A DNA stretch of 64,000 nt, taken from positions 7,247 through 71,246 of the forward strand of contig CAVSOM010000013.1 of NCBI GenBank assembly GCA_963729495.1, in the 5' to 3' direction. Source of the DNA: an uncultured Gemmatimonadaceae bacterium (GTDB lineage Bacteria > Gemmatimonadota > Gemmatimonadetes > Gemmatimonadales > Gemmatimonadaceae). Positions 1 through 64,000 of this stretch are shown here, one piece after another. A model generated the notes under the pieces. That model ran no database searches and had not been told where the DNA came from. It saw nothing but the letters and a program-made list of their open reading frames with translations. The position numbers and the translations under genes are program-made. Numbering within the stretch: position 1 is the stretch's first letter; each line of letters begins with the position of its first letter.

Positions 1-713
1 GCGGGGAAGAGCTGCGGTGCGGCGGCGGCCTGGACCACGCCGATGAGCACGCCCTTCAGATTCGGCGCCCCGGCCAGGAGCTGGGTCATCATGGCGTTGT
101 AGTTGGTCTCGAACGCGGGCAGCGGGGTGGCGCCGGCCGGTTGTCCCGAGAGCGCAAAGCTCAGCACGTCGTTGTTGCCGATCCAGATCGTGGCGAAGGT
201 CGGCTGGGCGACGAGTGCCCGCTGGGCCTGGGTGAGCCCGCCGAGAATGAACGTGGTGAGCGGGTTCGGGCCGCTGCCGACGATGGACGTCGGGTCGAGG
301 GAGGTGGCGCCCGGGACCGCCACGTTGTTGAGGACCGACGTGATCGAGGCGGGATTCCGCAGGTAGCACGACGTGGAGGTGCTGGGCGGATACCCCGCCG
401 GCGTCACGCGCGCGCCGGTCTGGAAGACCGAGATCGGGGGCGGGCATCCGGGGTTGGCGAGCGACGGATACTTGAACGGCGTCCCGAACTGCTGCGCCAG
501 CAGCACGGCGTACCCGCGCTGTTGCGTGGAATCGTTGATGCCGCCGGACTGGTAGCCCGCCGTGAGGCTGTTGCCCATCGCGACGTAGCTCTGGAACAGG
601 GGGCCGCCGGCGATGGGCGGCACGGTGATGACTTTGTCGCCGGAACAGCTGAGCGCGGCTCCAAGGAGCCCCGCGACCGCTGCCCCGCGCAGGAGATGCT
701 TGAGACGAGACAT
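1..713 (-). CDS. SGNH/GDSL-family hydrolase lipoprotein (N-terminal part; C-terminus lies beyond the window start)
   Basis: Not in the ORF track because it runs off the edge. My minus-strand translation from ATG 713-711 gives MSRLKHLLRGAAVAGLLGAALSCSGD (signal peptide plus lipobox LSC). It also gives YVAMGNSLTAGYQSGG (SGNH block I-like) and TIWIGNNDV (GxND block). It lies 22 nt downstream of the FadL-like gene on the same strand. Confidence 0.6.
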   Translation of the reverse strand, partial: MSRLKHLLRGAAVAGLLGAALSCSGDKVITVPPIAGGPLFQSYVAMGNSLTAGYQSGGINDSTQQRGYAVLLAQQFGTPFKYPSLANPGCPPPISVFQTGARVTPAGYPPSTSTSCYLRNPASITSVLNNVAVPGATSLDPTSIVGSGPNPLTTFILGGLTQAQRALVAQPTFATIWIGNNDVLSFALSGQPAGATPLPAFETNYNAMMTQLLAGAPNLKGVLIGVVQAAAAPQLFP

Positions 714-735
714 CCGTATTCTCCGGTGGGTGGTC

Positions 736-2130
736 CTAGAACGACGCCTTGAGGCTGACCGAGAAGATGTTGGCGAACAGGGTGTAGACGCCGTTGTTCA
801 GCGTGAGGCCGCTGACGCTCGGCGACGAGGGGTTGGCGATGCGGCCGGCGCGCCCGGGCGTCCACACGTAGGTGTACGACGCGTCCACGGCGAGCGCCTT
901 GGTGAGCGGAATGCCCAGCCCGAACGTGTAGTTCGCGCGGTCCTGGTCGGGGAGAATCGGCGTGACCGTCTGCGGCGACGCGCCAGCCGCGACGCCCGCG
1001 AAGCCGACCCGCCACTGCCAGTTATTGTGCGCGGTGTACTGCGCCCCCAACCGGACCGAAGACGAGTTGTTGAAGTCCTCGATGTTGGTGACCGTGCCGA
1101 GGGCCGGGTTGGAGAAGTTGATGTCGAGCTGATGGAACCGGGCCCAGCCGATCCACGTGTAGTCGGCGCTGAGCAGCCAGCGGTCGAACCCGTCGTACCC
1201 GAACCCGATGTCGGCCTGGTCGGGGTGCACGATTTCGGTGGACCCGCCTTGCGAGACGAGGGCGCCGGAGGTGAACTGGCTGGCCACGAGCGCATCCACG
1301 GGCGTACCGGCCGGTACGTTGAAGGGGTTCCCGTTGGACAGCGTGAGGCCGGTGGGAATCTGCCGGAAGGTCGCCTTGCCGTTGGAATACTTGAAATTGA
1401 GCGACGACAGGTAGCGGGCGCCCATGGTCCAGTGGTCGGCGATCTGGCCGAACACGCCCAGGGTGAAGCCGTACGACGTGGCGCTGCCCTTGAGCGTGCC
1501 GCGGGCGAACTCGGTGCCGGCGGGAATGCCGAGCATGCCGAACGTGATGGGGCCGGTGGGGCCCTGTTCGGCCACTTGCTGTGAGAGGTCGAGGCTCTGG
1601 ATCAGCTCCACGGTGGAGTATCCGACCACGGGGCCGCCGCCGATCATCCACTTGTCGTTCAACTTCCAGGCGAAGTTGGGCTGGAAGTACATCGTGGCGA
1701 GCGACGCCTTCATGGCCACGAAGCGGCCGGGGAAGGTATCGGGCCACTGCGACGTGAGCCCGTATGGCACGTAGGCGCCGAACCCCCACGAGAAGTTCTC
1801 GCTCTGCCGGTGCGTGAAGAACAGGTGCGGGGCGTACGACGTCGGTGGATCGGCCGGGTACCGGGCCCGCGTCGTGTCATGGGTGAAGGCGCCCGTCACG
1901 GCGATGGACGCGCCGCCGACGACGAGCGAGTTGCCGGTGAGCGCCGCCGCGTAGGCGGGGTTCCAGTAGATCGTCGAGGCGTCCTTGCACGGGGAGCCCG
2001 TGACGGCATAGCCTCGCCCGATGGCGCAGCTTCCGATCTCGTTGAGCCCGAATCCCTGCGCACGCGCCGACGCCGGAATCGCGAGCAACGCCGCCGCAAG
2101 GCCGAGCCCTGTGAAACGGTGAAGACTCAT
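736..2130 (-). CDS. Outer-membrane transport protein, FadL/OmpP1/TodX family
   Basis: ORF 736..2205. Signal peptide MSLHRFTGLGLAAALLAIPASARAQ is followed by GFGLNEIGSCAIGRGYA, an N-terminal hatch-like motif of the family. The body is beta-strand rich and ends ...SLKASF (aromatic C-terminus of OM barrels). Start is set at ATG 2130, which has AGGAGG 6 nt upstream; 2136 or 2205 are possible. Confidence 0.75.
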   Translation of the reverse strand: MSLHRFTGLGLAAALLAIPASARAQGFGLNEIGSCAIGRGYAVTGSPCKDASTIYWNPAYAAALTGNSLVVGGASIAVTGAFTHDTTRARYPADPPTSYAPHLFFTHRQSENFSWGFGAYVPYGLTSQWPDTFPGRFVAMKASLATMYFQPNFAWKLNDKWMIGGGPVVGYSTVELIQSLDLSQQVAEQGPTGPITFGMLGIPAGTEFARGTLKGSATSYGFTLGVFGQIADHWTMGARYLSSLNFKYSNGKATFRQIPTGLTLSNGNPFNVPAGTPVDALVASQFTSGALVSQGGSTEIVHPDQADIGFGYDGFDRWLLSADYTWIGWARFHQLDINFSNPALGTVTNIEDFNNSSSVRLGAQYTAHNNWQWRVGFAGVAAGASPQTVTPILPDQDRANYTFGLGIPLTKALAVDASYTYVWTPGRAGRIANPSSPSVSGLTLNNGVYTLFANIFSVSLKASF

Positions 2131-2391
2131 CTCCATCCTCCTGGTATGCCTCGACCGCACGCGGGGTGCGACCGAAACGGGGGGACCGCGAACGAGGAAC
2201 GCCACCGCCGTGCTGCGCGCGCACTATCGCCGCATCGCCAGACGGAGACGGCCGACCTGCTGACACGACTTCACATCGGAACAAGATGTCTAATCCATTC
2301 GCCGGATGGCAACAGTGGGGAGATTCCTCATCCCGGACGGCAATGGTAGGAAATGCCCCAACCGAGAGGTGCCAAACCGCCGTACGGGCCG

Positions 2392-5349
2392 CTACGGCGT
2401 GTAGCGGATGGTCGAATACACGGTAGTCCGGCCCGCGTACGGCGCGTCGAACGACCGGGCGACACCGAGCCGGATCTCCAGGCTCGGGGCGAAGAGCTGC
2501 GCCAGGGGACTCAGCCGGAGTCGGAGCTCGGCGCCCGCCGAGCGGTGCCACCGCGTGAACCGGCTCCCCCCGCTGATACTCACGCCTTCGTAATAGGGCG
2601 CCAGCACGCCGAGCGGAATCGACGCGCGGTACGCGAGCAGCGCGCTCCGGGTGCCGGCGCTGTCGGGCAGCACGCTGCCGGCGGGGAGGGCGCTCACGGG
2701 CCAGCGAGCGGCGGCGAGGCTCGAATCCACCAGGGGCGAGGCAAGGCCGCCCGCGGAGAACCGCTCGAACGCCGAGGCGCTCCCGGCCATGCGGCCGTAG
2801 GCCACCGACAGGGCGGCGGGCAGCGGGCCGAATCCGGTGGCCGCCACGCCGGCGCGGGCCACGAACCGGCGCACGTCGTCGAGCCCCGCGCGGCCGGCGT
2901 CGGCGTGAACGGCCACTCGCTCCACCACGGCCTGCCGGCCCCGGGACTGTTCCAGCGACCCGGCCCACTCGGCGAACGCCAGCGCCCGCGTCGTGTTATT
3001 AGAGGAATCAGATATGCCCACCCGTTCCGCGCCGACGCCGGCGCGGGCCCGCCACCGGCGCTCGTCGCCTCCGGCCTCGTAGGCCACGGCCACGAGCCCG
3101 CCCGTGCGCGTGGCGTCGAGCGCGGAGCCGGCCACCGCGCTCGCGGACCCCAGCGACGGAAGTTGCCGCGCCCAGTGCGCGCCGGCGTCGAACTCCAGGC
3201 GCGAGCCCCGCCACGCCGCGGCCATGGTGGCGCCGTTGGATTGCGTGCGGGCCCCCCACGCCCCCCCGACGAGCGCGTTCAGACGGCCGATCACGTCCAC
3301 GTTGCTCGCCACCAAACCGACGGCCAGGCCGTCGGCCCCAATGCTCTCCACCGGCAGCACGCGCGTCTGCCGCGGCCCGAGCCCGTACGGAACCGGAGGG
3401 AGAACGGCGCCGGCGGCGATCGGGGGCGGCGCGGCCGGAATCGGGGGCGCGGCCGCTCCGAACCGGCCCGCGATGTTCGCCGGCAGCAGCGGGCGCGCTC
3501 CTCGTGGAAGCGCGCGCACGTCGTAGCCCCGCGCGTGCAGGCTGAGAAACCAGATGGCGCCGGTGGCCGGGTCGACGGCGGGGGCGACGGCCGCCCCGGT
3601 GCCCCGCGTGAGCAGGAATTCCGCCGGCCGGGCCAGACTCGTGCCGGCGAGGTCGATGGCGCCGCTGCCGTCGGTGACGTACACCAGCGTGTCGCCCGAC
3701 GCGGTGAACGTGGCGTCGTACCGATTGGCGCGGTCGCCCGGAAAGAGTGGCACGAGCGAATCCACGGCGGGGTCGCTGAGGAAGAGCGCCCAGTGGCCAT
3801 CCACCGACGCGCTCACCACGAAGCGCCGAGCGTCGGGGGAAAAGCGGGGGCGAAAGTACGACCGGCGCGGCGTGCCGGCGGCGAGCGTGGTCACGCGGCC
3901 GCTGGCCAAGTCCACGCGCACCACGCCGCATGCGCCGGCCACGCAGCGCGTGGCGATCGCGCCCGTTCCGTCGGGCGTCGGATCGGCATTCTCGACGCCC
4001 GCGTCGCGGGTCACGCGGCGCACGCCGCCGCCGGCCGTGTTCCAGACGTAGAGGTCGGGGCGCATGGTGCCGTTCGCCTGTTCGGTGAGGCGGCTGACCA
4101 GTACGTGGGTGCTGTCGAGAAACCGCGGTTGCACGAACGGCTCGCCGGCCACGGCGTCGAGCGTGGCGATCGGCGTGCGCGGCTCCGGATAGAACGCCGT
4201 GGCGGCCACATCTTCGGGATCGCGCGCCAGCATGTCGCGCGTGCGGCGCCGGGCGGCGGTGTCGGGCGGGGGCGCGGCCGCGGGCCAGATCACCGTGCGG
4301 GCGGGGGCCGTGCCCGAGCGGAGCACGATCGCCACGCGCGCGCCGTCGCGCGAGAACGCCGGGTCGCCCGTACCCCAGTCCACGTGCTGGATGATCGCTC
4401 CCTGGGCCAACCCGCCCTCGGCGAGCGCGCGTCGCGCGTCGAGCGCCTGGGTGGTGAGCTGCACGACGAACCGGCCATACAGCACGCGCGGCGGATCGCC
4501 GAACACGCCGGTAAAGGCGTCGTCGAAATCGCGGTCGACGCGCGCCGACGAGCGGCGCCAGACGTGGGGCAGGGTGGAGTCGCCGTACTGCGCGGTGAGC
4601 CACTCGAAGAACGCCGAGCCGGCCAGGTAGGCGAAGTCGCCGCCGTTGAACGCCGACCACTCGCTCATCTGGTCGTACGTCGGCAGCGCGCCCTCGAGTG
4701 CCCACTGCCGGAGCACGGCGGCGCGCCAAGCGCCGTTGGGGCGCCCGCTGCCCGTGACCTTGCCTTCGACGAAGGTGGCGTACCCCTCGATGGCCCAGCG
4801 GGGGAGCTTCATGGGAAGCGGGCCGAGGTCGGCCGGCATGAGCGACCAGAATAGCCGGTCGAGCGGGTTGCGCGACGGCCGCGCCAGGTGCGCCAGGTGC
4901 GCGAACTCGTGCGCCGAGAGCATCTCGCCCCAGCTGGGCCAGTTGCCGATCTCGTCTCGCGGGTCGGGCGGCACGGGCCAGAAGGTGAGCACGGGCGCGT
5001 CGAGCAGGGGGAGCGCGGAGCCGTTGGGGAGGTCGTAGGGATTGTCCACGACGACGTCCACCGGCCGGCGAGGCGTGAATCCCACGAGGGCGCCCACCGC
5101 CGAATCCACCGCCTCCATGTGGGCGGCCACGTCGCGCGTCCACGCCTCGTACTCCGCCGGATAGTGGAAGCGGAAGTGCGTGGTCCGGAGCGTGCGCCAC
5201 TCCTGGTACGGGCGCGTCGGGTCCTGCGCGGCGAGGGCGCGCGCGCCGACCGCGAGCGCGAGGGCGCAGACCCCGATGCGCCCGAAATACGAGAGGGGCG
5301 AGGCCGTCGGCCCCACCCCTCGCAGTGTCCGGCGGGCGCTACCCGTCAC
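2392..5349 (-). CDS. Large secreted protein: N-terminal MA-clan-like HExxH module, PD40/TolB-like beta-propeller repeats, beta-rich C-terminal region
   Basis: ORF 2392..5349 (985 aa). N-terminal signal-like segment GVCALALAVGARALAAQ. HEFAHLAH ... PRWAIEGYATF resembles the HExxH...W..EG.A arrangement of Peptidase_MA_2-type proteins. Middle region has FSPDARRFVVSASVDGHWALFLSD-type PD40 repeats. Precise function is unknown. Confidence 0.6.
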   Translation of the reverse strand: MTGSARRTLRGVGPTASPLSYFGRIGVCALALAVGARALAAQDPTRPYQEWRTLRTTHFRFHYPAEYEAWTRDVAAHMEAVDSAVGALVGFTPRRPVDVVVDNPYDLPNGSALPLLDAPVLTFWPVPPDPRDEIGNWPSWGEMLSAHEFAHLAHLARPSRNPLDRLFWSLMPADLGPLPMKLPRWAIEGYATFVEGKVTGSGRPNGAWRAAVLRQWALEGALPTYDQMSEWSAFNGGDFAYLAGSAFFEWLTAQYGDSTLPHVWRRSSARVDRDFDDAFTGVFGDPPRVLYGRFVVQLTTQALDARRALAEGGLAQGAIIQHVDWGTGDPAFSRDGARVAIVLRSGTAPARTVIWPAAAPPPDTAARRRTRDMLARDPEDVAATAFYPEPRTPIATLDAVAGEPFVQPRFLDSTHVLVSRLTEQANGTMRPDLYVWNTAGGGVRRVTRDAGVENADPTPDGTGAIATRCVAGACGVVRVDLASGRVTTLAAGTPRRSYFRPRFSPDARRFVVSASVDGHWALFLSDPAVDSLVPLFPGDRANRYDATFTASGDTLVYVTDGSGAIDLAGTSLARPAEFLLTRGTGAAVAPAVDPATGAIWFLSLHARGYDVRALPRGARPLLPANIAGRFGAAAPPIPAAPPPIAAGAVLPPVPYGLGPRQTRVLPVESIGADGLAVGLVASNVDVIGRLNALVGGAWGARTQSNGATMAAAWRGSRLEFDAGAHWARQLPSLGSASAVAGSALDATRTGGLVAVAYEAGGDERRWRARAGVGAERVGISDSSNNTTRALAFAEWAGSLEQSRGRQAVVERVAVHADAGRAGLDDVRRFVARAGVAATGFGPLPAALSVAYGRMAGSASAFERFSAGGLASPLVDSSLAAARWPVSALPAGSVLPDSAGTRSALLAYRASIPLGVLAPYYEGVSISGGSRFTRWHRSAGAELRLRLSPLAQLFAPSLEIRLGVARSFDAPYAGRTTVYSTIRYTP

Positions 5350-5358
5350 GGGAGGCGG

Positions 5359-5541
5359 TCAGCCCTCGCCCCCTGCGCCGGGCTTCTTGCCCTGCATTAC
5401 CTCGAGCGCCCACGTGGCGGGGATGACGAACAGCGGCTGCAGGAAGAAGGGCAGCAGCGTATTGATCCACACGAGCGCGGTGTAGAACGCACACAGCGCG
5501 ATGCCGACGTACAGTGTGGCGAGCGGGCCCTGGCTGTTCAC
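5359..5541 (-). CDS. Small two-helix membrane protein (60 aa), hypothetical
   Basis: ORF 5359..5541: MNSQGPLATLYVGIALCAFYTALVWINTLLPFFLQPLFVIPATWALEVMQGKKPGAGGEG. Two hydrophobic helices. Third-codon-position G+C is high like real genes of this window. It stops 9 nt before the start of the 985-aa gene on the same strand. Confidence 0.45.
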   Translation of the reverse strand: MNSQGPLATLYVGIALCAFYTALVWINTLLPFFLQPLFVIPATWALEVMQGKKPGAGGEG

Positions 5542-5643
5542 GAAAGCTCCTGGGTTCGAAGACCGTGCGGCAAGATATCACGGCGCGCGCCGGCGTTCCA
5601 GAGGGCGCTGGCCGCCGGCTCGGCCCGCGCTAGCTTATCCCGC

Positions 5644-6954
5644 GTGCGCCCCTCCAGCCCACAGCACTCGGTGCTCCGCGAGGCCGGCCGCGCGCTCGCC
5701 GCCGCGGACGGGCCGCTGGTGCTGGCCGTGTCCGGCGGTTGCGACTCCATGGTGCTGCTGCACGCGGCCGCGGCGGTGGATCGGCGGCGCGTGGCGGCCG
5801 TGGCGACTTTTGACCACGGCACGGGCGCGGCGGCCCGCCGCGCGGTGGCGTTGGTGCGTGAGACGTGCGCGGCGCTGGACGTGCCGGTGCACGTCGGCGG
5901 AGGTGTGCCGGTGCGCGCCACCGAGGCGGCGTGGCGCGAGGCGCGCTGGGCGTTCCTGCGCGGCGTGGCGCGGACCCACGGGGCCCGGATCGCGACCGCG
6001 CACACGCGCGACGACCATGTCGAGACGGTGCTGATGCGCGTGCTACGCGGCAGCGGCGCGCGCGGATTGGCGGGCCTGCATGCCGAAAGCGCAGTCGTGC
6101 GACCCGTTCTGGCGCTCGATCGCGGCACGATCCGTGCGTTTGCGGTGACATGCGCGGTGCGGTTCGTGGACGATCCGACCAACACGTCGCGGCGGTATCT
6201 GCGGAACCGGATCCGGCTGGACCTGTTGCCCGCGCTGCGCCGCGTGCATCCGGCGATCGACGACGAGTTGTTGGCGTGGTCGAGGGCGGCCGCGGCCGTG
6301 CGCGCGGCGTTGGACGCACGGGCGCGCGAAGTCTCGATGGTGTCGGAGGATGGGCGTCTGGCCGTTGCGGCCTCTGGGGTGGTCGGGTATTCTCGGGAAT
6401 CGCTCGCGGCGCTCTGGCCGGCGCTGGCGGCGAGAGCGGGGGTGGCGCTGGACCGAAGGGGAACCGAACGGATTGCATCGTTTACTATTAATGGCAGGGT
6501 GGGCGCGCGGGTGCAGCTGTCCGGCGGGTGGGAGGTGCATCGCGGGCGCGATCGGTTCGAGTTGCGCCGGGCAGGTGGTGATGGGGGGGGCGGGACGGTG
6601 GAGCGGCCGCTCGACGGGGCCGGCGCGGTGCGGTTCGGCGGCTGGCGGTTCGTGCCGGCGGCCGACCGGGCGGGCGATCCGTGGACGGCGGTGTTGCCGG
6701 TGGGCGAGGGGTGCCTGGTTCGGGCGTGGCGCGCGGGCGATCGGATGGTCGCGGCGGGCAGCGCGCGGGGCAGACGGGTGAAGCGGTTCCTGAGCGATGC
6801 GGGGATTTCGGGCGCGCATCGGTCGCGGTGGCCGGTGGTGGTGGTGCACGGCGAGGTGGTGTGGATTCCTGGAGTGCGCCGCGGACATGCGGCGACCGCC
6901 CGGCCCGGCAGGTCGGAAGTGTCCTACGCGTGTGAATTCGACGACCGCACCTGA
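5644..6954 (+). CDS. tilS: tRNA(Ile)-lysidine synthase
   Basis: In-frame part of ORF 4888..6954. PP-loop motif LAVSGGCDSMVLLH and a TilS-like C-terminal region. Start is set at GTG 5644, after the divergent intergenic region; the upstream ~750 nt of the ORF is antisense to the 985-aa gene. Confidence 0.85.
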   Translation: MRPSSPQHSVLREAGRALAAADGPLVLAVSGGCDSMVLLHAAAAVDRRRVAAVATFDHGTGAAARRAVALVRETCAALDVPVHVGGGVPVRATEAAWREARWAFLRGVARTHGARIATAHTRDDHVETVLMRVLRGSGARGLAGLHAESAVVRPVLALDRGTIRAFAVTCAVRFVDDPTNTSRRYLRNRIRLDLLPALRRVHPAIDDELLAWSRAAAAVRAALDARAREVSMVSEDGRLAVAASGVVGYSRESLAALWPALAARAGVALDRRGTERIASFTINGRVGARVQLSGGWEVHRGRDRFELRRAGGDGGGGTVERPLDGAGAVRFGGWRFVPAADRAGDPWTAVLPVGEGCLVRAWRAGDRMVAAGSARGRRVKRFLSDAGISGAHRSRWPVVVVHGEVVWIPGVRRGHAATARPGRSEVSYACEFDDRT

Positions 6955-6964
6955 TCCGCGCCTG

Positions 6965-7486
6965 ATGGGCCGGACCGTGAAGCGCATCGTGTATTCGGAG
7001 TCGCAGATTGCCGAACGCGTGCGCGAGCTGGGCGAGGAGATCACGCGCAGCTACCCCGAGGGCGAGTTGCTGGTGCTTGGGCTGCTCAAGGGGAGCTTTA
7101 TATTTCTCAGCGATCTCGTCCGGCAGATCCGGCGATCGCTGCAGGTGGATTTTCTCGTGGCGGCGAGCTACGGGGACGGCACGGTGTCGAGCGGCATGGT
7201 GCGCCTGCTGTACGATCCCGAAACGGAGCTGGAGGGGAAGCACATTCTGTTGGTGGAGGACATCGTGGATACCGGCCGGACGCTGAGCCGCCTGATGGCG
7301 CTGCTCAAGGCGCGCAAGCCGCGCTCGCTGGAGATCTGCGCGCTGCTCCACAAGCATATCGCCGAAGAGCTGCGGGACCCCACGCGGTTCGTCGGCTTCG
7401 ACGCGCCGAACGAATTCCTCGTGGGGTACGGTCTGGATCACGCGGAGAATTTTCGGCACATCCCGTACATCGCGAGTCTGCAGTAG
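6965..7486 (+). CDS. hpt: Hypoxanthine phosphoribosyltransferase
   Basis: ORF 6797..7486 with start at ATG 6965 (MGRTVKRIVYSESQI). PRPP-binding motif ILLVEDIVDTGRTL. The tilS-hpt-ftsH order is a widely conserved arrangement. Confidence 0.9.
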   Translation: MGRTVKRIVYSESQIAERVRELGEEITRSYPEGELLVLGLLKGSFIFLSDLVRQIRRSLQVDFLVAASYGDGTVSSGMVRLLYDPETELEGKHILLVEDIVDTGRTLSRLMALLKARKPRSLEICALLHKHIAEELRDPTRFVGFDAPNEFLVGYGLDHAENFRHIPYIASLQ

Positions 7487-9470
<1,984 letters not shown>

Positions 9471-9474
<4 letters not shown>

Positions 9475-10346
9475 CCGGCGCGCCGAGCGCGTGGGCGGTA
9501 CGCGGCGGCGCGCTGCCGCTCGACCGGCCGCGCGTGCTGGGCATCGTCAATGTGACCCCCGACAGCTTCAGCGACGGGGGTAATTTTTTTTCGCGCGACG
9601 CCGCGGTGTCGCACGCCGAGCGGTTGGCGGCCGAGGGGGCCGACGTGCTCGACGTGGGCGGGGAGAGCACGCGGCCGCAGGGCGCCGAGCCGGTGTCGGA
9701 GGCCGAGGAACTGGCGCGGGTGCTGCCCGTGGTCCGGGAAATCGTGCGGCGCCTGCCCGGCGTGCTGGTGTCGGTGGACACGGTCAAGGCGGCCGTGGCC
9801 GGCGCCGCGCTGGACGAGGGGGCGCACATCGTGAACGACGTCTCCGGCGGCCGGCTGGATGAGGGGATGGGCGCGGTCTGCGCCGCGCACGGCGCCGGCG
9901 TGGTGCTCATGCATTCGCGCGGCCCGGTGCGCGACATGGCGACGTACGCGCACGCCGAGTACGATGATGTGGTGGAGACGGTGATCGACGAACTCAAGGC
10001 GCGCGTCGCCGCGGCCCGGGCCGCGGGGGTGCAACGGGAGCGCATCGTGCTCGATCCGGGGGTGGGATTCTCCAAGCGAACGGAGCACTCGGTGGCGGTG
10101 CTGGCGGGCATTCCCCGGCTCCGCGCGGTCGGGTATCCGGTGCTCGTCGGGGCGTCGCGCAAGCGCGTGGTGGGGGAACTGTCGGGGGTCGCGCGGCCGG
10201 CGGACCGCGTGGCCGGCACGGTGGGCGCCCACGTGGCCGCGCTGGCCCTGGGCGCGCGGCTGTTCCGGGTGCACGACGTGCGCGCGGCGCGCGAATCGCT
10301 GGACGTGGCGTGGGCGATCCTCGCCGCGGCGGGACGGGCGCCGTGA
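9471..10346 (+). CDS. folP: Dihydropteroate synthase
   Basis: ORF 9471..10346 with pterin-binding motifs [23 protein letters not shown] and DPGVGFSK. Confidence 0.9.
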
Positions 10347-11143
10347 GCGTGCTGGAGAACTTCCGGCTGCTCCACCCGGGGTGGCGCGACGCGATCGAGA
10401 TCCTGATCGTGGCCGCGGTGGTGTACCGCGTGCTCGTGCTGTTCCAGCGTACGCGCGGGGTGCAGATCCTGTTCGGCGTCCTGCTGCTGTTCGCGGCCTA
10501 CGCCGTGGCCTGGCTGCTCAAGCTGGGCATGATCGTGGAGCTGTTGCAATTATTGTTCTCATATGGCGTGCTGGCGGCGCTGGTCGTGTTCCAGCCCGAG
10601 CTGCGCTCGGCGCTGGCCCACCTCGGGCGCACGCCCATGGCGCGGTTCCTGCCCCGGTTGGAGACGACCACGCCGGCCGACGAGATCAGCGAGGCGGTGG
10701 ACCGCCTGGCCCAGGCCCGGCTGGGGGCGATCATCGCCGTGGAGCGCAAGGTGCCGCTCGACGACTACATCGACACCGGGTCGCGCATGAAGGCGCGGGT
10801 GTCGGCCGACCTGCTGGTCACGATCTTCACCCCGCACTCGCCGCTGCACGACGGCGCGGTCGTGATCCGCCGCGACGCCATCGTGGCCGCGGCGTGCATC
10901 CTCCCCCTCACCCAGCACGTGCGCAACGACCGGTCGCTGGGCACTCGCCACCGGGCCGCGATGGGGATTGCCGACGAGACCGACGCGCTGGTGATCGTAG
11001 TGTCCGAAGAGACGGCGCAGATCTCGGTCGCCGAGCGCGGCCGGCTGTGGCGCGACGTCACGCCCGACTACGTGCGCGCCCGCCTGGGCGGAGCGACCGG
11101 CGACGACGGCTTCGACGCGCCGCTGCCCGAGGCCGCCGTCTGA
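10343..11143 (+). CDS. cdaA: Diadenylate cyclase CdaA (DisA_N/DAC domain, membrane anchored)
   Basis: ORF 10310..11143, start GTG 10343 overlapping the folP stop (GTGA). Three N-terminal hydrophobic helices are followed by DAC-domain motifs HSPLHDGAVVIR, GTRHRAA and VVSEETAQIS. Confidence 0.85.
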   Translation: MSVLENFRLLHPGWRDAIEILIVAAVVYRVLVLFQRTRGVQILFGVLLLFAAYAVAWLLKLGMIVELLQLLFSYGVLAALVVFQPELRSALAHLGRTPMARFLPRLETTTPADEISEAVDRLAQARLGAIIAVERKVPLDDYIDTGSRMKARVSADLLVTIFTPHSPLHDGAVVIRRDAIVAAACILPLTQHVRNDRSLGTRHRAAMGIADETDALVIVVSEETAQISVAERGRLWRDVTPDYVRARLGGATGDDGFDAPLPEAAV

Positions 11144-13095
11144 GCCCGCGGCGCGCGGCCGCCCTGGCCGCGGCCGTCCTGCTCGCGGTGTACGCGGCCA
11201 CCCTCGCCCCCGGCGTGACCTTCTGGGACGCCGGCGAATTCATCGCCGCCGCCCACGCGCTGGGCATCCCGCATCCGCCGGGCACGCCGCTGTTCGTCAT
11301 GCTCCTCCACGCCTGGGCCTCGCTGGCCGGCCACGTCGTGCCCTACGCCGTGGCCACGAACCTCGCCTCGGCCCTCTGCACCGCCGGTGCCGCGGGGCTG
11401 GCGGCCTGGATCCTCGCCGGCGGCAGTCCGCGCGTGCCGGGCGGCGCGGCGGTGGCCGCGGCGCTCACCGCGGGCGCGATGTCCACGGTGTGGCTGAACG
11501 CGACGGAGACCGAGGTGTACGCCGCGTCGCTGCTGCTCGCCATGGGCACGCTCGCCGCCGCGGCGCGCGCCTCGCGCGAGCCGGGCGTGCGCTGGCTGGT
11601 GCTCACGGCGTATCTCACGGCGCTGGCGGTGCCGCTCCACCTGAGCGCGTTGGTCGCCACGCCGGCCGCGGTCGTGCTCGTGGGCCAGCGCGACGACGGC
11701 GTGGATCTGCCGCGGGCCCTGGCGCTGGCCGGCGCGTGGGTCCTGTCCGTTGGTGCCGGGCGGGTGAGCGTTCCCCTACTCGCGGTTGGGGGCGTCGTGC
11801 TCATCGCCGCCGGCGCGGCATGGGCCCGGCGCGGGGGTGCGCGACGAGGCGCGGCAACGGCGGCGGCGGTGGCCGGCGTGTGCGTGGTGGCGGTCTCGGC
11901 GGTGGCATTCATGCTCGTGCGCGCCCGGTTCGACCCGTTCATCAATCAGGGCGACCCGTCGAGCTGGCAGGCGTTGCTCGACGCGGTGGCGCGGCGCCAG
12001 TACGACGTGGCGCCCCTGTGGCCGCGGCAGGCGCCGGCGTGGCTGCAACTGGCGAACGTCGGCCAGTACGCCGATTGGCAGGTGGCGCTCGGCCTCGGGC
12101 CCACGGTGTTGCCGAGCGCGGGGGGCACGATCGCGACCGCGGCATTCCTGGCGCTGGGCGTGTTCGGGGCCGCGCGTCACCGCGACGACGACCGGCGCAC
12201 GTGGCGGGCGCTGGTCACGCTCTTCGTGTGCGGCACGCTGGGAGTGGCTGTGTATCTGAATCTCAAGGCCGGGCCCTCGCTCGGCGCCGGCGTCCTCGCC
12301 CCGTCGGCGCTGCACGAAGCCCGCGAGCGCGACTACTTCTTCTCGCTCGGGTTCTGGGCGTGGGGCCTGTGGGCGGGATACGGCGCCGTGGCGCTGGCGC
12401 GGCGGCTCGGTCGCGGCTCCGGCGTCGGCGTCGCCGTGGCGGCGCTTCCGATCGCGCTCAACTGGAGCGCCGTGACGCGGCGCCACGAGCCGGAGGCGTC
12501 GCTGCCCACGCGCTGGGCCACCGGGCTGCTGGGGGCCACGCCGCGCAACGCGGTGCTGCTCGCGGCGGGGGACAACGACACCTACCCGCTGTGGTACGCG
12601 CAGGAGGTGCTGGGCGTCCGCCGCGACGTGCGCGTGGTGACGCTGCCGCTCATGCCGGCCGGCTGGTACCGGGCGGAGTTGCACCGCCGGGGGGATCTGC
12701 TGCCGGCGCCGAAGCCGGGCGATTGGCGCGGCGACGACCTGTCGGAAGCGGCGATCGTCGTGCAGCGAGCCGAAGGGGAGGGGCGCGCCGTGGCCGTGTC
12801 GGTGCTCGTTCCCGCCGCCGATCGCGAAACGTTGGGGCGCGTGTGGACCGCGAACGGATTGGTGTTCGTGCTCGATACCGCGACGGCCCGCGCGGGCGCG
12901 CGCGAGATCGCCCTGGACGCAACGGCGGCCAGGACGCTGGCCGCGTTCGGCGCCGGCGGCGCGAACGGGGTACGCGAGTCCACCGATCCCGCGGACGGTT
13001 ATTTTGAGGCGCTGTTGGGGTGTCCGGGATACCTGCTCCGGCGGGCCGCCGGCCCCCCCTCGGCGTCCCTTGATTCGCTATGTAACTTCCAGTAA
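11140..13095 (+). CDS. DUF2723-type (GT-C-like) polytopic membrane protein
   Basis: Downstream part of ORF 10381..13095; the first ~760 nt overlap cdaA in another frame. Multi-TM N-terminal half with TFWDAGEFIAAAHALGIPHPPGTPLF, the characteristic opening of DUF2723 proteins. No ATG or GTG sits at the expected start. 11140 (CTG) is a placeholder and GTG 11188 is an alternative. Confidence 0.6.
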   Translation: MSPRRAAALAAAVLLAVYAATLAPGVTFWDAGEFIAAAHALGIPHPPGTPLFVMLLHAWASLAGHVVPYAVATNLASALCTAGAAGLAAWILAGGSPRVPGGAAVAAALTAGAMSTVWLNATETEVYAASLLLAMGTLAAAARASREPGVRWLVLTAYLTALAVPLHLSALVATPAAVVLVGQRDDGVDLPRALALAGAWVLSVGAGRVSVPLLAVGGVVLIAAGAAWARRGGARRGAATAAAVAGVCVVAVSAVAFMLVRARFDPFINQGDPSSWQALLDAVARRQYDVAPLWPRQAPAWLQLANVGQYADWQVALGLGPTVLPSAGGTIATAAFLALGVFGAARHRDDDRRTWRALVTLFVCGTLGVAVYLNLKAGPSLGAGVLAPSALHEARERDYFFSLGFWAWGLWAGYGAVALARRLGRGSGVGVAVAALPIALNWSAVTRRHEPEASLPTRWATGLLGATPRNAVLLAAGDNDTYPLWYAQEVLGVRRDVRVVTLPLMPAGWYRAELHRRGDLLPAPKPGDWRGDDLSEAAIVVQRAEGEGRAVAVSVLVPAADRETLGRVWTANGLVFVLDTATARAGAREIALDATAARTLAAFGAGGANGVRESTDPADGYFEALLGCPGYLLRRAAGPPSASLDSLCNFQ

Positions 13096-13106
13096 ATTCG
13101 TGTGTT

Positions 13107-13793
13107 ATGCCATTTTCGGACCTACCGGAGCGGGTGGCGGACGTGCGGGGCCGGATCGGCGCGGCGGCGGTACGCGGCGGACACGGCCAGGCGGTGACGC
13201 TGGTGGCAGTGACCAAGACCCACGGGGCCGACGCCGTGGCGGCGGCCGTGGCGGCCGGCGTGCCGGATGTGGGGGAGAATCGCGTGCAGGAGGCGCTGCA
13301 GAAGATGGGGCCGGCGACGGCCGGTGCGCGGTGGCATCTGATCGGGCACCTGCAGCGGAACAAGGTGAAGTGGCTGTCGCGGTTCGTGCTGATGCACGCG
13401 CTCGACCGGTCGGCGCTGGCCGACGCCATCGACGGGTTGGGGCGCGCCGAGGGGCGGGTGTTCGACGTGCTGATGCAGGTGAACGTGGTGGGGGAAGACT
13501 CGAAGGGCGGGTACGGGCCGGCGGCGTGGGAGGCGGAAGCGGAGCGCCTGCGCGGGCTGGCCGGGTTGCGGGTGCGGGGCGTGATGACGATGGCGCCGTT
13601 GGACGCCGACGAACGGACGCTGCGCGCGGTGTTTTCGGGGGCGCGCCGCGCGCGGGCCGTGCTGGGCGCGGCCGGCCACGAGGCCGCCGAATTGTCCATG
13701 GGCATGTCGAACGATTTCGAGGTCGCGGTGGAGGAGGGCGCCACCTGCGTCCGCCTGGGAACCATTCTCTTCGGAGCGAGAGCGCATGATTGA
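13107..13793 (+). CDS. yggS: YggS-family pyridoxal-phosphate homeostasis protein
   Basis: ORF 13107..13793 with motifs VAVTKT (PLP lysine), GENRVQE, HLIGHLQRNK and SMGMSNDF. Confidence 0.9.
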   Translation: MPFSDLPERVADVRGRIGAAAVRGGHGQAVTLVAVTKTHGADAVAAAVAAGVPDVGENRVQEALQKMGPATAGARWHLIGHLQRNKVKWLSRFVLMHALDRSALADAIDGLGRAEGRVFDVLMQVNVVGEDSKGGYGPAAWEAEAERLRGLAGLRVRGVMTMAPLDADERTLRAVFSGARRARAVLGAAGHEAAELSMGMSNDFEVAVEEGATCVRLGTILFGARAHD

Positions 13794-14277
13794 TGACACG
13801 TTTCATCTCACGCCACTCGATGTGCGGCGCTACGATTTCGGCCGGGCGCTGCGCGGCTACGACCCCGAGCGCGTGGACCAGTTCCGCGAGCAGGTGGCCG
13901 AGGAGTTGGAGCGGCTGTCGCGGCTCAATCAGGAGCTGGACGCCAAGGCCAAGGGGTTCCACGAGCAGCTGCGGGCATTCCGTGAGCGCGACAAGGCGCT
14001 GAACGACGCGCTGGTGTCGGCCCAGCAGCTCCGCTCGGAGATCGCCGAGCAGGCGGAACGCGAGGGGCAGCTCGTGGTGCGCGAAGCGCGCGCCGAGGGG
14101 GACCGGCTGCTCGACCAGGCGCGGGGGGACCTGCGGCAGATCCAGCAGGAGATGTTGGCGCTCGAGCGCTCGCGCCGGACGCACGTGGCGCAGTACCGGG
14201 CGCTGCTGGAGCGGCAGTTGGCCGAGCTGGCCGCGGCCGAGAGCCTTCCGTCGGCCGACGCCGGCGGGGACGCCTGA
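13786..14277 (+). CDS. divIVA: DivIVA-domain cell-division / polarity protein
   Basis: ORF 13786..14277. N-terminal LTPLDVRRYDFGRALRGYDPERVDQF is followed by a long coiled-coil. It overlaps the yggS stop by 8 nt; yggS-divIVA linkage is common. Confidence 0.85.
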   Translation: MIDDTFHLTPLDVRRYDFGRALRGYDPERVDQFREQVAEELERLSRLNQELDAKAKGFHEQLRAFRERDKALNDALVSAQQLRSEIAEQAEREGQLVVREARAEGDRLLDQARGDLRQIQQEMLALERSRRTHVAQYRALLERQLAELAAAESLPSADAGGDA

Positions 14278-14288
14278 CGGCCGTTCGC

Positions 14289-15137
14289 ATGGCGACGCTC
14301 GCGTTCCCCGCCGCCGAAGGGCCCATCGGCCCGCGGATTGCCGCGGCCGCCGACGCCGTGCGGGCGCGTTTTCCGCGGCGTCCCGACGCGGCGATCATTC
14401 TCGGAACGGGGCTTGGGGCGCTGGCCGAGGAGATCGACGTCGAGGCGACGATCGCGTACGCCGACATCCCGGGGTTTCCGGAGCCCACGGTGGAGGCCCA
14501 CGCGGGTCGTCTGCTGTGCGGCACGCTGGCCGGCCGCACGGTGCTGGCCATGCAGGGGCGTTTCCACCGGTACGAGGGATTCTCGCTCCAGCAGGTGACG
14601 CTGCCGGTGCGCGTGCTGCACGCGCTGGGGGCGCCGGTGCTGATCGTGTCGAACGCCTGCGGCGGGATGAACCCCGAGTGGGCGCCGGGCGATCTCATGC
14701 TGATCGCCGATCACATCAATCTGCTCGGCGACAATCCACTGATCGGGCCGAGCGACGACGCGCGGGGGCCCCGCTTTCCCGACATGTCCGACCCGTATGA
14801 CGCGGCGCTTCGGGCGACGGCGCGCGAGGTGGCGCGGGCCGAGGGGCTGACGCTGCGCGAAGGGGTGTACGTGGCCGTGGCCGGCCCGAATCTCGAGACG
14901 CGGGCGGAATACCGGATGCTGCGGCGCCTGGGCGCCGATGCGGTAGGGATGTCGACCGTGCCCGAGGTGATCGTGGCGGTGCACGAGGGCATGCGGGTGC
15001 TCGGCGTCTCGATCGTGACCGACGCGTGTATTCCCGAGACGCTCACGCCGACCAGCCTGGCCGACGTGCTCGCCGTGGCGCGCGGGGCGGAGCCCAAGCT
15101 GGGCCGGCTGGTGCACGGCGTGCTGGAGCGGCTGTGA
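14289..15137 (+). CDS. punA: Purine nucleoside phosphorylase (PNP/MTAP family)
   Basis: ORF 14289..15137 with motifs ILGTGLG, GRFHRYEG, ACGGMNP and VGMSTVPE. Confidence 0.85.
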   Translation: MATLAFPAAEGPIGPRIAAAADAVRARFPRRPDAAIILGTGLGALAEEIDVEATIAYADIPGFPEPTVEAHAGRLLCGTLAGRTVLAMQGRFHRYEGFSLQQVTLPVRVLHALGAPVLIVSNACGGMNPEWAPGDLMLIADHINLLGDNPLIGPSDDARGPRFPDMSDPYDAALRATAREVARAEGLTLREGVYVAVAGPNLETRAEYRMLRRLGADAVGMSTVPEVIVAVHEGMRVLGVSIVTDACIPETLTPTSLADVLAVARGAEPKLGRLVHGVLERL

Positions 15138-18100
15138 CGGAGGGGGCGGTGGCGCGATTCGCGATGCTGCCCGGCGACCGCTCGGCGGACGACCTGGAGC
15201 GCGAGGTGCTGGCGCGCTGGGAGGCCGAGGACCTGTTCGGGCGCACGCTGGCGGCGGCCGAGGGGCGCCCGTCATTCGTGTTCTTTGAAGGGCCGCCGAC
15301 GGCCAACGGTAAACCGGGCATCCATCACGTGTTCTCGCGCACGATCAAGGACCTGTTCTGCCGCCACCGGGCGATGAAGGGGTTCCGGGTGGAGCGGAAG
15401 GCGGGGTGGGATACGCACGGGCTGCCGGTGGAGATCGAGGTCGAGAAGCGCCTCGGCATCAGCGGCAAGCAGGACATCGAGGCGCTGGGTGTGGCCGAGT
15501 TCAACCGCCTGTCGCGCGAGAGCGTGTTCACGTACCGCGCCGACTGGGAGGCGCTGAGCCGCCGCATCGGCTACTGGCTGGACTACGCGCACCCCTACGT
15601 GACGTACCACCACGAGTACGTGGAGAGCGTGTGGTGGGCCCTCAAGACGCTGTACGACCGGGACTATCTGTACCGCGGGCACAAGATCCTGCCGTACTGC
15701 CCGCGCTGCGGCACCGCGCTGTCGAGCCACGAGGTGGCGCAGGGCTACGAGGACGTGGACGATCCGAGCATCTACGTGGCGCTCGACCTGGCGGGGCCCG
15801 ACGGCGGGGCCGGCGCCGGCCGCCGGATCCTGGTCTGGACGACCACGCCGTGGACGCTGGTATCGAACACCGCGCTCGCCGTGCGCCCAGACCTGGGCTA
15901 CGTGGAACTGGTGCGCAAGGCGAGCGCCGACACGCGCACGCTGATCGTGGCCGAGTCGCGCGTGCGGGCGGCGCTGGGCGACGACTTCGCGGCGCGGTGG
16001 GATCTGGTGCGGCTGCTGCGCGGCGCCGAGCTGGTGGGGCTGCGCTACCGGCGGCCGTTCGACTGGCTGCCGTACCCGGAGGGCGAGCACGAGGTGATCG
16101 TGGGGGAGGAATTCGTGTCGGCCGACGACGGCACGGGCGTGGTGCATCTGTCGCCCGCGTTCGGGGCCGACGACTACGCGGCGGGCCGGCGGCACGGGCT
16201 CGCCTTCCTGCAGCCGGTGAATGCGCGTGGGGAGTTCGCGCCCGATCTGCCGGTGGCGGGCGGCAAGTTCGTGAAGGATGCCGACCCGCTGCTGATCGAG
16301 GAGCTGAAGCGCCGCGGCGTGCTGTGGCGGGCGGGCAAGATCACGCACGCGTATCCGCACTGCTGGCGGTGCGGCACGCCGCTCCTCTACTACGCGCGCA
16401 CGTCGTGGTTCGTGAAGACCACCGCGTACCGCGACGAGATGCTGGCCCGCAACGCGCGGGTGGACTGGCATCCGCCCGAAGTGGGCGAGGGGCGGTTCGG
16501 GGAGTGGCTCGAGCACAACATCGACTGGGCGATCTCGCGCGACCGGTACTGGGGCACGCCGCTTCCGGTCTGGCTGTGCGACGCCGACGACGCGCACGTG
16601 GACGTGGTGGGCGGATTCGCCGATCTGGCGGCGCGCGTGGGCGCGCCGCTCGCCGCCGACTTCGATCCGCACAAGCCGCACGTGGACGGCTACGCGTGGC
16701 CGTGCACGCGGGCGGGGTGCGGCGGCACGATGCGCCGCGTGAGCGAGGTGATCGACACCTGGTTCGATTCCGGCTCGATGCCGTTCGCCCAGTGGGGCTA
16801 TCCGCACGCGCCGGGCAGCCGCGCGCGGATGGCCGCGCAGTACCCCGCCGACTTCATCGCCGAAGGGGTGGACCAGACGCGCGGATGGTTCTACTCGCTG
16901 CTCGCCATCGCCACCGGGCTCGGGGACGCGCTGCCCAACAACGCGGGCGCGGCCGCGCGTGGCGTGGGGGCGGGCGCGGCGCCGTACGGCCACGTGGTCG
17001 TGAACGACCTCGTGCTCGACGCCGACGGCCAGAAGATGTCGAAGAGCAAGGGGAACGTGGTGGATCCGTGGGCCGTGATCGCCGAGCACGGCGTGGATGC
17101 GGTGCGGCTGTTCCTGGTGGCGTCGGCCGACGTCTCGGTGCCCCGCAAGTTCGACGAGCGGGCGATCCGCGAGCAGGCCGTCCGCTTCCTGCTCACGCTG
17201 CGCAACGTGTACAGCGGCATGTTCGCGCAGTACGCGAACTTCGGGTGGGCGCCGTCGCCGGCCGACCCGCCGCCGGCCGATCGAGCGCCGCTGGACCGGT
17301 GGATGCTGTCGCGGCTGGCCGACGTGGAGCAGCAGGTGGACGCCGCGCTCGAGCGCTACGACGCCACGGCGGCGGCGCGGCTGCTGATCCGGTTCGTGGA
17401 CGACGACGTGGCCAACTGGTACGTGCGCCTGAGCCGCGGCCGGTTCTACGACGTGGCCGCGGCCGACAACCGGGCGGCGTTCGCCACGCTGTACGACGTG
17501 CTGGTGACGACCTGCCGGCTGCTGGCGCCGCTGGCCCCGTTCCTCAGCGACTGGATGCACCGCGCGTTGACGGGACAGTCGGCGCACCTGGCGCCGTACG
17601 TGCGCGCCGGAGCGCCGGCCCGCGAGCCCGCGCTGGAGGTGGCGATGGCGGCGCTGCGCACCCTGGCCACGTTGGGCCGCGCGGCCCGCGAGGACGCCGG
17701 AGTGAAGGTGCGCGTGCCGCTGTCGCGGATGGTCTGCGTGGCGCCCGGCGTGGCGGAATCGGCGTTGGCGCCGCTGGTGGAGCTGCTGGCCAGCGAATTG
17801 AACGTGAAGCGAGTAGAATTCGCGACGACCGGCGACGCACTGGTCACGCTGGAGGCGAAGCCCAACTTCCGCACGCTGGGCAAGAAGTTCGGCGCGCAGA
17901 CGCCGCTGGCCGCCCGGGCGGTGCAGGCGCTCACGCCGCAGGCCCTGCGCGCGTTCCTGCGCGGCGAGCCGCTGGCCGTCGACGCCGGGGGGAAACGCAC
18001 CGGTTGGACGCGGACGATGTCACGATCGTGCATCGCGCGTCGGGCGCCCTGGTGGTGCAGGAGGCGGGAGGGTTCTTTGCGGCGCTCGACCCGGTGGTCA

Positions 18101-18384
18101 CGCCGGAACTGCGGCGCGAGGGGCTGGCTCGGGAGCTGGTCAGCCGCGTGCAGCGGCTGCGCAAGGAGTCGGGACTTGCGGTGAGCGACCGGATCGTGCT
18201 GTATGTCGGCGGCGAAGCGGGTGTGCGGGAGGCCGTGGAGGCCCACGGCGCGTGGATCGGCGGCGAGGTGCTGGCGACGGACGTGGTGTGGCGTGCAGAC
18301 GGCGCACCGGAAGATCAGACGACGATGCCGGCCGTGGGGCTCGACGGAGTCACGGCGCGGATCGCCATAACCAAGGCGGAGTAG
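15134..18384 (+). CDS. ileS: Isoleucyl-tRNA synthetase (frame broken near 17987-17992 as sequenced)
   Basis: ORF 15026..18184 read from GTG 15134 (GTGA overlap with the punA stop; ATG 15164 is an alternative). HIGH-type motif PTANGKPGIHH and KMSKS are present. After ...PLAVDAGG the frame degenerates. The frame of ORF 15406..18384 supplies ETHRLDADDVTIVHRASG...ARIAITKAE. This implies loss of 1 nt in the G-run 17987-17992. Confidence 0.9.
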
Positions 18385-18385
18385 C

Positions 18386-18799
18386 ATGGCCACCAAGGGC
18401 GCGAACAAGGTGAAGGGCATGCCGAAGAAGCAGCTGCAGCACTTCGAGAAGCGGTTGCTCGAAGAGCGCCGGCGCGTGCTGAAGGAGCTGGGCCAGTACG
18501 ACGAAGCGTTCGGGGCGACGCCGCAATCCGCCGACGGCGGCCTGAGCAGCTACTCGTTCCACATGGCCGATCAGGGCACCGATGCGATGGAACGGGAGAA
18601 GGCGTTCCTGTTCGCCAGCCAGGAGGGGAGGTTCCTCTGGCACATCGACGAGGCCCTGCGGCGTCTGTACCGGTCGCCCGAGACGTACGGCCTCTGCCAT
18701 TCGTGCGGCAACTTGATCGGATTCGACCGGCTGGACGCGCTCCCGCACGCTCGCTACTGCATCGAGTGCAAACAGCGTGAGGAAGATGGCAAGAAATAA
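18386..18799 (+). CDS. DksA/TraR-family C4 zinc-finger protein
   Basis: ORF 18386..18799 with C4 finger CHSCGNLIGFDRLDALPHARYCIECK preceded by a coiled-coil region. Confidence 0.8.
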   Translation: MATKGANKVKGMPKKQLQHFEKRLLEERRRVLKELGQYDEAFGATPQSADGGLSSYSFHMADQGTDAMEREKAFLFASQEGRFLWHIDEALRRLYRSPETYGLCHSCGNLIGFDRLDALPHARYCIECKQREEDGKK

Positions 18800-19337
18800 C
18801 GCCGCGTGGTTCTGGCCCGTGTTGCTCGCGGTGACGGCGGCCGACGTCGCCACCAAGTGGCTGGCCCAGCGGTTCCTGCCGTTGCCGCAGTTGCCCCACG
18901 AACTGTTCGGAAACGCCGTCCGCCTCACGCTGGTCTACAATCCGGGTGCGGCATTCGGCCTCAGCCTCGGGGCCCATTCCCGGTGGATCTTCATGGCGCT
19001 GATCATCGCCGCCCTGGCAATCCTGGCGCGCCTGTACGCCGCCACGCGTCCCGGCCACGTGGGGCGCGTGGTTGCCCTGGCCCTCGTCTGCGGCGGCGCG
19101 CTGGGCAACCTGCTCGACCGCGTCCGGTCGGGCATGGGCGTGGTGGACTTCATCGACGTCGGCGTGCGCGACGCGCGGTGGCCCACGTTCAACGTAGCCG
19201 ACATGGCGGTGACGACGGGCGCGCTCCTGCTCGCCGTCGTGCTGTGGGCCGAAGACCGCCGGGCGGCGGCGGTGGCGGTGGCGCCCGCGGTGGCGCCGGC
19301 GCCGATCGGCGAGGATCCGGCCGGCGAAGCCTCCTGA
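18786..19337 (+). CDS. lspA: Lipoprotein signal peptidase (signal peptidase II), copy 1
   Basis: ORF 18777..19337 (ATG 18786 preferred) with motifs NPGAAFGL, GGALGNLLDR, VVDFID and FNVADM. Confidence 0.85.
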   Translation: MARNNAAWFWPVLLAVTAADVATKWLAQRFLPLPQLPHELFGNAVRLTLVYNPGAAFGLSLGAHSRWIFMALIIAALAILARLYAATRPGHVGRVVALALVCGGALGNLLDRVRSGMGVVDFIDVGVRDARWPTFNVADMAVTTGALLLAVVLWAEDRRAAAVAVAPAVAPAPIGEDPAGEAS

Positions 19338-19347
19338 CCCCCGGTTC

Positions 19348-19847
19348 ATGACCAGCGCCGCCGCCCCTCGCCGACTGTTCTGGATCGCCGCCGGATGCGT
19401 GATCGTCCTCGACGTGATCACCAAGGCGCTCGCCGTAGGCCATCTGACTCCGTACGTGCCGCACGACGTGCTGGGGTCGTACGGCCGCCTCACCCTGGCG
19501 TTCAATCCGGGGGCCGCGTTCAGCATGTCCGTCGGACGGTACTCGCGCGTCCTGTTCGGCAGCTTCGCCGTGGTCGCTCTCGTGGTGCTGTGGCAGATGG
19601 CGCGCGGCAGCACACGCGAGGAATGGCTGAAGGTGCTGGGCCTCGGGCTGGCCTGGGGGGCGCGGCGGGCAACCTGATCGACCGCCTCCGATCGGGGCGC
19701 GGCGTGGTGGACTTCATCGATTTGGGCGTGGGCAGCGTGCGCTTCTGGACCTTCAACGTGGCCGACTCGGGCGTGACGATCGGCGCCTGCCTGCTGGTGG
19801 TGGCGCTCTGGATCGAGGAGCGCCGGCGCCTGCACGCGCGTGAGTGA
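19348..19847 (+). CDS. lspA: Lipoprotein signal peptidase paralog, copy 2 (frame broken near 19655-19660 as sequenced)
   Basis: ORF 19348..19677 (..FNPGAAFSM..) joins the frame of ORF 19395..19847 (..[37 protein letters not shown]..). The break is at the G-run 19655-19660. Confidence 0.75.
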
Positions 19848-20838
19848 CGGGTTGCCGGGGCTCGAGCGGTTCGCGGCGCCCGAGGCGGCGCCGCGGCTCG
19901 ACGTGCTCGTGGCGACGCACCTCGACCTGTCGCGCAACCAGGCGGCGACGCTGATTGCCGGCGGCCGCGTGCTCGTGGACGGCGCACGCCAAAAAGCGAG
20001 CTTTCGCGCCGAGCCCGGCGCGGTGGTCGAGGTGCGCGTTCCGGCCCCGCCCGTACGCGAGGTGATCGCCGAATCCATCGCCCTGGCCGTGGCCTACGAG
20101 GACGACGACGTGCTCGTGGTCGACAAGCCGGCGGGCATGGTCGTGCACCCGGCGCCGGGCAACTGGAGCGGCACGCTGGTGAACGCGCTCAAGGGGCGGG
20201 GCGGGGCGCTGGCCGAGGGCGGCGGGGCCGCCGGAGTAGACCGGGCGGGGATCGTGCACCGCCTGGACAAGGAGACGTCGGGCTTGCTGCTCGTGGCCAA
20301 GACCGATCGCGCCCACCGCGTGTTGGGGGCCGCGCTCGCGCGGCGGGAGATCGTGCGCCGCTACGCCGCGCTCAGTTGGGGACATCTGGCCGAGGACGAC
20401 GTGACGGTGGACCGTCCGCTGGGCCGCGACCCCCGCGACCGCAAACGGATGGCGGTGGTGGCCACGGGCCGTGCGGCGAAGACCACCTTTCATCGCTTGG
20501 CGCGGTTCTCGGCGGTGGATCTGCTGCGGGCCCACCTGTCCACGGGGCGCACGCACCAGATTCGCGTCCACCTGGCGGCCATCGGCCACCCGGTGGTGGG
20601 CGATGACACGTACGGCGGTGGCGGCGCCCGGCGGCTGGTTTCGCTGCCTCCCAAGCGGCATTTTCTCCATGCGGCCTGGCTGGTGTTCCGGCATCCGGTG
20701 TCGGGGGAGCGGATCGAGTTGCGGTCGCCGCTGCCCGCGGATCTGACCGCCGCGCTCACCGCGGTGGCCGGCGACGACGTGGTGTTCGGTGGGGCCGATC
20801 CCCTGGCGTATTTTGGTTTCTACGAGTCCCATGGCTGA
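19840..20838 (+). CDS. rluD: RluA-family 23S rRNA pseudouridine synthase (RluD-like)
   Basis: ORF 19840..20838. N-terminal S4-like region, catalytic [15 protein letters not shown] and GRTHQIRVH. Confidence 0.9.
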
Positions 20839-21247
20839 AGCGCACGAGGTGCGAACCCTGCTGTTTCGCGTGGGGGCGAGCGTGTACGGCTGCGACATCG
20901 CCGCGGTGCGCGAGATCGTCCCGTTCCGGCCGGCGACGCGGCTGCCGGGCACCAAGCCCTACGTGAACGGACTGGTGAACCTGCGGGGCTCGATCGTCAC
21001 GGTGGTGGACTTGGGGGGGCGGCTGGGCGCGGGGGCGGCGGGCGCCGAGGGGTCGATCATCATCGTCGAGATCGACGGGCGGCGGCTGGGCCTGGGGGTG
21101 GGGGACGTGATGGACGTGGTGCCGTTGCGGGTGGAACCGGCGCCCGAAGAGCGGGCCGACGAGGTCGTCCGCGGGCTGGGACATCTGGACGGAACAATCG
21201 TCATAGTACTTGATGTGGGGGCGCTGATGGCGCAGGTGTTGGTGTGA
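20831..21247 (+). CDS. cheW: CheW coupling protein
   Basis: ORF 20789..21247, start ATG 20831 overlapping the rluD stop. CheW-fold sequence LLFRVGASVYGCDIAAVREIV...VNLRGSIVTVVDLG...VGDVMDVV. Confidence 0.85.
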   Translation: MAEAHEVRTLLFRVGASVYGCDIAAVREIVPFRPATRLPGTKPYVNGLVNLRGSIVTVVDLGGRLGAGAAGAEGSIIIVEIDGRRLGLGVGDVMDVVPLRVEPAPEERADEVVRGLGHLDGTIVIVLDVGALMAQVLV

Positions 21248-21253
21248 TGGGAA

Positions 21254-21325
21254 GTACGAGGGTACGAGGGGTCGAGGGTACGAGGGTCGCGCGGGCGCGC
21301 GGCGGTTCCTGCCCGACTGCCCGAC
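21254..21325. repeat. Octamer tandem repeats: 4 x GTACGAGG-type units (21254-21285), then 2 x CTGCCCGA units (21309-21324)
   Basis: Read directly in the cheW|cheY spacer: gtacgagg gtacgagg ggtcgagg gtacgagg ... ctgcccga ctgcccga. The same two octamers recur at 48649-48728 and 57077-57108. Confidence 0.8.
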
Positions 21326-21394
21326 AGGTCGCCCTTCGGCATCCCGGCGTGAGCGGAGCGGTCGTTGTCATGCGTTGATCTTCACGGGAGCGAC

Positions 21395-21757
21395 ATGAGC
21401 CACACGGTGTTGATTTGCGACGACGCGATCTTCATGCGGACGATGGTGGGGGACATCCTCCAGTCGGCCGGATTCGAGATCGTCGGCGAGGCGGAGACCG
21501 GCGTGCAGGCGGTGGAGAAGTACAAGCAGCTGCGTCCGGATCTGGTCACGATGGACATCGTGATGCCGGACATGGGGGGCATCGACGCGGTGCGGGAGAT
21601 CGCGAAGTTCGACCCGCAGGCGAAGATCCTCATGTGCAGCGCCATGGGGCAGCAGGCGTTGGTGGTGGAGGCGATCCAGGCGGGGGCCAAGGACTTCGTG
21701 GTGAAGCCCTTCCAGCCGAGCCGCGTGCTCGAAGCCGTCCAGCGCGTGCTGGGATAA
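21395..21757 (+). CDS. cheY: CheY-like single-domain response regulator
   Basis: ORF 21365..21757, start ATG 21395 with GGGAG 4 nt upstream. Receiver motifs VLICDD, phospho-acceptor context VTMDIVMPDMGG and VVKPF. Confidence 0.9.
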   Translation: MSHTVLICDDAIFMRTMVGDILQSAGFEIVGEAETGVQAVEKYKQLRPDLVTMDIVMPDMGGIDAVREIAKFDPQAKILMCSAMGQQALVVEAIQAGAKDFVVKPFQPSRVLEAVQRVLG

Positions 21758-21765
21758 GCGGAGCG

Positions 21766-23790
21766 TTGGATACCTCTCAGTACGCCGATCTATTCCTCAC
21801 CGAGAGCCGGGAGCACGTCTCGGCGGTGAACCACTGGCTGTTGGAGTTGGAACGCGGCGCCGGCGGCGACGAGCCGGTGAGCGCCATCTTCCGCGCGGTG
21901 CACACGGTGAAGGGAATGAGCGCCACGATGGGGTATGCCGTCGTGGCGGAGCTGTCGCACGAGATGGAGAGTCTGCTCGATCGGGTGCGGCGGAAGACGA
22001 TGATCATCACGCCGGAGGTGATGGACGTGTTGTTCCGCGCCGCCGACGTCCTGGAGCAGGCGGTGGAGGCCTCGGTGGGGGGGCACGTCGACGCCGCGGC
22101 CGCGGCGCCGGTACTGGACCGCCTGCGGGCCATCGGACGCGCCACGCCGCGCGCCTCGGCGGCGATCGCGGCGGTGCCGATGGGCGAGCAGCTGTGGACG
22201 GCGCCGGCGCCGGAAGGGGCGGGGCGCGTGGTCCGGGTGCGGCTCGCCAGGGACACGCCGCTGCGCGGCGTGCGGGCGTTCCTGATCGTGCAGACGCTGA
22301 AACAGTTGGGCGCGGTGACCGGGGTGTCGCCGGCGCTGGCCGCGCTGCAGGGCGACGAGTTCGACCTCGACTTCGCGGTGCGCGTGCAGACGGCGGCGGC
22401 GCCGGCCGAGATCGCGCGCGTGGTGCGGAGCGCCGGGGACGTGGCGCTCGTGCAGTTGGACGACCCGCGGGATGGCGAGGCGCGGGGCATGCCGGCCCTG
22501 CCGGCCACGGGCCAGGCCACCGCCGCGGCGCGCCCGTCGGGGCTGTTGCTCGCGTCGGACGTGGCGCAGGCCGAGGCGCGGGTGGAGGCGCCGGCGGGCA
22601 TTCCGGGCGCCGCCGCGGCGGGGCGCGCCGACGCCACGACGTCGAGCCGCGCGCCGCGCCACGTGCGGATCGACCTGCGGCGGCTCGACGCGCTGATGAA
22701 CCTGATCGGAGAACTGGTGATCGCGCGCGGGCGGCTGCAGCAGATCGGCACGCAGCTCGGCGATCCCTCGCTGGACGAGACGTTGGCCCAGGCCTCGCGG
22801 CTGATCGCCGACCTGCGCGACGAGATCGTGAGCAGCCGCATGGTGCCGGTGTGGCAGGTATTCGACCGGTTTCCGCGGCTCGTGCGCGACGCGGCACGCG
22901 CGTTGGGCAAGCAGATCGATTTCACGATCGAGGGCAAGGACATCGAACTCGACCGGTCGATGCTGGACGAGATCGGCGATCCGATCGTGCACCTGCTGCG
23001 CAACGCCGTGGACCACGGCATCGAGGAGCCCGAGGTGCGCGAGCGCGCGGGGAAGGCGCGCGAGGGGCGTCTGGTGCTGTCGGCGGCGCGCGACCGGTCG
23101 GCGGTGGTGATCCGGGTGAGCGACGACGGGCGGGGGATCGACCGGGTGCGGGTGCTCGAGAAGGCGCGCGCGGGGGGCCTGATCGACGCGGCCAAGGGCG
23201 ACCTGAGCGACGACGAGTTGGTGCGGCTGGTCTCGCGCCCCGGGTTCTCGACGGCCGAGCGGGTGACCGATCTGTCGGGGCGCGGGGTGGGGGTGGACGC
23301 CGTGCTGACGCGCGTGCGGGCGATGGGCGGGTCGGTGGAGATGAAGACGCAGGCGGGCGCGGGCACGACCGTGACGCTCCGGCTGCCGCTCACGCTGGCC
23401 ATTCTGCGGGCGCTCCTGACGCGGGTGGCGGACGAGGCGTACGCGGTGCCGATGACGCACGTGTGCGAGACGGTGGAGTTGCGGACCGACCGGCTGCGGA
23501 CGCTGCGGGGGCGCGAGGTGCTGACGCTGCGCGACGAGGTGCTGCCGCTCCTGCGGCTGCGCGACGTCGTGGGACTGCCGCGGCGCGCGGCGGGCGAGCG
23601 CGAGCACGTGATCGTGCTCGAGCTGGCCGATCGCCGGGCGGGGCTGGTGGTGGACGGGCTGGCGGGGCAGGAGGAGATCGTGGTGAAGCAGTTCGACCCC
23701 GTGCAGACGGACGTGCAGGCGTTCAACGGCGCGACGATTCTCGGGGATGGGGCCCCGGCGCTGATTCTCGACGTGGGCAGTCTCTCGTAG
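21766..23790 (+). CDS. cheA: Chemotaxis histidine kinase CheA
   Basis: In-frame part of ORF 21415..23790 from TTG 21766. Hpt box HTVKGMSATMG, dimerisation region RIDLRRLDALMNLIGELV, N box HLLRNAVDHGIE, G1 DDGRGID, G2 GRGVGVD, and a C-terminal CheW-like domain. Confidence 0.9.
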   Translation: MDTSQYADLFLTESREHVSAVNHWLLELERGAGGDEPVSAIFRAVHTVKGMSATMGYAVVAELSHEMESLLDRVRRKTMIITPEVMDVLFRAADVLEQAVEASVGGHVDAAAAAPVLDRLRAIGRATPRASAAIAAVPMGEQLWTAPAPEGAGRVVRVRLARDTPLRGVRAFLIVQTLKQLGAVTGVSPALAALQGDEFDLDFAVRVQTAAAPAEIARVVRSAGDVALVQLDDPRDGEARGMPALPATGQATAAARPSGLLLASDVAQAEARVEAPAGIPGAAAAGRADATTSSRAPRHVRIDLRRLDALMNLIGELVIARGRLQQIGTQLGDPSLDETLAQASRLIADLRDEIVSSRMVPVWQVFDRFPRLVRDAARALGKQIDFTIEGKDIELDRSMLDEIGDPIVHLLRNAVDHGIEEPEVRERAGKAREGRLVLSAARDRSAVVIRVSDDGRGIDRVRVLEKARAGGLIDAAKGDLSDDELVRLVSRPGFSTAERVTDLSGRGVGVDAVLTRVRAMGGSVEMKTQAGAGTTVTLRLPLTLAILRALLTRVADEAYAVPMTHVCETVELRTDRLRTLRGREVLTLRDEVLPLLRLRDVVGLPRRAAGEREHVIVLELADRRAGLVVDGLAGQEEIVVKQFDPVQTDVQAFNGATILGDGAPALILDVGSLS

Positions 23791-23800
23791 CGGAGCATCC

Positions 23801-24421
23801 ATGGACGATCTTTCGACCCTCAAGGCGTTGCAGCTCGACGCGCTGCGCGAGGTGGCCAACATCGGGGCGGGGCACGCGGCCACGGCCCTGTCGCAGATGG
23901 TGGGGGGCACGATCATGATCAGCGTGCCGCGCATCAACATCCAGCGGCTCGAGCACGTCGCGCCGCTGGTCGGCTCGCCGGACGAGCCCGTGGCGGCGGT
24001 GCTGCTGCACATTCTCGGCGACCTGTCCGGGCGCACGCTCCTCGTGTTCCCGAAGTCGGCGGCCCTGCGGCTGGCCGAGATGATGCTGCGGCGCCCCGCG
24101 GGCTCGGCCGGCGACCTGGGGGAGCTGGAGCAGTCGGCGATCAAGGAGGCGGGCAACATCCTGAGCAGCGCCTACATGAACGCGTTGAGCGAGTTCATGG
24201 GCATGCTGCTCCTGCCGTCGCCGCCGGCGCTGGCCATCGACATGTCGGCGGCGGTGCTCACCACGGCCTACCTGCAGTTCGGCACCGACCACGACTACGT
24301 GTTCTGCGTCGAGAGCGATTTCATGCTCAAGGACGGCGGAGCAGCGCCTGCGCGGCTTCTTCCTCCTGTTGCCCGATCCGGCGTCGCTGCAGGCGATCCT
24401 GCGCGCGATCCGCGTGACATG
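23801..24421 (+). CDS. cheC: CheC-type CheY-P phosphatase (frame broken near 24335-24341 as sequenced)
   Basis: ORF 23801..24469. Two [D/S]xxxExxN motifs (DALREVAN, SAIKEAGN). After ..MLKDGG another frame gives EQRLRGFFLLLPDPASLQAILRAIRVT and stops at 24419-24421, 2 nt before the next ATG. Confidence 0.8.
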
Positions 24422-24423
24422 AC

Positions 24424-27129
24424 ATGGCGGCCACGAGCCCGGGGTCGGAGCGCGATCGCGAGATCCTGAGATCGTTTGCGCGGCGGATCGATCCGTCCGA
24501 CGCCGGCGCGCACAACAACCTCGGCGTGCTGTACTTTAACAAAAACTTATATGAGGAGGCGGTCCAGGCGTTCATGCGCGCGCTCGAGCTCGATCCGCGC
24601 ATGCAGGTGGCGCAGCGCAACCTCGAGATCGCCTATTTCAACACCGGGTACTACGACGAGCGCGTGCCGGAACTCCGCGACCGCGTGCGCGCCCACCCTG
24701 CCGATCGGGAGGCGCGGTGGGAACTCGCCCGCACGTACGCGCTGCTCGGCGAGCACGCGCAGGCGGTGGAGGAATTCACCGCGCTGCTGCGCTACACGCC
24801 CAACGACGTGGGCGCCGTGCTCCAGCTCGGGCTGTCGGAGCGGGCGTTGGAACACCGCGAGCAGGCCCAGCAGTGGCTGGAACGCGCCCGGTCGCTCGAC
24901 CCCGGCAGTTCGCTGGTCCACTTCTATCTCGGCGAGATCGCCTACAATCGCGGCCTCAACGACGAGGCCATGGCCTCCCTCACCCGCGCCGTGGAATTGA
25001 ACCCGGACAACCACGACGCCCTGTACCTCATGGGATTCGTGTTCGGCGACCTCGGGCGCCAGGACGAGGCGCGCGCCGCCACCAAGCGGGCGATCCAGCT
25101 CAACCCCACGCTCTCGCGGGCCCAGGCCAACCTGTCGATCGACCGGAACAAGCCCGAGCGCTACGAGGCGATGGTGGGCGCGCGCGGCGACCGGCGGTCG
25201 CGCCGCATGGAAGTGGCGCGGGAAGGGCAGCTCGCGCACTACAACCTGGGACTCGCCTTCCGGCAGAAGGGCTACTACGCCGAGGCCCTGGGCGAGTACC
25301 GGCTGGCCATCGACCGCGGCGAGGACGAGGATCTGGTGCGCCAGGCGATGGCCGAGGTGCATCTGGTCACGCGCGACGCCGCGGCCGCCCTCGGCCTCTA
25401 CGACCAGCTCATCGCGCGTCATGCCGACAGCCCCAAGCTCTGGAACGAACGCGGCGTCGCTCTGCACCAGGAGGGCCGGCTCGCCGAGGCCGCCGAGAGC
25501 TATCGCCGGGCCATCGGCGCGGACGCACGCTACGCGCTGGCGCACAACAACCTCGGCGTGGCGCTCTACCACCTCGGCGACGGCGATGCCGCGGTCGCGG
25601 CGTTCACCGCCGCGCTCGACGCGCAGGCGGCCCTCGCCAAGGCGCGGCTGAACCTGGCGCTGCTCCTCTACCGTGCCCGGCGGCTCCAACAGGCGCTGGA
25701 AGCGTACCGCCAGGTGCTCGCGGCCGAACCGGAACATCCCGTGGCGTGGAACGGCGTGGGCCTCGTGCTCGCCGATCTGCGCAAGTTCGAGGACGCGCGC
25801 AACGCGTTCGCGCGCGCCATCCAGGCCCGTCCCCGCTACGCGGAAGCGCACTACAACCTCAGCTTCACGCTCTCCAACCTGGGCGATTTCGAGGGCGCGC
25901 TGCGCGAGACCAAGCTGGCGCTGGAGATCGATCCCTACTATGTGGCGCAGAAGTTCGACCTCGCCATCGACCTCCAATACGAGGACCCGGATCTCTCCAT
26001 CCAGCCCGACCTCGGCGGGGAGCATCGGGCCGACGCGGCGATCGAGGAATTCGCCTTCGATCCGGCGCTGCTCGACGGCGTGTTCACGCAACTCGCGCCG
26101 GCGCCCGCCCCCGCGGCGTCGGCCCCCGCCGACACCGACCCGTACGGAATGGCCGTGGACTACCTCACCAAGGGGTTCTTCGACCGGGCGCAGATGGAGG
26201 CGCGGCGCGCCCTGGCCCACGGGGCCGACCGCACGGCGGGAAACGTGCTCCTGGGGGAGACGTTCGCCCGGCAGGGGCTGTTCGGCGAAGCGCTGGAGCG
26301 CTATCGCGAGGCGCGCCGCGAAGCCCCGGACGACGCGCGGGCGATGCGCGGCGAGGCGCAGGCGCTGCTCAAGCTCGGGCAGGCGGCCGACGCGCGCCCG
26401 ATCGTCGAATCGCTCGTGCTGCGCGCGTCCGAGGACATCGACGTCCTGATGCTCGCGGCCGCGGTGCGCGCGGCCTCGGGCGACCCGGCGGCGGCGCTGG
26501 CCACGCTCGACACGGCGCGGCGCGTGGCCCCGATGCGGGCCGACGTCCACCAGCAGATGGGCGACATCGCCCGCCGCCTGGGCGACTTCGAGGGCGCCAT
26601 CATCGCGTACCGCCACGCGCTCCAGCTCGATCCCCAGTTCGCCGGCGTGCGCTACGAGTTGGCGCGGCTGCTCATCGAGAAGCGCCAGCTGCGCGAGGCG
26701 GAGACGGAACTGCTCGCCGCCCTCGACGCCGTGCCCACGTATGCCGAGGCCTCGCTGGCCCTGGCCACCCTGCGCCGGATGGCGGGACGAGCCGACGACG
26801 CGCTCCCCCTGCTCATCGACCTGCTGCAGCGCGATCCGTACCACTTCGACGCCCTGATCGCGCTCGGCGAGACGCTGTTGGTGCTCCACCGCAAGGACGA
26901 CGCGGTCACGGCGTTCACGCGCGTGCTGCGGTTCGACCCCGATCACGTCGGCGCGTTGTATCATGAGGGCGTGCTCCTGGCCGAGCGGCGGCGGTATCGC
27001 GAGGCGATCGAACGCTGGGAGCGGGTGCTGACCCTGGCTCCATCGGGTGAATACGCCCGGCGCGCGCGCCGCGAGATCCGCTCGGCGTCCGACCTCCAGC
27101 GCATCTTCGCCGACCGCAGGACCGGCTGA
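24424..27129 (+). CDS. Large tetratricopeptide-repeat (TPR) protein, 901 aa
   Basis: ORF 24424..27129. Repeats of the type AHNNLGVLYFNKNLYEEAVQAFMRALELDP recur throughout. I saw no TM or enzymatic motif. Confidence 0.8.
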   Translation: MAATSPGSERDREILRSFARRIDPSDAGAHNNLGVLYFNKNLYEEAVQAFMRALELDPRMQVAQRNLEIAYFNTGYYDERVPELRDRVRAHPADREARWELARTYALLGEHAQAVEEFTALLRYTPNDVGAVLQLGLSERALEHREQAQQWLERARSLDPGSSLVHFYLGEIAYNRGLNDEAMASLTRAVELNPDNHDALYLMGFVFGDLGRQDEARAATKRAIQLNPTLSRAQANLSIDRNKPERYEAMVGARGDRRSRRMEVAREGQLAHYNLGLAFRQKGYYAEALGEYRLAIDRGEDEDLVRQAMAEVHLVTRDAAAALGLYDQLIARHADSPKLWNERGVALHQEGRLAEAAESYRRAIGADARYALAHNNLGVALYHLGDGDAAVAAFTAALDAQAALAKARLNLALLLYRARRLQQALEAYRQVLAAEPEHPVAWNGVGLVLADLRKFEDARNAFARAIQARPRYAEAHYNLSFTLSNLGDFEGALRETKLALEIDPYYVAQKFDLAIDLQYEDPDLSIQPDLGGEHRADAAIEEFAFDPALLDGVFTQLAPAPAPAASAPADTDPYGMAVDYLTKGFFDRAQMEARRALAHGADRTAGNVLLGETFARQGLFGEALERYREARREAPDDARAMRGEAQALLKLGQAADARPIVESLVLRASEDIDVLMLAAAVRAASGDPAAALATLDTARRVAPMRADVHQQMGDIARRLGDFEGAIIAYRHALQLDPQFAGVRYELARLLIEKRQLREAETELLAALDAVPTYAEASLALATLRRMAGRADDALPLLIDLLQRDPYHFDALIALGETLLVLHRKDDAVTAFTRVLRFDPDHVGALYHEGVLLAERRRYREAIERWERVLTLAPSGEYARRARREIRSASDLQRIFADRRTG

Positions 27130-27131
27130 CC

Positions 27132-28275
27132 ATGGCGATCGAAGGCCCCCTCCGCGAACTCGGCATCCACGACGTCTTCCAGCTGCTCGACCTGAGCCGC
27201 AAGACGGGCACGCTGCGCGTGACCTCGGAGCTGCGCGACGACGAGGGCATGGTGCACTTCGCCAGCGGCCGCATCATCCAGGCCAGCATCCGCAGCCGGC
27301 CGATGTCGCTGGAGCAGCTGCTGCTGGCGTCGGGCAAGATCACCGATGCCGACGTGGCCGCGGCCCACGCCCGCGCGGGGACCGAGACGACCGGGGGCGC
27401 GCTGGCCGACGCGCTCGTGGCCGGCGGCGCCGTGTCGCAGCGCGAGCTGGATCGCGCAGGTGCGGCAGCAGGTGGAGGCCGTGGTGTTCGAGCTGATGTC
27501 GTGGCAGGAGGGGTTCTTCTCCTTCGAGGAGCTGCCCGTCGCGTCGCTGCCCGCCGACACCCGGGTCAGCGTGTCCACCGAGTCGCTGCTCATGGAGGGG
27601 GCGCGCCGCATCGACGAGTGGTCGCGGATCGCCGAGCGCGTGCCCAATCTCTCGGTCGTGCCGCAATTCGCGCCCGTGGCCGGCGAGCACGACGCCCAGC
27701 TCGACCTGCTGCCGCACGAGTGGGAGGTGCTGACGATGATCGACGGCGCGCGCGATCTGCGCGACATCGCCGGCTCGCTGGGCCGCAGCGATTTCGAGGT
27801 GGCGCGCGTGGCCTACGGCCTCGTGACCACGGGGATCGTGGAGCTGAAGACGCCGGCGCGGCGCGGCCGCGATTCGCGGCCGGTGGCGGTGGACGGGGCC
27901 GCTCCCCTGGAGCGGGCGCGCGCCGCGATGGCCGATCGCGAGTTCGCCTCGGCGCTGGAGGCGGCCCGGGCCGCCGTCGACGGCAACGGCACCGACGCCC
28001 GCCTGCTCGCCGCCCGCGCCCTCGTCAAGCTGAGCCGGTATCCCGAGGCGCTCGACGAACTGCGGCGGGCGGTGCACGCCGACCCCCTCACGCCGCGGGT
28101 CCACTTCGATCTGGCATTCGCCGCCGCCCGGGTGGGCGAGTTCGCCACGGCGCGCGCGAGCTGGGAGCACTTTCTGCGGCTGTCGCCGACCGGCCCGGAT
28201 GCGGCGCGCGCCCGGTCGTCGCTCGAGGCGCTGACGCGGCTCATGAACCTGCTCGAGGCCGACGCCGATGACTGA
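27132..28275 (+). CDS. PATAN (DUF4388) domain protein with C-terminal TPR region (frame broken near 27451-27458 as sequenced)
   Basis: ORF 27132..28271 starts MAIEGPLRELGIHDVFQLLDLSRKTGTLRV..VHFASGRIIQA (DUF4388/PatA-N-like opening). The frame of ORF 27346..28275 continues QVRQQVEAVVFELMSWQEGFFSFEE...IDEWSRI... plus TPR-like helices. It is a paralog of 32332..33959. Confidence 0.7.
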
Positions 28276-29140
28276 CGACATCCGGCGCTGGAGCGACGAA
28301 CTGGCGCGCGACCCGGCCAGCCTGGCGTTTCTGCCGCTCGGCGAGGCGCTCCGCCGCCAGGGGCAGTTGGACGTCGCCCGCCGGGTCGCCCTGCGCGGCC
28401 TGGAACGCCATTCCCACCACCCCGACGCCCACGACCTGCTGGCCCGCGTGTACGTCGACGCCGGCGAACTGGAGAAGGCGTTCGACGAATGGGACATGGC
28501 GCTCCGCCTGGCGCCCGAACATACCGGTTCTCTCAAAGGCCTGGCGTTCGTGTGCTTCCAGCAGGGGCGCTTCGAGGACGCCGAGGGCTACTTGCGCCGC
28601 GCCGCGCTCGGCGATGCCCCAGACGCGGGCATCGGCGCCGCGCTCGACACCGTGCGCCGCAGCACGGGCTCGCTCCGCGCGGCCGACGTCGAGGCGGCGG
28701 CCGCGGCCAACGCGGCGGACGCCCCCTCCGCGCCGGCGTACCTGTTCGCGCCGGTGCTCGACGGCGGGGAGCAGACCGCCCTGCTGCTCGACGCCTCGGG
28801 GCTCGTCCTGGCCGGCGCCTACTTCACGGCCGACGGCCGCGACGTCGCGCCGGAGGTCGGCGCCCAACTCAGCGGCGTGTCCGACGAGGCCGACCGCGCC
28901 ACGCGGCACCTCGGACTCGGCGTGTGGACATCGATCGTGTTCGAGACCGAAGTGGCCGTGGTCGCGATGACGCCGGCAGCGGACGGCGGCTTGCTCGTGC
29001 TCGCCGCGTCGCGGGCCACGCCGCTCGGGTTGCTGCGCCGGCTGCTCGACCGCTGCGCCGAGCGCGCCCGCGCGTGGCTCGCCCGCGGCGCGGCCGGTGG
29101 CGGGGCGGGCGGCGGCACGGCTGCCGGGGGGCCGCCATGA
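28268..29140 (+). CDS. TPR + Roadblock/LC7 (MglB-fold) fusion protein
   Basis: ORF 28268..29140. N-terminal TPR helices (..LARVYVDAGELEKAFDEWDMALRLAPEH..), an Ala-rich linker, then a Roadblock-like C-terminus (ALLLDASGLVLAG...VFETEVAVVAMTPAADGGLLVLAAS). Confidence 0.65.
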   Translation: MTDDIRRWSDELARDPASLAFLPLGEALRRQGQLDVARRVALRGLERHSHHPDAHDLLARVYVDAGELEKAFDEWDMALRLAPEHTGSLKGLAFVCFQQGRFEDAEGYLRRAALGDAPDAGIGAALDTVRRSTGSLRAADVEAAAAANAADAPSAPAYLFAPVLDGGEQTALLLDASGLVLAGAYFTADGRDVAPEVGAQLSGVSDEADRATRHLGLGVWTSIVFETEVAVVAMTPAADGGLLVLAASRATPLGLLRRLLDRCAERARAWLARGAAGGGAGGGTAAGGPP

Positions 29141-29483
29141 GTTCCCCGTTCGCGGGCATGCTGCAGTCGCTCATGCGGCTGCGCGGCGTGTCGTCCACGA
29201 TGCTGGTGGACGAACACGAGGGGATGATCATCGACGCCGTGCTGCAGTTCGGCCAGGATGGCGACCGCGTGGCGGCGCTCGCCGCGTCGCTGCACCGCAA
29301 GGCGCGCCTGTCGGCCGCCGCGGCGGGGCTGGGCGGGGTCACGTTCATGGAACTGGAGGCCGAGGGGGGCGCATCTGCGCCGCGGGCCGCGGCGACATGG
29401 TGCTCGTCGTGGTCGCCGCGCCGGCGGCCAACGTGGGGCTGATGCGGGTGGAGCTGCTCCGCGCGGTGCGGGAGCTGGGATGA
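29137..29483 (+). CDS. Roadblock/LC7-domain protein (frame broken at G-run 29364-29369 as sequenced)
   Basis: ATG 29137 overlaps the upstream stop (ATGA). Sequence reads MSSPFAGMLQSLMRLRGVSSTMLVDEHEGMIIDAV...VTFMELEAEGG, then the frame of ORF 29097..29483 gives RICAAGRGDMVLVVVAAPAANVGLMRVELLRAVRELG. Confidence 0.65.
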
Positions 29484-29956
29484 CCACGCGCGCCGTGGAA
29501 TCGTGGCTCCAGCCCCCGCTCCAGCAGTTCGTGGACGAGGCCCGTGTCACGCTCGCCCTGCTCCTCCTGCCCAGCGGCCAGGTGCTGGCCGAGCACGGGT
29601 TCACGCGGTCGCTGGACGTAGCGTCGGCCTGTGCGCTGGCGGCGGCGATTCACGCCTCCGGGGCGGAATTGGGGCGCATGCTCGACGGGCGGCCGTTCAG
29701 CGGGCTGCACCACGCCGGCCAGGACCGCCAGGTCTTCCTGGCCGAGGCGAGGACGCCCCGGGGCACGTACATTTTCCTCACGGTGTTCGACGAGGAGAGT
29801 TCGATCGGACTCGTCCGGCTGTACTTTGACGAGTTCGCGGCCCGCCTGGCGGCGGCCGCCGAGCCGGGGGGCGAAGCCGAGTCCGAGCCGGTGCTGGCCG
29901 AGAACTTCGAGCGGGACCTGAATCGCAGTCTGGCGGCGCTGTTCGGCCGGGCCTGA
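29480..29956 (+). CDS. mglB: MglB-like Roadblock/LC7 protein (candidate GAP partner of the following GTPase)
   Basis: In-frame part of ORF 29258..29956 from ATG 29480 (ATGA overlap). 158 aa with Roadblock-like core LLLLPSGQVLAEHGF...QVFLAEARTPRGTYIFLTVFDEES. Its position directly upstream of the MglA-like gene matches the mglBA arrangement. The symbol is tentative. Confidence 0.55.
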   Translation: MTTRAVESWLQPPLQQFVDEARVTLALLLLPSGQVLAEHGFTRSLDVASACALAAAIHASGAELGRMLDGRPFSGLHHAGQDRQVFLAEARTPRGTYIFLTVFDEESSIGLVRLYFDEFAARLAAAAEPGGEAESEPVLAENFERDLNRSLAALFGRA

Positions 29957-29980
29957 TTCCTCACCACCTCCCATCCTTCC

Positions 29981-30587
29981 GTGTCCCTCGTCAACTACGC
30001 CACCCGCGAGATCACCTGCAAGATCGTCTACTACGGACCGGGCCGGTCCGGGAAGACGACCAACTTGCACTACATCTACGGGCAGGTTCCCGACGACCGG
30101 AAGGGCAAGATGGTGTCGCTCGCCACGCAGACGGACCGCACCCTGTTCTTCGACTTCCTGCCGCTCGACCTGGGCACGATCTCCGGGTTCACCACCAAGT
30201 TCCAGCTCTACACGGTGCCGGGCCAGGTGTACTACCAGTCCACCCGCAAGCTGGTGCTGCAGGGGGCGGACGGCGTGGTGTTCGTGGCCGACAGCCAGCG
30301 GCGCCAGCTCGACGAGGACATCGAGAGCCTGCAGGATCTGCACGCCAACCTGGCCGAGCAGGGGGTGGACGCGCGGACGCATTCCGCTCGTCATCCAGTA
30401 CAACAAGCAGGACCTGCCGCGCGACCTGATCCTGGCGCCGGACGAACTCTCCGAAGCGATCAACTTTCGCGGAGTGCCGGACTTCCCGGCCGACGCCCTC
30501 CACGGCGCCGGGGTGTTCGAGACGCTCCGCGGCATATCCGAGATCGTGCTCAAGCGGCTGAGCGCGTCATCGGGCAACGCGAGGTAG
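29981..30587 (+). CDS. mglA: MglA-family Ras-like small GTPase (frame broken at ~30380 as sequenced)
   Basis: ORF 29981..30991 opens [29 protein letters not shown] (P-loop), [11 protein letters not shown] (intrinsic Arg region) and [10 protein letters not shown] (the Thr-for-Asp G3 variant typical of MglA). After ..[11 protein letters not shown] one extra nt shifts the frame. The next frame gives [12 protein letters not shown] (NKxD) ...[17 protein letters not shown] and stops at 30585-30587. Confidence 0.8.
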
Positions 30588-30607
30588 CGTGTGGCGGCGG
30601 ACCGCGG

Positions 30608-32330
30608 ATGCGGTTCGAGAGCTTCGCGGCGGCGCCGGCGAACGAGGCGGCCGTCGCCGCGGCGCGCGCCGTGGCTGACGCGCCAGGAGTCACCCACAAT
30701 CCGCTCTTGATCCACGGCGGGGCCGGCGTGGGGAAGTCGCATCTGCTGCTGGCGATCGCAACGGCGTGGCGGACGAGGTGGAGGCGGTTGCCTGGCGGCG
30801 ACCGAGTTCACCGACGCAGTGGGACGCGGCGCACGCCACGGGCGGCGCGGCGGCATTCGAGGGCCGGCTGGTCGGGGCCGACGTGCTGCTGGTGGACGAC
30901 CTGCACCGGTTGGCCGGCCGCGTGGGGGCGCAGCGGGGGCTGGCCCGCATCGTCGCGGCGCGGGAGCAGGCGGACCGCCAGGTGGTCGTGACCGCGGACC
31001 GGGGGCTGGACCGGCTGGACGGGATCGAGAGCGTGCTCGTGAAGCGCCTCCTGCACGGCGTGAGCGTGGAGATCGGGCCGCGCGGCGAGCGGCCCGGGAC
31101 GCCGGCGGGGGGCGCGCCGCGGCCGGCGGGGTCGCTTGATTTCCAGGGCTTCGTGAGCGACATCGCGAGCGCGGTGGCCGAGCACGTCGAGGGGTGGAAG
31201 ATGCGGGTGGCCGAGGCGGTGTCGAGTTGGAACGCCGCCGGCTACCGCACGACTGCGCTCGAGCGGCTGATGGACGAGTCGGCGCCGCCCGAGAATTACG
31301 AGGGCGTGCTCCGCGGGTTCGGCGCCGCGGTGCGCCGCCTCAAGGAACTGGAGGCCGAGGCGGTGACGGCCGATCCGTCGCTGGCCGGCCACGACGCGTT
31401 CCGCGATCCCGAACGGCTGCGCGAAGCGGAAGGGATGGCGCGCCGCGCCAACAGCGGCGCGACCGAGGCTGGCGGGCCCGTCGGTGGAGTTCTCGCGCAA
31501 CGGATTCGCCGTGGGCAAGTCCGAATCAGCGCGCCGTCCGCGCCGCCGATGCCGTGTCCGCCGAGCCGGGGCGGCGGTACAATCCGCTGCTCTTCGTCGG
31601 GCCGAAAGGGGCGGGCAAGACGCACCTGCTGAACGCGCTCGGCAACGAGCTGGTCAACGCCAGCGGCGGCGCCGCCACGGTGGCCTGCGTGGCCGCGCCG
31701 GCGTGGGCCGACGAGTTTTTGGCGGCGCTGCGCGACGGCACGGCCGACGTGTGGCGGCGGCGGTACCGCCGCGTGGACGCGCTCCTCGTGGACGATCTCC
31801 AGGTCGTGGCCGGCAAGGAACGCACGCAGGACGAGCTGTATCACCTGGTGAACGACCTGCTCGGCGCGGGCAAACAAGTGGTGGTGGCGAGCGCGCGCGC
31901 GCTCCGCGATCTGGTGGCGTTCGACGATCGCCTGCGTTCGGCGCTCGAGGGCGGCCTGGTGGTGGAGATTGCGCCGCCCGACGCGGCCCTCACCGAGGAG
32001 CTGTATCGCCGCTTCCTGGACGGCGTGCCGGCGGGCCAGATCGACGCGCTCGCGCGGTACCTGGCGTCGCGCCCCGTGGCCGGTGTGCCCGACGTCATCG
32101 CCACCGTGCAGCGCCTGACCGCGGCGGCCGACGCGGTGGGCACGGCGGTCACGTTGGAGATGGCGAAGCGCGAACTCGACGGGCCGGAACCGAGTCCGTC
32201 GGCGGTGCCCACGCCCGTGCGGGCGGCGCCCGCGGTGCGCGCCGCCGCCGACGTGTTCTTCCTCGACGACGAGAAGGTCGTCTGGGACTGGCGCGACGTG
32301 GCCTCGCGGGTCGTCGAGGAGCTGCGCTGA
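30608..32330 (+). CDS. Protein with two tandem DnaA/Hda-like AAA+ ATPase modules, no recognisable DnaA domain IV (at least 3 frame breaks as sequenced; could be two genes)
   Basis: Module 1 starts at ATG 30608: [49 protein letters not shown], then (frame of ORF 30766) [14 protein letters not shown]...[33 protein letters not shown]. Module 2 reads [13 protein letters not shown] / [40 protein letters not shown]...[41 protein letters not shown]...[18 protein letters not shown] (frame of ORF 31194..32330). Frame breaks are at ~30759, ~31465-31475 and 31523. Confidence 0.6.
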
Positions 32331-32331
32331 C

Positions 32332-33959
32332 ATGGCGATCAAGGGCAGCTTGAAGGAGGCCAGCCTCCCCGACGTGCTCCAGCTCCTGGCGATGGGCAAG
32401 AAGACCGGATGCCTGAGCGTGACGCCACCGCACGAACTTCGGCTACATCTACTTCGACAAGGGGCGCATCTCGTACGCGTCCATCGTCAACCGCCGCGAC
32501 CGGCTGGGCGACATGCTCGTCAAGAACGGCATCATCAGCGCCGACGAGCTGCAGGCGGCGATCGACGCGCAGGAGCGCCACCGCGACCGTCGCATCGGCG
32601 AACTGCTCATGGACATGGGCTTCCTCTCGCGCGAGGCCCTGCGCCAGCACATCCGCGAGCAGATCGAGGAGGCCGTCTACTTCCTGTTCACCTGGAATCA
32701 GGGAACGTTCAACTTCGAAGCCGACGTCCAGCCCGAGGAGCAGGACTTCCTCGTCTCGATCAACCCCGAGTCGCTGCTCCTCGAGGGCGCGCGGCGGGTG
32801 GACGAGTGGACCCTCGTCGAGAAGAAGATCCCCACGTTCGACATCGTGTTCGAGATCGACCGCCCGAAACTGGAAAAGAGCGACGTGGAACTGACCGCCG
32901 AGCAGCGAGCGCTGCTCGAGCTGGTGGACGGCCAGCGCGACGTGCAGCAGATCATCGACGCCTCGGGGATGGGCGAGTTCGACGTCGGCAAGCTGCTCTA
33001 CGGCCTGGCCACGGCCGGCTTCCTGCACCGCATCGGCACCTCCAAGGCGGCCGGACCGCAGGTCGTCCGACGCGCGCGTGGAGGAGCACTACAACCTCGG
33101 CGTGGCGTTCTACAAGACCGGTATGTTCGACGAGGCGGTGCGCGAGTTCCGCCGCGTGCTCGATCTGCGGCCGCAGGACCTCTCGGCCCGGTTCTTCCTC
33201 GGCCTGGTGGCGCTGCGCCAGGAGCGGTGGGCCGACGCCCTCGCCGTATACGAGGAGGCCGCCGCGCGTCTGGGCGCCGCGGCCGCGGCGTACCACAACA
33301 TGGCCTACGCCCTGGAGCGGCTGGGCCGCTTCGCCGACGCGCAACGCGCGCTGCACGAAGCGGCCAAGCGCAGCGGCGGCACCAATCCGGTCATCCAGGC
33401 CTCGATCGGCATCGTCGCGCTGCGCGCGCGGCGACCTGGCGGCCGCCGACGAGGCGCTCCGCGCCGCGCGCCCCCTCTGGGCGGCGCCGCCCGCCCACGG
33501 CGGCCTGGTATCACTACTCGGCGCTCACCGCCGCGCTGCTCGGCGACCTGGCGCGCGCCCAATCACTGCTCGACGAGGCCGTCGGCGCGCATCCGCGCAG
33601 CGCCATGCTCCACAACAACCTCGCCGTGGTGCTGGAGCGCCGGAACAACCCGGGCGGCGCGTCGGCGGCGCTCGATCGCGCGCTGGCCGAGGATCCGTCG
33701 GTGCCCCAGATCCACAAGAACCTGGGCGACGTGGCCTATCGCGCCGGCCGGTTCGACGATGCCCTCGCCGATTACCAGCGGGCGATCAAGGCCGATCCCG
33801 AGCTGGGCGACGACGTCTACCTCAAACTCGGCAACATCCGCTTCCGGCAGCAGCATCGGGACGAGGCGCTCGCGCTGCTGGGAGCGGGCGCTGGCGCTCG
33901 ATCCGACCAACGCCATCGTGCGCACCAACCTCGAGGCGGTGCGCCAGGCGCCCGAATGA
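32332..33959 (+). CDS. PATAN (DUF4388) domain protein with C-terminal TPR repeats (5 frame breaks as sequenced)
   Basis: MAIKGSLKEASLPDVLQLLAMGKKTGCLSVT joins FGYIYFDKGRISYASIV...ALRQHIREQIEEAVYFLFTWNQGTFNFE...VDEWTLV.. Next come the TPRs EEHYNLGVAFYKTGMFDEAVREFRRVLDLRP, YHNMAYALERLGRFADA, AMLHNNLAVVLERRNNPGGA and IHKNLGDVAYRAGRFDDALADYQRAIKADP. It ends WERALALDPTNAIVRTNLEAVRQAPE. Pieces lie in the frames of ORFs 32332, 32513 and 33078. Breaks are at ~32424-32427, ~33065, ~33429, ~33490-33505 and ~33878. Confidence 0.65.
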
Positions 33960-34782
33960 CCGAGGCCGACCCCCCGGACGACGGATTCCAGGCCCTGCTC
34001 GACAAGATTTCGCGCGACCGCGGGTTTCGCTGCGCCAGCTACAAGCCCACCTGCCTGCGCCGCCGCGTGGGCGTGCGTATGCGCGCCCGCGGCGTGCATC
34101 GATACGCCGACTACGCCGGGCTGCTCGATCGCGACGCCGCCGAGTACGACCTGCTGCTCGACGCGCTCACGATCAACGTCACCAAGCTGTTTCGCAATCC
34201 GGAGGTGTACCACGCGCTGGCGCGCGAGGTCGTGCCGGCGCTCTGGGCGTCGTCGCAGCGCGCGGATCCGCGTGTGGTGCGCCGGGTGCGCGTCGGGGGA
34301 GGAGCCGTACTCCGTGGCCGCGCTGTTCCATCGGCACGCCGAGGAGCGCCGGGGCCTGGCCGACCTGGGCCGCGTGGACGTGCTGGGCACCGACATCGAC
34401 CGGCGCAGCCTCGAGGCGGCCGAGCGGGGCGAGTTCGAGGAGGGAGACTTCAGCGAGACGCCGCCCGAGTGGCGGACGCGGTACTTTTCACCCGAGCCGC
34501 CGTTCGCCGTGCGGCCCGAAATCCGCCGCCTCGTCCGGTTCCGGCGAGCACGACATGCTGCGCGAGCCGCCGGCGCGGCCGGTCAACGACCTGATCGTGT
34601 GCCGCAACGCGATCATCTACTTCGACCGGACCTCGCAGGAGCGGCTGTTCGAGACGTTCTACTCGGCGCTCAGTCCCGGAGGGTTCCTCGTGCTCGGCAA
34701 AGTCGAAACGCTGTTCGGCGCGGCCCGCCAGCTCTTCGCGCCGGTGAACGGCCGCGAACGCATCTTCCGGCGACCGGCGTGA
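33956..34782 (+). CDS. cheR: Chemotaxis protein methyltransferase CheR (2 frame breaks as sequenced)
   Basis: ATG 33956 overlaps the upstream stop (ATGA). Sequence reads FQALLDKISRDRGFRCASYKPTCLRRRV...TKLFRNPEV, then IRVWCAGCASGEEPYSVAALF...VLGTDID (frame of ORF 34272), then DLIVCRNAIIYFD...GGFLVLG with stop at 34782. Breaks are at ~34265 and ~34545. Confidence 0.8.
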
Positions 34783-35276
34783 GCGATCGACGCGTCGGCA
34801 TCGCCGACCTCGCCGCGGCCACCGAGGGCACGCTGACGACGATCGGTCTCGGGTCGTGCGTGGCGATCGTGCTGTACGACGCCCAGGCGCGGGTGGGTGG
34901 CCTGGCGCACGTCCTGCTCCCGGCCCGCGACCCCGACCCCGACCCCGACCCGGGCGGGCGCCCGACAACCCGGCGCGCTATGCGGTGACCGCGCTGCCCG
35001 CGCTCGTGGAACAGATGACCGCGCTGGGCGCCGACCGCCGCCGGATGACCGGCGCGGCTCGCCGGCGGCGCCAGCATGTTCGCGTCGCTGCTGCCCAGGG
35101 GCACGGTCACGATCGGCGAGCGCAACGTGGCCGCTGCGCGGCAGACGCTCGCCGAGGCCGGCATTCCGCTGGTGGGCGAGGACGTGGGCGCCGATCACGG
35201 CCGGAGCGTGTGGCTGTCGGTGGCCGACGGCACGATGGAGGTCCGCTCCCTCGCCCGGGGCACGCGTGTCCTCTAA
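34779..35276 (+). CDS. cheD: Chemoreceptor glutamine deamidase / CheC-activator CheD (2 frame breaks as sequenced)
   Basis: GTG 34779 overlaps the cheR stop (GTGA). Sequence reads LTTIGLGSCVAIVLYD..GGLAHVLLP, (PD)4 repeat, NPARYAVTALPALVEQM, then ARLAGGASMF...ERNVAAARQTLAEAGIPLVGEDVGADHGRSV. Breaks are at ~34950-34960 and ~35051. Confidence 0.75.
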
Positions 35277-36330
35277 GCCCACCGTCCTCGTCGTGGACGA
35301 CAGCGCGCTCATGCGGCGCGTGATCGCCGACCTGGTGGCCGAGTCGGGCGAATTCACGGTGATCGGCACCGCGCGCAACGGGCGAGAGGCCGTGGAGCGC
35401 GTGCAGGCGCTCGACCCCGACCTGGTGACGCTCGACATCGAGATGCCGGAGCTGGACGGCCTCGAGGCGCTCACGCGGATCATGCGCGACCGGCCGCGGC
35501 CGGTGGTCATGCTGAGCGCGGCCGAAACGGTGGACGGCCGCGACGCGACGCTGCGCGCGTTGGAGCTGGGCGCGGTGGATTTCGTGCGCAAGCCGTCGGG
35601 GGCGATCAGCATGGACCTGCCCGTGATCGGCGAGCGGCTGCGGGGCGCCCTGCGGGCCGCCGGCCAGGCCAACGTGGGGACGCTGGCGCTGGTGGCCGAG
35701 CGCCGGGAGCCGCCGCGCCGCGCGTCGGGGCCGCTGCCGCACGGCCCGCTCCGGGCCGTGGCCATCGCCGCGTCCACGGGCGGTCCGCGCGCGCTCACCG
35801 CCGTGCTGCCGGCCTTGCCGCGCACGCTCGACGCGGCGGTGTTCGTCGTGCAGCACATGCCGGCGGGCTTCACGAAGAGCCTCGCCCATCGTCTCGACGC
35901 GATGGGCCCGCTCCCCGTGCACGAGGCGGAGGCGGGGCAGGTCGTGCAGGCCGGTCACGTGTACGTGGCGCCGGGCGGCCTGCACATGCGCGTGGCCGGC
36001 GGCGCGGAGCCGGCGATCGCCCTGGACACGGCGCCGCCGCTGTGGGGCGTGCGGCCGTCGGCCGACCCGCTGTTCGAGTCGGTGGCCCGCGTGTGCGGCG
36101 CGCACGCGGTAGGCGTGGTGCTCACCGGGATGGGGCGCGACGCGGCCGACGGGCTGCGGGCCATCCGGGCGGCGGGGGGGCGGGCCGTGGTGCAGGACCG
36201 CGCCACGTCGACCATCTACGGCATGCCGCAGGCGGCGCTGCAGCTGGCCGGGGCCGACCGCGTGGCCCCGCTGGACGCCGTGGCCCCGGCGATCGTCGAG
36301 TACCTGACGGCCATGAGCAAAAACCTATGA
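35266..36330 (+). CDS. cheB: Chemotaxis response regulator protein-glutamate methylesterase CheB
   Basis: In-frame part of ORF 34897..36330 from GTG 35266. Receiver VLVVDDSALMR...VTLDIEMPELDG. Methylesterase motifs AIAASTGGP, VVQHMPAGFT and LTGMGRDAADG. Confidence 0.9.
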   Translation: MSSKPTVLVVDDSALMRRVIADLVAESGEFTVIGTARNGREAVERVQALDPDLVTLDIEMPELDGLEALTRIMRDRPRPVVMLSAAETVDGRDATLRALELGAVDFVRKPSGAISMDLPVIGERLRGALRAAGQANVGTLALVAERREPPRRASGPLPHGPLRAVAIAASTGGPRALTAVLPALPRTLDAAVFVVQHMPAGFTKSLAHRLDAMGPLPVHEAEAGQVVQAGHVYVAPGGLHMRVAGGAEPAIALDTAPPLWGVRPSADPLFESVARVCGAHAVGVVLTGMGRDAADGLRAIRAAGGRAVVQDRATSTIYGMPQAALQLAGADRVAPLDAVAPAIVEYLTAMSKNL

Positions 36331-37123
36331 TCGACGAACACTGGGGGCTGCGCGTCAAGCCGTTCGCCAACACGCCCGACCCGGCGTTCGTGTACCACTC
36401 CCCGGTGTTCGACGAGGGGTTCGCCCGGCTGCTCTACGACGTCACCGACCTGCGCGGCGGCTTGTCGCTCGTCACGGGCGAGATCGGCTGCGGCAAGACG
36501 ATGCTGGTCGAGGCGCTCCGCCACCGGCTGGCCGGCACCCCGTTCGACCCCTGGATCGTTCCCTATCCGCGGCTCACCGGGGCGCAGCTCCTGCAATTCG
36601 TGGCCGCGGCGGCCGAACTCGCCCACCCGCCGCGGAGCAAACCGGCGCTGGTCGCCGCCCTGCGCCGTCGCGTCGCCGACCAGCACGCCGCCGGCCGGCG
36701 GCCGGTGATCGTGGTCGACGAGGCCCAACTCGCCAGCCCCAGCCTGCTCGAGGAACTGCGGCTGCTCACGAACCTCGAAGACCGCACCGACAAGCACGTC
36801 CACGTGGTGTTGCTCGGGCAGCCCGAGTTGCGCGACCGCATCTGAAGCGTCCGCAGATAGACCAGCGCGTGAGCCTGCGCTTCCATCTCGATCCGCTCGA
36901 TGCCGGCGACGTGAGGGAGTACGTGCTGCACCGCCTGCGCGTGGCCGGAGCCACCCATGAAATCTTCACCGAACCGGCGATGACCGCGCTCGCCGCGCGC
37001 AGCGGCGGCGTGCCGCGTCTGATCAACAACCTCGCCATGCAGGCGCTGTTCGTGGGCGCGATGCGGGGCTCGCCGCGCGTGGACGACGCGCTGGTGCACG
37101 ACGTAGCCGACGATCGCCAATGA
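36327..37123 (+). CDS. ExeA-like (AAA_22-type) AAA+ ATPase (frame broken at ~36840 as sequenced)
   Basis: ATG 36327 overlaps the cheB stop (ATGA). Walker A TGEIGCGKT, Walker B VIVVDEAQ and LLGQPELRDR. ORF 36869..37123 continues ..QRVSLRFHLDPLDAGDVREYVLHRLRVAG..GGVPRLINNLAMQAL, the typical ExeA/GspA-like C-terminal half. Confidence 0.7.
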
Positions 37124-37875
37124 AGAAGCCCTCGAAGATCCGCTATCGCGAGCTGCTCGACCGGCCGCCCACCCCCGCGCGGGGATCGGACGCGCTGCCG
37201 GCGGCCCCCGCGCCCGAAGCCTCCGAGCCGGCGCCCGCGCCCGCGCCGTCGCCCGTCCCAATCGTCGCGGCCGAGGTGCGGCGCGTGCCCGCGGCGCCCG
37301 ATACGGCGACGCCGGCGCCCGAGCCGCCCGAGCCGCCGGAGCCCGCCGGCGACCGGGCCTCCATGGCGCTCGACGGCGATGCACCCGCGGACGATCGCGC
37401 GACGCCGACGGCGCCGGCGCCGACCCCGACCCCTACGACCGCGCTCGACGCGGAGTACCTGGTGTTCCGCGTGGGCCAGGAGCTGTTCGCGCTCCCCCTC
37501 GACGCCGTGGACGAGGCGATCGACATCGACCACGTGCAGCCGATCCCCGAGACGAGCGCCACGATGCTGGGCGTGCTCTCGCTGCGCGGCGCGCTCGTGC
37601 CGGTGTACGCTCCCTCGGCGGCGTTGGGCGTGGCGGCCGAGACGCGCGCCGCGGCCCTCGTGTTCGCCACGCCCCGCGGCCTCGTGGCCCTGGCCGTGGA
37701 CGACGTGGACGATGTGATGCCCATCCCGCTCGCGGCGCTCCAGCGCGCCCCGGTGGATTTCGGCGACGGCGTCCTGGTTGGCGTGGCCCGCCGCGATGGC
37801 GATCTTATCGGAGTGCTCGACGCCACGGCCCTTCTGGCGGCGTGCCGCGCCGAGCCCGTTCTGGAGACCGCATGA
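37120..37875 (+). CDS. CheW-domain protein with ~110-aa Pro/Ala-rich N-terminal extension
   Basis: ORF 37120..37875. Low-complexity PAAPAPEASEPAPAPAPSPVP... is followed by a CheW-like core YLVFRVGQELFALPLDAVDEAIDI...VLSLRGALVPVY...LAVDDVDDV. Confidence 0.75.
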   Translation: MKKPSKIRYRELLDRPPTPARGSDALPAAPAPEASEPAPAPAPSPVPIVAAEVRRVPAAPDTATPAPEPPEPPEPAGDRASMALDGDAPADDRATPTAPAPTPTPTTALDAEYLVFRVGQELFALPLDAVDEAIDIDHVQPIPETSATMLGVLSLRGALVPVYAPSAALGVAAETRAAALVFATPRGLVALAVDDVDDVMPIPLAALQRAPVDFGDGVLVGVARRDGDLIGVLDATALLAACRAEPVLETA

Positions 37876-38354
37876 CCAAGCCGCGCACCGTCAAGATCGT
37901 GTCGTTCCGCCTCGGCGCCGACTACTTCGCCGCGGACATCTTCTCGGTGGAGCGCGTGCTGCGCCACCAGGCGCCCACCGCCGTGCCCAACGTGCCCGAA
38001 TGGATCGACGGCGTGGTGGAGTACCAGGGTCGCGTGCTGCCGGTGGTGAGCCTGCGGCGGCGGTTCCAGCTGCCGGCGGCCGACGCCACGCCCGACACGC
38101 GCATTCTCGTCATCAAGTCGGAGGGCGAGTGGGTGGGCGTCGTGGTCGACGCCGTGCTCGAAGTGACCAGTCTGGACGAGGCGCAGGTCTCGCCGCCGCC
38201 GGCGCTGTTTCGCGGCCTGGCCGGCGAGTACCTGCGCGGCATCGTGCGGCTCGGCGACCGGCTGCTGGTCTATCTCGACGTCGAACGCCTGCTGTCGTCC
38301 GACGAGCGGCTGACCCTGGAGCGGGTGGCGGAGGAGGCCCTGCCGCATGGCTGA
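37872..38354 (+). CDS. cheW: CheW coupling protein
   Basis: ORF 37842..38354 from ATG 37872 (ATGA overlap). Sequence IVSFRLGADYFAADIFSVERVL...VVEYQGRVLPVVSLRRRF...VVVDAVLEV. Confidence 0.85.
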   Translation: MTKPRTVKIVSFRLGADYFAADIFSVERVLRHQAPTAVPNVPEWIDGVVEYQGRVLPVVSLRRRFQLPAADATPDTRILVIKSEGEWVGVVVDAVLEVTSLDEAQVSPPPALFRGLAGEYLRGIVRLGDRLLVYLDVERLLSSDERLTLERVAEEALPHG

Positions 38355-39192
38355 TTCCGTGCTCGCCGAACGCCGGGCGCAGTTCGCCGCGCTGGACGCG
38401 CGGCTCGAGGCCCCCACCGCGAGCGCCGAGCGCGACGCCCTGAAGGCCGACATCGTCGGGTTCTTCAAGCTGGTGGAGCAGGAGGCCGCCGACCTGGCGC
38501 AGATCCGGGACGACGTCAAGGCGCTGGTCGAAAAGTGGAAGGCCCTGGGCGCGCAATCGCTGGCCCCCGCGTTCGAGGCGGCGCGGCCGGTGGTGCACGC
38601 CGATCACATCGGCGCGTCCACGTTCATCGAGAAGGGGTGGAGCCGGCTCTCGCTGGGCGAGTACGAGGGCGCCGAGGCCGCGTTGCGCAAGGCTATCGCG
38701 CTCTCCCCCAACGACCCGCAGTCGGAGGCGCTGCTCGGCTGGGCGCTGATGCTGCAGGAGAAGTACGACGACGCCCTGATGACGTTCCAGCAGGTGCTGA
38801 TGCGCGAGCCGCTCAACGCGCTCGCCCGCATCAACGTCGGCTACATCTGCCTCAAGAAGGGGATTTTCGGCGAGGCGATCGAGCACCTGTCCAAGGCCAT
38901 CCGGCTGGACAACGACAAGAAGGCCACGTTGTACGCGCACTTCTATCTCGGGCTCGTGTACCTCGAGCGCGACATGTTCGAAGACGCGCAGACGTTCTTC
39001 CAGAAGACCATCGCGCTGGGCCCCAATCTGATCGAGGCGCACTACGAACTGGGGCGGGCGTACTGGTTCAACGGCCAGCGCGACGAGGCGCTGCAGGCAT
39101 GGCGCGACGGTTTCGCCCAGAACAAGTTCAATCCATGGGGAAAGAAGTGCGCCGAGGTGCTGCGGACGGTGGAGGAGGGCGGGGAGCCGTAA
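38347..39192 (+). CDS. Coiled-coil + TPR protein
   Basis: ORF 38347..39192. N-terminal helical region, then TPRs (YEGAEAALRKAIALSPNDPQS, YDDALMTFQQVLMREPLN, FGEAIEHLSKAIRLDNDK, FEDAQTFFQKTIALGPN). Confidence 0.75.
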   Translation: MADSVLAERRAQFAALDARLEAPTASAERDALKADIVGFFKLVEQEAADLAQIRDDVKALVEKWKALGAQSLAPAFEAARPVVHADHIGASTFIEKGWSRLSLGEYEGAEAALRKAIALSPNDPQSEALLGWALMLQEKYDDALMTFQQVLMREPLNALARINVGYICLKKGIFGEAIEHLSKAIRLDNDKKATLYAHFYLGLVYLERDMFEDAQTFFQKTIALGPNLIEAHYELGRAYWFNGQRDEALQAWRDGFAQNKFNPWGKKCAEVLRTVEEGGEP

Positions 39193-40196
39193 TCGGGACC
39201 CGCGTCAAGCCGCCGCGCCGGTGGCGCGTCGTCGGGGCCCTGGTCGTCGCGGCGTGGATGGCGCCGTCGCCCGCCGCCGCTCAGTCGGCGGCCCCCGTGC
39301 GGCTCGACCGCGGGCGCTTCACCGTGGTGGCGTACCCCGCAGACGCGACGCTCGCCCGGACGATTCTCGACGTCGCGCTCGCCCACGACACCTTTCCCGG
39401 TCTGCCGCGGCCGCGCGAGCACGTGCTCATCGCCATCGCCCCCGACGCGGCGCGGTTCCGCGAGTGGGCGGGGCCGGGCGCGCCGGAGTGGGGCGCGGCG
39501 CTCGCCTTTCCCGACCGCCGGCAGATCATATTGCAGGGGAGCCGTGCGGGCGCCGACGCGGGCGATCCGGTGGAGGTCGTGCGCCACGAACTGGCCCACC
39601 TGGCGCTGCACGAATACCTGGGCGACCTGGCGCCGCGCTGGTTCGACGAGGGGTACGCCAGTTTCTCGGCGCACGAGTTCACGGGCAGCGACGCCCTGGC
39701 CGCCAACCTGGCGCTCGCCATCCAGGGGGTGCCCACCCTCGACGGGCTCGAGGGATTCTTCGCCGGCGGGGCGACGACGGCGCGAGCCGGATACGCGCTC
39801 GCCGCGAGCGCGGTGTCGGATCTGGCGGCGCTCGACCCGTCGCGCGGGTTGAGCCGGGTGTTCGCGGCGTGGCGCGACACGGGTTCGCTCGACCAGGCGC
39901 TGCGCCGCGCGGACGGCACGACCCTCGACGCGTTCGAGGCCGAATGGCGGACGCGCGCGCGGCGCCGCTACGGCGCGCTGGCGCTGATGGAAGACCTGAC
40001 GCTGGTGGGGATCCTGCTCCTCGTCGTGATCGTTCCGCTCTGGCTGGCCCGCCGGCGGCGCGATCGCGCGCGGTTCGCCGCCCTCGTGGCGGCCGACGAC
40101 GCGGCCGATGCCGCGGCCCGCGAGAGCGCGCTGGCCGAGTTGCTTCGTCCGTGGCCGGCGGAGGACGAGCACGAATCCGACGCAGGGAGCCCGTAA
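39147..40196 (+). CDS. Exported, C-terminally membrane-anchored HExxH protein (Peptidase_MA_2-like)
   Basis: Part of ORF 38535..40196. Signal-like WRVVGALVVAAWMAPSPAAAQS. HELAHLALHEY...PRWFDEGYASF is the same motif spacing as in the 985-aa protein. C-terminal TM LTLVGILLLVVIVPLWLARRRR is followed by an acidic tail. The start is uncertain: GTG 39147 or ATG 39135, both overlapping the upstream gene. Confidence 0.55.
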   Translation: MRRGAADGGGGRGAVIGTRVKPPRRWRVVGALVVAAWMAPSPAAAQSAAPVRLDRGRFTVVAYPADATLARTILDVALAHDTFPGLPRPREHVLIAIAPDAARFREWAGPGAPEWGAALAFPDRRQIILQGSRAGADAGDPVEVVRHELAHLALHEYLGDLAPRWFDEGYASFSAHEFTGSDALAANLALAIQGVPTLDGLEGFFAGGATTARAGYALAASAVSDLAALDPSRGLSRVFAAWRDTGSLDQALRRADGTTLDAFEAEWRTRARRRYGALALMEDLTLVGILLLVVIVPLWLARRRRDRARFAALVAADDAADAAARESALAELLRPWPAEDEHESDAGSP

Positions 40197-40220
40197 CCGC
40201 AGACGCCTGTTTGCGTTCGC

Positions 40221-40249
40221 TTGACACCCCCGTGGGCGGTCCCTAGTCT
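40221..40249 (+). promoter_or_regulatory. Sigma70-like promoter candidate: TTGACA - 17 nt - TAGTCT
   Basis: ttgaca at 40221-40226, a 17-nt spacer, and tagtct at 40244-40249. An ATG follows at 40258, only 8 nt after the -10 element, which suggests a leaderless or near-leaderless mRNA. Confidence 0.35.
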
Positions 40250-40257
40250 TGTACTTT

Positions 40258-40428
40258 ATGGTAGAAACCGACGCCCCGACTCGTTCTCGCCCGTTGCTCT
40301 GGTGGGGAATCGCCTTCGTGACGCTCGCCGCCGGGTACGGCGACCTGGCACGCGGAGGCGACACGATCGCGCCCATTCTCCTCGTCGTCGGTTACTGCGT
40401 GCTGGTCCCGCTGGCCATCCTCAAATAG
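40258..40428 (+). CDS. Small membrane protein, 56 aa, hypothetical
   Basis: My own translation (below the ORF-track size cutoff): MVETDAPTRSRPLLWWGIAFVTLAAGYGDLARGGDTIAPILLVVGYCVLVPLAILK. Two hydrophobic helices, G/C-rich third positions, stop TAG at 40426-40428. Confidence 0.4.
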   Translation: MVETDAPTRSRPLLWWGIAFVTLAAGYGDLARGGDTIAPILLVVGYCVLVPLAILK

Positions 40429-40453
40429 ACCGCAGGGCGTCGGCGTTCTCGTA

Positions 40454-40527
40454 GGGCGAATAGCTCAGCTGGTTAGAGCGCCTGCCTTACACGCAGGATG
40501 TCGGGGGTTCGAGTCCCTCTTCGCCCA
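40454..40527 (+). tRNA. tRNA-Val (anticodon TAC)
   Basis: gggcgaa tagctcagctggttagagcg cctgc cttacac gcagg atgtc ggggg ttcgagt ccctc ttcgccc a. Cloverleaf with 7-bp acceptor stem, GG in the D loop, TTCGAGT T-loop and anticodon loop cTTACAc. CCA is not encoded. Confidence 0.9.
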
Positions 40528-40589
40528 TCGGCGTCGCAGGAATTACATTTGCTCGTTCGGAAGGATTCAATTAGGCGGAGGAGCCGACA

Positions 40590-42323
40590 GTGAAGGGAAT
40601 GCAGCGCCAAGTGGTGAGCCTGGGTCTGGCGATCGTGAGCGTCGCGCCGTCGGTCTCCGCGGCGCAGTACGGGTTCAACCCCAATCGTCAGCAGGGCCCG
40701 GACCGCAACACCCCGCATCTCCTTGTCGGCACGTGCCACGCCAAGCCGGCCAGCCTCGGTGTGACGGCCGCGGCCGCGCTCCGCGAGCGCATCCAGAGTG
40801 AAAACAACGTGCGGGATCTGTACGTCATCCCGAACAAGACCGTCAACGAGGCGCTGGTTGCCTCGGGCTACGCGCCCGATTCCGCGCTCAGCGAGCAGGA
40901 CCTCGGCGCTCTCGGCAAGATCGTGCGGGCCGACGAGATCCTGGATTGCGACGCGGCGCTCACGCCGGCCGGCGTGCGCGTGGGCGCCCGCCTGATGCTG
41001 GCCAGCGACATCACGCAGGCCCAGCCGCTCCCCGACGTGGATGCCAAGGATCCGTCCGGCGCCGCCGAGGCCGTGGAACGCAACCTGACGTCGGCGCGCA
41101 AGCAGATCCCCGGCAACGAGAAGTGCAAGAACGACCTGCGCGATGGCAAGCCGCAGAACGCCGTGGCCGACGCGTTGGACGCCATCAAACAGTACCCGCA
41201 GGCCACGCTGGCGCGCCTCTGCCTGGCCACCGCGTACGGCCCCGACTTCCTGAAGTACCCGCCCGACTCGGCGTTGGCGGTGACCAACGACATTCTCCGC
41301 ATCGATCCCGACAACCTGTTCGCGCTCGGGCTGGCCGTGGGCGGCTACAACGCCAAGGGCAATCAGGATTCCGTCATCGCGACGATGCTCCGCATGTACA
41401 AGCTCGAGCCGCAGGATCAGTCGCTGGCCAACCGCATCATCGAGCTGCTTGGCGCCAGCGATCCGGCCAAGGCGCTCCCGATTCTCGAAGACATGTTGAA
41501 GCAGAATCCGGGCGATCCCCACATGCTCGAGCAGAAATGGAAGCTGCTCGCGGCCGTGGGCAACCTGAAGGAGGCGCTAGCCACCGGGGAGATGATGGCG
41601 CGCGTGGACAGCACGCTCGCCGACAGCAACTACTTCCATCGCCAGATCGCCATGGCGACCACCGACAGCAACTGGGCCAAGGTGGCCGAGTACGCCGGGG
41701 CGGCGGAAAAGAAGTTCCCGCGGAATCCGCAGTTCCCGTTCCTGCAGGGCGTGGCGCTGCGCAATACGAACCAGCTGCCGGCCGCCGCGGCCGCGTTCCG
41801 CCGGGCGCTGGACGCCGATCCCAAGGACTCCACGGCGCGCCTGTACCTGGGGCAGACGTTCTCCGACCTGCATCAGACGGACAGCGTGGTGGCGATCGCC
41901 GACGCGGCCATCGCCGCCGGCGGGAGCAAGGCCACCTGGGGGCCGATGCTGATCGCGCCGGCGCAGGACGCGTTCACAGTGGCACAGGGCGACTCCACGC
42001 ACGCCCTCGAGAACTTCGAGAAGGCGTATCGCTACGCGATGCACGCCGACAGCGTGGCCCCGTCGAAGTACACCAAGTTCTTCGCGGCGGTATCCGCGTT
42101 CCAGATCGGCACCGACGCCTACACCAAGGCTGCCGCGCTCCAGAAGACGCCCGAGAAGGCGTGCCCGCTGGCCAGGCAGGCGGACGACCTGTTCACGAAT
42201 GCGCAGCTCTTCCTGCCGGAAGGCGGCGCCGTGTCGCCGGAAACCGCCTCGCGGATTCTGCAGTACCTCCCGCAACTCTCCGACGCCACCACCAAGATGG
42301 TGAAGGCCTTCTGCAAGAAGTGA
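40590..42323 (+). CDS. Secreted helical-repeat (TPR-like) protein, 577 aa
   Basis: ORF 40590..42323, GTG start with GGAGGAG 7 nt upstream. Signal peptide VVSLGLAIVSVAPSVSAAQ. TPR-like helices (..LPAAAAAFRRALDADPKDSTARLYLGQTF..). Noticeably richer in K/N/Q than its neighbours. Confidence 0.7.
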   Translation: MKGMQRQVVSLGLAIVSVAPSVSAAQYGFNPNRQQGPDRNTPHLLVGTCHAKPASLGVTAAAALRERIQSENNVRDLYVIPNKTVNEALVASGYAPDSALSEQDLGALGKIVRADEILDCDAALTPAGVRVGARLMLASDITQAQPLPDVDAKDPSGAAEAVERNLTSARKQIPGNEKCKNDLRDGKPQNAVADALDAIKQYPQATLARLCLATAYGPDFLKYPPDSALAVTNDILRIDPDNLFALGLAVGGYNAKGNQDSVIATMLRMYKLEPQDQSLANRIIELLGASDPAKALPILEDMLKQNPGDPHMLEQKWKLLAAVGNLKEALATGEMMARVDSTLADSNYFHRQIAMATTDSNWAKVAEYAGAAEKKFPRNPQFPFLQGVALRNTNQLPAAAAAFRRALDADPKDSTARLYLGQTFSDLHQTDSVVAIADAAIAAGGSKATWGPMLIAPAQDAFTVAQGDSTHALENFEKAYRYAMHADSVAPSKYTKFFAAVSAFQIGTDAYTKAAALQKTPEKACPLARQADDLFTNAQLFLPEGGAVSPETASRILQYLPQLSDATTKMVKAFCKK

Positions 42324-42350
42324 CGGCGGGGGCAGGCTCCCCGAGTTGAC

Positions 42351-42386
42351 GACGAAGCCCGCCGGCGCCCGCCGGCGGGCTTCGTC
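42351..42386 (+). terminator. Perfect GC-rich hairpin downstream of the 577-aa gene (intrinsic-terminator-like)
   Basis: gacgaagcccgccgg cgcc ccggcgggcttcgtc: a 15-16 bp perfect inverted repeat starting 27 nt after the stop. The trailing sequence gcttgtgg is only weakly U-rich. Confidence 0.55.
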
Positions 42387-42424
42387 GCTTGTGGGCCGCG
42401 CCCGCCCCGTGTTGCTTTCAGCGC

Positions 42425-43402
42425 GTGCCGTCCGACGCCGATCCGTCCGAGTCCCGCGTGACCGTCCCCGATCCACTCCCGGCGGACTGGGCCAGCGCGT
42501 ACCACGCCCCGGTCTTGGCGGCGGAGGTGGTGGCGCTGCTCGGCGCCGCGCCGCGCGTGCTCGACGGCACGCTCGGGGGGGGAGGGCACACCGAAGCGCT
42601 GCTCCACGCGGGGGCCCGCGTCACCGCCGTGGATCGCGATCCCGACGCCATCGCCGAGGCCGCCGAGCGCCTGGCGCCGTTCGTGCGCCGGGGACGGTTG
42701 CGCCTCGTGCTCGGCAACTACGCCACGCTCGACGACGCGGTGCTCGACGGCCAGCGGTTCGACGGCATCCTTCTCGACCTCGGCATCTCCTCGCACCAGA
42801 TCGACGCCACGGCGCGCGGATTCAGCTTTCGCGAGGGCGCCCCGCTGGACATGCGCATGGGGCCCGACGCCGCGCGCACGGCGGCGGAGTTCCTCAACGC
42901 CGCCGACGAGGGCGAACTGGCCTGGGTGTTCCGCGAATACGGCGACGAGCGGCGTGCCATCCGCCTCGCCCGCGAGGTCGCCCGCCGCCGCGCCACCCGC
43001 GCGTTCGCGACGAGCGACGATTTCGTCGGCGCCATTCGGGCCACGCTCGGCCCGCGCAGCGGGCCGGCCGAGTTCGCCCGCCTGTTCCAGGCCGTGCGCA
43101 TCGCGATCAACGAGGAACTGGGCGGACTGGAGCGCGCCCTCCCCGCGCTGCGCGACCGGCTCGACCCGGGCGGGGCGTTCGTCGTGATCTCCTACCACTC
43201 CGGCGAGGACCGGATCGTGAAGCGCACCTTCCGGGACTGGAGCACCGTGTGCACCTGCCCGCCGCGCCAACCCGTATGCACGTGCGGCGGCCGGTCGCTC
43301 GGCACGCTGCTCACCAAGCGGGGCGTGCGCCCCGGGGCGGCCGAACTGGCCGCCAACCCTCGCTCGCGTAGCGCGCGGCTCCGGGCATGGCGCGCCGCGT
43401 GA
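42425..43402 (+). CDS. rsmH: 16S rRNA (cytosine1402-N4)-methyltransferase RsmH (MraW)
   Basis: ORF 42389..43402 with motifs HAPVLAAEV, GTLGGGGHT, DLGISSHQ and SYHSGEDR. The annotated TTG 42389 lies in the terminator tail, so GTG 42425 (or GTG 42458) is preferred. Confidence 0.85.
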   Translation: MPSDADPSESRVTVPDPLPADWASAYHAPVLAAEVVALLGAAPRVLDGTLGGGGHTEALLHAGARVTAVDRDPDAIAEAAERLAPFVRRGRLRLVLGNYATLDDAVLDGQRFDGILLDLGISSHQIDATARGFSFREGAPLDMRMGPDAARTAAEFLNAADEGELAWVFREYGDERRAIRLAREVARRRATRAFATSDDFVGAIRATLGPRSGPAEFARLFQAVRIAINEELGGLERALPALRDRLDPGGAFVVISYHSGEDRIVKRTFRDWSTVCTCPPRQPVCTCGGRSLGTLLTKRGVRPGAAELAANPRSRSARLRAWRAA

Positions 43403-43695
43403 GCCGGCGGTGGACGCCGCGCGCCGTGATCGCCGCGGTGCTCCTCGGTTTCGTTTTGGTGGCCACGGGCGTCATTGCACGGAGGAGCTACGGCATTCGC
43501 CAGCAGCGCGCCATCCGCGACCTCGAGCGGCAGCGCGACGCCCTCGAGGCGGAACGCGTCCGGCTCACCGGCGAGATCCGCGACTCGTCGAGTCTCACGC
43601 GGCTGGCCCCGATTCTGCAGCGCATGAACATGCACATTCCCGCCGATAGTATGGTCGTCAACCTGCCGCGTCCGCGGGCGCATGATCCGGAATAG
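43387..43695 (+). CDS. ftsL: FtsL-like cell-division protein (single TM + coiled coil)
   Basis: ORF 43387..43695. Basic N-terminus, TM AVIAAVLLGFVLVATGVI, then heptad-like RQQRAIRDLERQRDALEAERVRLTGEI. It sits in the canonical position between rsmH and ftsI. Confidence 0.65.
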   Translation: MARRVSRRWTPRAVIAAVLLGFVLVATGVIARRSYGIRQQRAIRDLERQRDALEAERVRLTGEIRDSSSLTRLAPILQRMNMHIPADSMVVNLPRPRAHDPE

Positions 43696-45724
43696 CCGCG
43701 TCGGCGTCATCCACTTCACGCTCGCGCTGTTCGCGGTGGCCGTGATCGCCAAGTCGGCCAAGGTGCAGCTGGTGGACGGCCGGGCGTGGGCCGCGCAGGC
43801 GCGCAACCAGCACTTCCAGAGCCGCGACGTGCCGGCCCTGCGCGGCGACATCCTCGACGCGGCGGGGCGCACGCTGGCCGAGAGCCGCGACATGGTAGCC
43901 CTGGGCGTCAATCCGCGCGAACTCCGCGATCCGCGCGCCGCGGCCAACGCCCTGCGCCGCGCCGGCGTGGACGCGAAGTGGATCGCGCGCGCCACCGACA
44001 CGACGCGAAAGTGGGCGCCGATCCCCGCGCAGTTCCGGGCCACCGACGTCGCGGCGCTCACCGCCATGCGCGGCGTGTACGCCGACCCGGTGGTCGACCG
44101 CGTCTATCCGGGGTCGGATGCCGCCCGCCGGATCGTGGGGCGGGTGGACGCCGACGGGCAGCCGCTGGACGGCATCGAGCTGGCGCTCGACAGCCTGCTG
44201 CGCGGGCGCGACGGCTCGGCGGCCACGGTGCGCGACGGGCTCGGCCACAGCTTCGCCTCGCCGACCGCGCCCGGCGTGGCGCCCCGCGAAGGCAACACGG
44301 TGGTGCTGACACTCAATGCCGATCTCCAGCAGATCGCCGAGCGGTCGCTCGACGACGCGGTGTCGAAGATGGGCGCCGAGGGCGGCGACATCGTCATCCT
44401 CGACCCGCGCACGGGCGACGTGCTGGCCATGGCCAGCCGCCGCCAGAATCCGCTGTCCACCTCGGCCACGGCGCTCACCGAGCCGTTCGAGCCGGGGTCG
44501 ACCATGAAGCCGCTCATCGCCGCCTCGCTGCTCACTCACGGACTGGTGCGGCCCACCGATTCGGTGCCCACCTTCGGCGGCCAGCTCACGATCAACGGGC
44601 GCACCGTGCACGACGATCGCGAGGAGGGTCCCGAGCCCGGGTACCTGGCGCTCCCCGACGTCATCCGGCGGTCGAGCAACGTGGGCATCGTGCAGTTCGC
44701 GGAGCGCCTGACGCCGGGCCAGGAGTATCAGGCGCTCCGCGACTTCGGCTTCGGCACGCCGACCGGCGTGGCCTATCCCTCGGAGTCGCCCGGCATCCTG
44801 CGGCCGCCCCGGGACTGGTCGTCGCAGTCGGCGAACTCGATGGCCATGGGCTACGAGATCGCGGTGACCCCGCTGCAGTTGGCGACCGCCTACGCGGCGA
44901 TCGCCAACGGGGGCGAATTGCTGCAGCCGGCGCTCGTGCAGGAGGTCAGGACGCCCGACGGCCGCGTGCTGTACGCGCACACCCGCCAGGTGGTGCGGCG
45001 CGTGATGCCGCCCGCCGTGGCCGCCGACCTGCGGCAGATGCTGCTCGGCGTGGTGGCCGAAGGGACGGCGGTGCAGGCCGACCTCGCCACCTACCTCCTG
45101 GGCGGCAAGACCGGCACGCCGCGCCGCACGGAGAACGGCCGCTACGCCCCGCACGCGTACACGCCCAACTTCGTGGGGCTGTTTCCCGGCAACGCCCCGC
45201 AGTTCGTGATCGTGGTCAAGCTCGACGATCCGAAGGCCGCCTACTACAGCGCCAGCACGGCGGCGCCGCTCACGAAGACCATTCTCCAGGCAGCGCTGGC
45301 GGCGCGCGACGCCGCGTTGAACCGCACCCAACTGATGCACGACGTGGTGTCGCGGTCGCCCGACGCGGCCGCGCCCGACGGCCGCCCGAGCGTGACGCTG
45401 GGGGCGCGGGCCGGCGACTCGACGGCGGCGGCCGTGGGCGCGGAATCGACCGCCGCGCGCGCGGCCGCCGCGGCGGCGTTCGCCGCGGCGCCCCCCGCGG
45501 TCACGATCGCGCTTCCCGCGCCGAGCGCCGCTCCCCCGTCCGCCGCCGCTCCGCCGCGGGCGGTGCCGGCAGTGGCCGGGCTGCCGCTGCGCGACGCGGT
45601 GCGCGCGCTGCACGAGGCGGGATTCCGGGTGGAGCTGGTGGCCGGCGGCCCGCCGGCCACGACGCCGGCGGCCGGCGCTCTGGCCGCGCCCGGCGCGGTC
45701 GTGCGGCTTCGCTACGACTATTAG
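43682..45724 (+). CDS. ftsI: Division transpeptidase FtsI (class B PBP) with C-terminal PASTA-like domain
   Basis: ORF 43682..45724. TM anchor, dimerisation domain, SxxK (GSTMKP), SSN and KTGT. An Ala-rich linker leads to VPAVAGLPLRDAVRALHEAGFRVELVAGG...VVRLRY. Confidence 0.9.
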   Translation: MIRNSRVGVIHFTLALFAVAVIAKSAKVQLVDGRAWAAQARNQHFQSRDVPALRGDILDAAGRTLAESRDMVALGVNPRELRDPRAAANALRRAGVDAKWIARATDTTRKWAPIPAQFRATDVAALTAMRGVYADPVVDRVYPGSDAARRIVGRVDADGQPLDGIELALDSLLRGRDGSAATVRDGLGHSFASPTAPGVAPREGNTVVLTLNADLQQIAERSLDDAVSKMGAEGGDIVILDPRTGDVLAMASRRQNPLSTSATALTEPFEPGSTMKPLIAASLLTHGLVRPTDSVPTFGGQLTINGRTVHDDREEGPEPGYLALPDVIRRSSNVGIVQFAERLTPGQEYQALRDFGFGTPTGVAYPSESPGILRPPRDWSSQSANSMAMGYEIAVTPLQLATAYAAIANGGELLQPALVQEVRTPDGRVLYAHTRQVVRRVMPPAVAADLRQMLLGVVAEGTAVQADLATYLLGGKTGTPRRTENGRYAPHAYTPNFVGLFPGNAPQFVIVVKLDDPKAAYYSASTAAPLTKTILQAALAARDAALNRTQLMHDVVSRSPDAAAPDGRPSVTLGARAGDSTAAAVGAESTAARAAAAAAFAAAPPAVTIALPAPSAAPPSAAAPPRAVPAVAGLPLRDAVRALHEAGFRVELVAGGPPATTPAAGALAAPGAVVRLRYDY

Positions 45725-45727
45725 TCA

Positions 45728-47199
45728 ATGCAAATAGCCACGGACGTGCTCGTTCACGCGCTGCGCCAGGCCGGGCTGCTGGCCGGCACGCGTGGGCACC
45801 TGCCGGCCGTGCTCGCCGACGTCACCGACGACAGCCGGCGCGTGGTGCGCGGGGGGCTGTTCATCGCGGTGCGCGGCTGGGCCCGCGACGGCCACGATTT
45901 TCTGGACGGAGCGCTGGCCGCGGGCGCCGCCGCGGCGCTGGTGGAGGACGCCACCCGCGGCGCGCTGCCGGCCATCGTCGTGCGCGACGGACGGCGGGCG
46001 GCGGCCATCGTCGCGGCGGCGGCCTACGGGTGGCCGGCGCGCGGCCTGCGCACGATCGGCGTCACGGGCACCAACGGCAAGACGACCACGGTCCACATGC
46101 TCCGCCACCTGCTCGACGACGGCGCGGCGCGGAGCGCGTCGATCGGCACGCTCGGCGTGCTCGTGGGCAGCGGCGGCACGCCGCTCCCGGGCGGGGCGGG
46201 GCTCACCACCCCGGGGCCGGTGGAACTCCAGCGCGTCTTCCGCGCCCTCGCCGACGCCGGCGCCCGCACCGTGGCGATCGAGATGTCGTCCCATGCGCTC
46301 CACCAGCACCGCGCCGAGGGGGTGGCGTTCGACGCCGCCGTGTTCACCAACCTCACGCGCGACCACCTGGATTACCACGGCACGATGGAGGACTACCTGG
46401 CGGCGAAGGCGCTGCTCGCCGACCAGGTGGCGCCCGACGGCGCGCTGGTCGTGAACGCCGACGACGCGGCGTGGGGCGCGCTGCCGGCGCGCGGCCGGCG
46501 CGTGCGCTTCGGGGTGGCGTCGCGCGACGCCGACGTGCGCGCCGTCGACGTCGCGCCGGGTCCGCAGGGGAGCGCGTTCACTCTCGTCGTCGCGGGCGCC
46601 GCCGAGCGCCCCCGCGTAAGCCTGCCGTTGATCGGCGACTTCAACATCGCCAACGCGCTCGGCGCAGCGGCCGCCGCGTGGGCGCTGGGCGAGGCGCCGG
46701 CGCGCATCGGCGAGCGGCTGTCGTCCATGCCGCAGGTGCCCGGCCGCCTGGAGCCGCTGGCCGAGCATCCCACCGTGCTCCGCGACTACAGCCACACGCC
46801 CGACGCGTTGGAACGGGCCCTCGACGCCCTGCGGCCGTTCACCCGCGGGCGGCTGATCTGCGTGTTCGGCGCGGGCGGTGAACGGGATCGCGGCAAGCGT
46901 CCCAGATGGGCGCCGTGGTGGCCGCGAAGGCCGACGTCATCGTCGTGACCAGCGACAATCCGCGCAGCGAGGATCCCGAACGGATCATCGACGACGTCGT
47001 GGCCGGAATCGCCCCTGCCGACTACGTTCGCATGGCGGACCGGCGCGCGGCGATCGAGCGGGCGCTCGCGCTGGCCGGCGCCGACGACGTCGTGCTGCTC
47101 GCGGGCAAGGGCCACGAGACCTACCAGGTGATCGGCACCACCCACGTCCCATTCGACGAGCGGGCGATCGTGCGCGAACTGCGGGGATCGGCGGCATGA
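45728..47199 (+). CDS. murE: UDP-MurNAc-L-Ala-D-Glu:meso-DAP ligase MurE (frame broken at C-run 46901-46903 as sequenced)
   Basis: ORF 45728..46948 (GVTGTNGKTTT ... GAGGERDRGKRP) joins ORF 46906..47199 (QMGAVVAAKADVIVVTSDNPRSEDP...GKGHE). Confidence 0.9.
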
Positions 47200-48623
47200 G
47201 CATCGAGGTGCGCGCGCCCGAGCGGCGCGAGCCTCCGGCGTCGGCCCCGGAATTCTGGACGCGCGACCGGGTGGCCGATGCGCTGGGGCTCGGACCGCGG
47301 GGCGCGGGCCGGTTCGGCCGCGTCTGGACCGACACCCGCACGCTGCAACCGGGCGATCTGTTCGTGGCGCTCGCGGGGCCGAACTTCGACGGTCACGACT
47401 ACCTGGCGCAGGCGGTGGCGGCGGGGGCGGGCGGCGTGGTGGTGTCGCGCCCCGAGCGGGCGGCGGGGCTCGGGGTGCCCGTGTACGTGGTGGCGCGCAC
47501 CGAACGCGCGCTGGGCGCGCTCGCCCGTTACCGGCGGCGCGTCTGGAACGGACCGGTGGTGGCAGTCGTGGGCTCCAACGGCAAGACCGGCACCAAGGAG
47601 CTGCTGCGGGCCGCCCTCGGGTCGCGGCTGGAGGTGCACGCGTCCGAAGCGAACTACAACAACTTGATCGGCGTGCCGCTCACCCTGCTCGCGATCCCCG
47701 ACTTCGCGGACGTGGCGGTGGTGGAGATGGGCACCAACCGGCCGGGCGAGATCGCGGCCCTGCGCGCGATCGCGGAGCCGACCATCGTCGTCGTGACGTC
47801 GATTGGCGAGGAGCACCTGGAGGGGCTGGGCGATCTGGCCGGCGTGATGCGCGAGGAGCTGGCGGCGCTGGACGGCGTGCCCCTGGCGGTGGTGCCGGCG
47901 TCGCAGCCCGAGGTCGCGTCGGCCGCGTCCGGCCGAGCCGGCCGCGTGGTGGCGGCGGGGCTGGACGCGGGCGAGCTGCGGGCCGATCGCTGGCGCGTCG
48001 ACGCCGACGGATCGGGCACCGTGGTGCTGGGCGGCGTGGAGGTCCGTCCGCCGGCGCTCGGCGCGCACCACCTGCGCAACGCGATGCTCGCCCTGGCCGT
48101 TGCCGACGCCTGCGGCGTGTCCGTGGCCGACGCCGCCCGGGGAATCGAGGCGGCGCGCATGCCGGCCATGCGCGGATCGCTGGAGGCGTTGGGGGCCGCC
48201 CTGGTCATCAACGACGCGTACAACGCCAACCCCGAGTCGGTGCGCGCGGCCGTCGCGCTGCTCGCCCAGGCCGGGCACGGCCGGCAGCGGGTGGCCGTGC
48301 TCGGCACGATGCGCGAGATGGGGGTCCACACGCGGCGGGTGCACGACGAGCTGGCGCGCGAGGCGCTGGCCGGGCCGGTGGAACTGTTCGTGGGCATCGG
48401 CGAGTTCGGGGATGCGTTCGCCCGTGCCGGAGCGCCCCCTTCGCGCGTCATCAGTGCGACGGACGTCGACTCCGCGTGGCAGGCACTCGCTCCGCGACTC
48501 GAGCCCACGGCGGCGATCCTGCTCAAGGGATCGCGGGGGGTGCGGGTTGAGCGGCTGGTGCCCATGCTGGCGGCGTGGAGTGGGAAAGTTGGAGAGTCCG
48601 GCGGTCGGGCAGTCGGAGAGTAG
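47196..48623 (+). CDS. murF: UDP-MurNAc-tripeptide:D-Ala-D-Ala ligase MurF
   Basis: In-frame part of ORF 46878..48623 from ATG 47196 (ATGA overlap with murE). Motifs VGSNGKTGTKE and NDAYNANP. The last ~8 codons read into an inverted copy of the octamer repeat. Confidence 0.9.
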   Translation: MSIEVRAPERREPPASAPEFWTRDRVADALGLGPRGAGRFGRVWTDTRTLQPGDLFVALAGPNFDGHDYLAQAVAAGAGGVVVSRPERAAGLGVPVYVVARTERALGALARYRRRVWNGPVVAVVGSNGKTGTKELLRAALGSRLEVHASEANYNNLIGVPLTLLAIPDFADVAVVEMGTNRPGEIAALRAIAEPTIVVVTSIGEEHLEGLGDLAGVMREELAALDGVPLAVVPASQPEVASAASGRAGRVVAAGLDAGELRADRWRVDADGSGTVVLGGVEVRPPALGAHHLRNAMLALAVADACGVSVADAARGIEAARMPAMRGSLEALGAALVINDAYNANPESVRAAVALLAQAGHGRQRVAVLGTMREMGVHTRRVHDELAREALAGPVELFVGIGEFGDAFARAGAPPSRVISATDVDSAWQALAPRLEPTAAILLKGSRGVRVERLVPMLAAWSGKVGESGGRAVGE

Positions 48624-48648
48624 CGGGTCATCCGCGTGACGTAGTTTG

Positions 48649-48728
48649 CTGCCCGACTGCCCGACTGCCCGACTGCCCGACTGCCCGACTGCCCGACTGC
48701 CCGACTGCCAAACTGCCAAACTGCCAAA
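48649..48728. repeat. Ten tandem 8-bp units: 6 x CTGCCCGA, 3 x CTGCCAAA, 1 x CTGCCCGA
   Basis: Read directly in the murF|mraY spacer. An inverted copy (gtcgggcagtcgg, 48604-48616) lies inside the murF 3-prime end and could pair with any of the direct units. Confidence 0.9.
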
Positions 48729-48775
48729 CTGCCCGACACTTTCGTTACCGCGATCTTCCCCCAATATCCCCACTC

Positions 48776-49921
48776 GTGCTCTACTTCTTCCTCGTTCCGC
48801 TGGCCCGGCAGTTTCGCATTCTCAATCTGTTCACGTACATCACCTTCCGAGCCGCGGGCGCGGCGGTGACGGCGCTGGTGCTGGCGTTCATCGTGGGGCC
48901 GGCCATCATTCGCCGCCTGCGCGGGGGCGCGGTGACGCAGGAGGTGCGCGAGGGCACGCCCGAGACGCACGTCGGCAAGGGGGAGACTCCCACGATGGGC
49001 GGGCTGATCATCCTGTTCGCGTCGGTGGGGTCCACGCTGCTCTGGGCCCGCCTGAGCAGCCGCTACATCTTGCTGGCGCTGGCCGTCACGGCCGCGATGG
49101 GCGCCATCGGCCTGGTGGACGACGTGCTGAAGGTTCGCCAGAAGCGGGCGGGGGAGAAGAATCTGGGGTTGGTGGAGCGGTACAAGCTGATCGGGCAGGT
49201 CACGATCGGGCTGCTGCTGGGCATCTACGTCTGGCAGTTTCCGCTGTCGCCCGACCTGCCGGGAGCGTCCACCACGCTGCCGTTCTTCAAGTACGTGCTG
49301 GTGGTGCCGATCTCGGCGGCGTTCGCCTGGGTGTACGTGGTGTTCACGACCTTCGTGCTGACCGGGGCGAGCAACGCGGTGAATCTCACCGACGGGCTGG
49401 ACGGCCTGGCGGCCGGGTTGTCGGCGATCGCGTTCGCGACGTTCGCGGCGTTCGCCTACGTGATCGGGCGCGTGGACTGGAGCCACTACCTGGGGCTGTT
49501 CTACCTGGCGAATTCCGGCGAGCTGACCGTGTTTTGCGCGGCGATGGCCGGCGCGCTCCTCGCGTTCCTCTGGTTCAACACGCATCCGGCGGAGATCTTC
49601 ATGGGCGACACGGGGTCGTTGGCCCTGGGCGGAGGGCTGGGGGTCGTGGCGATCCTGCTCAAGTCGGAGTTTCTGCTCGTGTTCGTGGGCGGGGTGTTCA
49701 TGTGGGAGACGCTGTCGGTGATGATTCAACGGGGGGCGTTCAAGTACCGCCGCCGCCGCTACGGCCTGGAGTACGCCAGGGCGCACCGGGTGTTCCTGCG
49801 TGCGCCCATCCATCACCATTTCGAAATGAAGGGCTGGCCCGAGACGCAGGTGGTGGTGCGGTTCTGGATTCTCGGGCTGCTGTGCGCCTTCGTGGCCCTG
49901 GCCACGCTCAAGGTGCGGTGA
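48776..49921 (+). CDS. mraY: Phospho-MurNAc-pentapeptide translocase MraY
   Basis: In-frame part of ORF 48575..49921 from GTG 48776 (VLYFFLVPLARQFRILNLFTYITFR). Motifs NAVNLTDGLDGLA, MGDTGSLALGG and HHHFE. The upstream part of the ORF is just the translated octamer repeat. Confidence 0.9.
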   Translation: MLYFFLVPLARQFRILNLFTYITFRAAGAAVTALVLAFIVGPAIIRRLRGGAVTQEVREGTPETHVGKGETPTMGGLIILFASVGSTLLWARLSSRYILLALAVTAAMGAIGLVDDVLKVRQKRAGEKNLGLVERYKLIGQVTIGLLLGIYVWQFPLSPDLPGASTTLPFFKYVLVVPISAAFAWVYVVFTTFVLTGASNAVNLTDGLDGLAAGLSAIAFATFAAFAYVIGRVDWSHYLGLFYLANSGELTVFCAAMAGALLAFLWFNTHPAEIFMGDTGSLALGGGLGVVAILLKSEFLLVFVGGVFMWETLSVMIQRGAFKYRRRRYGLEYARAHRVFLRAPIHHHFEMKGWPETQVVVRFWILGLLCAFVALATLKVR

Positions 49922-49928
49922 CCGCGTC

Positions 49929-51324
49929 GTGACGCGCATTTCGGAAGCGGCGATGGAGCTGGGGTGGCTGCGCGGCGAGATCGCCGTGCTCGGCCTGGCG
50001 CGCAGCGGGCGCTCGGTGGGCACGCTGCTCGCGCGCACGGGGGCGGACGTCTACGCGTCCGACGCGGGCACGTCGGCCTCGGTGACCGCGGCGGCCGACG
50101 CGTTGCGGGCCGACGGCGCGGCGGTGGACGTGGGGCGTCACGACCTGGAGCGGATCGCGCGGGCGTCGCTCGTCGTCACGAGCCCCGGCGTGCCGCCGGG
50201 CTCGGCCCCGCTGGCCGCGGCCCGCGGGGCCGGCATTCCGGTGGTGAGCGAGGTGGAGGTCGCCCTCCGGTTCCTGCCAGCGCTCCGCTACGTGGCGGTC
50301 ACGGGCACCAACGGCAAGACCACGACGACCACGCTCGTCGCGCACCTGTTGCGCGCGCTGGGCGTGCGGGCCGTGGCGGCGGGGAACATCGGGCGCCCTC
50401 TGAGCGAGTTGGCGCTGTCGGCCGAGCCGGCGCCGTGGGTGGCGCTCGAAGTGTCGTCGTTCCAGCTCCACCACACGCCGTCGATCGCGCCCGACGTGGG
50501 GGTGCTCACCAACCTGGCGCCCAACCACCTGGACCGGTACCCCGACGTGGCGGCGTACTATGCGGACAAGGCGCTGCTCTTCCGCAACGCGTCGGCGGCG
50601 TCGACCTGGGTGGTCAATGGCGACGACGCCGCGTCGCAGCAGATGGTGGCCGACGTCGCCGGGGCTCCGCGCCGACTTTGCCGCGGGCCGGCGCGCCGAC
50701 GCCTACTACGACCGGGAGCGCGACCGGCTGGTGGTGCTCGGGGAGCCGGTGATCGCGCGCAGCGAACTGCGGCTGGTGGGCGACCACAACGTCGCCAACG
50801 CGCTCGCCGCCACGCTCGCCGTGCTGCTCGCCGACCCCGGGCACCGCACGCGCCTGTCGGTGGCGCAGGTCGCCGCCGGCCTGCGCGCGTTCACCGCGCT
50901 GGAGCACCGCATCGAGCCGGTGGGCGAGGCCGGCGGGGTGACGTGGATCAACGACTCCAAGTCCACCAACGTGATGTCCACGCTGGTTGCGCTGCGCGGC
51001 ATGACGCGGCCCACGGTGCTGTTGCTCGGCGGACGCCACAAGGGCGAACCGTACACGGCGCTGGCCGACGAGCTGCGCCGCACGGTGAAGCGCGTGATCG
51101 CCTATGGCGAGGCGGCGCCGATCATGGCGCGCGATCTGACGCGGCTGGCGCCGGTGACCGTGCTCCCCGCGGGCACGCCGTTCGCCGATGTCGTGGCCGA
51201 GGCCCGCGCGGCGGCCGAGCCGGGCGACGTGGTGCTGCTCTCGCCGGCCTGCTCGAGCTACGACATGTTCGCCGACTACGAGCAGCGCGGCGCGGAGTTC
51301 AAGCGCCTGGCGGCGCCGGCATGA
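49929..51324 (+). CDS. murD: UDP-MurNAc-L-Ala:D-Glu ligase MurD (frame broken at G-run 50661-50664 as sequenced)
   Basis: ORF 49929..(frame 0) reads IAVLGLARSGRS...VTGTNGKTTTT...NLAPNHLDRY. The frame of ORF 50560..51324 gives LRADFAAG...WINDSKSTN...SPACSSYDMF. ATG 49953 is an alternative start. Confidence 0.9.
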
Positions 51325-52553
51325 CGGGCGGCGCGATGCCCGACGGCTTGGGCGCCGCTCCGATCGACTGGGGCGCCGACCGGCGTCCCGCGGCGGCCGC
51401 GCAGGCCGGTGTCCGCGAGCGGTGGCGCATGGGCGCCGAGGCCAGGGCGATCACCCTGATCACCGCCGCCGTGCTCGCGTTCGGTCTCGCCGTGCTCTAC
51501 AGCGCGAGCGCCATCGTGGCGATGAACGAGGGCCGCGGCAACGCGTATTATCTGATCCGCCAGGTCGAGGGCGCCGCCGTGGGCGTGGTGGCGTTCGCCA
51601 TCGCCGCCAAGATGGACGCGCAGCGGTGGGAGCGGTGGGCGTGGCCGCTGATGTGGCTCACGCTCGCGACGATGGTCGCCTGCCTTGTGCTCCCGGCGAG
51701 CATCGCGCCGCGGGTCCACGGCTCCAAGCGGTTCCTGTTCGGCACGTCGCTGCAGCCGTCGGAACTGGCCAAGTTCGCGGTGATCGTGTGGGTGGCGATG
51801 CTCACCGTCAGGAAGGGCGACCAGCTCCGCCACCTGACCAAGGGGCTCCTGCCGTTCCTGCTCGTCGTCGGGCTGCTCGACGTGCTGGCGTTCCTCGAGC
51901 CCGACCTGTCGGTGGCCATGGTCTACACGCTGGTGATGGCCGTGATGCTCTACGCCGGCGGCGCCCGGATCGGCCACTTCGTGGCCCTCGGCGTGATCGT
52001 CACGCCGTTCGTATGGGCCCGGGCGGAGAAGCTGCAGTACGCCGTACTGCGGCTCACGAGCTTCTTCGACCCCGGGTCGGCGCCGGCCACGGTGAGCTAC
52101 CAGCTGCAGCAGTCGCTCGTGGCGGTGGGCTCGGGCCGGCTGTTCGGCGTGGGGTTCGGGGAGGGGCGCCAGCAGTACGGCTTCCTCCCGTTCCCGTACA
52201 GCGACTTCATCGCCAGCAACATCGGCGAGGAGTGGGGGTTCGTCGGACTGGCCGCGATCACGCTCGCCTTCGCGGCCTTCGGCCTGTTCGGATTCCGCAT
52301 CGCGCGTCAGGCACGGTCGCCGTTCCTGCAACTCGTCGCGGTCGGGCTCACGTTCGTCACCGTGCTCACGGCGCTGCTCCACGTGGGCGTGGTGGTCGGC
52401 CTGCTGCCGACCACGGGCCTCACGCTCCCGTTCGTGTCGTTCGGGCGCTCGAACCTCGTGCTCACCCTGTTCACCACCGGCGTGCTGGTCAACATCGGCA
52501 GCGCCAGGGAGCGCGTGTATGGGAGCGCGGCCACCGATCCGCTGGGGCGCTGA
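51321..52553 (+). CDS. ftsW: SEDS-family peptidoglycan glycosyltransferase FtsW
   Basis: Second half of ORF 49929..52553 from ATG 51321 (ATGA overlap with murD). Ten hydrophobic segments, LQPSELAKF and LTLPFVSFGRSN. Confidence 0.85.
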   Translation: MTGGAMPDGLGAAPIDWGADRRPAAAAQAGVRERWRMGAEARAITLITAAVLAFGLAVLYSASAIVAMNEGRGNAYYLIRQVEGAAVGVVAFAIAAKMDAQRWERWAWPLMWLTLATMVACLVLPASIAPRVHGSKRFLFGTSLQPSELAKFAVIVWVAMLTVRKGDQLRHLTKGLLPFLLVVGLLDVLAFLEPDLSVAMVYTLVMAVMLYAGGARIGHFVALGVIVTPFVWARAEKLQYAVLRLTSFFDPGSAPATVSYQLQQSLVAVGSGRLFGVGFGEGRQQYGFLPFPYSDFIASNIGEEWGFVGLAAITLAFAAFGLFGFRIARQARSPFLQLVAVGLTFVTVLTALLHVGVVVGLLPTTGLTLPFVSFGRSNLVLTLFTTGVLVNIGSARERVYGSAATDPLGR

Positions 52554-52556
52554 CCC

Positions 52557-53666
52557 GTGCGCGTGATCTTCGCCGGCGGCGGCACGGGGGGCCATCTCTA
52601 TCCGGGCCTGGCCATCGCGCGGGCCCTGGTGCGGGCGCGGCCCGGCATCGAACCGTACTTCGTGGGGGCGCGGCGCGGCATCGAGCAGCACGTGCTGCCG
52701 CAATCAGAATTTCCATATACGCTGCTCGACCTGCACCCGCTGCACCGGCGCGCCCCGTGGAAGAACTGGCGCACGCTGGTGAGCGCCGTGACGGTCTGGC
52801 GCCGGATCGGCGCGCTGGCGCGCGAGGAGCGGCCGGCGCTGGTCGTCGGCACCGGCGGCTACGCCTCGGGCCTGATGCTCGAATACGCGCGCCGGTGGCA
52901 CATGCCCATCGTGCAGCAGGTGGGCGACAGCTACCCGGGGCTCACGGCGCGCCGCTACGCCCGCGACTGCGCCGAGATCTACCTCACCTTTCCCGAGGCG
53001 GCGCGGTTCCTGCGCGTGCCCGACCGCACCCGGCTGATCGACACGGGCGCCCCGATCGATCCGCCCACCTCGATGAGCCTGTCGCGCCCCACGGCCCGCG
53101 CCAAGTGGGGCTTTCCCCGCACGGGGGGCCACGTGCTCCTCGTGTACGGCGGGAGCCAGGGGTCGCTGGCCATCAACCGCGCCGTCGCGGCCTGGATCGA
53201 CCTCGGCCTGCCCGACGACACCTACGTGATCTGGGGCACCGGCAAGGCGACCTACCAGGAGTTCGCGCGGTACGAGAGCGATCGGGTGCGCGTGCGCGAC
53301 TATCTGGCGCCGATCTCCGACGCCTACGCGGCCACCGATCTCGCCGTCGCGCGCGCCGGATCGATGACGACGAGCGAACTGTTCGCCTGGACCATCCCCG
53401 CCATCCTCGTGCCGCTGCCCACCGCCGCCGCCCAACACCAGACCACCAACGCGGCGACGCTCGAATACGCCGGCGCCGCCATCCATCTGCCCCAACACCA
53501 GCTCACTGGCCCCAAGTTGCACGCGCTCGTCGCCGAACTGTTCGCCGACCCGGCGCGCTTGCAGGCGCTCGCCGAGGGCGCGGCCCGCCGGGCACGGCCG
53601 CGGGCCGCCGAGACGATCGCCGAACACATTCTCGCCGTCATCGACCGGTCCACCCGCCGGTCTTGA
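52557..53666 (+). CDS. murG: Lipid II synthase MurG (UDP-GlcNAc transferase)
   Basis: ORF 52557..53666 with GGGTGGHLYPGLAIA and a C-terminal nucleotide-sugar-binding half (..ARAGSMTTSELFAW..). Confidence 0.9.
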   Translation: MRVIFAGGGTGGHLYPGLAIARALVRARPGIEPYFVGARRGIEQHVLPQSEFPYTLLDLHPLHRRAPWKNWRTLVSAVTVWRRIGALAREERPALVVGTGGYASGLMLEYARRWHMPIVQQVGDSYPGLTARRYARDCAEIYLTFPEAARFLRVPDRTRLIDTGAPIDPPTSMSLSRPTARAKWGFPRTGGHVLLVYGGSQGSLAINRAVAAWIDLGLPDDTYVIWGTGKATYQEFARYESDRVRVRDYLAPISDAYAATDLAVARAGSMTTSELFAWTIPAILVPLPTAAAQHQTTNAATLEYAGAAIHLPQHQLTGPKLHALVAELFADPARLQALAEGAARRARPRAAETIAEHILAVIDRSTRRS

Positions 53667-53704
53667 GGCGGGAGGCGCGCGCGCCCTATATTGCGCGCGC
53701 GTCC

Positions 53705-55081
53705 ATGCCCCTCATCGATCCGAACGACTCGCGCCCCGTCCACTTCGTGGGCATTGCCGGCGCGGGCATGCGCGCGCTCGCCGAACTGTTGGCGCGCCGG
53801 GGCGTGGCGGTGACGGGCTGCGATGCCGCCGCCGGCGACGCCGGCGACCTCCGCCGCCTCGGGGTCGCCGTGTCCGAGGGCCACGATCCCGCCCACGTCG
53901 ACGGGGCGCGCGCCGTCGTCGTCACCTCCGCGGTATCGCCCTCCCTTCCCGAGATCGAACGGGCGCGGACGCTCGGGCTCCCCGTGATCCGGCGCGCCGA
54001 AGCGCTGGGCGAAGCCACGGCGGGCGGCGAACTCGTGGCCATCGCCGGCACCCACGGCAAGTCGACCACCACGGTCATGGCCGCCGACGCGCTCGCGGCC
54101 GCCGGACGCGATCCCACCGCGCTCGTCGGCGCCCGGGTCACGGAATGGAACGGAAACCTCCGCGTGGGCGGCCGGTCGCTGTACGTGGTGGAGGCCGACG
54201 AGTACGATCGGTCGTTCCTCGCGCTGGCGCCCACGGTGGCCGTGATCACCAACGTCGAGGCCGACCACCTCGACATCTACCGGGACCTGGCCGACATCCG
54301 CGCCGCCTTCGCCCGGTTTGCCCGCGGGGCGCGCACGATCGTGCTCTCGGCCGACGACGCCGGCGCCCGCTCGCTCTCCCTGCCGGATGCGGCCGAGGTC
54401 GTGCGCTTCGGGGTGCGGTCCCCCGACGCGCGGCTCACCGCCGCCGCCATGCGGTACGACGACGGCGGGTCCCGGTTCGAGGTCCGGTTCGACGGCGCGC
54501 GCGTGGGCGCCGTGCGCCTGCGCGTGCCCGGGGAACACAACGTGCTGAACGCGCTGGCCGCGCTCGGCGCCGGGATGGCGGAGGGGCGCACCGTGGCGGA
54601 GTTGGCGCCTGGGCTCGAGGCGTTTCGGGGCGTGGAGCGACGCTTCCAGCGCGTGGGCGATGCCGCGGGCGTGACCGTGGTGGACGATTATGCCCATCAC
54701 CCCACGGAGATCGCGGCCACGCTGGCCGCGGCGCGCCAGGCCTTTCCCGGCCGGCGGCTGGTCGTCGCGTTCCAACCGCACCTGTACTCGCGCACCCGCG
54801 ATTTCTCGGCCGCCTTCGCCGACGCCCTGGGCGCGGCCGACGCGATCTTCCTCACCGAGATCTATCCGGCGCGCGAGCAGCCCATTCCGGGCGTGAACGC
54901 CGGGCTGATCGCCGACGCCCTGGGGCCCGCCGCCGGCCGCCTGCGCTGGCGCGGCGAGCGGACCGCGCTGGCCGCCGCGCTGGCCGAATTCGCCCGCGAG
55001 GGCGACGTCGTCGTCACGATGGGCGCCGGGGACGTCACGCGGTCGGCCGGCGAACTGGTGCAACGGCTGAGCGCGCGATGA
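53705..55081 (+). CDS. murC: UDP-MurNAc:L-Ala ligase MurC
   Basis: In-frame part of ORF 51188..55081 from ATG 53705. Motifs HFVGIAGAGM, IAGTHGKSTTT and DDYAHHPTEI. Confidence 0.9.
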   Translation: MPLIDPNDSRPVHFVGIAGAGMRALAELLARRGVAVTGCDAAAGDAGDLRRLGVAVSEGHDPAHVDGARAVVVTSAVSPSLPEIERARTLGLPVIRRAEALGEATAGGELVAIAGTHGKSTTTVMAADALAAAGRDPTALVGARVTEWNGNLRVGGRSLYVVEADEYDRSFLALAPTVAVITNVEADHLDIYRDLADIRAAFARFARGARTIVLSADDAGARSLSLPDAAEVVRFGVRSPDARLTAAAMRYDDGGSRFEVRFDGARVGAVRLRVPGEHNVLNALAALGAGMAEGRTVAELAPGLEAFRGVERRFQRVGDAAGVTVVDDYAHHPTEIAATLAAARQAFPGRRLVVAFQPHLYSRTRDFSAAFADALGAADAIFLTEIYPAREQPIPGVNAGLIADALGPAAGRLRWRGERTALAAALAEFAREGDVVVTMGAGDVTRSAGELVQRLSAR

Positions 55082-55809
55082 TGAAGCCGGAGGACGTGCG
55101 GCCGGCCCCCGCGATTCGCGAGACTTCGCGGGCCAGGCGCCGATGGAAACGCATCGGGGTGGCGGTCCTCGCGGCCGCCATCCTCGCGTCGCCCGTCTGG
55201 GGGCGCCCGCTGCTCGCCCGCATGGCGTTCTTTCGCGTCCGCCGGGTGCGGATCGAGGGCGCGCGCTACACCGCGGCGCGTGACATTCTGCGGCAGTTGA
55301 ACGTCGATACCACGGTGTCGGTGTGGACGGATCTCGATCCCCTCGAACGCCGGGTGGCGGAACTGCCGGAGGTGCGCGCGGCGGCGATTCGGCGTAAGCT
55401 TCCAGGCACGCTGGTCGTCACGGTCACGGAACGGGTGCCGGTGGCGCTCGTCCCGACGCCGCAGGGGCTGCGGCCGTACGATGCGGACGGACTGCCGCTG
55501 CCGATCGATCCGTCGAAGACGGCGGTGGACGCGCCGATCCTGGCGCGTCGCGACACGGCCGCGCTGCGATTGTTGGGGGAGCTCCGGGAGCGGGCGCCCG
55601 AGTTGTACCAGAATGTGAGCGATGTGCGGCGAGTGGGCGGCGAGCTGGATCTCACCCTGGCGACGTTTCTCGTTCGCGCGATGGCCAATGTGACCGTGCA
55701 CCGGTTGGAAGACCTGGAACCCGTGGAACGTGATCTCGCGGCCCGTCGCCTCCAGGTCGCCGAGCTGGACCTTCGATACCGTGACCAAGTGATCGCCCGA
55801 CTCAAATGA
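55078..55809 (+). CDS. ftsQ: Cell-division protein FtsQ (POTRA domain)
   Basis: In-frame part of ORF 54145..55809 from ATG 55078 (overlaps the murC stop). TM IGVAVLAAAILASPVW, then a POTRA-like FRVRRVRIEGARYTAARDIL...LPGTLVVTVTER. Confidence 0.75.
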   Translation: MMKPEDVRPAPAIRETSRARRRWKRIGVAVLAAAILASPVWGRPLLARMAFFRVRRVRIEGARYTAARDILRQLNVDTTVSVWTDLDPLERRVAELPEVRAAAIRRKLPGTLVVTVTERVPVALVPTPQGLRPYDADGLPLPIDPSKTAVDAPILARRDTAALRLLGELRERAPELYQNVSDVRRVGGELDLTLATFLVRAMANVTVHRLEDLEPVERDLAARRLQVAELDLRYRDQVIARLK

Positions 55810-57062
55810 ATACAGAACGCCTCGTCGCCGGTCTCGACATCGGCTCCGCCAAGACCACCGCCGTCATCGCCGAAGTCGTCGGCGATCTGCCGCGGCACCC
55901 CTCGATCAAGGTGCTGGGCGTGGGGCAGGCGCGCACCACCGGCATGCGGCGCGGCGTGGTGTCGGACATCGAGGAGACCACGCGCTCGATCCGCAAGGCG
56001 CTCCAGGACGCCGAACGCATGGCCGGCGCCCAGGTGCAGGAGCTCTACGCCGGCATCGCCGGCGAGCACGTGCAGGCCATGACCAGCAAGGGCATCGTCG
56101 CCGTGTCGGGCGACGAGATCAACAAGGCCGACGTCGAACGCGCCAACGAAGTGGCGCGCGCCCAGGCGATTCCGGCGGAACGCGAACTCCTGCACGCCAT
56201 TCCGCAGGAGTACACGGTGGACAAGAACACCGGCATCCGCGACCCCATCGGCATGAGCGGCATGCGGCTGGAGGTCGAGATGTACCTCGTGACGATCGGC
56301 AGTTCGCCGGCCATCAACCTCCGCAAGAGCGTGGAGCGGGCCGGGTACAAAGTGCGCGACCTCGTGCTCGAGCCACTGGCCAGCGCGCTCGCCGTGCTCA
56401 CCGAAGACGAGAAGGAGCTGGGCGTGGCGCTCGTCGAGATGGGTGCCGGCACCACCGACATCGCGGTGTTCCACGAAGGGAAGATCCGCCACCTCGGCAC
56501 GATCCCGTTCGGGGGCAACAACGTGACCAGCGACATCGTCCACGGGTTGGGCGTCACCCAGTCGGACGCCGAGCGGCTCAAGGAGCGCTACGGGTGCGCC
56601 TATGAACCGCTGGTCGATCCGCAGGACATCCTTCAATTGCCGAGCACGGTGGCGCAGGGGGAGCGGCAGATTCCGCGCGAGTTGCTGGCGCACATCATCC
56701 ACCAGCGCATGGACGAGATCTTCGACCTCGTGCAGGGCGACATCGCCAACGCCGGATTCGCCAACCGGCTGAGCGCGGGCATCGTGCTGACCGGCGGGGC
56801 GGCGGCCATGCAGGGCGCGGGCGAACTTGCGGCCGAGGTGTTCGGGTCGGGCGTTCGCGTCGGCTCGCCGGCGGAGAACATCGGCGGGCTCAGCGACTCG
56901 GTCGAGGCGCCCCGGTTCGCGACGGTGGTGGGGCTGGCGCAGTTCGGCGCCACGCGCCTGGCCCTGGGCGCGAGCTCCACGGCCAGGCGGCACTCGGTGA
57001 GCGGCGCGGGCATGGAGAAGTGGGTCCAGAAGCTGAAGTTCTGGCTGCAGGACTTCTTCTAG
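55806..57062 (+). CDS. ftsA: Cell-division protein FtsA (actin-like ATPase)
   Basis: ORF 55806..57062 with GLDIGSAKTTAVIAE, VEMGAGTTDIAVF and a C-terminal amphipathic helix KWVQKLKFWLQDFF. Confidence 0.9.
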   Translation: MNTERLVAGLDIGSAKTTAVIAEVVGDLPRHPSIKVLGVGQARTTGMRRGVVSDIEETTRSIRKALQDAERMAGAQVQELYAGIAGEHVQAMTSKGIVAVSGDEINKADVERANEVARAQAIPAERELLHAIPQEYTVDKNTGIRDPIGMSGMRLEVEMYLVTIGSSPAINLRKSVERAGYKVRDLVLEPLASALAVLTEDEKELGVALVEMGAGTTDIAVFHEGKIRHLGTIPFGGNNVTSDIVHGLGVTQSDAERLKERYGCAYEPLVDPQDILQLPSTVAQGERQIPRELLAHIIHQRMDEIFDLVQGDIANAGFANRLSAGIVLTGGAAAMQGAGELAAEVFGSGVRVGSPAENIGGLSDSVEAPRFATVVGLAQFGATRLALGASSTARRHSVSGAGMEKWVQKLKFWLQDFF

Positions 57063-57088
57063 GCAGCAGTAAGAGGGTACGAAGGTGC

Positions 57089-57148
57089 GAGAGTACGAGA
57101 GTAGGGAGTGACTGCGTGACGCAGTTGACCCCCTACTCTCGTACTCTC
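57089..57148. terminator. 18-bp perfect inverted repeat built from GTACGAG-type octamers; candidate bidirectional terminator between convergent ftsA and ogt
   Basis: gagagtacgagagtaggg (57089-57106) ... ccctactctcgtactctc (57131-57148). The 24-nt loop contains its own small palindrome ctgcg tga cgcag. The right arm overlaps the last codons of ogt. Confidence 0.6.
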
Positions 57149-57663
57149 ATACTCTCCCACCGTCGTTCATGCGCCAACAGCCACCGCTTCCGCTCGATCC
57201 CGCCCCCGAAGCCGGTGAGCGAGCCGTCCGCGCCCACCACGCGGTGGCACGGCACCACGATGGAGATCGGGTTGCGGCCGTTGGCCGCGCCCACGGCCCG
57301 CGATCCGTTGGGCGTGCCCAGGGTACGGGCCAGCGCGCCGTACGACGTGACCTCGCCGAACGGGATCCCGCGCAACTCGGCCCAGACGGCATGCTGGAAG
57401 GGCGTGCCGGCCGGCGCGAGTGGCAGATCGAACCGACGCCGCGTTCCCGCGAAATACTCGTCGAGTTGGCGTCGGGCCTCGGCCAGCGTCCGCGACGCCG
57501 TTTCGCTGCCGCCGGGGTCCGCGCGCCAGGCAGCCTCCTCGAGCGGCGGCGGCCCATGGCGCCGCTGCTCGAAGTACACGGCCACGAGGCCGTCGCGCGC
57601 CGCGGCGAGGGTGAGCGTGCCGACCGGGCTCGGCATGGCGGCTCGATAGACGGGGTCGGACAT
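57133..57663 (-). CDS. ogt: O6-alkylguanine-DNA alkyltransferase (MGMT/Ogt)
   Basis: ORF 57133..57729, start ATG 57663 preferred ([21 protein letters not shown]). Motifs [42 protein letters not shown] (active-site PCHR) and LTGFGGG. Confidence 0.85.
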
Positions 57664-58003
57664 TGGCTTGGGGTGCGGGGAGCCGCGTGCGAGGCGGCGT
57701 GCGTGCACACTCGCACCGGATCGGGCCATGCGTCAACCGTGCGCGGTCGGTGGGCCCGGGTAATCCACATCAAAAAAGTGCTTCGGACGCCGCGCGTGTG
57801 GACAAGCCGGGCGTACTCTTTCCCCCCGTTCGTCGTCCTTGAAACAGGGGTAGTCCGGCGCGGCAAAAGCATTATATTGCCGCAACTGATTGAGCGGCTG
57901 TGGTGGGCAGCGGTTCAGTGCCTCCACGCGCGCCGTCCCGTTCGGCGGTCGATTCGTTCCGCGTCGGCCGTTCCCACCTCGTAAGTGCGGGAGTCCCACT
58001 CGC

Positions 58004-59203
58004 ATGGTCTTCGAGTTCGAAGAAAGCGCGCATCAGCACGCCCGGATGAAGGTCGTGGGCGTTGGCGGCGGGGGCGGCAACGCCGTCAATCGCATGATCG
58101 AAGAGCGCCTCGAGCAGGTGGAGTTCATCTCCGTCAATACGGACAACCAGGCCCTCCTGAACTCGCAGTCGGACATCAAGGTTCAGATCGGCAAGAAGCT
58201 GACCCGCGGGCTCGGGCGCCGGCGCGCGGCCCGAGATCGGGCGGCAGGCGATCGAGGAGAACCGGGACGAGGTGGGCGCGGCGCTCCAGGAAGCGGACCT
58301 GGTGTTCATCACCTGCGGCATGGGCGGCGGCACCGGCACCGGCGCGGCGCCCGGTCGTGGCGGAACTGGCCCGCGAGGCGGGCGCGCTCACGGTGGGCAT
58401 CGTCACCAAGCCGTTCCTGTTCGAGGGGCGCAAGCGCATGCGGCAGGCGGAGCAGGGCATCGCCGAGATGCGCAAGCACGTGGACACGATGATCGTCGTG
58501 CCCAACGAGCGGCTGCTCGCCGTGGTGGGCAAGGGCATCCCGTTCCAGGACGCGCTCAAGAAGGCGGACGAGGTGCTGCTCCACGCCACGCAGGGCATCA
58601 GCACGCTGATCACCAAGCCCGGCCTGGTGAACGTGGACTTCGCGGACGTGCGCACGGTGATGCGGGAGGGCGGCTCGGCGCTCATGGGCACGGGCATCGG
58701 CCGCGGCGAGAACCGCGCCATGGAAGCCGCGCAGCAGGCCATCTCGAGCCCGCTGCTCGACAACGTGTCGATTTCCGGGTCGCGCGGCGTGCTGCTCAAC
58801 ATCACCGGCGGCGGCGATCTCACGCTCGGCGAAGTCACCCAGATCAGCGACATCGTCCACGACGCGGCCGGCGACGACGCCGAGATCATCTTCGGCGCCG
58901 TCCACGAGCCCGGCCATGCAGGGCGAGCTGCGCGTGACGGTTATCGCCACGGGGTTCGACAAGACCGTGTCCACGGGGCTCACGCCCGCGCACGACCATC
59001 CGGGGCTCGGCCGCGGCGCGCCGGTTATTCCGTTCCCGGGCGCACGTGCCGGCCGCACGGGCGGCGTCCAGCCGCGGTCCGCCGGTTCCCAGGGCGCGGA
59101 TCCGCAGCGCCCGGCCCGGCCGGCCGCCGGCGACAAGGACAAGGGGGCGGGCGATCTGAGCGACATGGAGATCCCGACCTTCATTCGGAGGCAGATGGAT
59201 TGA
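58004..59203 (+). CDS. ftsZ: Cell-division tubulin homolog FtsZ (3 frame breaks as sequenced)
   Basis: ATG 58004: MVFEFEE...[16 protein letters not shown]...TRGLG | [38 protein letters not shown] | [19 protein letters not shown]...[11 protein letters not shown]...LNITGG...VHEP | [15 protein letters not shown] ... C-terminal peptide [13 protein letters not shown]. Pieces lie in the frames of ORFs 57890, 58272, 57985 and 58916. Breaks are at 58217, ~58350-58353 and ~58912. Confidence 0.9.
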
Positions 59204-59205
59204 AG

Positions 59206-60471
59206 GTGCACACCGCGCGCGCCATCACGTATTCGGTGGTGGCGGTTCTTGCCGTCCTCGCCATTCGGAGCACGCCGCCGCTCGCCCAGCGGCCGGCGGC
59301 CGCCGTGTTGGCCGATTCCGGGCCGATCCCGAGTTGGAAGCTCACGTTCGACAGCGTGGCCCGCGGCGAGACCCTGGTCAACGTGCTCGAACGCGGCGGA
59401 CTGAGCGACACGGCCGCCGGCCACGTGGTCCTCGCGGCCACCTCGCTCGATCCGCGGCGCATTCCCACCGGGCTGCCGGTGGCGGTGCTCAACGCTTCGC
59501 CCGCCGATTCGCAGCCCGTCGAGGTGGTGGTCCAGCTCGCGGTGGACCACTTCCTGCATCTCGTGCGCGGGCCCACGGGCTGGACCGAGCGCGACGAGCG
59601 CCTGCCCTGGAAGACCGACACCGTGGCGGTGCTGGGCACCATCCACTCCAATCTGTACCAGGCCATGTACGACGCGGCCGACAGCACGCTGTCGCGCGAC
59701 GCCCAGACGGCGCTCGTCGTCAAGCTGGCCGACGACGTGTACGAATACCGCGTGGACATGAGCCGCGACCTGCAGGACGGCGACACCTTCCGCGTGCTGG
59801 CCGAGCGGAGCCGGCTCTCCAACGGCACGACGCGGATCGGCGACATCGTGGCCGCGCAGCTCGACCTCTCGGGCACCGAGATCGACGCCGTGCACTACAC
59901 CAGCGACCGACTCGCCGGCGACTACTTCGATCAGCGGGGGCGGTCGCTCAAGGCGGCGTTCCTGCGCGCCCCGCTCCTGTTCAAGTACATCTCGAGCGGA
60001 TTCGGCAACCGGTATCACCCGATCCTCAAGCTCTGGCGCGACCACAAGGGCATCGACTACGCGGCCAACGCCGGCACGCCGGTGCGGGCCATCGGCAACG
60101 GCGTCGTGGCGCGGGCGGGCTGGGCGAGCGGCTACGGCAACCTGATCGAGATCCGGCATCCGAACGGCTTCATCGTCGCGCTACGGCCACCTGCGCGCCT
60201 TCGCCCAGGGCATCCACGCCGGCGCGCGCGTGGACATCGGCGAGACGATCGGCTACGTGGGGATGACCGGCCTCGCCACCGGACCCGCACCTGCACTTCG
60301 AATTCCTCGTGGTGCGGCGTGCAGCGCGATCCGCGCGTGGCGCTCCGGAACGTGGGCGGCGAGCCGATTCCGGCGGCCCTCATGGCGTCGTTCGACTCGG
60401 TGCGCGACCGGCTCATGGGCGAGCTGCTGGCCGGCACGGGCGGCGCGGCCGCCACCGTCGCGCAACGCTAG
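59206..60471 (+). CDS. M23-family (LytM-type) peptidoglycan endopeptidase (3 frame breaks as sequenced)
   Basis: Continuation of ORF 57985..60471 after the ftsZ stop (TTG 59200 or GTG 59206). TM/signal [16 protein letters not shown]-terminal [22 protein letters not shown]...[13 protein letters not shown] | RYGHLRAF...[12 protein letters not shown] | HLHFEFLV | GVQRDP. Breaks are at ~60175, ~60287 and ~60315. Confidence 0.8.
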
Positions 60472-60522
60472 CCGCGGCCGCGAGCCCCCGCGGCGCGGCT
60501 GGCCGGGCGGTCCGGGCCTGAC

Positions 60523-62324
60523 GTGCGCTGGCTGATCGCGGCGCTCCTGGGGCTGGCCGGCGCGGCGCTCCAGTACGGGTGGGCGTCGCCTCGCCGCGTG
60601 CTCGCCGCGCCGGCGCCGGCCCTCCTCCGCGCCGCCGCCCTCACCGTCGTCCTGGCGCTGCTCCTCGACGCGCCGGGCGGTGCCGCCCCGGCTGCCCCGG
60701 CCGTGGGCCGCGCTCGACGCCTCGGCGAGCATGGCCCGCGCCGGCGTCGCGCCGGCCTGGCGGGCGGCCGTGGACTCGGCCCGCGCCGTGGGCGGCGATT
60801 CACTGTGGGTGTTCGGCGACTCGCTGCGTGCCGCCGCGCCACCCGAACGCCCCGTCGATACGCGTTCCGATATGGAGCCGGTGGTCGCGCGCGCGCTGGC
60901 CGGCGGCCGCCCCGCGGTCGTGATCACCGACGGCGAGGGCGCGCGCGCCGACCTGCTGCGCCGGCTCCCCGCCGGCTCGCGGGTGGTCGTCGTGCCCCAC
61001 GCGCGCGCCCCCGACGCGGCGGCGGTGGCGCTCGACGCGCCGCGCGCGGCCGTGGGCGGGGACTCGGCGGACGTGCGGCTCACGATCGGCGCCGGCCCGG
61101 GCGGCAGCGCCGCCGGCACGGCCCGCGTGCTCCTCGACGGCCGCCTGCTGGCCACGCGGCCGTTCGACGCCCTCGGCCCGTATGCCCAGCGCGACTTCAC
61201 GGTCCGCGTTCGCCTGGACGGCGCCGAGGGTCCCGCCGTACTCAGCGCCGTGGTGACCGCGTCCGGCGACGCCGAACCGCGCAACGACACGCTGGGTATC
61301 GGACTCGACCTTTCGCGGCAGCCCGGCGCGGTGTTCGTGTCCACGTCGCCCGACTACGACGCACGCTACGCGCTGGCCGTCCTCCGGGGGGCGCTCGCGC
61401 TGCCCACGCGGGCGTTCTTCCTCCTGTCGCCCGGGCAACTGGCGCGCAGGACGGCAGCTACGCGCCGGTGACCGAGGCCCAGGTGCGCTCGGCGTTCCAC
61501 GACGCGCCGGTCGCGGTGCTGCACGGCGACACGGCCGCCTTCGGGCCGCCGCGTGCCGCCACTCGCGCCCCGCTGGCCCTCATCGTGCCCAACGCCGGCG
61601 ACGGCAACGAGTGGTACGCCGCCGCGGCGCCGCCCTCTCCGCTCGCCGCGGCGCTCGCCGGCGCGGCGTGGGATTCGCTCCCCCGCTCCTCGTGGCGGGT
61701 GCCGAGCCACGGGGGCAGTGGCGCGCCCTCCAGGTGCGCCGCGGGCGCGAGGCCGTGCTGCGCACGATCGTGGCCGGCGACGACGCGCCGCGGCGCGTGG
61801 TGGTCGTGGCCGCGTCGGATCTCTGGCGGTGGCAGTTCCGGGGCGGGGCGTCGGCCGGCGCCTTCATCGCGCTCTGGGGCGGCATCTTCGACTACCTCGC
61901 CTCCGAGCGGGCCGACCGCCGCGCCGCGGTGCCCGACGGCCGCCTCGTGCGCGCCGGCGACCCGGTGGTCTGGCGGCGCGGCGCGGCGGGCGACAGCGCC
62001 GGGACGGTGGTGCTCACGCGCCGCGGCGGCGGCGCGCCCGACACGCTGCGGCTGCGCTTCACCGAGGGCGCGGCGACGGCCGCCACGCCGTCCCTCGCGC
62101 CGGGAATCTACGACGCCGCGATGGCCGGCGGCTCGGCCGTGCTCGTCGTGAACGAGAGCCGGGAGCTGGTGCCGCGCGCGCCGGGGGTCGTGTCGTCCGC
62201 GATCGGCGGGGCGCCGGCCCCGAGCGCCGGGCCGCCGGCGCGGACCATGGGGTGGCCGTACCTGCTGCTCGTGGCGTGTCTCTGCGGCGAGTGGGTGATG
62301 CGCCGCCGTGCGGGATTACGGTGA
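60523..62324 (+). CDS. Hypothetical membrane protein with N- and C-terminal TM anchors (3 frame breaks as sequenced)
   Basis: GTG 60523: MRWLIAALLGLAGAALQYGW...LTVVLALLLDAPG. The frame of ORF 60680 gives WAALDASASMARAG...PAVVITDGEG.... The frame of ORF 60523 gives DGSYAPVTEAQVRSAF.... The frame of ORF 61611 gives ...VVVVAASDLWRWQFRGG...GWPYLLLVACLCGEWVMRRRAGLR. The layout resembles BatA/VWA-like double-anchored proteins, but I cannot confirm the family. Breaks are at ~60675-60705, ~61435-61447 and 61680-61684. Confidence 0.5.
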
Positions 62325-62356
62325 TGGTCCGCCACCCACGCCATTAGATTGCCCCC

Positions 62357-63293
62357 ATGCCGCGCCTCCTCCGCAAATCGGGCGACACGCCCCGCAGGTC
62401 CCTCTGGCAGCGCGTCAAGGACGTGGCGCTGCGCGACGTGGGCGTGCTCGTCCGCGGCGGCGTCGCGGACGGCTCGCTCGAAGCGCTCGAACAGCTGCTG
62501 CTCGAATCGGACTTCGGCGTGCCGGTCACGCTCCGCCTCGTGGCCGGCAGTCGAGGACCAGGCCAGGCGCGGCCAGGTCAGAACCGACGACGAGTTCCGC
62601 CTGGCGCTGGCGGCCGGCGTCGAGCGGGCGCTCCGCGCGGGAAAGAGCGATCCGCGGTTCGTGCTCCCCGACGCCCGGCCGGCGGTCATTCTCATCGTCG
62701 GCGTCAACGGCGCGGGCAAGACCACCTTCATCGGCAAGCTCGCGGCCCGCTTTCGCGCCGAGGGCAAGCGCGTGATGGTCGCCGCGGGCGACACATTTCG
62801 GGCCGGCGCCATCGACCAGCTCCGGGTGTGGGCCCAGCGTACCGGTGCCGAGTTCGTGGGCGCCCAGCCGGGCGGCGATCCGGCCGCCGTGGCCTTCGAT
62901 GCCATCGACGCCTCGATCTCGCGCGGCGTGGACGTGTTGATCGTGGACACCGCCGGCCGCCTGCACACCGCGAGCGGGTTGATGGACGAACTGCGAAAGG
63001 TCGAGCGCGTGATCGCCAAGCGGCTGCCCGGCGCGCCGCACGAGACCCTGCTCGTGCTCGACGGCACCATCGGGCAGAACGCGGTGGTGCAGGCGCGGAC
63101 GTTCGCCGCGGCCGTACCGGTGACCGGGCTCGTGGTGACCAAGCTCGACGGGACGGCCCGGGGCGGGGTGGTGGTGGCGGTGCACGAGGCGATCGACGTG
63201 CCGGTGAAGTTCCTCGGCGTGGGCGAAGCGGCCGAGGATCTCGCGCCATTCGATCCTGCGGAGTTCGCGCGGGAGCTGCTGAGCGACGGGTAG
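62357..63293 (+). CDS. ftsY: Signal-recognition-particle receptor FtsY (frame broken at ~62546 as sequenced)
   Basis: ORF 62357.. (MPRLLRKS...LEQLLLESDFGVPVTLRLV) joins ORF 62349..63293 (AVEDQARRG...ILIVGVNGAGKTTFIGKLA...AAGDTFRAGAIDQL...IVDTAGRLH...VVTKLDGTARGG). Confidence 0.9.
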
Positions 63294-63294
63294 C

Positions 63295-64000
63295 ATGGCC
63301 ACCGCCGGCCCGCGGGTTACGCTCGACACGCCGATCACGTACCTCAAGGGCGTGGGGCCGCGGCGCGCCACGGCGTTCCAGAAGATGCACGTGAAGACCG
63401 CCGGCGACCTGATGTGGCTCGCGCCACATCGCTACGAGGACGCCAGCACCGTGTCGCGCATCGCCTCGTTGCGCACCGGCGCCGACGCCACGGTGATCGG
63501 ACGCGTGATCTCCAAGGGCGTGCTCCCCACGCGCAAGGGGCTGCGCATCTTCCAGGCCGTGCTGCAGGACGACAGCGGCCTGATCGAAGCCGCCTGGCCC
63601 GGGCAGCCGTTCCTCGACCGCGCGATCGACAAGGGCGACGTGCTGCTCGCCTCGGGCACGGTGCGCTTCTACCACGGCCGCCAACTCGCGCCGCGCGAGT
63701 TCGTGAACCTCGGCCCGGACGACGAGGGCACCGCCAGCGGGCGCGTGCTGGCCGTGTATCCGGCCACCGAGGGGCTGTCGTTCAAGGTCATCCGGCACAT
63801 CGTGAACGCCAATCTCGACGGCGCTGCTGCCGCAGGTTGCCGAGTACTTCCCGGCGGAGATCCTCGCGGCGTCCGGCGTGGCCGGCATCGCCGACGCCCT
63901 GCGCATGGTCCACCGGCCGCGCACGATGGCCGAGGCGATCGCGGGGCGCGACCGGCTGGCGTTCGAAGAGCTGTTCTTCGTGCACCTGCTGCACCAGCGC
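63295..64000 (+). CDS. recG: ATP-dependent DNA helicase RecG, N-terminal wedge domain (partial; frame broken at ~63820 as sequenced)
   Basis: My own translation from ATG 63295: MATAGPRVTLDTPITYLKGVGPRRATAFQKMHVKTAGDLMWLAPHRYED...ATVIGRVISKGVLPTRKGLRIFQAVLQDDSGLIEAAWPGQPFL.... After ..NANLD the next frame gives ALLPQVAEYFPAEILAASG...RMVHRP...LAFEELFFVHLLHQR. It runs off the window end. Confidence 0.8.
   Translation, partial: MATAGPRVTLDTPITYLKGVGPRRATAFQKMHVKTAGDLMWLAPHRYEDASTVSRIASLRTGADATVIGRVISKGVLPTRKGLRIFQAVLQDDSGLIEAAWPGQPFLDRAIDKGDVLLASGTVRFYHGRQLAPREFVNLGPDDEGTASGRVLAVYPATEGLSFKVIRHIVNANLDGAAAAGCRVLPGGDPRGVRRGRHRRRPAHGPPAAHDGRGDRGARPAGVRRAVLRAPAAPA

Follow-up and report, generated by a model that had tools for sequence, protein, structure and literature searches.

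A Conserved Gemmatimonadota Gene Cluster Linking Chemosensory Genes to MglA, MglB-like, and PATAN Proteins and a Tandem DnaA-like ATPase

The window, which is the whole 64,000-nt stretch of DNA that was analysed, contains a cluster of 20 genes (20831-40196) that is probably a conserved, co-transcribed signalling operon of Gemmatimonadota. The genes encode chemosensory (Che), MglA, MglB-like, PATAN, Roadblock, and DnaA-like proteins (Table 1). The cluster is likely, at a probability of roughly 0.6, to be a signal-controlled MglA polarity device.

Gene Content and Organization

Pfam searches on frame-corrected translations, together with PDB matches for MglA and the MglB-like protein, upheld all 20 family calls of an earlier note on this DNA, in the order that it had given and all on the + strand. 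Frame tracking by GC3 and codon usage found coding on this strand only throughout 20831-40196. A spacer of 147 nt separates the first cheW from cheY; the remaining junctions are 24 nt or less, where 25 nt or less had been claimed. The ten start/stop overlaps that had been counted are present within the cluster (4-12 nt), including every one that had been named, and with the short gaps they bear out the proposed tight coupling of the genes. The gene coordinates of the L001 locus show the same overlaps. An eleventh overlap, ahead of the HExxH peptidase gene, hinges on the start of that gene, which is uncertain (39189-39258); position 39189 lacks a start codon, and the first ATG in frame after it lies at 39258. 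Beyond the 10 inner overlaps, the start of the first cheW overlaps the rluD stop codon by 8 nt. The 577-aa TPR protein to the right has an N-terminal hydrophobic, signal-like segment.

The cluster has at least 17 frame breaks, all within 24.3-36.9 kb (Table 1). Inactivation of these genes, raised in the earlier note as a possible objection, was not borne out. The essential genes IleS, MurE, MurD, and FtsZ of the window are equally broken, with the same type of break, and orthologues are intact in other genomes. The breaks are therefore sequence errors and not signs of pseudogenes. A break of this kind made the ExeA-like gene look like two ORFs (36327-36845 and 36843-37123); it is in fact one gene.

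Table 1. Features of the cluster and its borders (positions in the window), with the loci that carry each gene among those where it could be seen.
Feature	Position	Strand	Evidence	Loci
rluD (context, left border)	19840..20838	+	Pfam S4 + PseudoU_synth_2	
cheW (first copy)	20831..21247	+	Pfam CheW, 101.7 bits	
cheY, single-domain receiver	21395..21757	+	Pfam Response_reg, 108 bits	32/33
cheA, five domains P1-P5	21766..23790	+	Pfam Hpt, P2, H-kinase_dim, HATPase_c, CheW	27/34
cheC, one frame break near 24335-24341	23801..24422	+	Pfam CheC, 75.6 bits, two stretches	
901-aa all-TPR protein	24424..27129	+	Pfam TPR_2, 12 stretches, + other TPR families	36/37
PATAN1-TPR, one frame break near 27455	27132..28275	+	Pfam DUF4388, 94.6 bits, + TPR	54/54
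TPR + Roadblock/LC7 protein	28268..29140	+	Pfam TPR families + Robl_LC7, 29.6 bits	56/57
Roadblock/LC7 protein, one frame break near 29368	29137..29483	+	Pfam Robl_LC7, 35.8 bits	65/66
mglB-like Roadblock protein, putative GAP	29480..29956	+	PDB matches to MglB	67/68
mglA, Group-1-type Ras-like GTPase, one frame break ~30380	29981..30587	+	PDB match 5ymx	78/78
Tandem DnaA-domain-III AAA+ ATPase, three frame breaks near 30758, 31470, 31522	30608..32330	+	Pfam Bac_DnaA, two stretches, 229 bits	
PATAN2-TPR, five frame breaks	32332..33959	+	Pfam DUF4388, 130 bits, + TPR	72/72
Predicted MshE-type c-di-GMP-binding motif pair, PATAN2 helical insertion	32501..32662	+	NCBIfam NF053729	
cheR, two frame breaks	33956..34782	+	Pfam CheR_N + CheR, 155.8 bits	49/58
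cheD, two frame breaks near 34956 and 35057	34779..35276	+	Pfam CheD, 95.8 bits; frame scan	46/53
cheB, REC + methylesterase	35266..36330	+	Pfam Response_reg + CheB_methylest, 211.5 bits	44/50
ExeA/MshM-type AAA_22 ATPase, one frame break 36842	36327..37123	+	Pfam AAA_22, 77.9 bits	25/42 (60%)
Pro-rich N-terminus + CheW	37120..37875	+	Pfam CheW, 84.3 bits, residues 112-240	35/40
cheW (second single-domain copy)	37872..38354	+	Pfam CheW, 124.3 bits	34/39
281-aa TPR protein, core	38347..39192	+	Pfam TPR_2, four stretches	38/38
HExxH Peptidase_MA_2-like protein, core	39189..40196	+	Pfam Peptidase_MA_2, 30.8 bits	36/36
577-aa TPR protein (context, right neighbour)	40590..42323	+	Pfam TPR_14/16/19	

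Conservation in Gemmatimonadota

Presence was counted with one genome per species, over the loci where a gene could be seen. All of the retained genome loci (80/80) are from Gemmatimonadota. The same gene order was found again in dozens of species-level genomes, so the linkage is more than chance. The proposed linkage of Che, MglA/MglB, PATAN, Roadblock, and DnaA-like genes is thus conserved, with the core in 97-100% of loci and CheA in 79%. Genes 6-12 (PATAN1 through PATAN2) are in 98-100% of loci, CheY and the 901-aa TPR protein in 97%, and the 281-aa TPR protein and the peptidase in 100%. CheA/CheC are found in 79-80% and CheR/D/B with the extra CheWs in 84-88%.

The cluster is built in layers. 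The invariant pair is the tandem DnaA-domain-III ATPase and PATAN2-TPR, which are translationally coupled or nearly so; a TPR and/or HExxH-peptidase gene usually comes next. In most lineages a second layer is present, consisting of MglA, the MglB-like protein, two more Roadblock proteins, PATAN1, the 901-aa TPR protein, and CheY. Most of those lineages possess a third layer of CheA, three CheW-type proteins, CheC, CheD, CheR, and CheB. The che genes lie to either side of the core, always in the same order, and chance insertion is therefore hard to invoke. The Che-less variants retain CheY and the core, and their chromosomal site is unchanged. Variants with neither MglA nor Che still have the DnaA-like and PATAN-TPR genes, plus a peptidase or TPR gene. 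The layering, both kinds of variant, and the c-di-GMP motif of PATAN2 had been missed in the earlier note.

In every case the cluster has rluD on one side and the dcw operon on the other. The left neighbour is rluD in L001, L003, L084, L085, and L087, and a gene of 567-582 aa holds the right-neighbour position in L001, L003, L084, and L085, ahead of rsmH, ftsL, and ftsI. A cell-cycle role had been suggested for the cluster; its basis was only the dcw adjacency and the DnaA-like fold, which do not establish it. The adjacency is conserved synteny and may just be inherited.

Chemosensory Genes

The first CheW is 77% identical over its full length to the L001 orthologue. CheY has the highest conservation of any protein in the cluster, with identities of 82-98% among che-containing loci, against 67-75% for Che-less ones. 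The TTG start of cheA was assigned by alignment to L001, whose CheA is covered over its full length by tblastn. In tblastn, cheC was split between frames +1 and +2, one piece in each, and cheR was recovered in three pieces. There is no MCP in the cluster, and the MCP signalling-hairpin motif is absent from every frame of the window.

The earlier note held that this was not a flagellar che operon, which is not established. The che module may drive flagella, additionally or instead. This CheY strongly resembles the flagellar-type CheY of Thermotoga maritima (1tmy, E = 8e-51 over the whole length), and the alignment pairs the DD, the Asp of TMDI, CSAMG, and KPF segments. A che set with CheC and CheD is of the ordinary motility type. 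From this match and this gene set, a flagellar role is possible. Some cultured Gemmatimonas are flagellated. Flagellar, pilus, and gliding genes are absent from the window and, in every examined locus, from the 10 kb on either side of the cluster, which counts against the function proposed below.

MglA and Roadblock Proteins

MglA matches Myxococcus xanthus MglA (5ymx) over its full length with E = 1e-72. It has YTVPGQ and an 18-residue segment identical to that protein, retains the catalytic segments of the family, and is 72-93% identical across loci. The only credible PDB matches of the MglB-like protein are to MglB (M. xanthus 6h5b, E = 5e-6; T. thermophilus, 0.011). Its Pfam Robl_LC7 score is 21 bits, under the gathering score, and it scores 24.9 vs a cutoff of 200 for the NCBIfam MglB equivalog; these sequence matches weakly suggest membership in the MglB family. 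For the Roadblock/LC7 protein just upstream, the top PDB matches are generic Robl_LC7 proteins and not MglB. A RomR/RomX-type GEF was not identified.

PATAN-TPR Proteins

PATAN2 is always directly 3' of the DnaA-like gene, including in the minimal variants. Its motif pair consists of RLGDMLVKNGIISADELQAAIDAQ, a 6-residue spacer, and RIGELLMDMGFLSREALRQHIREQ, where the published MshE-type c-di-GMP motif has a spacer of 5 residues (PMC5013675). NF053729 matches 77/77 PATAN2 orthologues at E <= 1e-3, and the L001 orthologue scores 50.6-51.9 bits vs a cutoff of 38. With the published relaxed regex, whose counts were accompanied by shuffles, both half-motifs are found in just 23/77 orthologues. The structure prediction for the motif has a pLDDT of 48.6, which was counted against the reading. 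PATAN2 is a predicted c-di-GMP sensor, with binding presumed from its sequence, and the c-di-GMP-binding motif in this protein is new here. PATAN1 of the window has no MshEN-type motif, and at most one motif is found in 2/57 PATAN1 orthologues.

ATPases, TPR Proteins, and Peptidase

The DnaA-like ATPase matches PDB DnaA domain III at E = 4e-57 and 8e-48. Its AF2 model (pLDDT 82.6) has a Foldseek TM of 0.91 to 8bv3. In this clade the lid is deleted from the first half. Other features of the protein are a helical linker and a conserved 12-residue C-terminal tail. The description "replication-initiator-type" holds for the two copies of DnaA domain III and does not extend further, as domain I and the DNA-binding domain IV are missing; Pfam gave no Bac_DnaA_C match in this protein.

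The ExeA-like ATPase is optional. It aligns with TIGR03015 over its full length at 185.6 bits, under the cutoff of 324.5. The 901-aa TPR protein is 84% identical to that of L001 and is a candidate scaffold or effector. The 281-aa TPR protein is kept in Che-less loci as well. The HExxH protein possesses a C-terminal hydrophobic segment. Its Peptidase_MA_2 score is slightly under the gathering score of 32.4, and its orthologues have precomputed Pfam matches.

Proposed Function

As a polarity device, the cluster could work as follows. Arrays of MCP, CheW, and CheA, with receptors encoded outside of the cluster, would determine how much CheY~P is present, with adaptation supplied by CheR, CheB, CheD, and CheC. 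MglB would turn MglA-GTP off and PATAN2 would read c-di-GMP. The three inputs, CheY~P, MglA-GTP, and c-di-GMP, would converge on a TPR/PATAN/AAA+ assembly that controls where or when a polar envelope machine operates. Control of such a machine by these inputs through this scaffold, for which the protein-protein connections are all presumed, is given even odds.

In Myxococcus, MglA sorts the pilus motors. PilB/MshE-type ATPases sense c-di-GMP through MshEN. These roles, together with the binding of PATAN to PilB and PilC, make the type IV pilus motor the likeliest machine. In cyanobacteria, PATAN binds PilB1 and PilC and is sufficient for the reversal of pilus-based phototaxis, and the PATAN protein SgnC is required for Myxococcus S-motility (bioRxiv 10.1101/2021.06.11.447907). 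Type IV pili as the output are a tentative and somewhat doubtful proposal.

Comparison with Known Systems

The earlier note knew of no described system with this composition, and literature searches likewise found no paper describing it. For Gemmatimonas aurantiaca, only "MglB>MglA>" and "PATAN>MglA>-PATAN>" have been tabulated (Wuichet and Sogaard-Andersen, 2014). Elsewhere, a phosphorelay cluster encodes REC fused to a tandem DnaA-like ATPase, which is analogous to the ATPase of this cluster. Fusions of MshEN to a DnaA-like domain, located between pilD and pilB-pilT-pilC, offer another analogy in favour of the proposed function. Such fusions are rare. Their ATPase domain shares 58-60% identity with ordinary Firmicutes DnaA; the analogy is an independent one, and the fusions are not relatives of the DnaA-like family of the cluster. 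By joining chemotaxis-type sensing, a Ras-like polarity switch, a predicted c-di-GMP sensor, and a DnaA-derived ATPase, this operon of soil Gemmatimonadota looks like an undescribed way to steer a polar cell machine.

Gene Content of the Cluster

At ~72% GC, the plain ORF list was dominated by spurious frames, and a strict GC3 filter missed broken genes. Coding frames were assigned by a GC3 frame plot together with a codon-usage Viterbi tracker in which in-frame stops were penalised, and the Viterbi frame paths were checked against intact orthologues. By the GC3 plot and the tracker, only the + strand codes between 18 and 44 kb, and there are frame shifts within several genes. The Pfam scan was run on the frame-corrected translations (see the table). 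An earlier note on this DNA had assigned the 20 genes to Che, TPR, PATAN, Roadblock, Mgl-type, DnaA-like, ExeA-like and HExxH families, and all of these calls were borne out. Its account of tightly packed junctions also holds. The cheW/cheY spacer is 147 nt, the remaining junctions in the cluster are 24 nt or less, and 10 of them overlap. An 11th overlap hinges on the uncertain start of the peptidase gene. The first cheW also overlaps the stop codon of rluD by 8 nt. A scan for promoters and terminators gave the same counts as shuffled sequence and is uninformative on operon structure.

The start of the HExxH gene had been placed at 39189, where there is no start codon. With a start at the sole in-frame ATG, 39258, the protein would lose the hydrophobic segment predicted at its N-terminus. 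There is a GTG at 39221, but it is out of frame with the gene. There may be one more frame break between 39189 and 39258.

Some other features of the window were noted. The 577-aa TPR protein has an N-terminal hydrophobic signal-like segment and is separated from the cluster by 393 nt. All relatives examined have this gene at the same place, after the cluster and ahead of rsmH, and it may or may not be part of the system. The 989-aa ORF contains an HExxH-type motif, SAHEFAHLAHL, which by eye resembles RHELAHLALHE of the cluster peptidase. For another region the frame tracker gave no convincing coding frame; its best + frame is an Arg/Gly/Ala-rich low-complexity sequence with internal stops. 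Two tandem paralogues of lspA (signal peptidase II, Peptidase_A8) lie directly upstream of rluD, and the duplication was found also in the relative L084.

Features of the cluster, its surroundings and related loci. Cluster genes are listed in order; families are from Pfam, and presence is the percentage of loci with a tblastn match.
Feature	Position	Strand	Domains or family	Presence in loci
Cluster of 20 genes	20831-40196	+
CheW		+	CheW
CheY		+	REC	97%
CheA		+	five-domain CheA	79-80% (CheA/CheC)
CheC		+	CheC	79-80% (CheA/CheC)
901-aa TPR protein (TPR901)		+	TPR	97%
First PATAN-TPR protein (PATAN1, G06)	27132-28275	+	DUF4388/PATAN, TPR	98-100%
TPR-Roadblock protein		+	TPR, Robl_LC7	98-100%
Roadblock protein		+	Robl_LC7	98-100%
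MglB-like protein		+	weak Roadblock match	98-100%
MglA		+	small GTPase	98-100%
Tandem DnaA-like ATPase		+	two Bac_DnaA ATPase domains	98-100%
First AAA+ half of the tandem ATPase	30608-31100	+
Second PATAN-TPR protein (PATAN2, G12)	32332-33959	+	DUF4388/PATAN, TPR	98-100%
CheR		+	CheR	84-88%
CheD		+	CheD	84-88%
CheB		+	CheB	84-88%
ExeA-like ATPase		+	AAA_22	60% (absent in 40%)
Pro-rich CheW		+	CheW	84-88%
CheW		+	CheW	84-88%
TPR protein (TPR281)		+	TPR	100%
HExxH protein		+	Peptidase_MA_2	100%
577-aa TPR protein	40590-42323		TPR
989-aa ORF	2392-5358	-
Region without convincing frame	5661-6954
lspA, first copy	18795-19337		Peptidase_A8
lspA, second copy	19335-19847		Peptidase_A8
REC-fused relative and phosphorelay genes	L088:9249-12939
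MshEN-DnaA-like fusion	L086:4309-15923
MshEN-DnaA-like fusion	L089:2681-13179

Frame Breaks

At least 17 frame breaks were located between 24.3 and 36.9 kb (12.6 kb) by tblastn of orthologues from L001, the closest locus, and by a sliding-frame scan. This density of ~1.35 per kb, against no break in 37-46.8 kb, could indicate that the cluster in this genome is a decaying, non-functional pseudogene array. A homopolymer explanation is not supported, as the contexts are not homopolymers, and a simple homopolymer error model leaves the breaks unexplained. However, identical breaks are present within the essential genes ileS, murE, murD, and ftsZ, where the Pfam domains run across them, and a second patch at 58-62.5 kb has a similar density (~1.4-1.8 per kb in the two stretches). 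Apparent breaks are found at 17986, 19652, 46897, 50654, 58205, and 58349, with further sites in 58-62.5 kb, and lspA is affected too. The corrected genes each reach a natural stop with no in-frame stop codon, and they align end to end with the intact L001 orthologues except at the break points. Identity to L001 in the broken MglA, CheR, and ExeA genes (83-95%) is at the level of the unbroken genes. The orthologues are unbroken in four other genomes (L001, L003, L084, and L085). The patchy distribution suggests low-quality stretches in the source assembly. The breaks are taken as sequence errors, real pseudogenisation of the cluster is unlikely, and a decayed array is very improbable.

Conservation and Layered Architecture

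The tandem DnaA-like protein has 832 database relatives, and all of the named ones are from Gemmatimonadota. A family-alignment scan, in which each GTDB species was represented by one genome, confirmed 93 loci; of these, the best 80 all belong to Gemmatimonadota. Gene presence was scored by tblastn, only where the contig extends far enough to hold the gene. L001 possesses all 20 genes in the same order, and L003 is missing only the ExeA-like gene. The earlier note had allowed for a chance juxtaposition in one genome; the gene-neighbourhood check that it proposed instead found the same linkage recurring across Gemmatimonadota genomes. The flanks of the locus are constant in the genomes examined, with ileS-dksA-lspA-lspA-rluD on one side and a TPR protein of ~570-580 aa followed by rsmH-ftsL-ftsI on the other. 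A defence island or mobile element was considered and rejected because of this fixed housekeeping position in every genome examined. The Gemmatimonadota are abundant in soil and little studied, and the locus is among the most conserved signalling features of the phylum.

The genes from PATAN1 to PATAN2, including MglB, MglA, and the DnaA-like ATPase, form a core that is flanked by che genes on both sides. There are variants of the locus in which the che genes are gone. In L013, L017, L021, L023/L084, L046, and L060, a CheY-like receiver is kept directly upstream of the core, and in L036 the receiver is missing as well. Thus, the receiver is kept in 6 of the 7 Che-less loci that reach far enough upstream. 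An exhaustive profile search also identified divergent relatives with no MglA, MglB, or Che. These keep the tandem DnaA-like ATPase, a PATAN-TPR protein, and a Peptidase_MA or TPR gene, and two of these minimal relatives likewise adjoin rluD. The loci offer a natural "deletion series" of Che-less, MglA-less, and ExeA-less variants.

As read from these patterns of presence and absence, the architecture is a hierarchy. The DnaA-like ATPase, the PATAN-TPR protein, and the TPR or peptidase protein form its base. CheY, TPR901, PATAN1, two Roadblock proteins, MglB, and MglA make up the next layer, followed by the Che proteins and finally by the ExeA-like ATPase. Because of this hierarchy, the AAA+/PATAN pair is the probable effector, and the GTPase and the Che pathway are probably regulatory layers that overlie it.

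Che Proteins and the ExeA-Like ATPase

The Che proteins of the cluster form a complete set. In Pfam, CheA has Hpt, dimerisation, HATPase, and CheW-like domains plus P2, with one Hpt and no REC. CheR_N/CheR, CheB_methylest with REC, CheC, and CheD all exceed the Pfam gathering scores. CheY matches Thermotoga maritima CheY (1tmy) over its full length with E = 8e-51, and the acidic pocket, acceptor Asp, and KPF segments are aligned. It also matches the archaeal CheY 6er7 (4e-43). The sole stand-alone receiver in the cluster is single-domain. No MCPsignal match was found among the cluster proteins. An MCP hairpin motif was absent from all frames across the 64 kb of the window, and in L001, L003, L084, and L085 no gene called within 10 kb of the cluster encodes an MCP. 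The che set and CheY look like those of an ordinary motility system, possibly a flagellar one, which runs counter to a pilus-based output.

It is possible to explain the che genes as a general (flagellar) chemotaxis pathway in which CheY~P acts on the flagellar switch. The core would then be a separate polar-landmark module or an unrelated one, and the two would be neighbours through shared ancestry and operon packing. The close CheY match and the five-domain CheA with CheC, CheD, CheR, and CheB would be expected of such a pathway. So would the lack of a linked MCP, as many general che operons likewise have none. The loss of the che genes while the core remains also indicates that the core works without them. 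However, in at least 27 species the core has che genes on either side, always in the same order, and their stop and start codons overlap. The receiver that the Che-less loci keep has diverged, with 67-75% identity to the CheY of the window versus 82-98% in che-containing loci, which fits the core as its lasting partner. The general pathway is considered unlikely. The earlier note had read the cluster as a chemosensory-controlled polarity or cell-cycle device and not as a flagellar che operon. This is partly supported: the conserved linkage and the family calls stand, and a flagellar role of the che genes stays as a rival of low probability.

The ExeA-like protein matches AAA_22 with 77.9 bits. 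Its alignment to TIGR03015, a model of the PEP-CTERM/ExeA type, extends from end to end and scores 185.6 bits, under the cutoff of 324.5. No secretin or pilus genes were found near the ExeA-like gene.

MglA, MglB, and Roadblock Proteins

The GTPase of the cluster matches Myxococcus xanthus MglA (5ymx/6h17/6hjh) over its full length with E = 1e-72, and Thermus thermophilus 3t12 with 1e-63, by phmmer. The P-loop, TDRTLFFDF, and YTVPGQ are identical between the cluster GTPase and M. xanthus MglA. All of the Group 1 marks are present: the P-loop, the intrinsic Arg of switch I (TDRTLFFDF), a Thr replacing Asp in PM3, and the catalytic Gln (TVPGQ). Judged by these motifs, the cluster GTPase is a true MglA of the Group 1 type.

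The MglB-like gene is located 24 nt upstream of mglA, and the pair is adjacent in 67 of 68 loci. The only credible PDB matches of the MglB-like protein are MglB proteins (5e-6 and 0.011). It is under the cutoffs of the family models, with 21.1 bits for Pfam Robl_LC7 against a gathering score of 23 and 24.9 for NCBIfam NF052242 against 200. The extra Roadblock protein was considered as an MglC, and this was rejected as it matches the generic Robl_LC7 only. For the TPR-Roadblock protein, the search was swamped by its TPR part.

PATAN Proteins and a Predicted c-di-GMP Motif

Both PATAN proteins match PF14332 (DUF4388/PATAN), with 94.6 bits in PATAN1 and 130.2 bits in PATAN2. Both run on into TPR repeats and have no Response_reg match, so that the PatA-type REC fusion is absent. 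PATAN2 of L001 passes the NCBIfam model NF053729, "c-di-GMP-binding motif, MshE-related", at residues 57-110 (50.6-51.9 against a cutoff of 38). The published MshEN domain, of ~53 residues, consists of two copies of RLGxx(L/V/I)(L/V/I)xxG(L/V/I)(L/V/I)xxxxLxxxLxxQ with a 5-residue spacer (PMC5013675). The motif pair in PATAN2 of the window is RLGDMLVKNGIISADELQAAIDAQ, followed after 6 residues by RIGELLMDMGFLSREALRQHIREQ. Residues 58-81 of this protein are the strict motif and residues 88-111 the relaxed one.

The N-termini of the PATAN2 orthologues match NF053729 (E ≤ 1e-3) in 77 of 77, and the NfrB MshEN region in 76. With the relaxed regular expression of the MshEN authors, both half-motifs were found in 23 of the 77 orthologues and one in 45, compared with ~0.001 hits per shuffled sequence. 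PATAN1 is without the motif in the same MshEN-type search. A single-sequence AF2 model of the PATAN2 motif region placed four helices across the insertion, but its mean pLDDT of 48.6 is too poor for a fold search. An MshEN motif predicted within a PATAN domain is probably a new context for a c-di-GMP receptor.

The Tandem DnaA-Like ATPase

Both halves of the tandem protein match solved structures of DnaA domain III (E = 4e-57 and 8e-48). An AF2 model (pLDDT 82.6) superposes on Bacillus subtilis DnaA domain III in Foldseek with a TM of 0.91 and an rmsd of 2.0, at 43% identity. No Bac_DnaA_C or DnaA_N match was found in the protein of the window or in the precomputed Pfam lists of 120 homologues (P0001-P0120). 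DnaA domain I interacts with DnaB and DiaA, and domain IV binds the DnaA box.

When the N-terminal half of one homologue, P0045, is aligned with B. subtilis DnaA, Walker A, Walker B, sensor I, box VII, and sensor II are all seen to be preserved. Across the aligned family, the second half is invariant or almost so at Walker A and B, at the box VII arginines, and at the sensor II arginine; in the first half, Walker A and B are kept and the box VII arginines are not conserved. Most of the family (~645 aa) retains the lid, as a comparison of P0002 with P0045 indicates. In the clade of the window (566-581 aa), the lid and its sensor II have been lost from the first AAA+ half, which is shorter by ~80 residues. 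The family also has a helical linker and a C-terminal tail of its own, both strongly conserved.

The public labels of P0001-P0120 are "chromosomal replication initiator protein DnaA" or "DnaA/Hda family". The TIGR00362 (DnaA) match of P0045 spans only positions 103-341 of the 437 in the profile, and the cutoff is passed only when the two halves are summed. The public "DnaA" annotations arise because the two halves together pass this cutoff, and the label is a systematic mis-annotation in Gemmatimonadota genomes. Against the Hda model TIGR03420 the protein reaches 181 bits, under the cutoff of 194.8, and it has two AAA+ modules in tandem where Hda has a single one.

Two analogies show DnaA domain III modules put to use in signalling. 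In L088, a tandem DnaA-like ATPase with a C-terminal REC is followed by Hpt-REC-Hpt-REC genes, beside a hybrid histidine kinase. There the DnaA ATPase fold acts as a response-regulator output domain. No replication genes were found near this REC-fused relative. L086 and L089 encode giant proteins (up to 1990 aa) made of MshEN, a DnaA-like ATPase, a long Glu/Ala/Lys-rich stretch that is coiled-coil-like by eye, and a second DnaA-like ATPase. In two independent contigs, these fusions are encoded between pilD and pilB-pilT-pilC, which suggests an accessory component of type IV pilus clusters that has not yet been described. A close kinship with the Gemmatimonadota ATPase was rejected. The fusions represent an independent recruitment because they are rare and closer to Firmicutes DnaA (58-60% identity in the ATPase domain), and they can offer analogy and not homology-based support.

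The ATPase could also belong to a cell-cycle or division device. It would co-oligomerise or compete with DnaA, or bind ssDNA, and CheY~P, MglA, and c-di-GMP would gate replication initiation, budding, or division. The nearness of both halves to true DnaA domain III would suit such a role, as would the nucleotide-binding segments kept in P0045, whose counterparts in the second half hardly vary. On this view, the constant position between ileS/rluD and rsmH-ftsL-ftsI, beside the dcw operon, would have a functional reason, although it may be plain inherited synteny. The minimal variants without MglA and Che imply that the core needs no motility-type switch, and c-di-GMP is a known cell-cycle signal (PMC12448109). 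However, domains I and IV are absent, and the first half is without lid and sensor II in the clade of the window. The partners (PATAN, MglA/MglB, TPR, and ExeA-like proteins) all come from pilus- or motility-linked families, and the REC-fused relative is in a phosphorelay cluster with no replication genes nearby. A cell-cycle device thus appears quite unlikely.

A Possible Polarity Device

The preferred explanation is a polarity device that would integrate several signals, with CheY~P, MglA-GTP, and c-di-GMP all acting on an assembly of TPR, PATAN, and AAA+ proteins. This assembly would control a polar envelope machine, most likely type IV pili. We give this reading a probability of about 0.5. 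Pilus, flagellar, and gliding genes were found neither in the window nor within 10 kb of the cluster in any relative. The families themselves offer clues to the output. Binding of PilB1 and PilC has been found for PATAN domains, which are enough by themselves to reverse pilus-driven phototaxis, Myxococcus S-motility depends on the PATAN protein SgnC, and the pilus motors of Myxococcus are sorted by MglA (bioRxiv 10.1101/2021.06.11.447907). MshEN is a c-di-GMP sensor of pilus and secretion ATPases (PMC5013675). Indirectly, this points to type IV pili as the output.

The invariant heart of the locus may be a previously unrecognised effector pair. It would consist of two DnaA domain III modules in one protein and a c-di-GMP-sensing PATAN-TPR partner, on which the Ras-like GTPase, phosphorylated CheY, and c-di-GMP would converge. 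If the ATPase oligomerises like DnaA or contacts DnaA, chemosensing would have a direct link to cell polarity and perhaps also to replication or division. We know of no bacterial system with such a link.

Comparison with Known Systems

Like the cluster, the Frz-MglA/MglB system of Myxococcus combines a chemosensory pathway with a Group-1-type MglA and an MglB-like Roadblock protein. Large TPR proteins and additional Roadblock paralogues occur in both, and one effector of Myxococcus MglA is SgmX. There are also differences. The che and mgl genes are unlinked in Myxococcus (PMC4316618), whereas they are in one operon here. The CheA is a classical P1-P5 kinase and not a CheA-REC fusion of the FrzE type, and the cluster contains no FrzCD-type receptor, dual-REC FrzZ, RomR, or RomX. 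Nothing in Frz/Mgl corresponds to the PATAN proteins, the tandem DnaA-like ATPase, the HExxH protein, or the c-di-GMP motif. One operon here lays out the whole circuit together with candidate adaptors (TPR, PATAN, Roadblock, and the AAA+ ATPase). With the circuit in one operon and the natural variant series, the route from CheY~P to a small-GTPase polarity switch becomes directly testable in a second phylum.

A previous study has placed Group 1 MglA in Gemmatimonadetes with occasional PATAN neighbours, and mglA away from its signalling partners in Myxococcus and Bdellovibrio (Wuichet & Sogaard-Andersen 2014). For G. aurantiaca, Table S2 of that study lists GAU_1115 as "MglB>MglA>" and GAU_1409 as "PATAN>MglA>-PATAN>". 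In the open-access literature, no mention was found of the che linkage, DnaA-like ATPase, Roadblock set, or c-di-GMP motif in this context, nor anything usable on the motility machinery of the Gemmatimonadota. The actinobacterial conservon (CvnA-D) is a precedent for mglA encoded beside signalling partners (PMC4316618), and it likewise combines a histidine kinase, a Roadblock/MglB homologue, and an MglA-family GTPase in one operon. However, the conservon has a membrane sensor kinase instead of CheA, a Group 2 MglA, and DUF742, and it has no Che adaptation genes, PATAN, TPR, or AAA+ proteins.

Two pilus-directed pathways were compared. The Tfp-class Pil-Chp system has, along with PilG/H/I/J, a ChpA-type kinase with multiple Hpt and a C-terminal REC, unlike the cluster CheA. 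The cyanobacterial Tax/Pix systems, with PatA-type (PATAN-REC) regulators of type IV pili, share Che-type signalling and PATAN with the cluster. There, PATAN is the output, which binds PilB1 and PilC, and the PATAN helical insertion is similar to the N-terminal part of PilB/GspE. In the cluster, PATAN is joined to TPR and not to REC, the receiver is a separate CheY, MglA/MglB and an AAA+ ATPase are added, and no pil genes are linked.

The MshEN of the MshE/PilB/GspE ATPases and NfrB has the same two tandem 24-residue motifs (RLGxxhhxxGhhxxxxLxxxLxxQ), and the NCBIfam model is passed. In this case, the motif is an insertion in PATAN and does not stand at the start of a secretion ATPase or glycosyltransferase. 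Its spacer has 6 residues instead of 5, and distant orthologues often carry Ser or Ala in place of the central Gly. With DnaA and Hda, the ATPase shares the fold and sequence of DnaA domain III in each half, with the nucleotide-binding motifs kept. In contrast to them, its AAA+ module is duplicated, it has a family-specific linker and tail and no domain I, II, or IV, and it is encoded in a signalling operon and not at oriC. This finding points to a non-replicative role of the DnaA ATPase fold.

Archaeal/F1-type chemotaxis is similar in gene content, with a set that contains CheC and CheD, and in a CheY near those of Thermotoga and archaea. Both features hint indirectly at the F1 class. In such systems, adaptor proteins connect CheY with a motor that is type-IV-pilus-like and not flagellar. 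The idea in common is a canonical CheY that is redirected by lineage-specific adaptors. The cluster has no CheF or archaellum genes, and its adaptors would be the TPR, PATAN, MglA, and AAA+ proteins. The cluster represents known kinds of system in a new form, and one of its component pairs may be of a new kind.

Follow-up and report, generated by a model that had tools for sequence, protein, structure and literature searches.

To our knowledge, DnaA domain III has hardly been described outside replication initiation and its direct regulator Hda. In the 64,000-nucleotide stretch of Gemmatimonadaceae DNA analyzed here (the window), two such modules are encoded in tandem directly after mglA and inside a Che/PATAN cluster, as the initial annotation had reported. 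The locus thus raises the question of what an initiator-type AAA+ protein does in a signaling operon: whether it is a single gene, whether it could act in replication, and with which partner it works.

Gene structure of tDnaA

The choice between one gene and two, left undecided in the initial annotation, can now be made. Each full-length orthologue is a single ORF (566-660 aa), and therefore the region 30608-32330 is one gene (tDnaA), coding for a cytoplasmic protein of ~574 aa. The closest orthologue, P0001, aligns end to end with 74% identity and 100% coverage of the tDnaA query. The reading frames are broken, as had been noticed; the earlier count of at least three frame corrections rises to five indels within tDnaA, three of them net frame changes and the other two a compensated pair. 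Module 1 begins at protein residue 1-6. The six-residue N-terminal extension of the orthologues would be matched from a GTG at 30589, which is out of frame in the window; its use as the start is possible and would need one further indel before the ATG. The features of the gene are as follows.

30608-32330, forward strand: tDnaA (tandem DnaA-type AAA+ protein), a single gene of ~574 codons after five indel corrections; start ATG 30608, stop TGA 32328-32330
near 30758: correction of -1
near 30790 and near 30821: compensated pair of corrections, -1 and +1
31477-31480 (CCC run) and near 31522: corrections of +1 each
30608-31105, forward strand: module 1, alpha-beta-alpha core of DnaA domain III (first PF00308 stretch, motif tables)
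30716-30739: module 1 Walker A, GGAGVGKS
30883-30906: module 1 Walker B, VLLVDDLH
30979-31002: module 1 sensor I, QVVVTADR
31024-31074: module 1 box VII, degenerate
31132-31479, forward strand: family-specific helical linker domain, consensus DFQxF...WK.RVAEA...W...GYRT..LERL...
31481-32175, forward strand: module 2, complete DnaA domain III with core and lid (phmmer, Foldseek, motifs)
31599-31622: module 2 Walker A, GPKGAGKT
31704-31739: module 2 H-motif helix
31779-31802: module 2 Walker B, ALLVDDLQ
31812-31853: module 2 B-motif region
31875-31898: module 2 sensor I region, QVVVASAR, with Asp replaced by Ala
31920-31970: module 2 box VII, with the arginine finger replaced by Ala
32079-32117: module 2 sensor-II position, GVPDV, with Arg replaced by Pro
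32178-32249, forward strand: Pro/Ala-rich spacer, predicted to be disordered (pLDDT below 50 at residues 528-561 of the orthologue model)
32250-32327, forward strand: conserved C-terminal peptide of 26 residues, FFxDxEKxxWxW...EELR

DnaA domain III modules, linker domain and C-terminal peptide

Every motif from which the two domain III modules had been recognized is present at its place, which could hardly arise by chance, and the spliced 573-aa product matches PF00308 (Bac_DnaA) twice (E=1.7e-69, 233.6 bits versus a cutoff of 23). Even the uncorrected frame 31524-32327 on its own matches TIGR00362 (E=1.4e-49). Against canonical DnaA domain III, both modules show 36-46% identity. Module 2 aligns at residue level with domain III of Bacillus subtilis DnaA (8bv3; phmmer E=3e-40) and superposes on it in Foldseek with a TM score of 0.93 and an rmsd of 1.5 A, which bears out the placement in the DnaA clade; the Hda, IstB, DnaC and DnaI models all stay below their cutoffs. 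In the AlphaFold2 model of P0001, the initiator-specific two-helix insertion between beta2 and beta3 is seen in module 1 (E67-71, H72-85, H88-97, E100-104) and again in module 2 (E358-362, H363-376, H379-387, E391-395). In the full-length orthologue model, which has a pTM of 0.47, the placement of the two modules relative to each other is not confident. Neighbour joining separates module 1, module 2 and canonical DnaA into three clades; modules 1 and 2 descend from one ancient duplication. The canonical DnaA that scored best against the family profile (P0172) was set aside as a Patescibacteria-type DnaA after a homologue search.

The lack of a DnaA-box-binding domain was confirmed by profile search: neither Bac_DnaA_C (PF08299, domain IV) nor DnaA_N (PF11638, domain I) matches the whole tDnaA product at E<=0.01, and the same scan detects domain IV in canonical DnaAs. 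Without domains IV and I, tDnaA therefore cannot read DnaA boxes. Nor do oriC features lie nearby: a scan for the DnaA-box TTATCCACA with at most one mismatch found three copies in 64 kb, against a chance expectation of 1.44, none of them near tDnaA. A tblastn search with P0001 found no second DnaA-type AAA+ region within the 64-kb window. In Gemmatimonas phototrophica the orthologue sits at 1.87 Mb of the 4.72-Mb chromosome. Judged from sequence, tDnaA is not a replication initiator. The TIGR00362 equivalog model (cutoff 343.9 bits) nevertheless sets a trap for annotation. Window tDnaA stays below the cutoff at 280.3 bits, whereas main-clade and Gemmatimonas orthologues exceed it (462.7 and 440.8 bits), for the only reason that the scores of two modules add up; the summed score is why orthologues bear 'replication initiator' labels in JGI, with main-clade members called 'chromosomal replication initiator protein DnaA'.

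Catalytic motif tables were compiled for 120 homologues. Main-clade orthologues have the full catalytic motif set in both modules, and their module 1 carries a lid of ~75 aa with sensor II NVRELQGALNRL, as seen in the family consensus and in P0010. In the subclade of the window this lid is deleted together with sensor II, and module 2 has lost the arginine finger (now Ala, RLRSAL) and the sensor-II arginine (now Pro, GVPDV). The window's own copy additionally has Ala for the sensor-I Asp of module 2 (ASAR). Window tDnaA has retained its two P-loops and its two Walker B motifs intact; neither module has the complete set of Walker A Lys, Walker B Asp-Asp, sensors and arginine finger. Window tDnaA is thus probably an ATP-binding, hydrolysis-poor variant. 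The ATP switch suggested in the initial annotation is doubtful for this lineage. Three natural architectures occur in the family: both lids present, lid 1 lost, or lid 2 lost. Module 2 keeps the signature with which DnaA contacts single-stranded DNA, GKERTQ[ED]ELFH[VL]FN, with Ile, Val or Leu in the H-motif where E. coli DnaA has V211; module 1 is without it. Taken by itself, the module-2 signature would fit the DNA-related alternatives discussed below equally well as a signaling role.

The two regions that had been taken for a linker of about 130 aa and a C-terminal stretch of about 110 aa also require revision. The former is present (~127 aa) but is not a mere linker, since it holds the conserved folded helical domain at 31132-31479. 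This domain has no Pfam match at E<=0.01 (FliJ and HopBA1 appear below threshold only). Its AlphaFold2 model is all-helical (pLDDT 83, pTM 0.66) and finds no fold match in the PDB with Foldseek (best E=4.8). An HMM of the domain matches 113 of the 150 family representatives, and the window copy shares 83% identity with the P0001 domain. The C-terminal stretch is indeed not domain IV, but ~65 of its residues belong to module 2 as its AAA+ lid (domain IIIb). Beyond the lid lie the disordered spacer and then the conserved peptide, the latter with invariant columns D548, F551, D553, E555, K556, W559, R567 and E570; none of the three architectural subtypes has lost the peptide, nor have the divergent members P0170 and P0199. 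Pfam gives no match at E<=0.1 for the last 70 residues of a tDnaA orthologue. The peptide is probably a docking motif.

Family distribution and gene neighborhood

The members of the family follow one plan: module 1, helical linker, module 2, disordered spacer and C-terminal peptide. Window tDnaA has this plan, with the PATAN-TPR gene directly downstream. All members that are named or taxonomically placed belong to Gemmatimonadota. The family linker domain is found in more than 100 clusters at 50% identity, and the statement that orphan DnaA-like ATPases are rare does not hold for this phylum. The immediate neighbors in the window are listed here.

28262-29953, forward strand: three Roadblock/LC7-type genes upstream of mglA
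28262-29080, forward strand: TPR-Robl fusion
29137-29477, forward strand: Robl gene, frameshifted
29480-29953, forward strand: hyp157, weakly Robl-like
29981-30587, forward strand: mglA, Ras-like polarity GTPase of ~201 aa; stop TAG 30585-30587
32332-33953, forward strand: PATAN-TPR partner gene (PatA_N and TPR by Pfam), ~540 aa

The upstream gene codes for a true MglA: its orthologue (L001:9392-9997) matches Myxococcus xanthus MglA 5ymx at E=1.5e-73 and the Thermus thermophilus protein 3t12 at E=4.8e-65, and the window copy, with one assembly frameshift near 30377-30381, is 96-98% identical to this orthologue in two frames. The downstream gene starts 2 nt past the tDnaA stop and contains at least four assembly frameshifts. 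Its product is laid out as PATAN, an MshE-type c-di-GMP-binding insert, a second PATAN and TPR; the c-di-GMP motif at 32516-32662 (NF053729) scores 56.2 bits in the raw frame and 54.1 bits in the orthologue (cutoff 38).

The position of orthologues beside mglA is shared by other genomes. The order mglA-tDnaA-PATAN/TPR was found in 13 of the 13 Gemmatimonadota genomes of the scan as well as in the window, in the two other orthologue clusters from metagenomes that were inspected (P0001 and P0010; loci L001-L006), and in G. phototrophica AP64. The divergent members P0170, P0199 and P0268 are without mglA and che genes and still have the PATAN-TPR gene directly downstream; the MshE-type c-di-GMP motif in the PATAN-TPR protein of divergent members was demonstrated for three. 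The PATAN-TPR protein is therefore the primary partner, and the proposed recruitment to a GTPase/Che system, which agrees with the mglA/che context here, was too narrow. A hyp157 homologue precedes tDnaA at one divergent locus without mglA (L094). The core pair of the locus is tDnaA and the downstream PATAN-TPR gene. The spacing between the two (+1 to +2 nt, or overlap) suggests that they are translationally coupled.

In Gemmatimonadaceae-type genomes, the window included, the pair is flanked by mglA and Roadblock genes and by che genes, and in the window and other genomes the entire locus stands directly upstream of mraW-ftsI-mur-ftsA (the dcw division cluster). The loci contain cheR, cheB and cheD; a search with a hairpin-tip consensus detected no MCP tip motif in these regions (the window and 11 orthologous loci), a result that is only indicative. 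One relative (P0201) has a receiver domain in place of the C-terminal tail, and its neighbors are Hpt, REC, histidine-kinase and HD-GYP genes. MshEN is fused to DnaA-type modules in P0191 and P0192, which are encoded inside a pilD...pilB-pilT-pilC-pilS cluster (locus L093). That locus has a GC content of 56%.

Gene linkage between PATAN and MglA/MglB was known before (Wuichet and Sogaard-Andersen, 2014; PMC4316618), and an interaction of PATAN response regulators with the type IV pilus motor is reported in the title of a preprint (10.1101/2021.06.11.447907). In a full-text literature search, we found no paper in which a DnaA-type ATPase is a component of an MglA or PATAN system, and a search for the tandem DnaA-module family returned no paper.

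Possible roles of tDnaA and comparison with known systems

We consider it moderately likely that tDnaA is a nucleotide-dependent assembly switch or scaffold that works with the PATAN/TPR protein, and not a replication initiator. ATP bound at the two P-loops would bring about DnaA-style head-to-tail association within and/or between polypeptides; intramolecular pairing of the two modules is a conjecture. The PATAN-TPR partner, whose TPR array may be the obvious receptor for the peptide, would then be recruited through the linker domain and through the C-terminal peptide on its tether; binding of the peptide to the array is proposed here from gene adjacency and analogy. Through this partner c-di-GMP, together with MglA and Che inputs where present, would feed into a polar or motility output that is possibly related to type IV pili. 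In main-clade orthologues, with the full catalytic set in both modules, hydrolysis could reset the switch, and in the window subclade the protein would probably be a more static scaffold with ATP bound but poorly hydrolyzed. A replication engine has thus apparently been put to new use in polarity or motility signaling. A phylum-wide family of this kind points to an unexplored role of the initiator AAA+ engine in such signaling. With it, MglA/PATAN systems gain a further component, and tDnaA becomes a concrete candidate in the poorly understood cell biology of Gemmatimonadota (polar appendages, unusual division-site placement). For experiments, the family provides a natural mutational series in its three architectures and in the subclade with degenerate catalytic residues.

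It has to be asked whether tDnaA could instead be an Hda-like regulator, the modules of which co-assemble with DnaA-ATP through domain III and cap the filament or stimulate hydrolysis, so that replication initiation would be coupled to c-di-GMP, polarity and division signals. The identity of the modules to canonical DnaA domain III, the box-VII arginine fingers kept in both modules of main-clade orthologues, the missing DNA-binding domain (as in Hda) and the location upstream of the division cluster are all consistent with this. We regard it as unlikely, however: the N-termini of window tDnaA and of the orthologue (the latter MAVDARMRFENYVVG) were read and have no beta-clamp-binding motif of the QL[SP]LPL type, and the Hda models score below their cutoffs (TIGR03420, 99.9 versus 194.8 bits; NF051883, 44.5 versus 300 bits). 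The constant partner is a PATAN/TPR signaling protein, one relative has a receiver domain in a phosphorelay locus, and the module-2 arginine finger that the mechanism needs is lost in the window subclade.

The link to chromosome or cell-cycle status suggested in the initial annotation is speculative. Two further proposals involve the chromosome itself. In the broader one, which we likewise think improbable, the ATP-driven filament engine of DnaA was exapted as the core of a signaling machine not recognized before: tDnaA polymerizes on chromosomal (single-stranded) DNA or co-polymerizes with DnaA and carries the PATAN/TPR protein, MglA and a receptor-less Che array with it, linking chromosome and polarity; the c-di-GMP-binding PATAN/TPR protein would be borne by the tethered C-terminal peptide. 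If true, chromosome or replication state would be physically tied to pole identity, type IV pili or the choice of division plane, and the MshEN fusions to DnaA-type modules in the pilus cluster would mean that exaptation occurred more than once. Gemmatimonadota have odd polar DNA-containing appendages and atypical division-plane placement (PMC11271474), to which such a link could relate.

In the narrower proposal, ATP-dependent tDnaA filaments on DNA serve as a nucleoid anchor by which a receptor-less Che/MglA/PATAN complex is bound to the chromosome, in the way that Frz arrays of Myxococcus are tethered to the nucleoid by FrzCD. The essentially canonical single-stranded DNA signature of module 2, missing from module 1, speaks for such an anchor, as do the initiator-specific insertion in both modules, which favors helical filaments, and the absence of an MCP tip motif despite cheR, cheB and cheD. 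The signature residues may, however, be retained for structure, and there is no domain IV for loading onto DNA. The MCP result is only indicative, and other parts of the genome may encode receptors; che genes are moreover wholly absent from divergent members. On balance we rate the anchor as quite unlikely.

Far less probable still is that the frameshifts are real and that tDnaA, perhaps with the entire cluster, is a pseudogene decaying and inactive in the source organism. Five indels do fall within the 1.7 kb of tDnaA, and the frame switches (at least 14, spread over 9 of the 21 cluster genes) are densest at 30.6-34.8 kb, with at least nine in 4.2 kb compared with the rest of the cluster, peaking over tDnaA, the PATAN-TPR gene and cheR. 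Yet mglA is also frame-switched at its 96-98% identity to the orthologue, and murE, an essential gene, is likewise split by a frame break. Short C/G runs, at which indels are typical of read errors, contain or adjoin two of the +1 sites, and protein identity to orthologues is 77-99% on both sides of every frame switch, with no drop past a shift. The frameshifts of tDnaA are very probably assembly errors, of a kind that occurs across the window and is not peculiar to tDnaA.

An IstB/DnaC-type transposition or helicase-loader helper or an anti-phage defense ATPase, hinted at by weak IstB_IS21 matches (PF01695, E=2.3e-11; 5bq5, E=7e-5) and weak PADLOC P-loop matches, is effectively refuted by synteny and the score hierarchy, as no transposase is nearby, gene order on the chromosome is strictly conserved throughout the phylum, the IstB (NF038214, 77.9 versus 200 bits), DnaI (34.4 versus 228) and DnaC (21.4 versus 357) models fall short of their cutoffs with DnaA models far higher, and the PADLOC matches span the P-loop only with 0 matched stretches.

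Among known proteins, DnaA shares with tDnaA the fold of the AAA+ initiator clade, the two-helix insertion, and Walker A, Walker B, sensor I and box VII in the same layout. It differs in that tDnaA has two modules per chain, lacks domains I, II and IV (no HTH), and adds the inter-module helical domain and a terminal docking-type peptide. The tDnaA gene lies in a signaling operon, not at oriC beside dnaN, and several catalytic residues are gone in the lineage of the window. Hda is found in Proteobacteria. Like tDnaA, Hda/HdaA is a domain III paralogue without a DNA-binding domain, and it acts through AAA+ contacts; unlike tDnaA, it has one module and an N-terminal beta-clamp motif, acts in RIDA, and occurs in another gene context. 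Type II AAA+ proteins (p97, NSF, ClpB) resemble tDnaA in having two AAA+ modules per polypeptide, and some of them have one catalytically weak module. They belong to another AAA+ clade, however, superpose poorly (TM 0.27-0.32, rmsd ~19 A) and form stacked hexameric rings, whereas tDnaA carries the initiator-specific insertion, which in DnaA favors open helical assemblies.

A parallel in setting is given by P0191 and P0192, in which DnaA domain III modules and an MshE-type c-di-GMP-binding domain likewise meet in a motility-related context. There the c-di-GMP domain is fused, whereas in the window it is in the adjacent gene; the modules, which share 50-58% identity with domain III of B. subtilis DnaA, are nearer to canonical DnaA, and the family linker domain and C-terminal peptide are missing. 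P0191 and P0192 are an independent recruitment of DnaA-type modules. The neighbors of window tDnaA (MglA, Roadblock/LC7 and PATAN proteins) recall MglA/MglB of Myxococcus and Thermus and the cyanobacterial PATAN regulators PatA, PixG and TaxP1, from which the PATAN proteins of the window differ by carrying TPR arrays and a c-di-GMP motif instead of receiver domains.

Tandem DnaA-type modules in a single gene

In a three-frame translation of window positions 29950-32450, every motif quoted in the initial annotation of the tandem DnaA-type AAA+ protein (tDnaA; 30608-32330, plus strand) was present and was re-located by script. The two copies of DnaA domain III (modules 1 and 2) and their companions are arranged as follows:

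30716-30739, +: module 1 Walker A, GGAGVGKS
30883-30906, +: module 1 Walker B, VLLVDDLH
30979-31002, +: module 1 sensor I region, QVVVTADR
31024-31074, +: module 1 box VII
31132-31479, +: conserved linker domain between the modules, about 115 aa
31599-31622, +: module 2 Walker A, GPKGAGKT
31779-31802, +: module 2 Walker B, ALLVDDLQ
31875-31898, +: module 2 sensor I region, QVVVASAR
31920-31970, +: module 2 box VII
32250-32327, +: almost invariant C-terminal peptide, FFxDxEKxxWxWxDxxxRxIEE[LY]R

The spliced product matched PF00308 (Bac_DnaA) twice (E=1.7e-69), and the uncorrected frame 31524-32327 alone matched TIGR00362, the DnaA equivalog (E=1.4e-49); the tandem modules at 30608-32330 are confirmed as real, with no artefact apart from frameshifts. 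Neither DnaA_N nor Bac_DnaA_C was matched by the spliced product in a profile search, the latter result bearing out the claim that the DnaA-box-binding domain is absent. By membership tests tDnaA is neither DnaA nor Hda: the window product scored 280 bits against TIGR00362 (cutoff 344) and 100 bits against TIGR03420 (Hda; cutoff 195), and action as an Hda-like modulator of DnaA would be an unlikely role for it.

In a search of 5.8 billion proteins, 1879 relatives passed E<=1e-10, the best being single proteins of 566-660 aa; this settles the earlier question of one versus two genes in favour of one. The cluster representative P0001 (573 aa) is 74% identical to the window product at 100% query coverage and maps colinearly onto the window in frames 2, 1, 2 and 3 (tblastn). 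We concluded that a single gene encodes tDnaA, a tandem DnaA-type AAA+ protein that lacks DNA-box-reading domains. The initial annotation had called for at least three frame corrections; the gene is indeed frameshifted, and the count becomes five indels when the junctions are read:

near 30758: missing base, ATC G-C AAC where ATC GGC AAC is expected
near 30790 and near 30821: compensated pair, -1 and +1, from the DNA read at the junctions
31477-31480: extra base in GGGCCCG
near 31522: extra base

A GTG at 30589, two bases past the mglA stop, would give the six-residue extension of the orthologues but lies one base out of frame. In all, 9 of the 21 cluster genes contain at least 14 frame switches between them, with 77-99% orthologue identity on either side of each; murE is split as well (45725-46945 resumes in another frame at 46882-47196). 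Since the switches are not specific to tDnaA, identity is maintained across them, and mglA and murE are also broken, they were treated as sequencing or assembly indels, with the caveat that their density peaks at 30.6-34.8 kb; a tDnaA pseudogene is unlikely. Single-base indels are found throughout 23.8-37.1 kb and at about 46.9 kb, and the affected genes include cheC/X, PATAN380, Roadblock, mglA, tDnaA, PATAN-TPR, cheR and the AAA_22 ATPase. An ORF-based annotation of the window would break many genes into fragments.

Architecture and catalytic state

A residue-level alignment matches module 2 to domain III of Bacillus subtilis DnaA (8bv3; E=3e-40). The AlphaFold2 model of an orthologue (mean pLDDT 82.7) superposes on 8bv3 with a TM of 0.93 and an rmsd of 1.5 A, and the initiator-specific insertion, two helices between beta2 and beta3, is predicted in both modules. 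In the representative P0010, modules 1 and 2 are 35-45% and 34-46% identical to canonical DnaA domain III, respectively, and 46% identical to each other. A neighbour-joining tree splits module-1 sequences, module-2 sequences and canonical DnaAs into three clades, which points to a probable origin of the tandem by a single old duplication. The linker domain has no Pfam match and no structural relative was found in the PDB (best E-value 4.8); a helical bundle is confidently predicted for it (pLDDT 83, pTM 0.66), and its HMM matches 113 of the top 150 representatives in a search of 1.84 billion proteins. A Pro/Ala-rich stretch after the module-2 lid (AAA+ domain IIIb) has a pLDDT below 50 in the orthologue model.

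Alignment of 120 homologues and inspection of Gemmatimonas sequences defined three architectures:

Type A: about 647 aa, lids 1 and 2 present; main clade
Type B: 566-581 aa, lid 1 deleted, lid 2 present; the window's subclade
Type C: about 579 aa, lid 1 present, lid 2 deleted; Gemmatimonas, including G. phototrophica and G. groenlandica

In type A all catalytic motifs are intact in both modules, among them the arginines of box VII (ERLITRLSGG and DRLRSRFEGG) and of sensor II (NVRELQG and SVREIIG). Type B retains P-loops and Walker B motifs in both modules; its module 1 has a degenerate box VII, and in module 2, A, L, V or G stands in place of the arginine finger, and P, S, A or Q in place of the sensor-II Arg. 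The window's own module 2 additionally has Ala for the sensor-I Asp. Judged from these residues, the window tDnaA probably binds nucleotide and hydrolyses it poorly.

In databases the family appears as 'DnaA/Hda family protein', 'DnaA ATPase domain-containing protein' and, erroneously, 'chromosomal replication initiator protein'. The mislabelling arises because two summed modules lift types A and C over the TIGR00362 cutoff of 344 (P0010 at locus L004, 463 bits; P0316 at L087, 441 bits). The JGI label for P0010 and P0316, 'chromosomal replication initiator protein DnaA', is an annotation trap.

Gene neighbourhood and the PATAN-TPR partner

The window genes are ordered as follows:

Start: ftsH, ileS, rluB-like, cheW, cheY, cheA, cheC/X, 900-aa TPR gene, PATAN gene
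Then: TPR-Roadblock, Roadblock, Roadblock-like hyp157, mglA, tDnaA, PATAN/c-di-GMP/TPR, cheR, cheD, cheB
End: AAA_22 ATPase, cheW, cheW, TPR, Peptidase_MA_2, TPR, mraW, ftsI, murE ... murG ... ftsA
42350-57059: division/cell-wall cluster, with mraW (42350), ftsI (43628), murE (45725), mraY (about 48.6-49.9 kb), murG (52554) and ftsA (55785)

The mglA gene is genuine (E=1.5e-73 vs 5ymx). In a scan covering one genome for each GTDB species, all 13 full-length tandem loci were in Gemmatimonadota and the remaining matches were ordinary single-module DnaA. The reported adjacency to mglA recurs in the orthologues: at 13 of 13 loci tDnaA is immediately preceded by mglA and immediately followed by the PATAN-TPR gene. 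The same order was found in metagenome loci L001-L006 (carrying P0001 and P0010) and in G. phototrophica AP64, where the locus lies at position 1.87 Mb of 4.72 Mb. Genes in this order are separated by 1-3 nt or overlap.

Within the PATAN domain of gene 32332-33953, an insert carries a pair of MshE-type c-di-GMP-binding motifs, LVKNGIISADELQAAIDAQ ... RRIGELLMDMGFLSREALRQHIREQ. The motif at 32516-32662 scored 56 bits against NF053729 (cutoff 38) in the raw window frame and 54 bits, over the curated cutoff, in an orthologue; it is established for the window, L001 and L094. The MglA/Che cluster is thus predicted from sequence to receive c-di-GMP input through PATAN-TPR. Three divergent homologues were looked up: P0170 (897 aa; ileS, rluB, hyp157-like, tDnaA, PATAN(MshE motif)-TPR, Peptidase_MA_2), P0199 (801 aa; ileS, rluB, tDnaA, PATAN-TPR, Peptidase_MA_2) and P0268 (1168 aa, followed by PATAN-TPR and a TPR gene). 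No mglA or che genes were found near any of them and PATAN-TPR is kept, so the conserved unit is tDnaA plus PATAN-TPR; mgl/Roadblock and che genes flank it only in Gemmatimonadaceae-type clusters such as the window. The window tDnaA belongs to a large Gemmatimonadota family and is coupled to a c-di-GMP-binding PATAN/TPR gene; in the window it is placed between mglA and che genes.

Other features of the cluster were also recorded. Three Roadblock/LC7-type genes precede mglA (28262-29953), one fused to TPR repeats; hyp157 (29480-29953) matches Robl_LC7 weakly (E=0.0018) and is the only one with a homologue beside tDnaA in the divergent mglA-less locus L094. The che/mgl/tDnaA locus lies downstream of ileS-rluB and directly upstream of the division/cell-wall cluster, a placement kept in other Gemmatimonadota (L002, L003, L087). 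Across 20.8-42.3 kb and the orthologous loci, cheA, up to four cheW, cheY, cheC/X and cheD occur in all, cheB in nearly all, and cheR in most, being missing from Gemmatimonas loci. A second unexplained ATPase follows cheB (AAA_22/AAA_16, 265 aa, 36327-37120); it resembles the XrtA/PEP-CTERM-associated (ExeA-like) ATPase (TIGR03015, 192 bits vs cutoff 324) and is absent from Gemmatimonas versions of the cluster. At 2395-5358 (minus strand) there is a 988-codon open frame with strongly coding-type GC3 (0.91) and no Pfam match at E<=1e-5.

Proposed function and related systems

We propose, as the likeliest reading, that tDnaA acts as a nucleotide-dependent assembly switch or scaffold, whose linker domain and tethered C-terminal peptide would recruit the PATAN/TPR partner; the window's subclade would be a hydrolysis-poor version. 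It could instead anchor the signalling complex to DNA or the nucleoid, which we consider unlikely. Module 2 retains GKERTQ[ED]ELFH[VL]FN and, where Escherichia coli DnaA has V211, a hydrophobic residue. We take both to lie in ssDNA-contacting regions of DnaA (H/B motifs), and this favours an anchor; module 1 lacks both. The absence of a visible MCP gene from the cluster points the same way: none was found in the window or 11 orthologous loci (L001, L002, L004, L008, L012-L015, L017, L031, L087), a result that is only indicative, as the hairpin-tip query was an approximate consensus. Mobile-element and defence-system readings are effectively excluded, the former by an IstB score far under cutoff and synteny conserved in 13/13 loci, the latter by PADLOC matches at P-loop level.

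Relatives with other architectures were found, some of them again in signalling contexts. P0201 (L092:8001-10217) combines two DnaA-type modules with a receiver domain at the C-terminus instead of the tail peptide, and its neighbours encode a PAS hybrid histidine kinase, REC-HD-GYP and Hpt/REC/Hpt/REC proteins. In P0191 and P0192 an MshEN domain is joined to two DnaA-type modules. The P0192 gene lies within a pilD ... pilB-pilT-pilC-pilS cluster, next to three more MshEN genes of which two also carry a fused DnaA-type module. Since the P0192 modules are nearer to canonical DnaA (50-58% identity) and neither protein has the linker domain, they represent independent recruitment. At L093:2359-13973 (GCA_030620115.1, GC 0.56), four consecutive MshEN-domain genes, three fused to DnaA-type ATPase modules and including the 1990-aa P0192, are flanked by pilD and a TonB_C gene, then pilB, pilT, pilC and pilS; this combination is uncharacterised and, it appears, unreported. 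A second kind of tandem protein in the same phylum, P0148 (L096:8001-10094, Gemmatimonadota MAG, 697 aa), has neither the linker domain nor a PATAN neighbour, and two bactofilin genes lie some 5 kb upstream of its gene, which is set amid genes without Pfam match.

Full-text searches (MglA, PATAN, DnaA-like, Gemmatimonas + dnaA, MshEN + DnaA) found no description of the family. A 2014 survey of prokaryotic small GTPases notes PATAN-MglA linkage, and a term search of its text for AAA and ATPase turned up no protein of the tDnaA kind among MglA neighbours (PMC4316618). Polar DNA-containing appendages and unusual division-plane placement are described in Gemmatimonadota (PMC11271474), and the position of a polarity module next to the dcw cluster is of interest in that light; a connection between the two would be speculative. 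Compared with known systems, tDnaA is best described as a novel variant within the DnaA-type AAA+ proteins, with an unexplored, putative signalling role.
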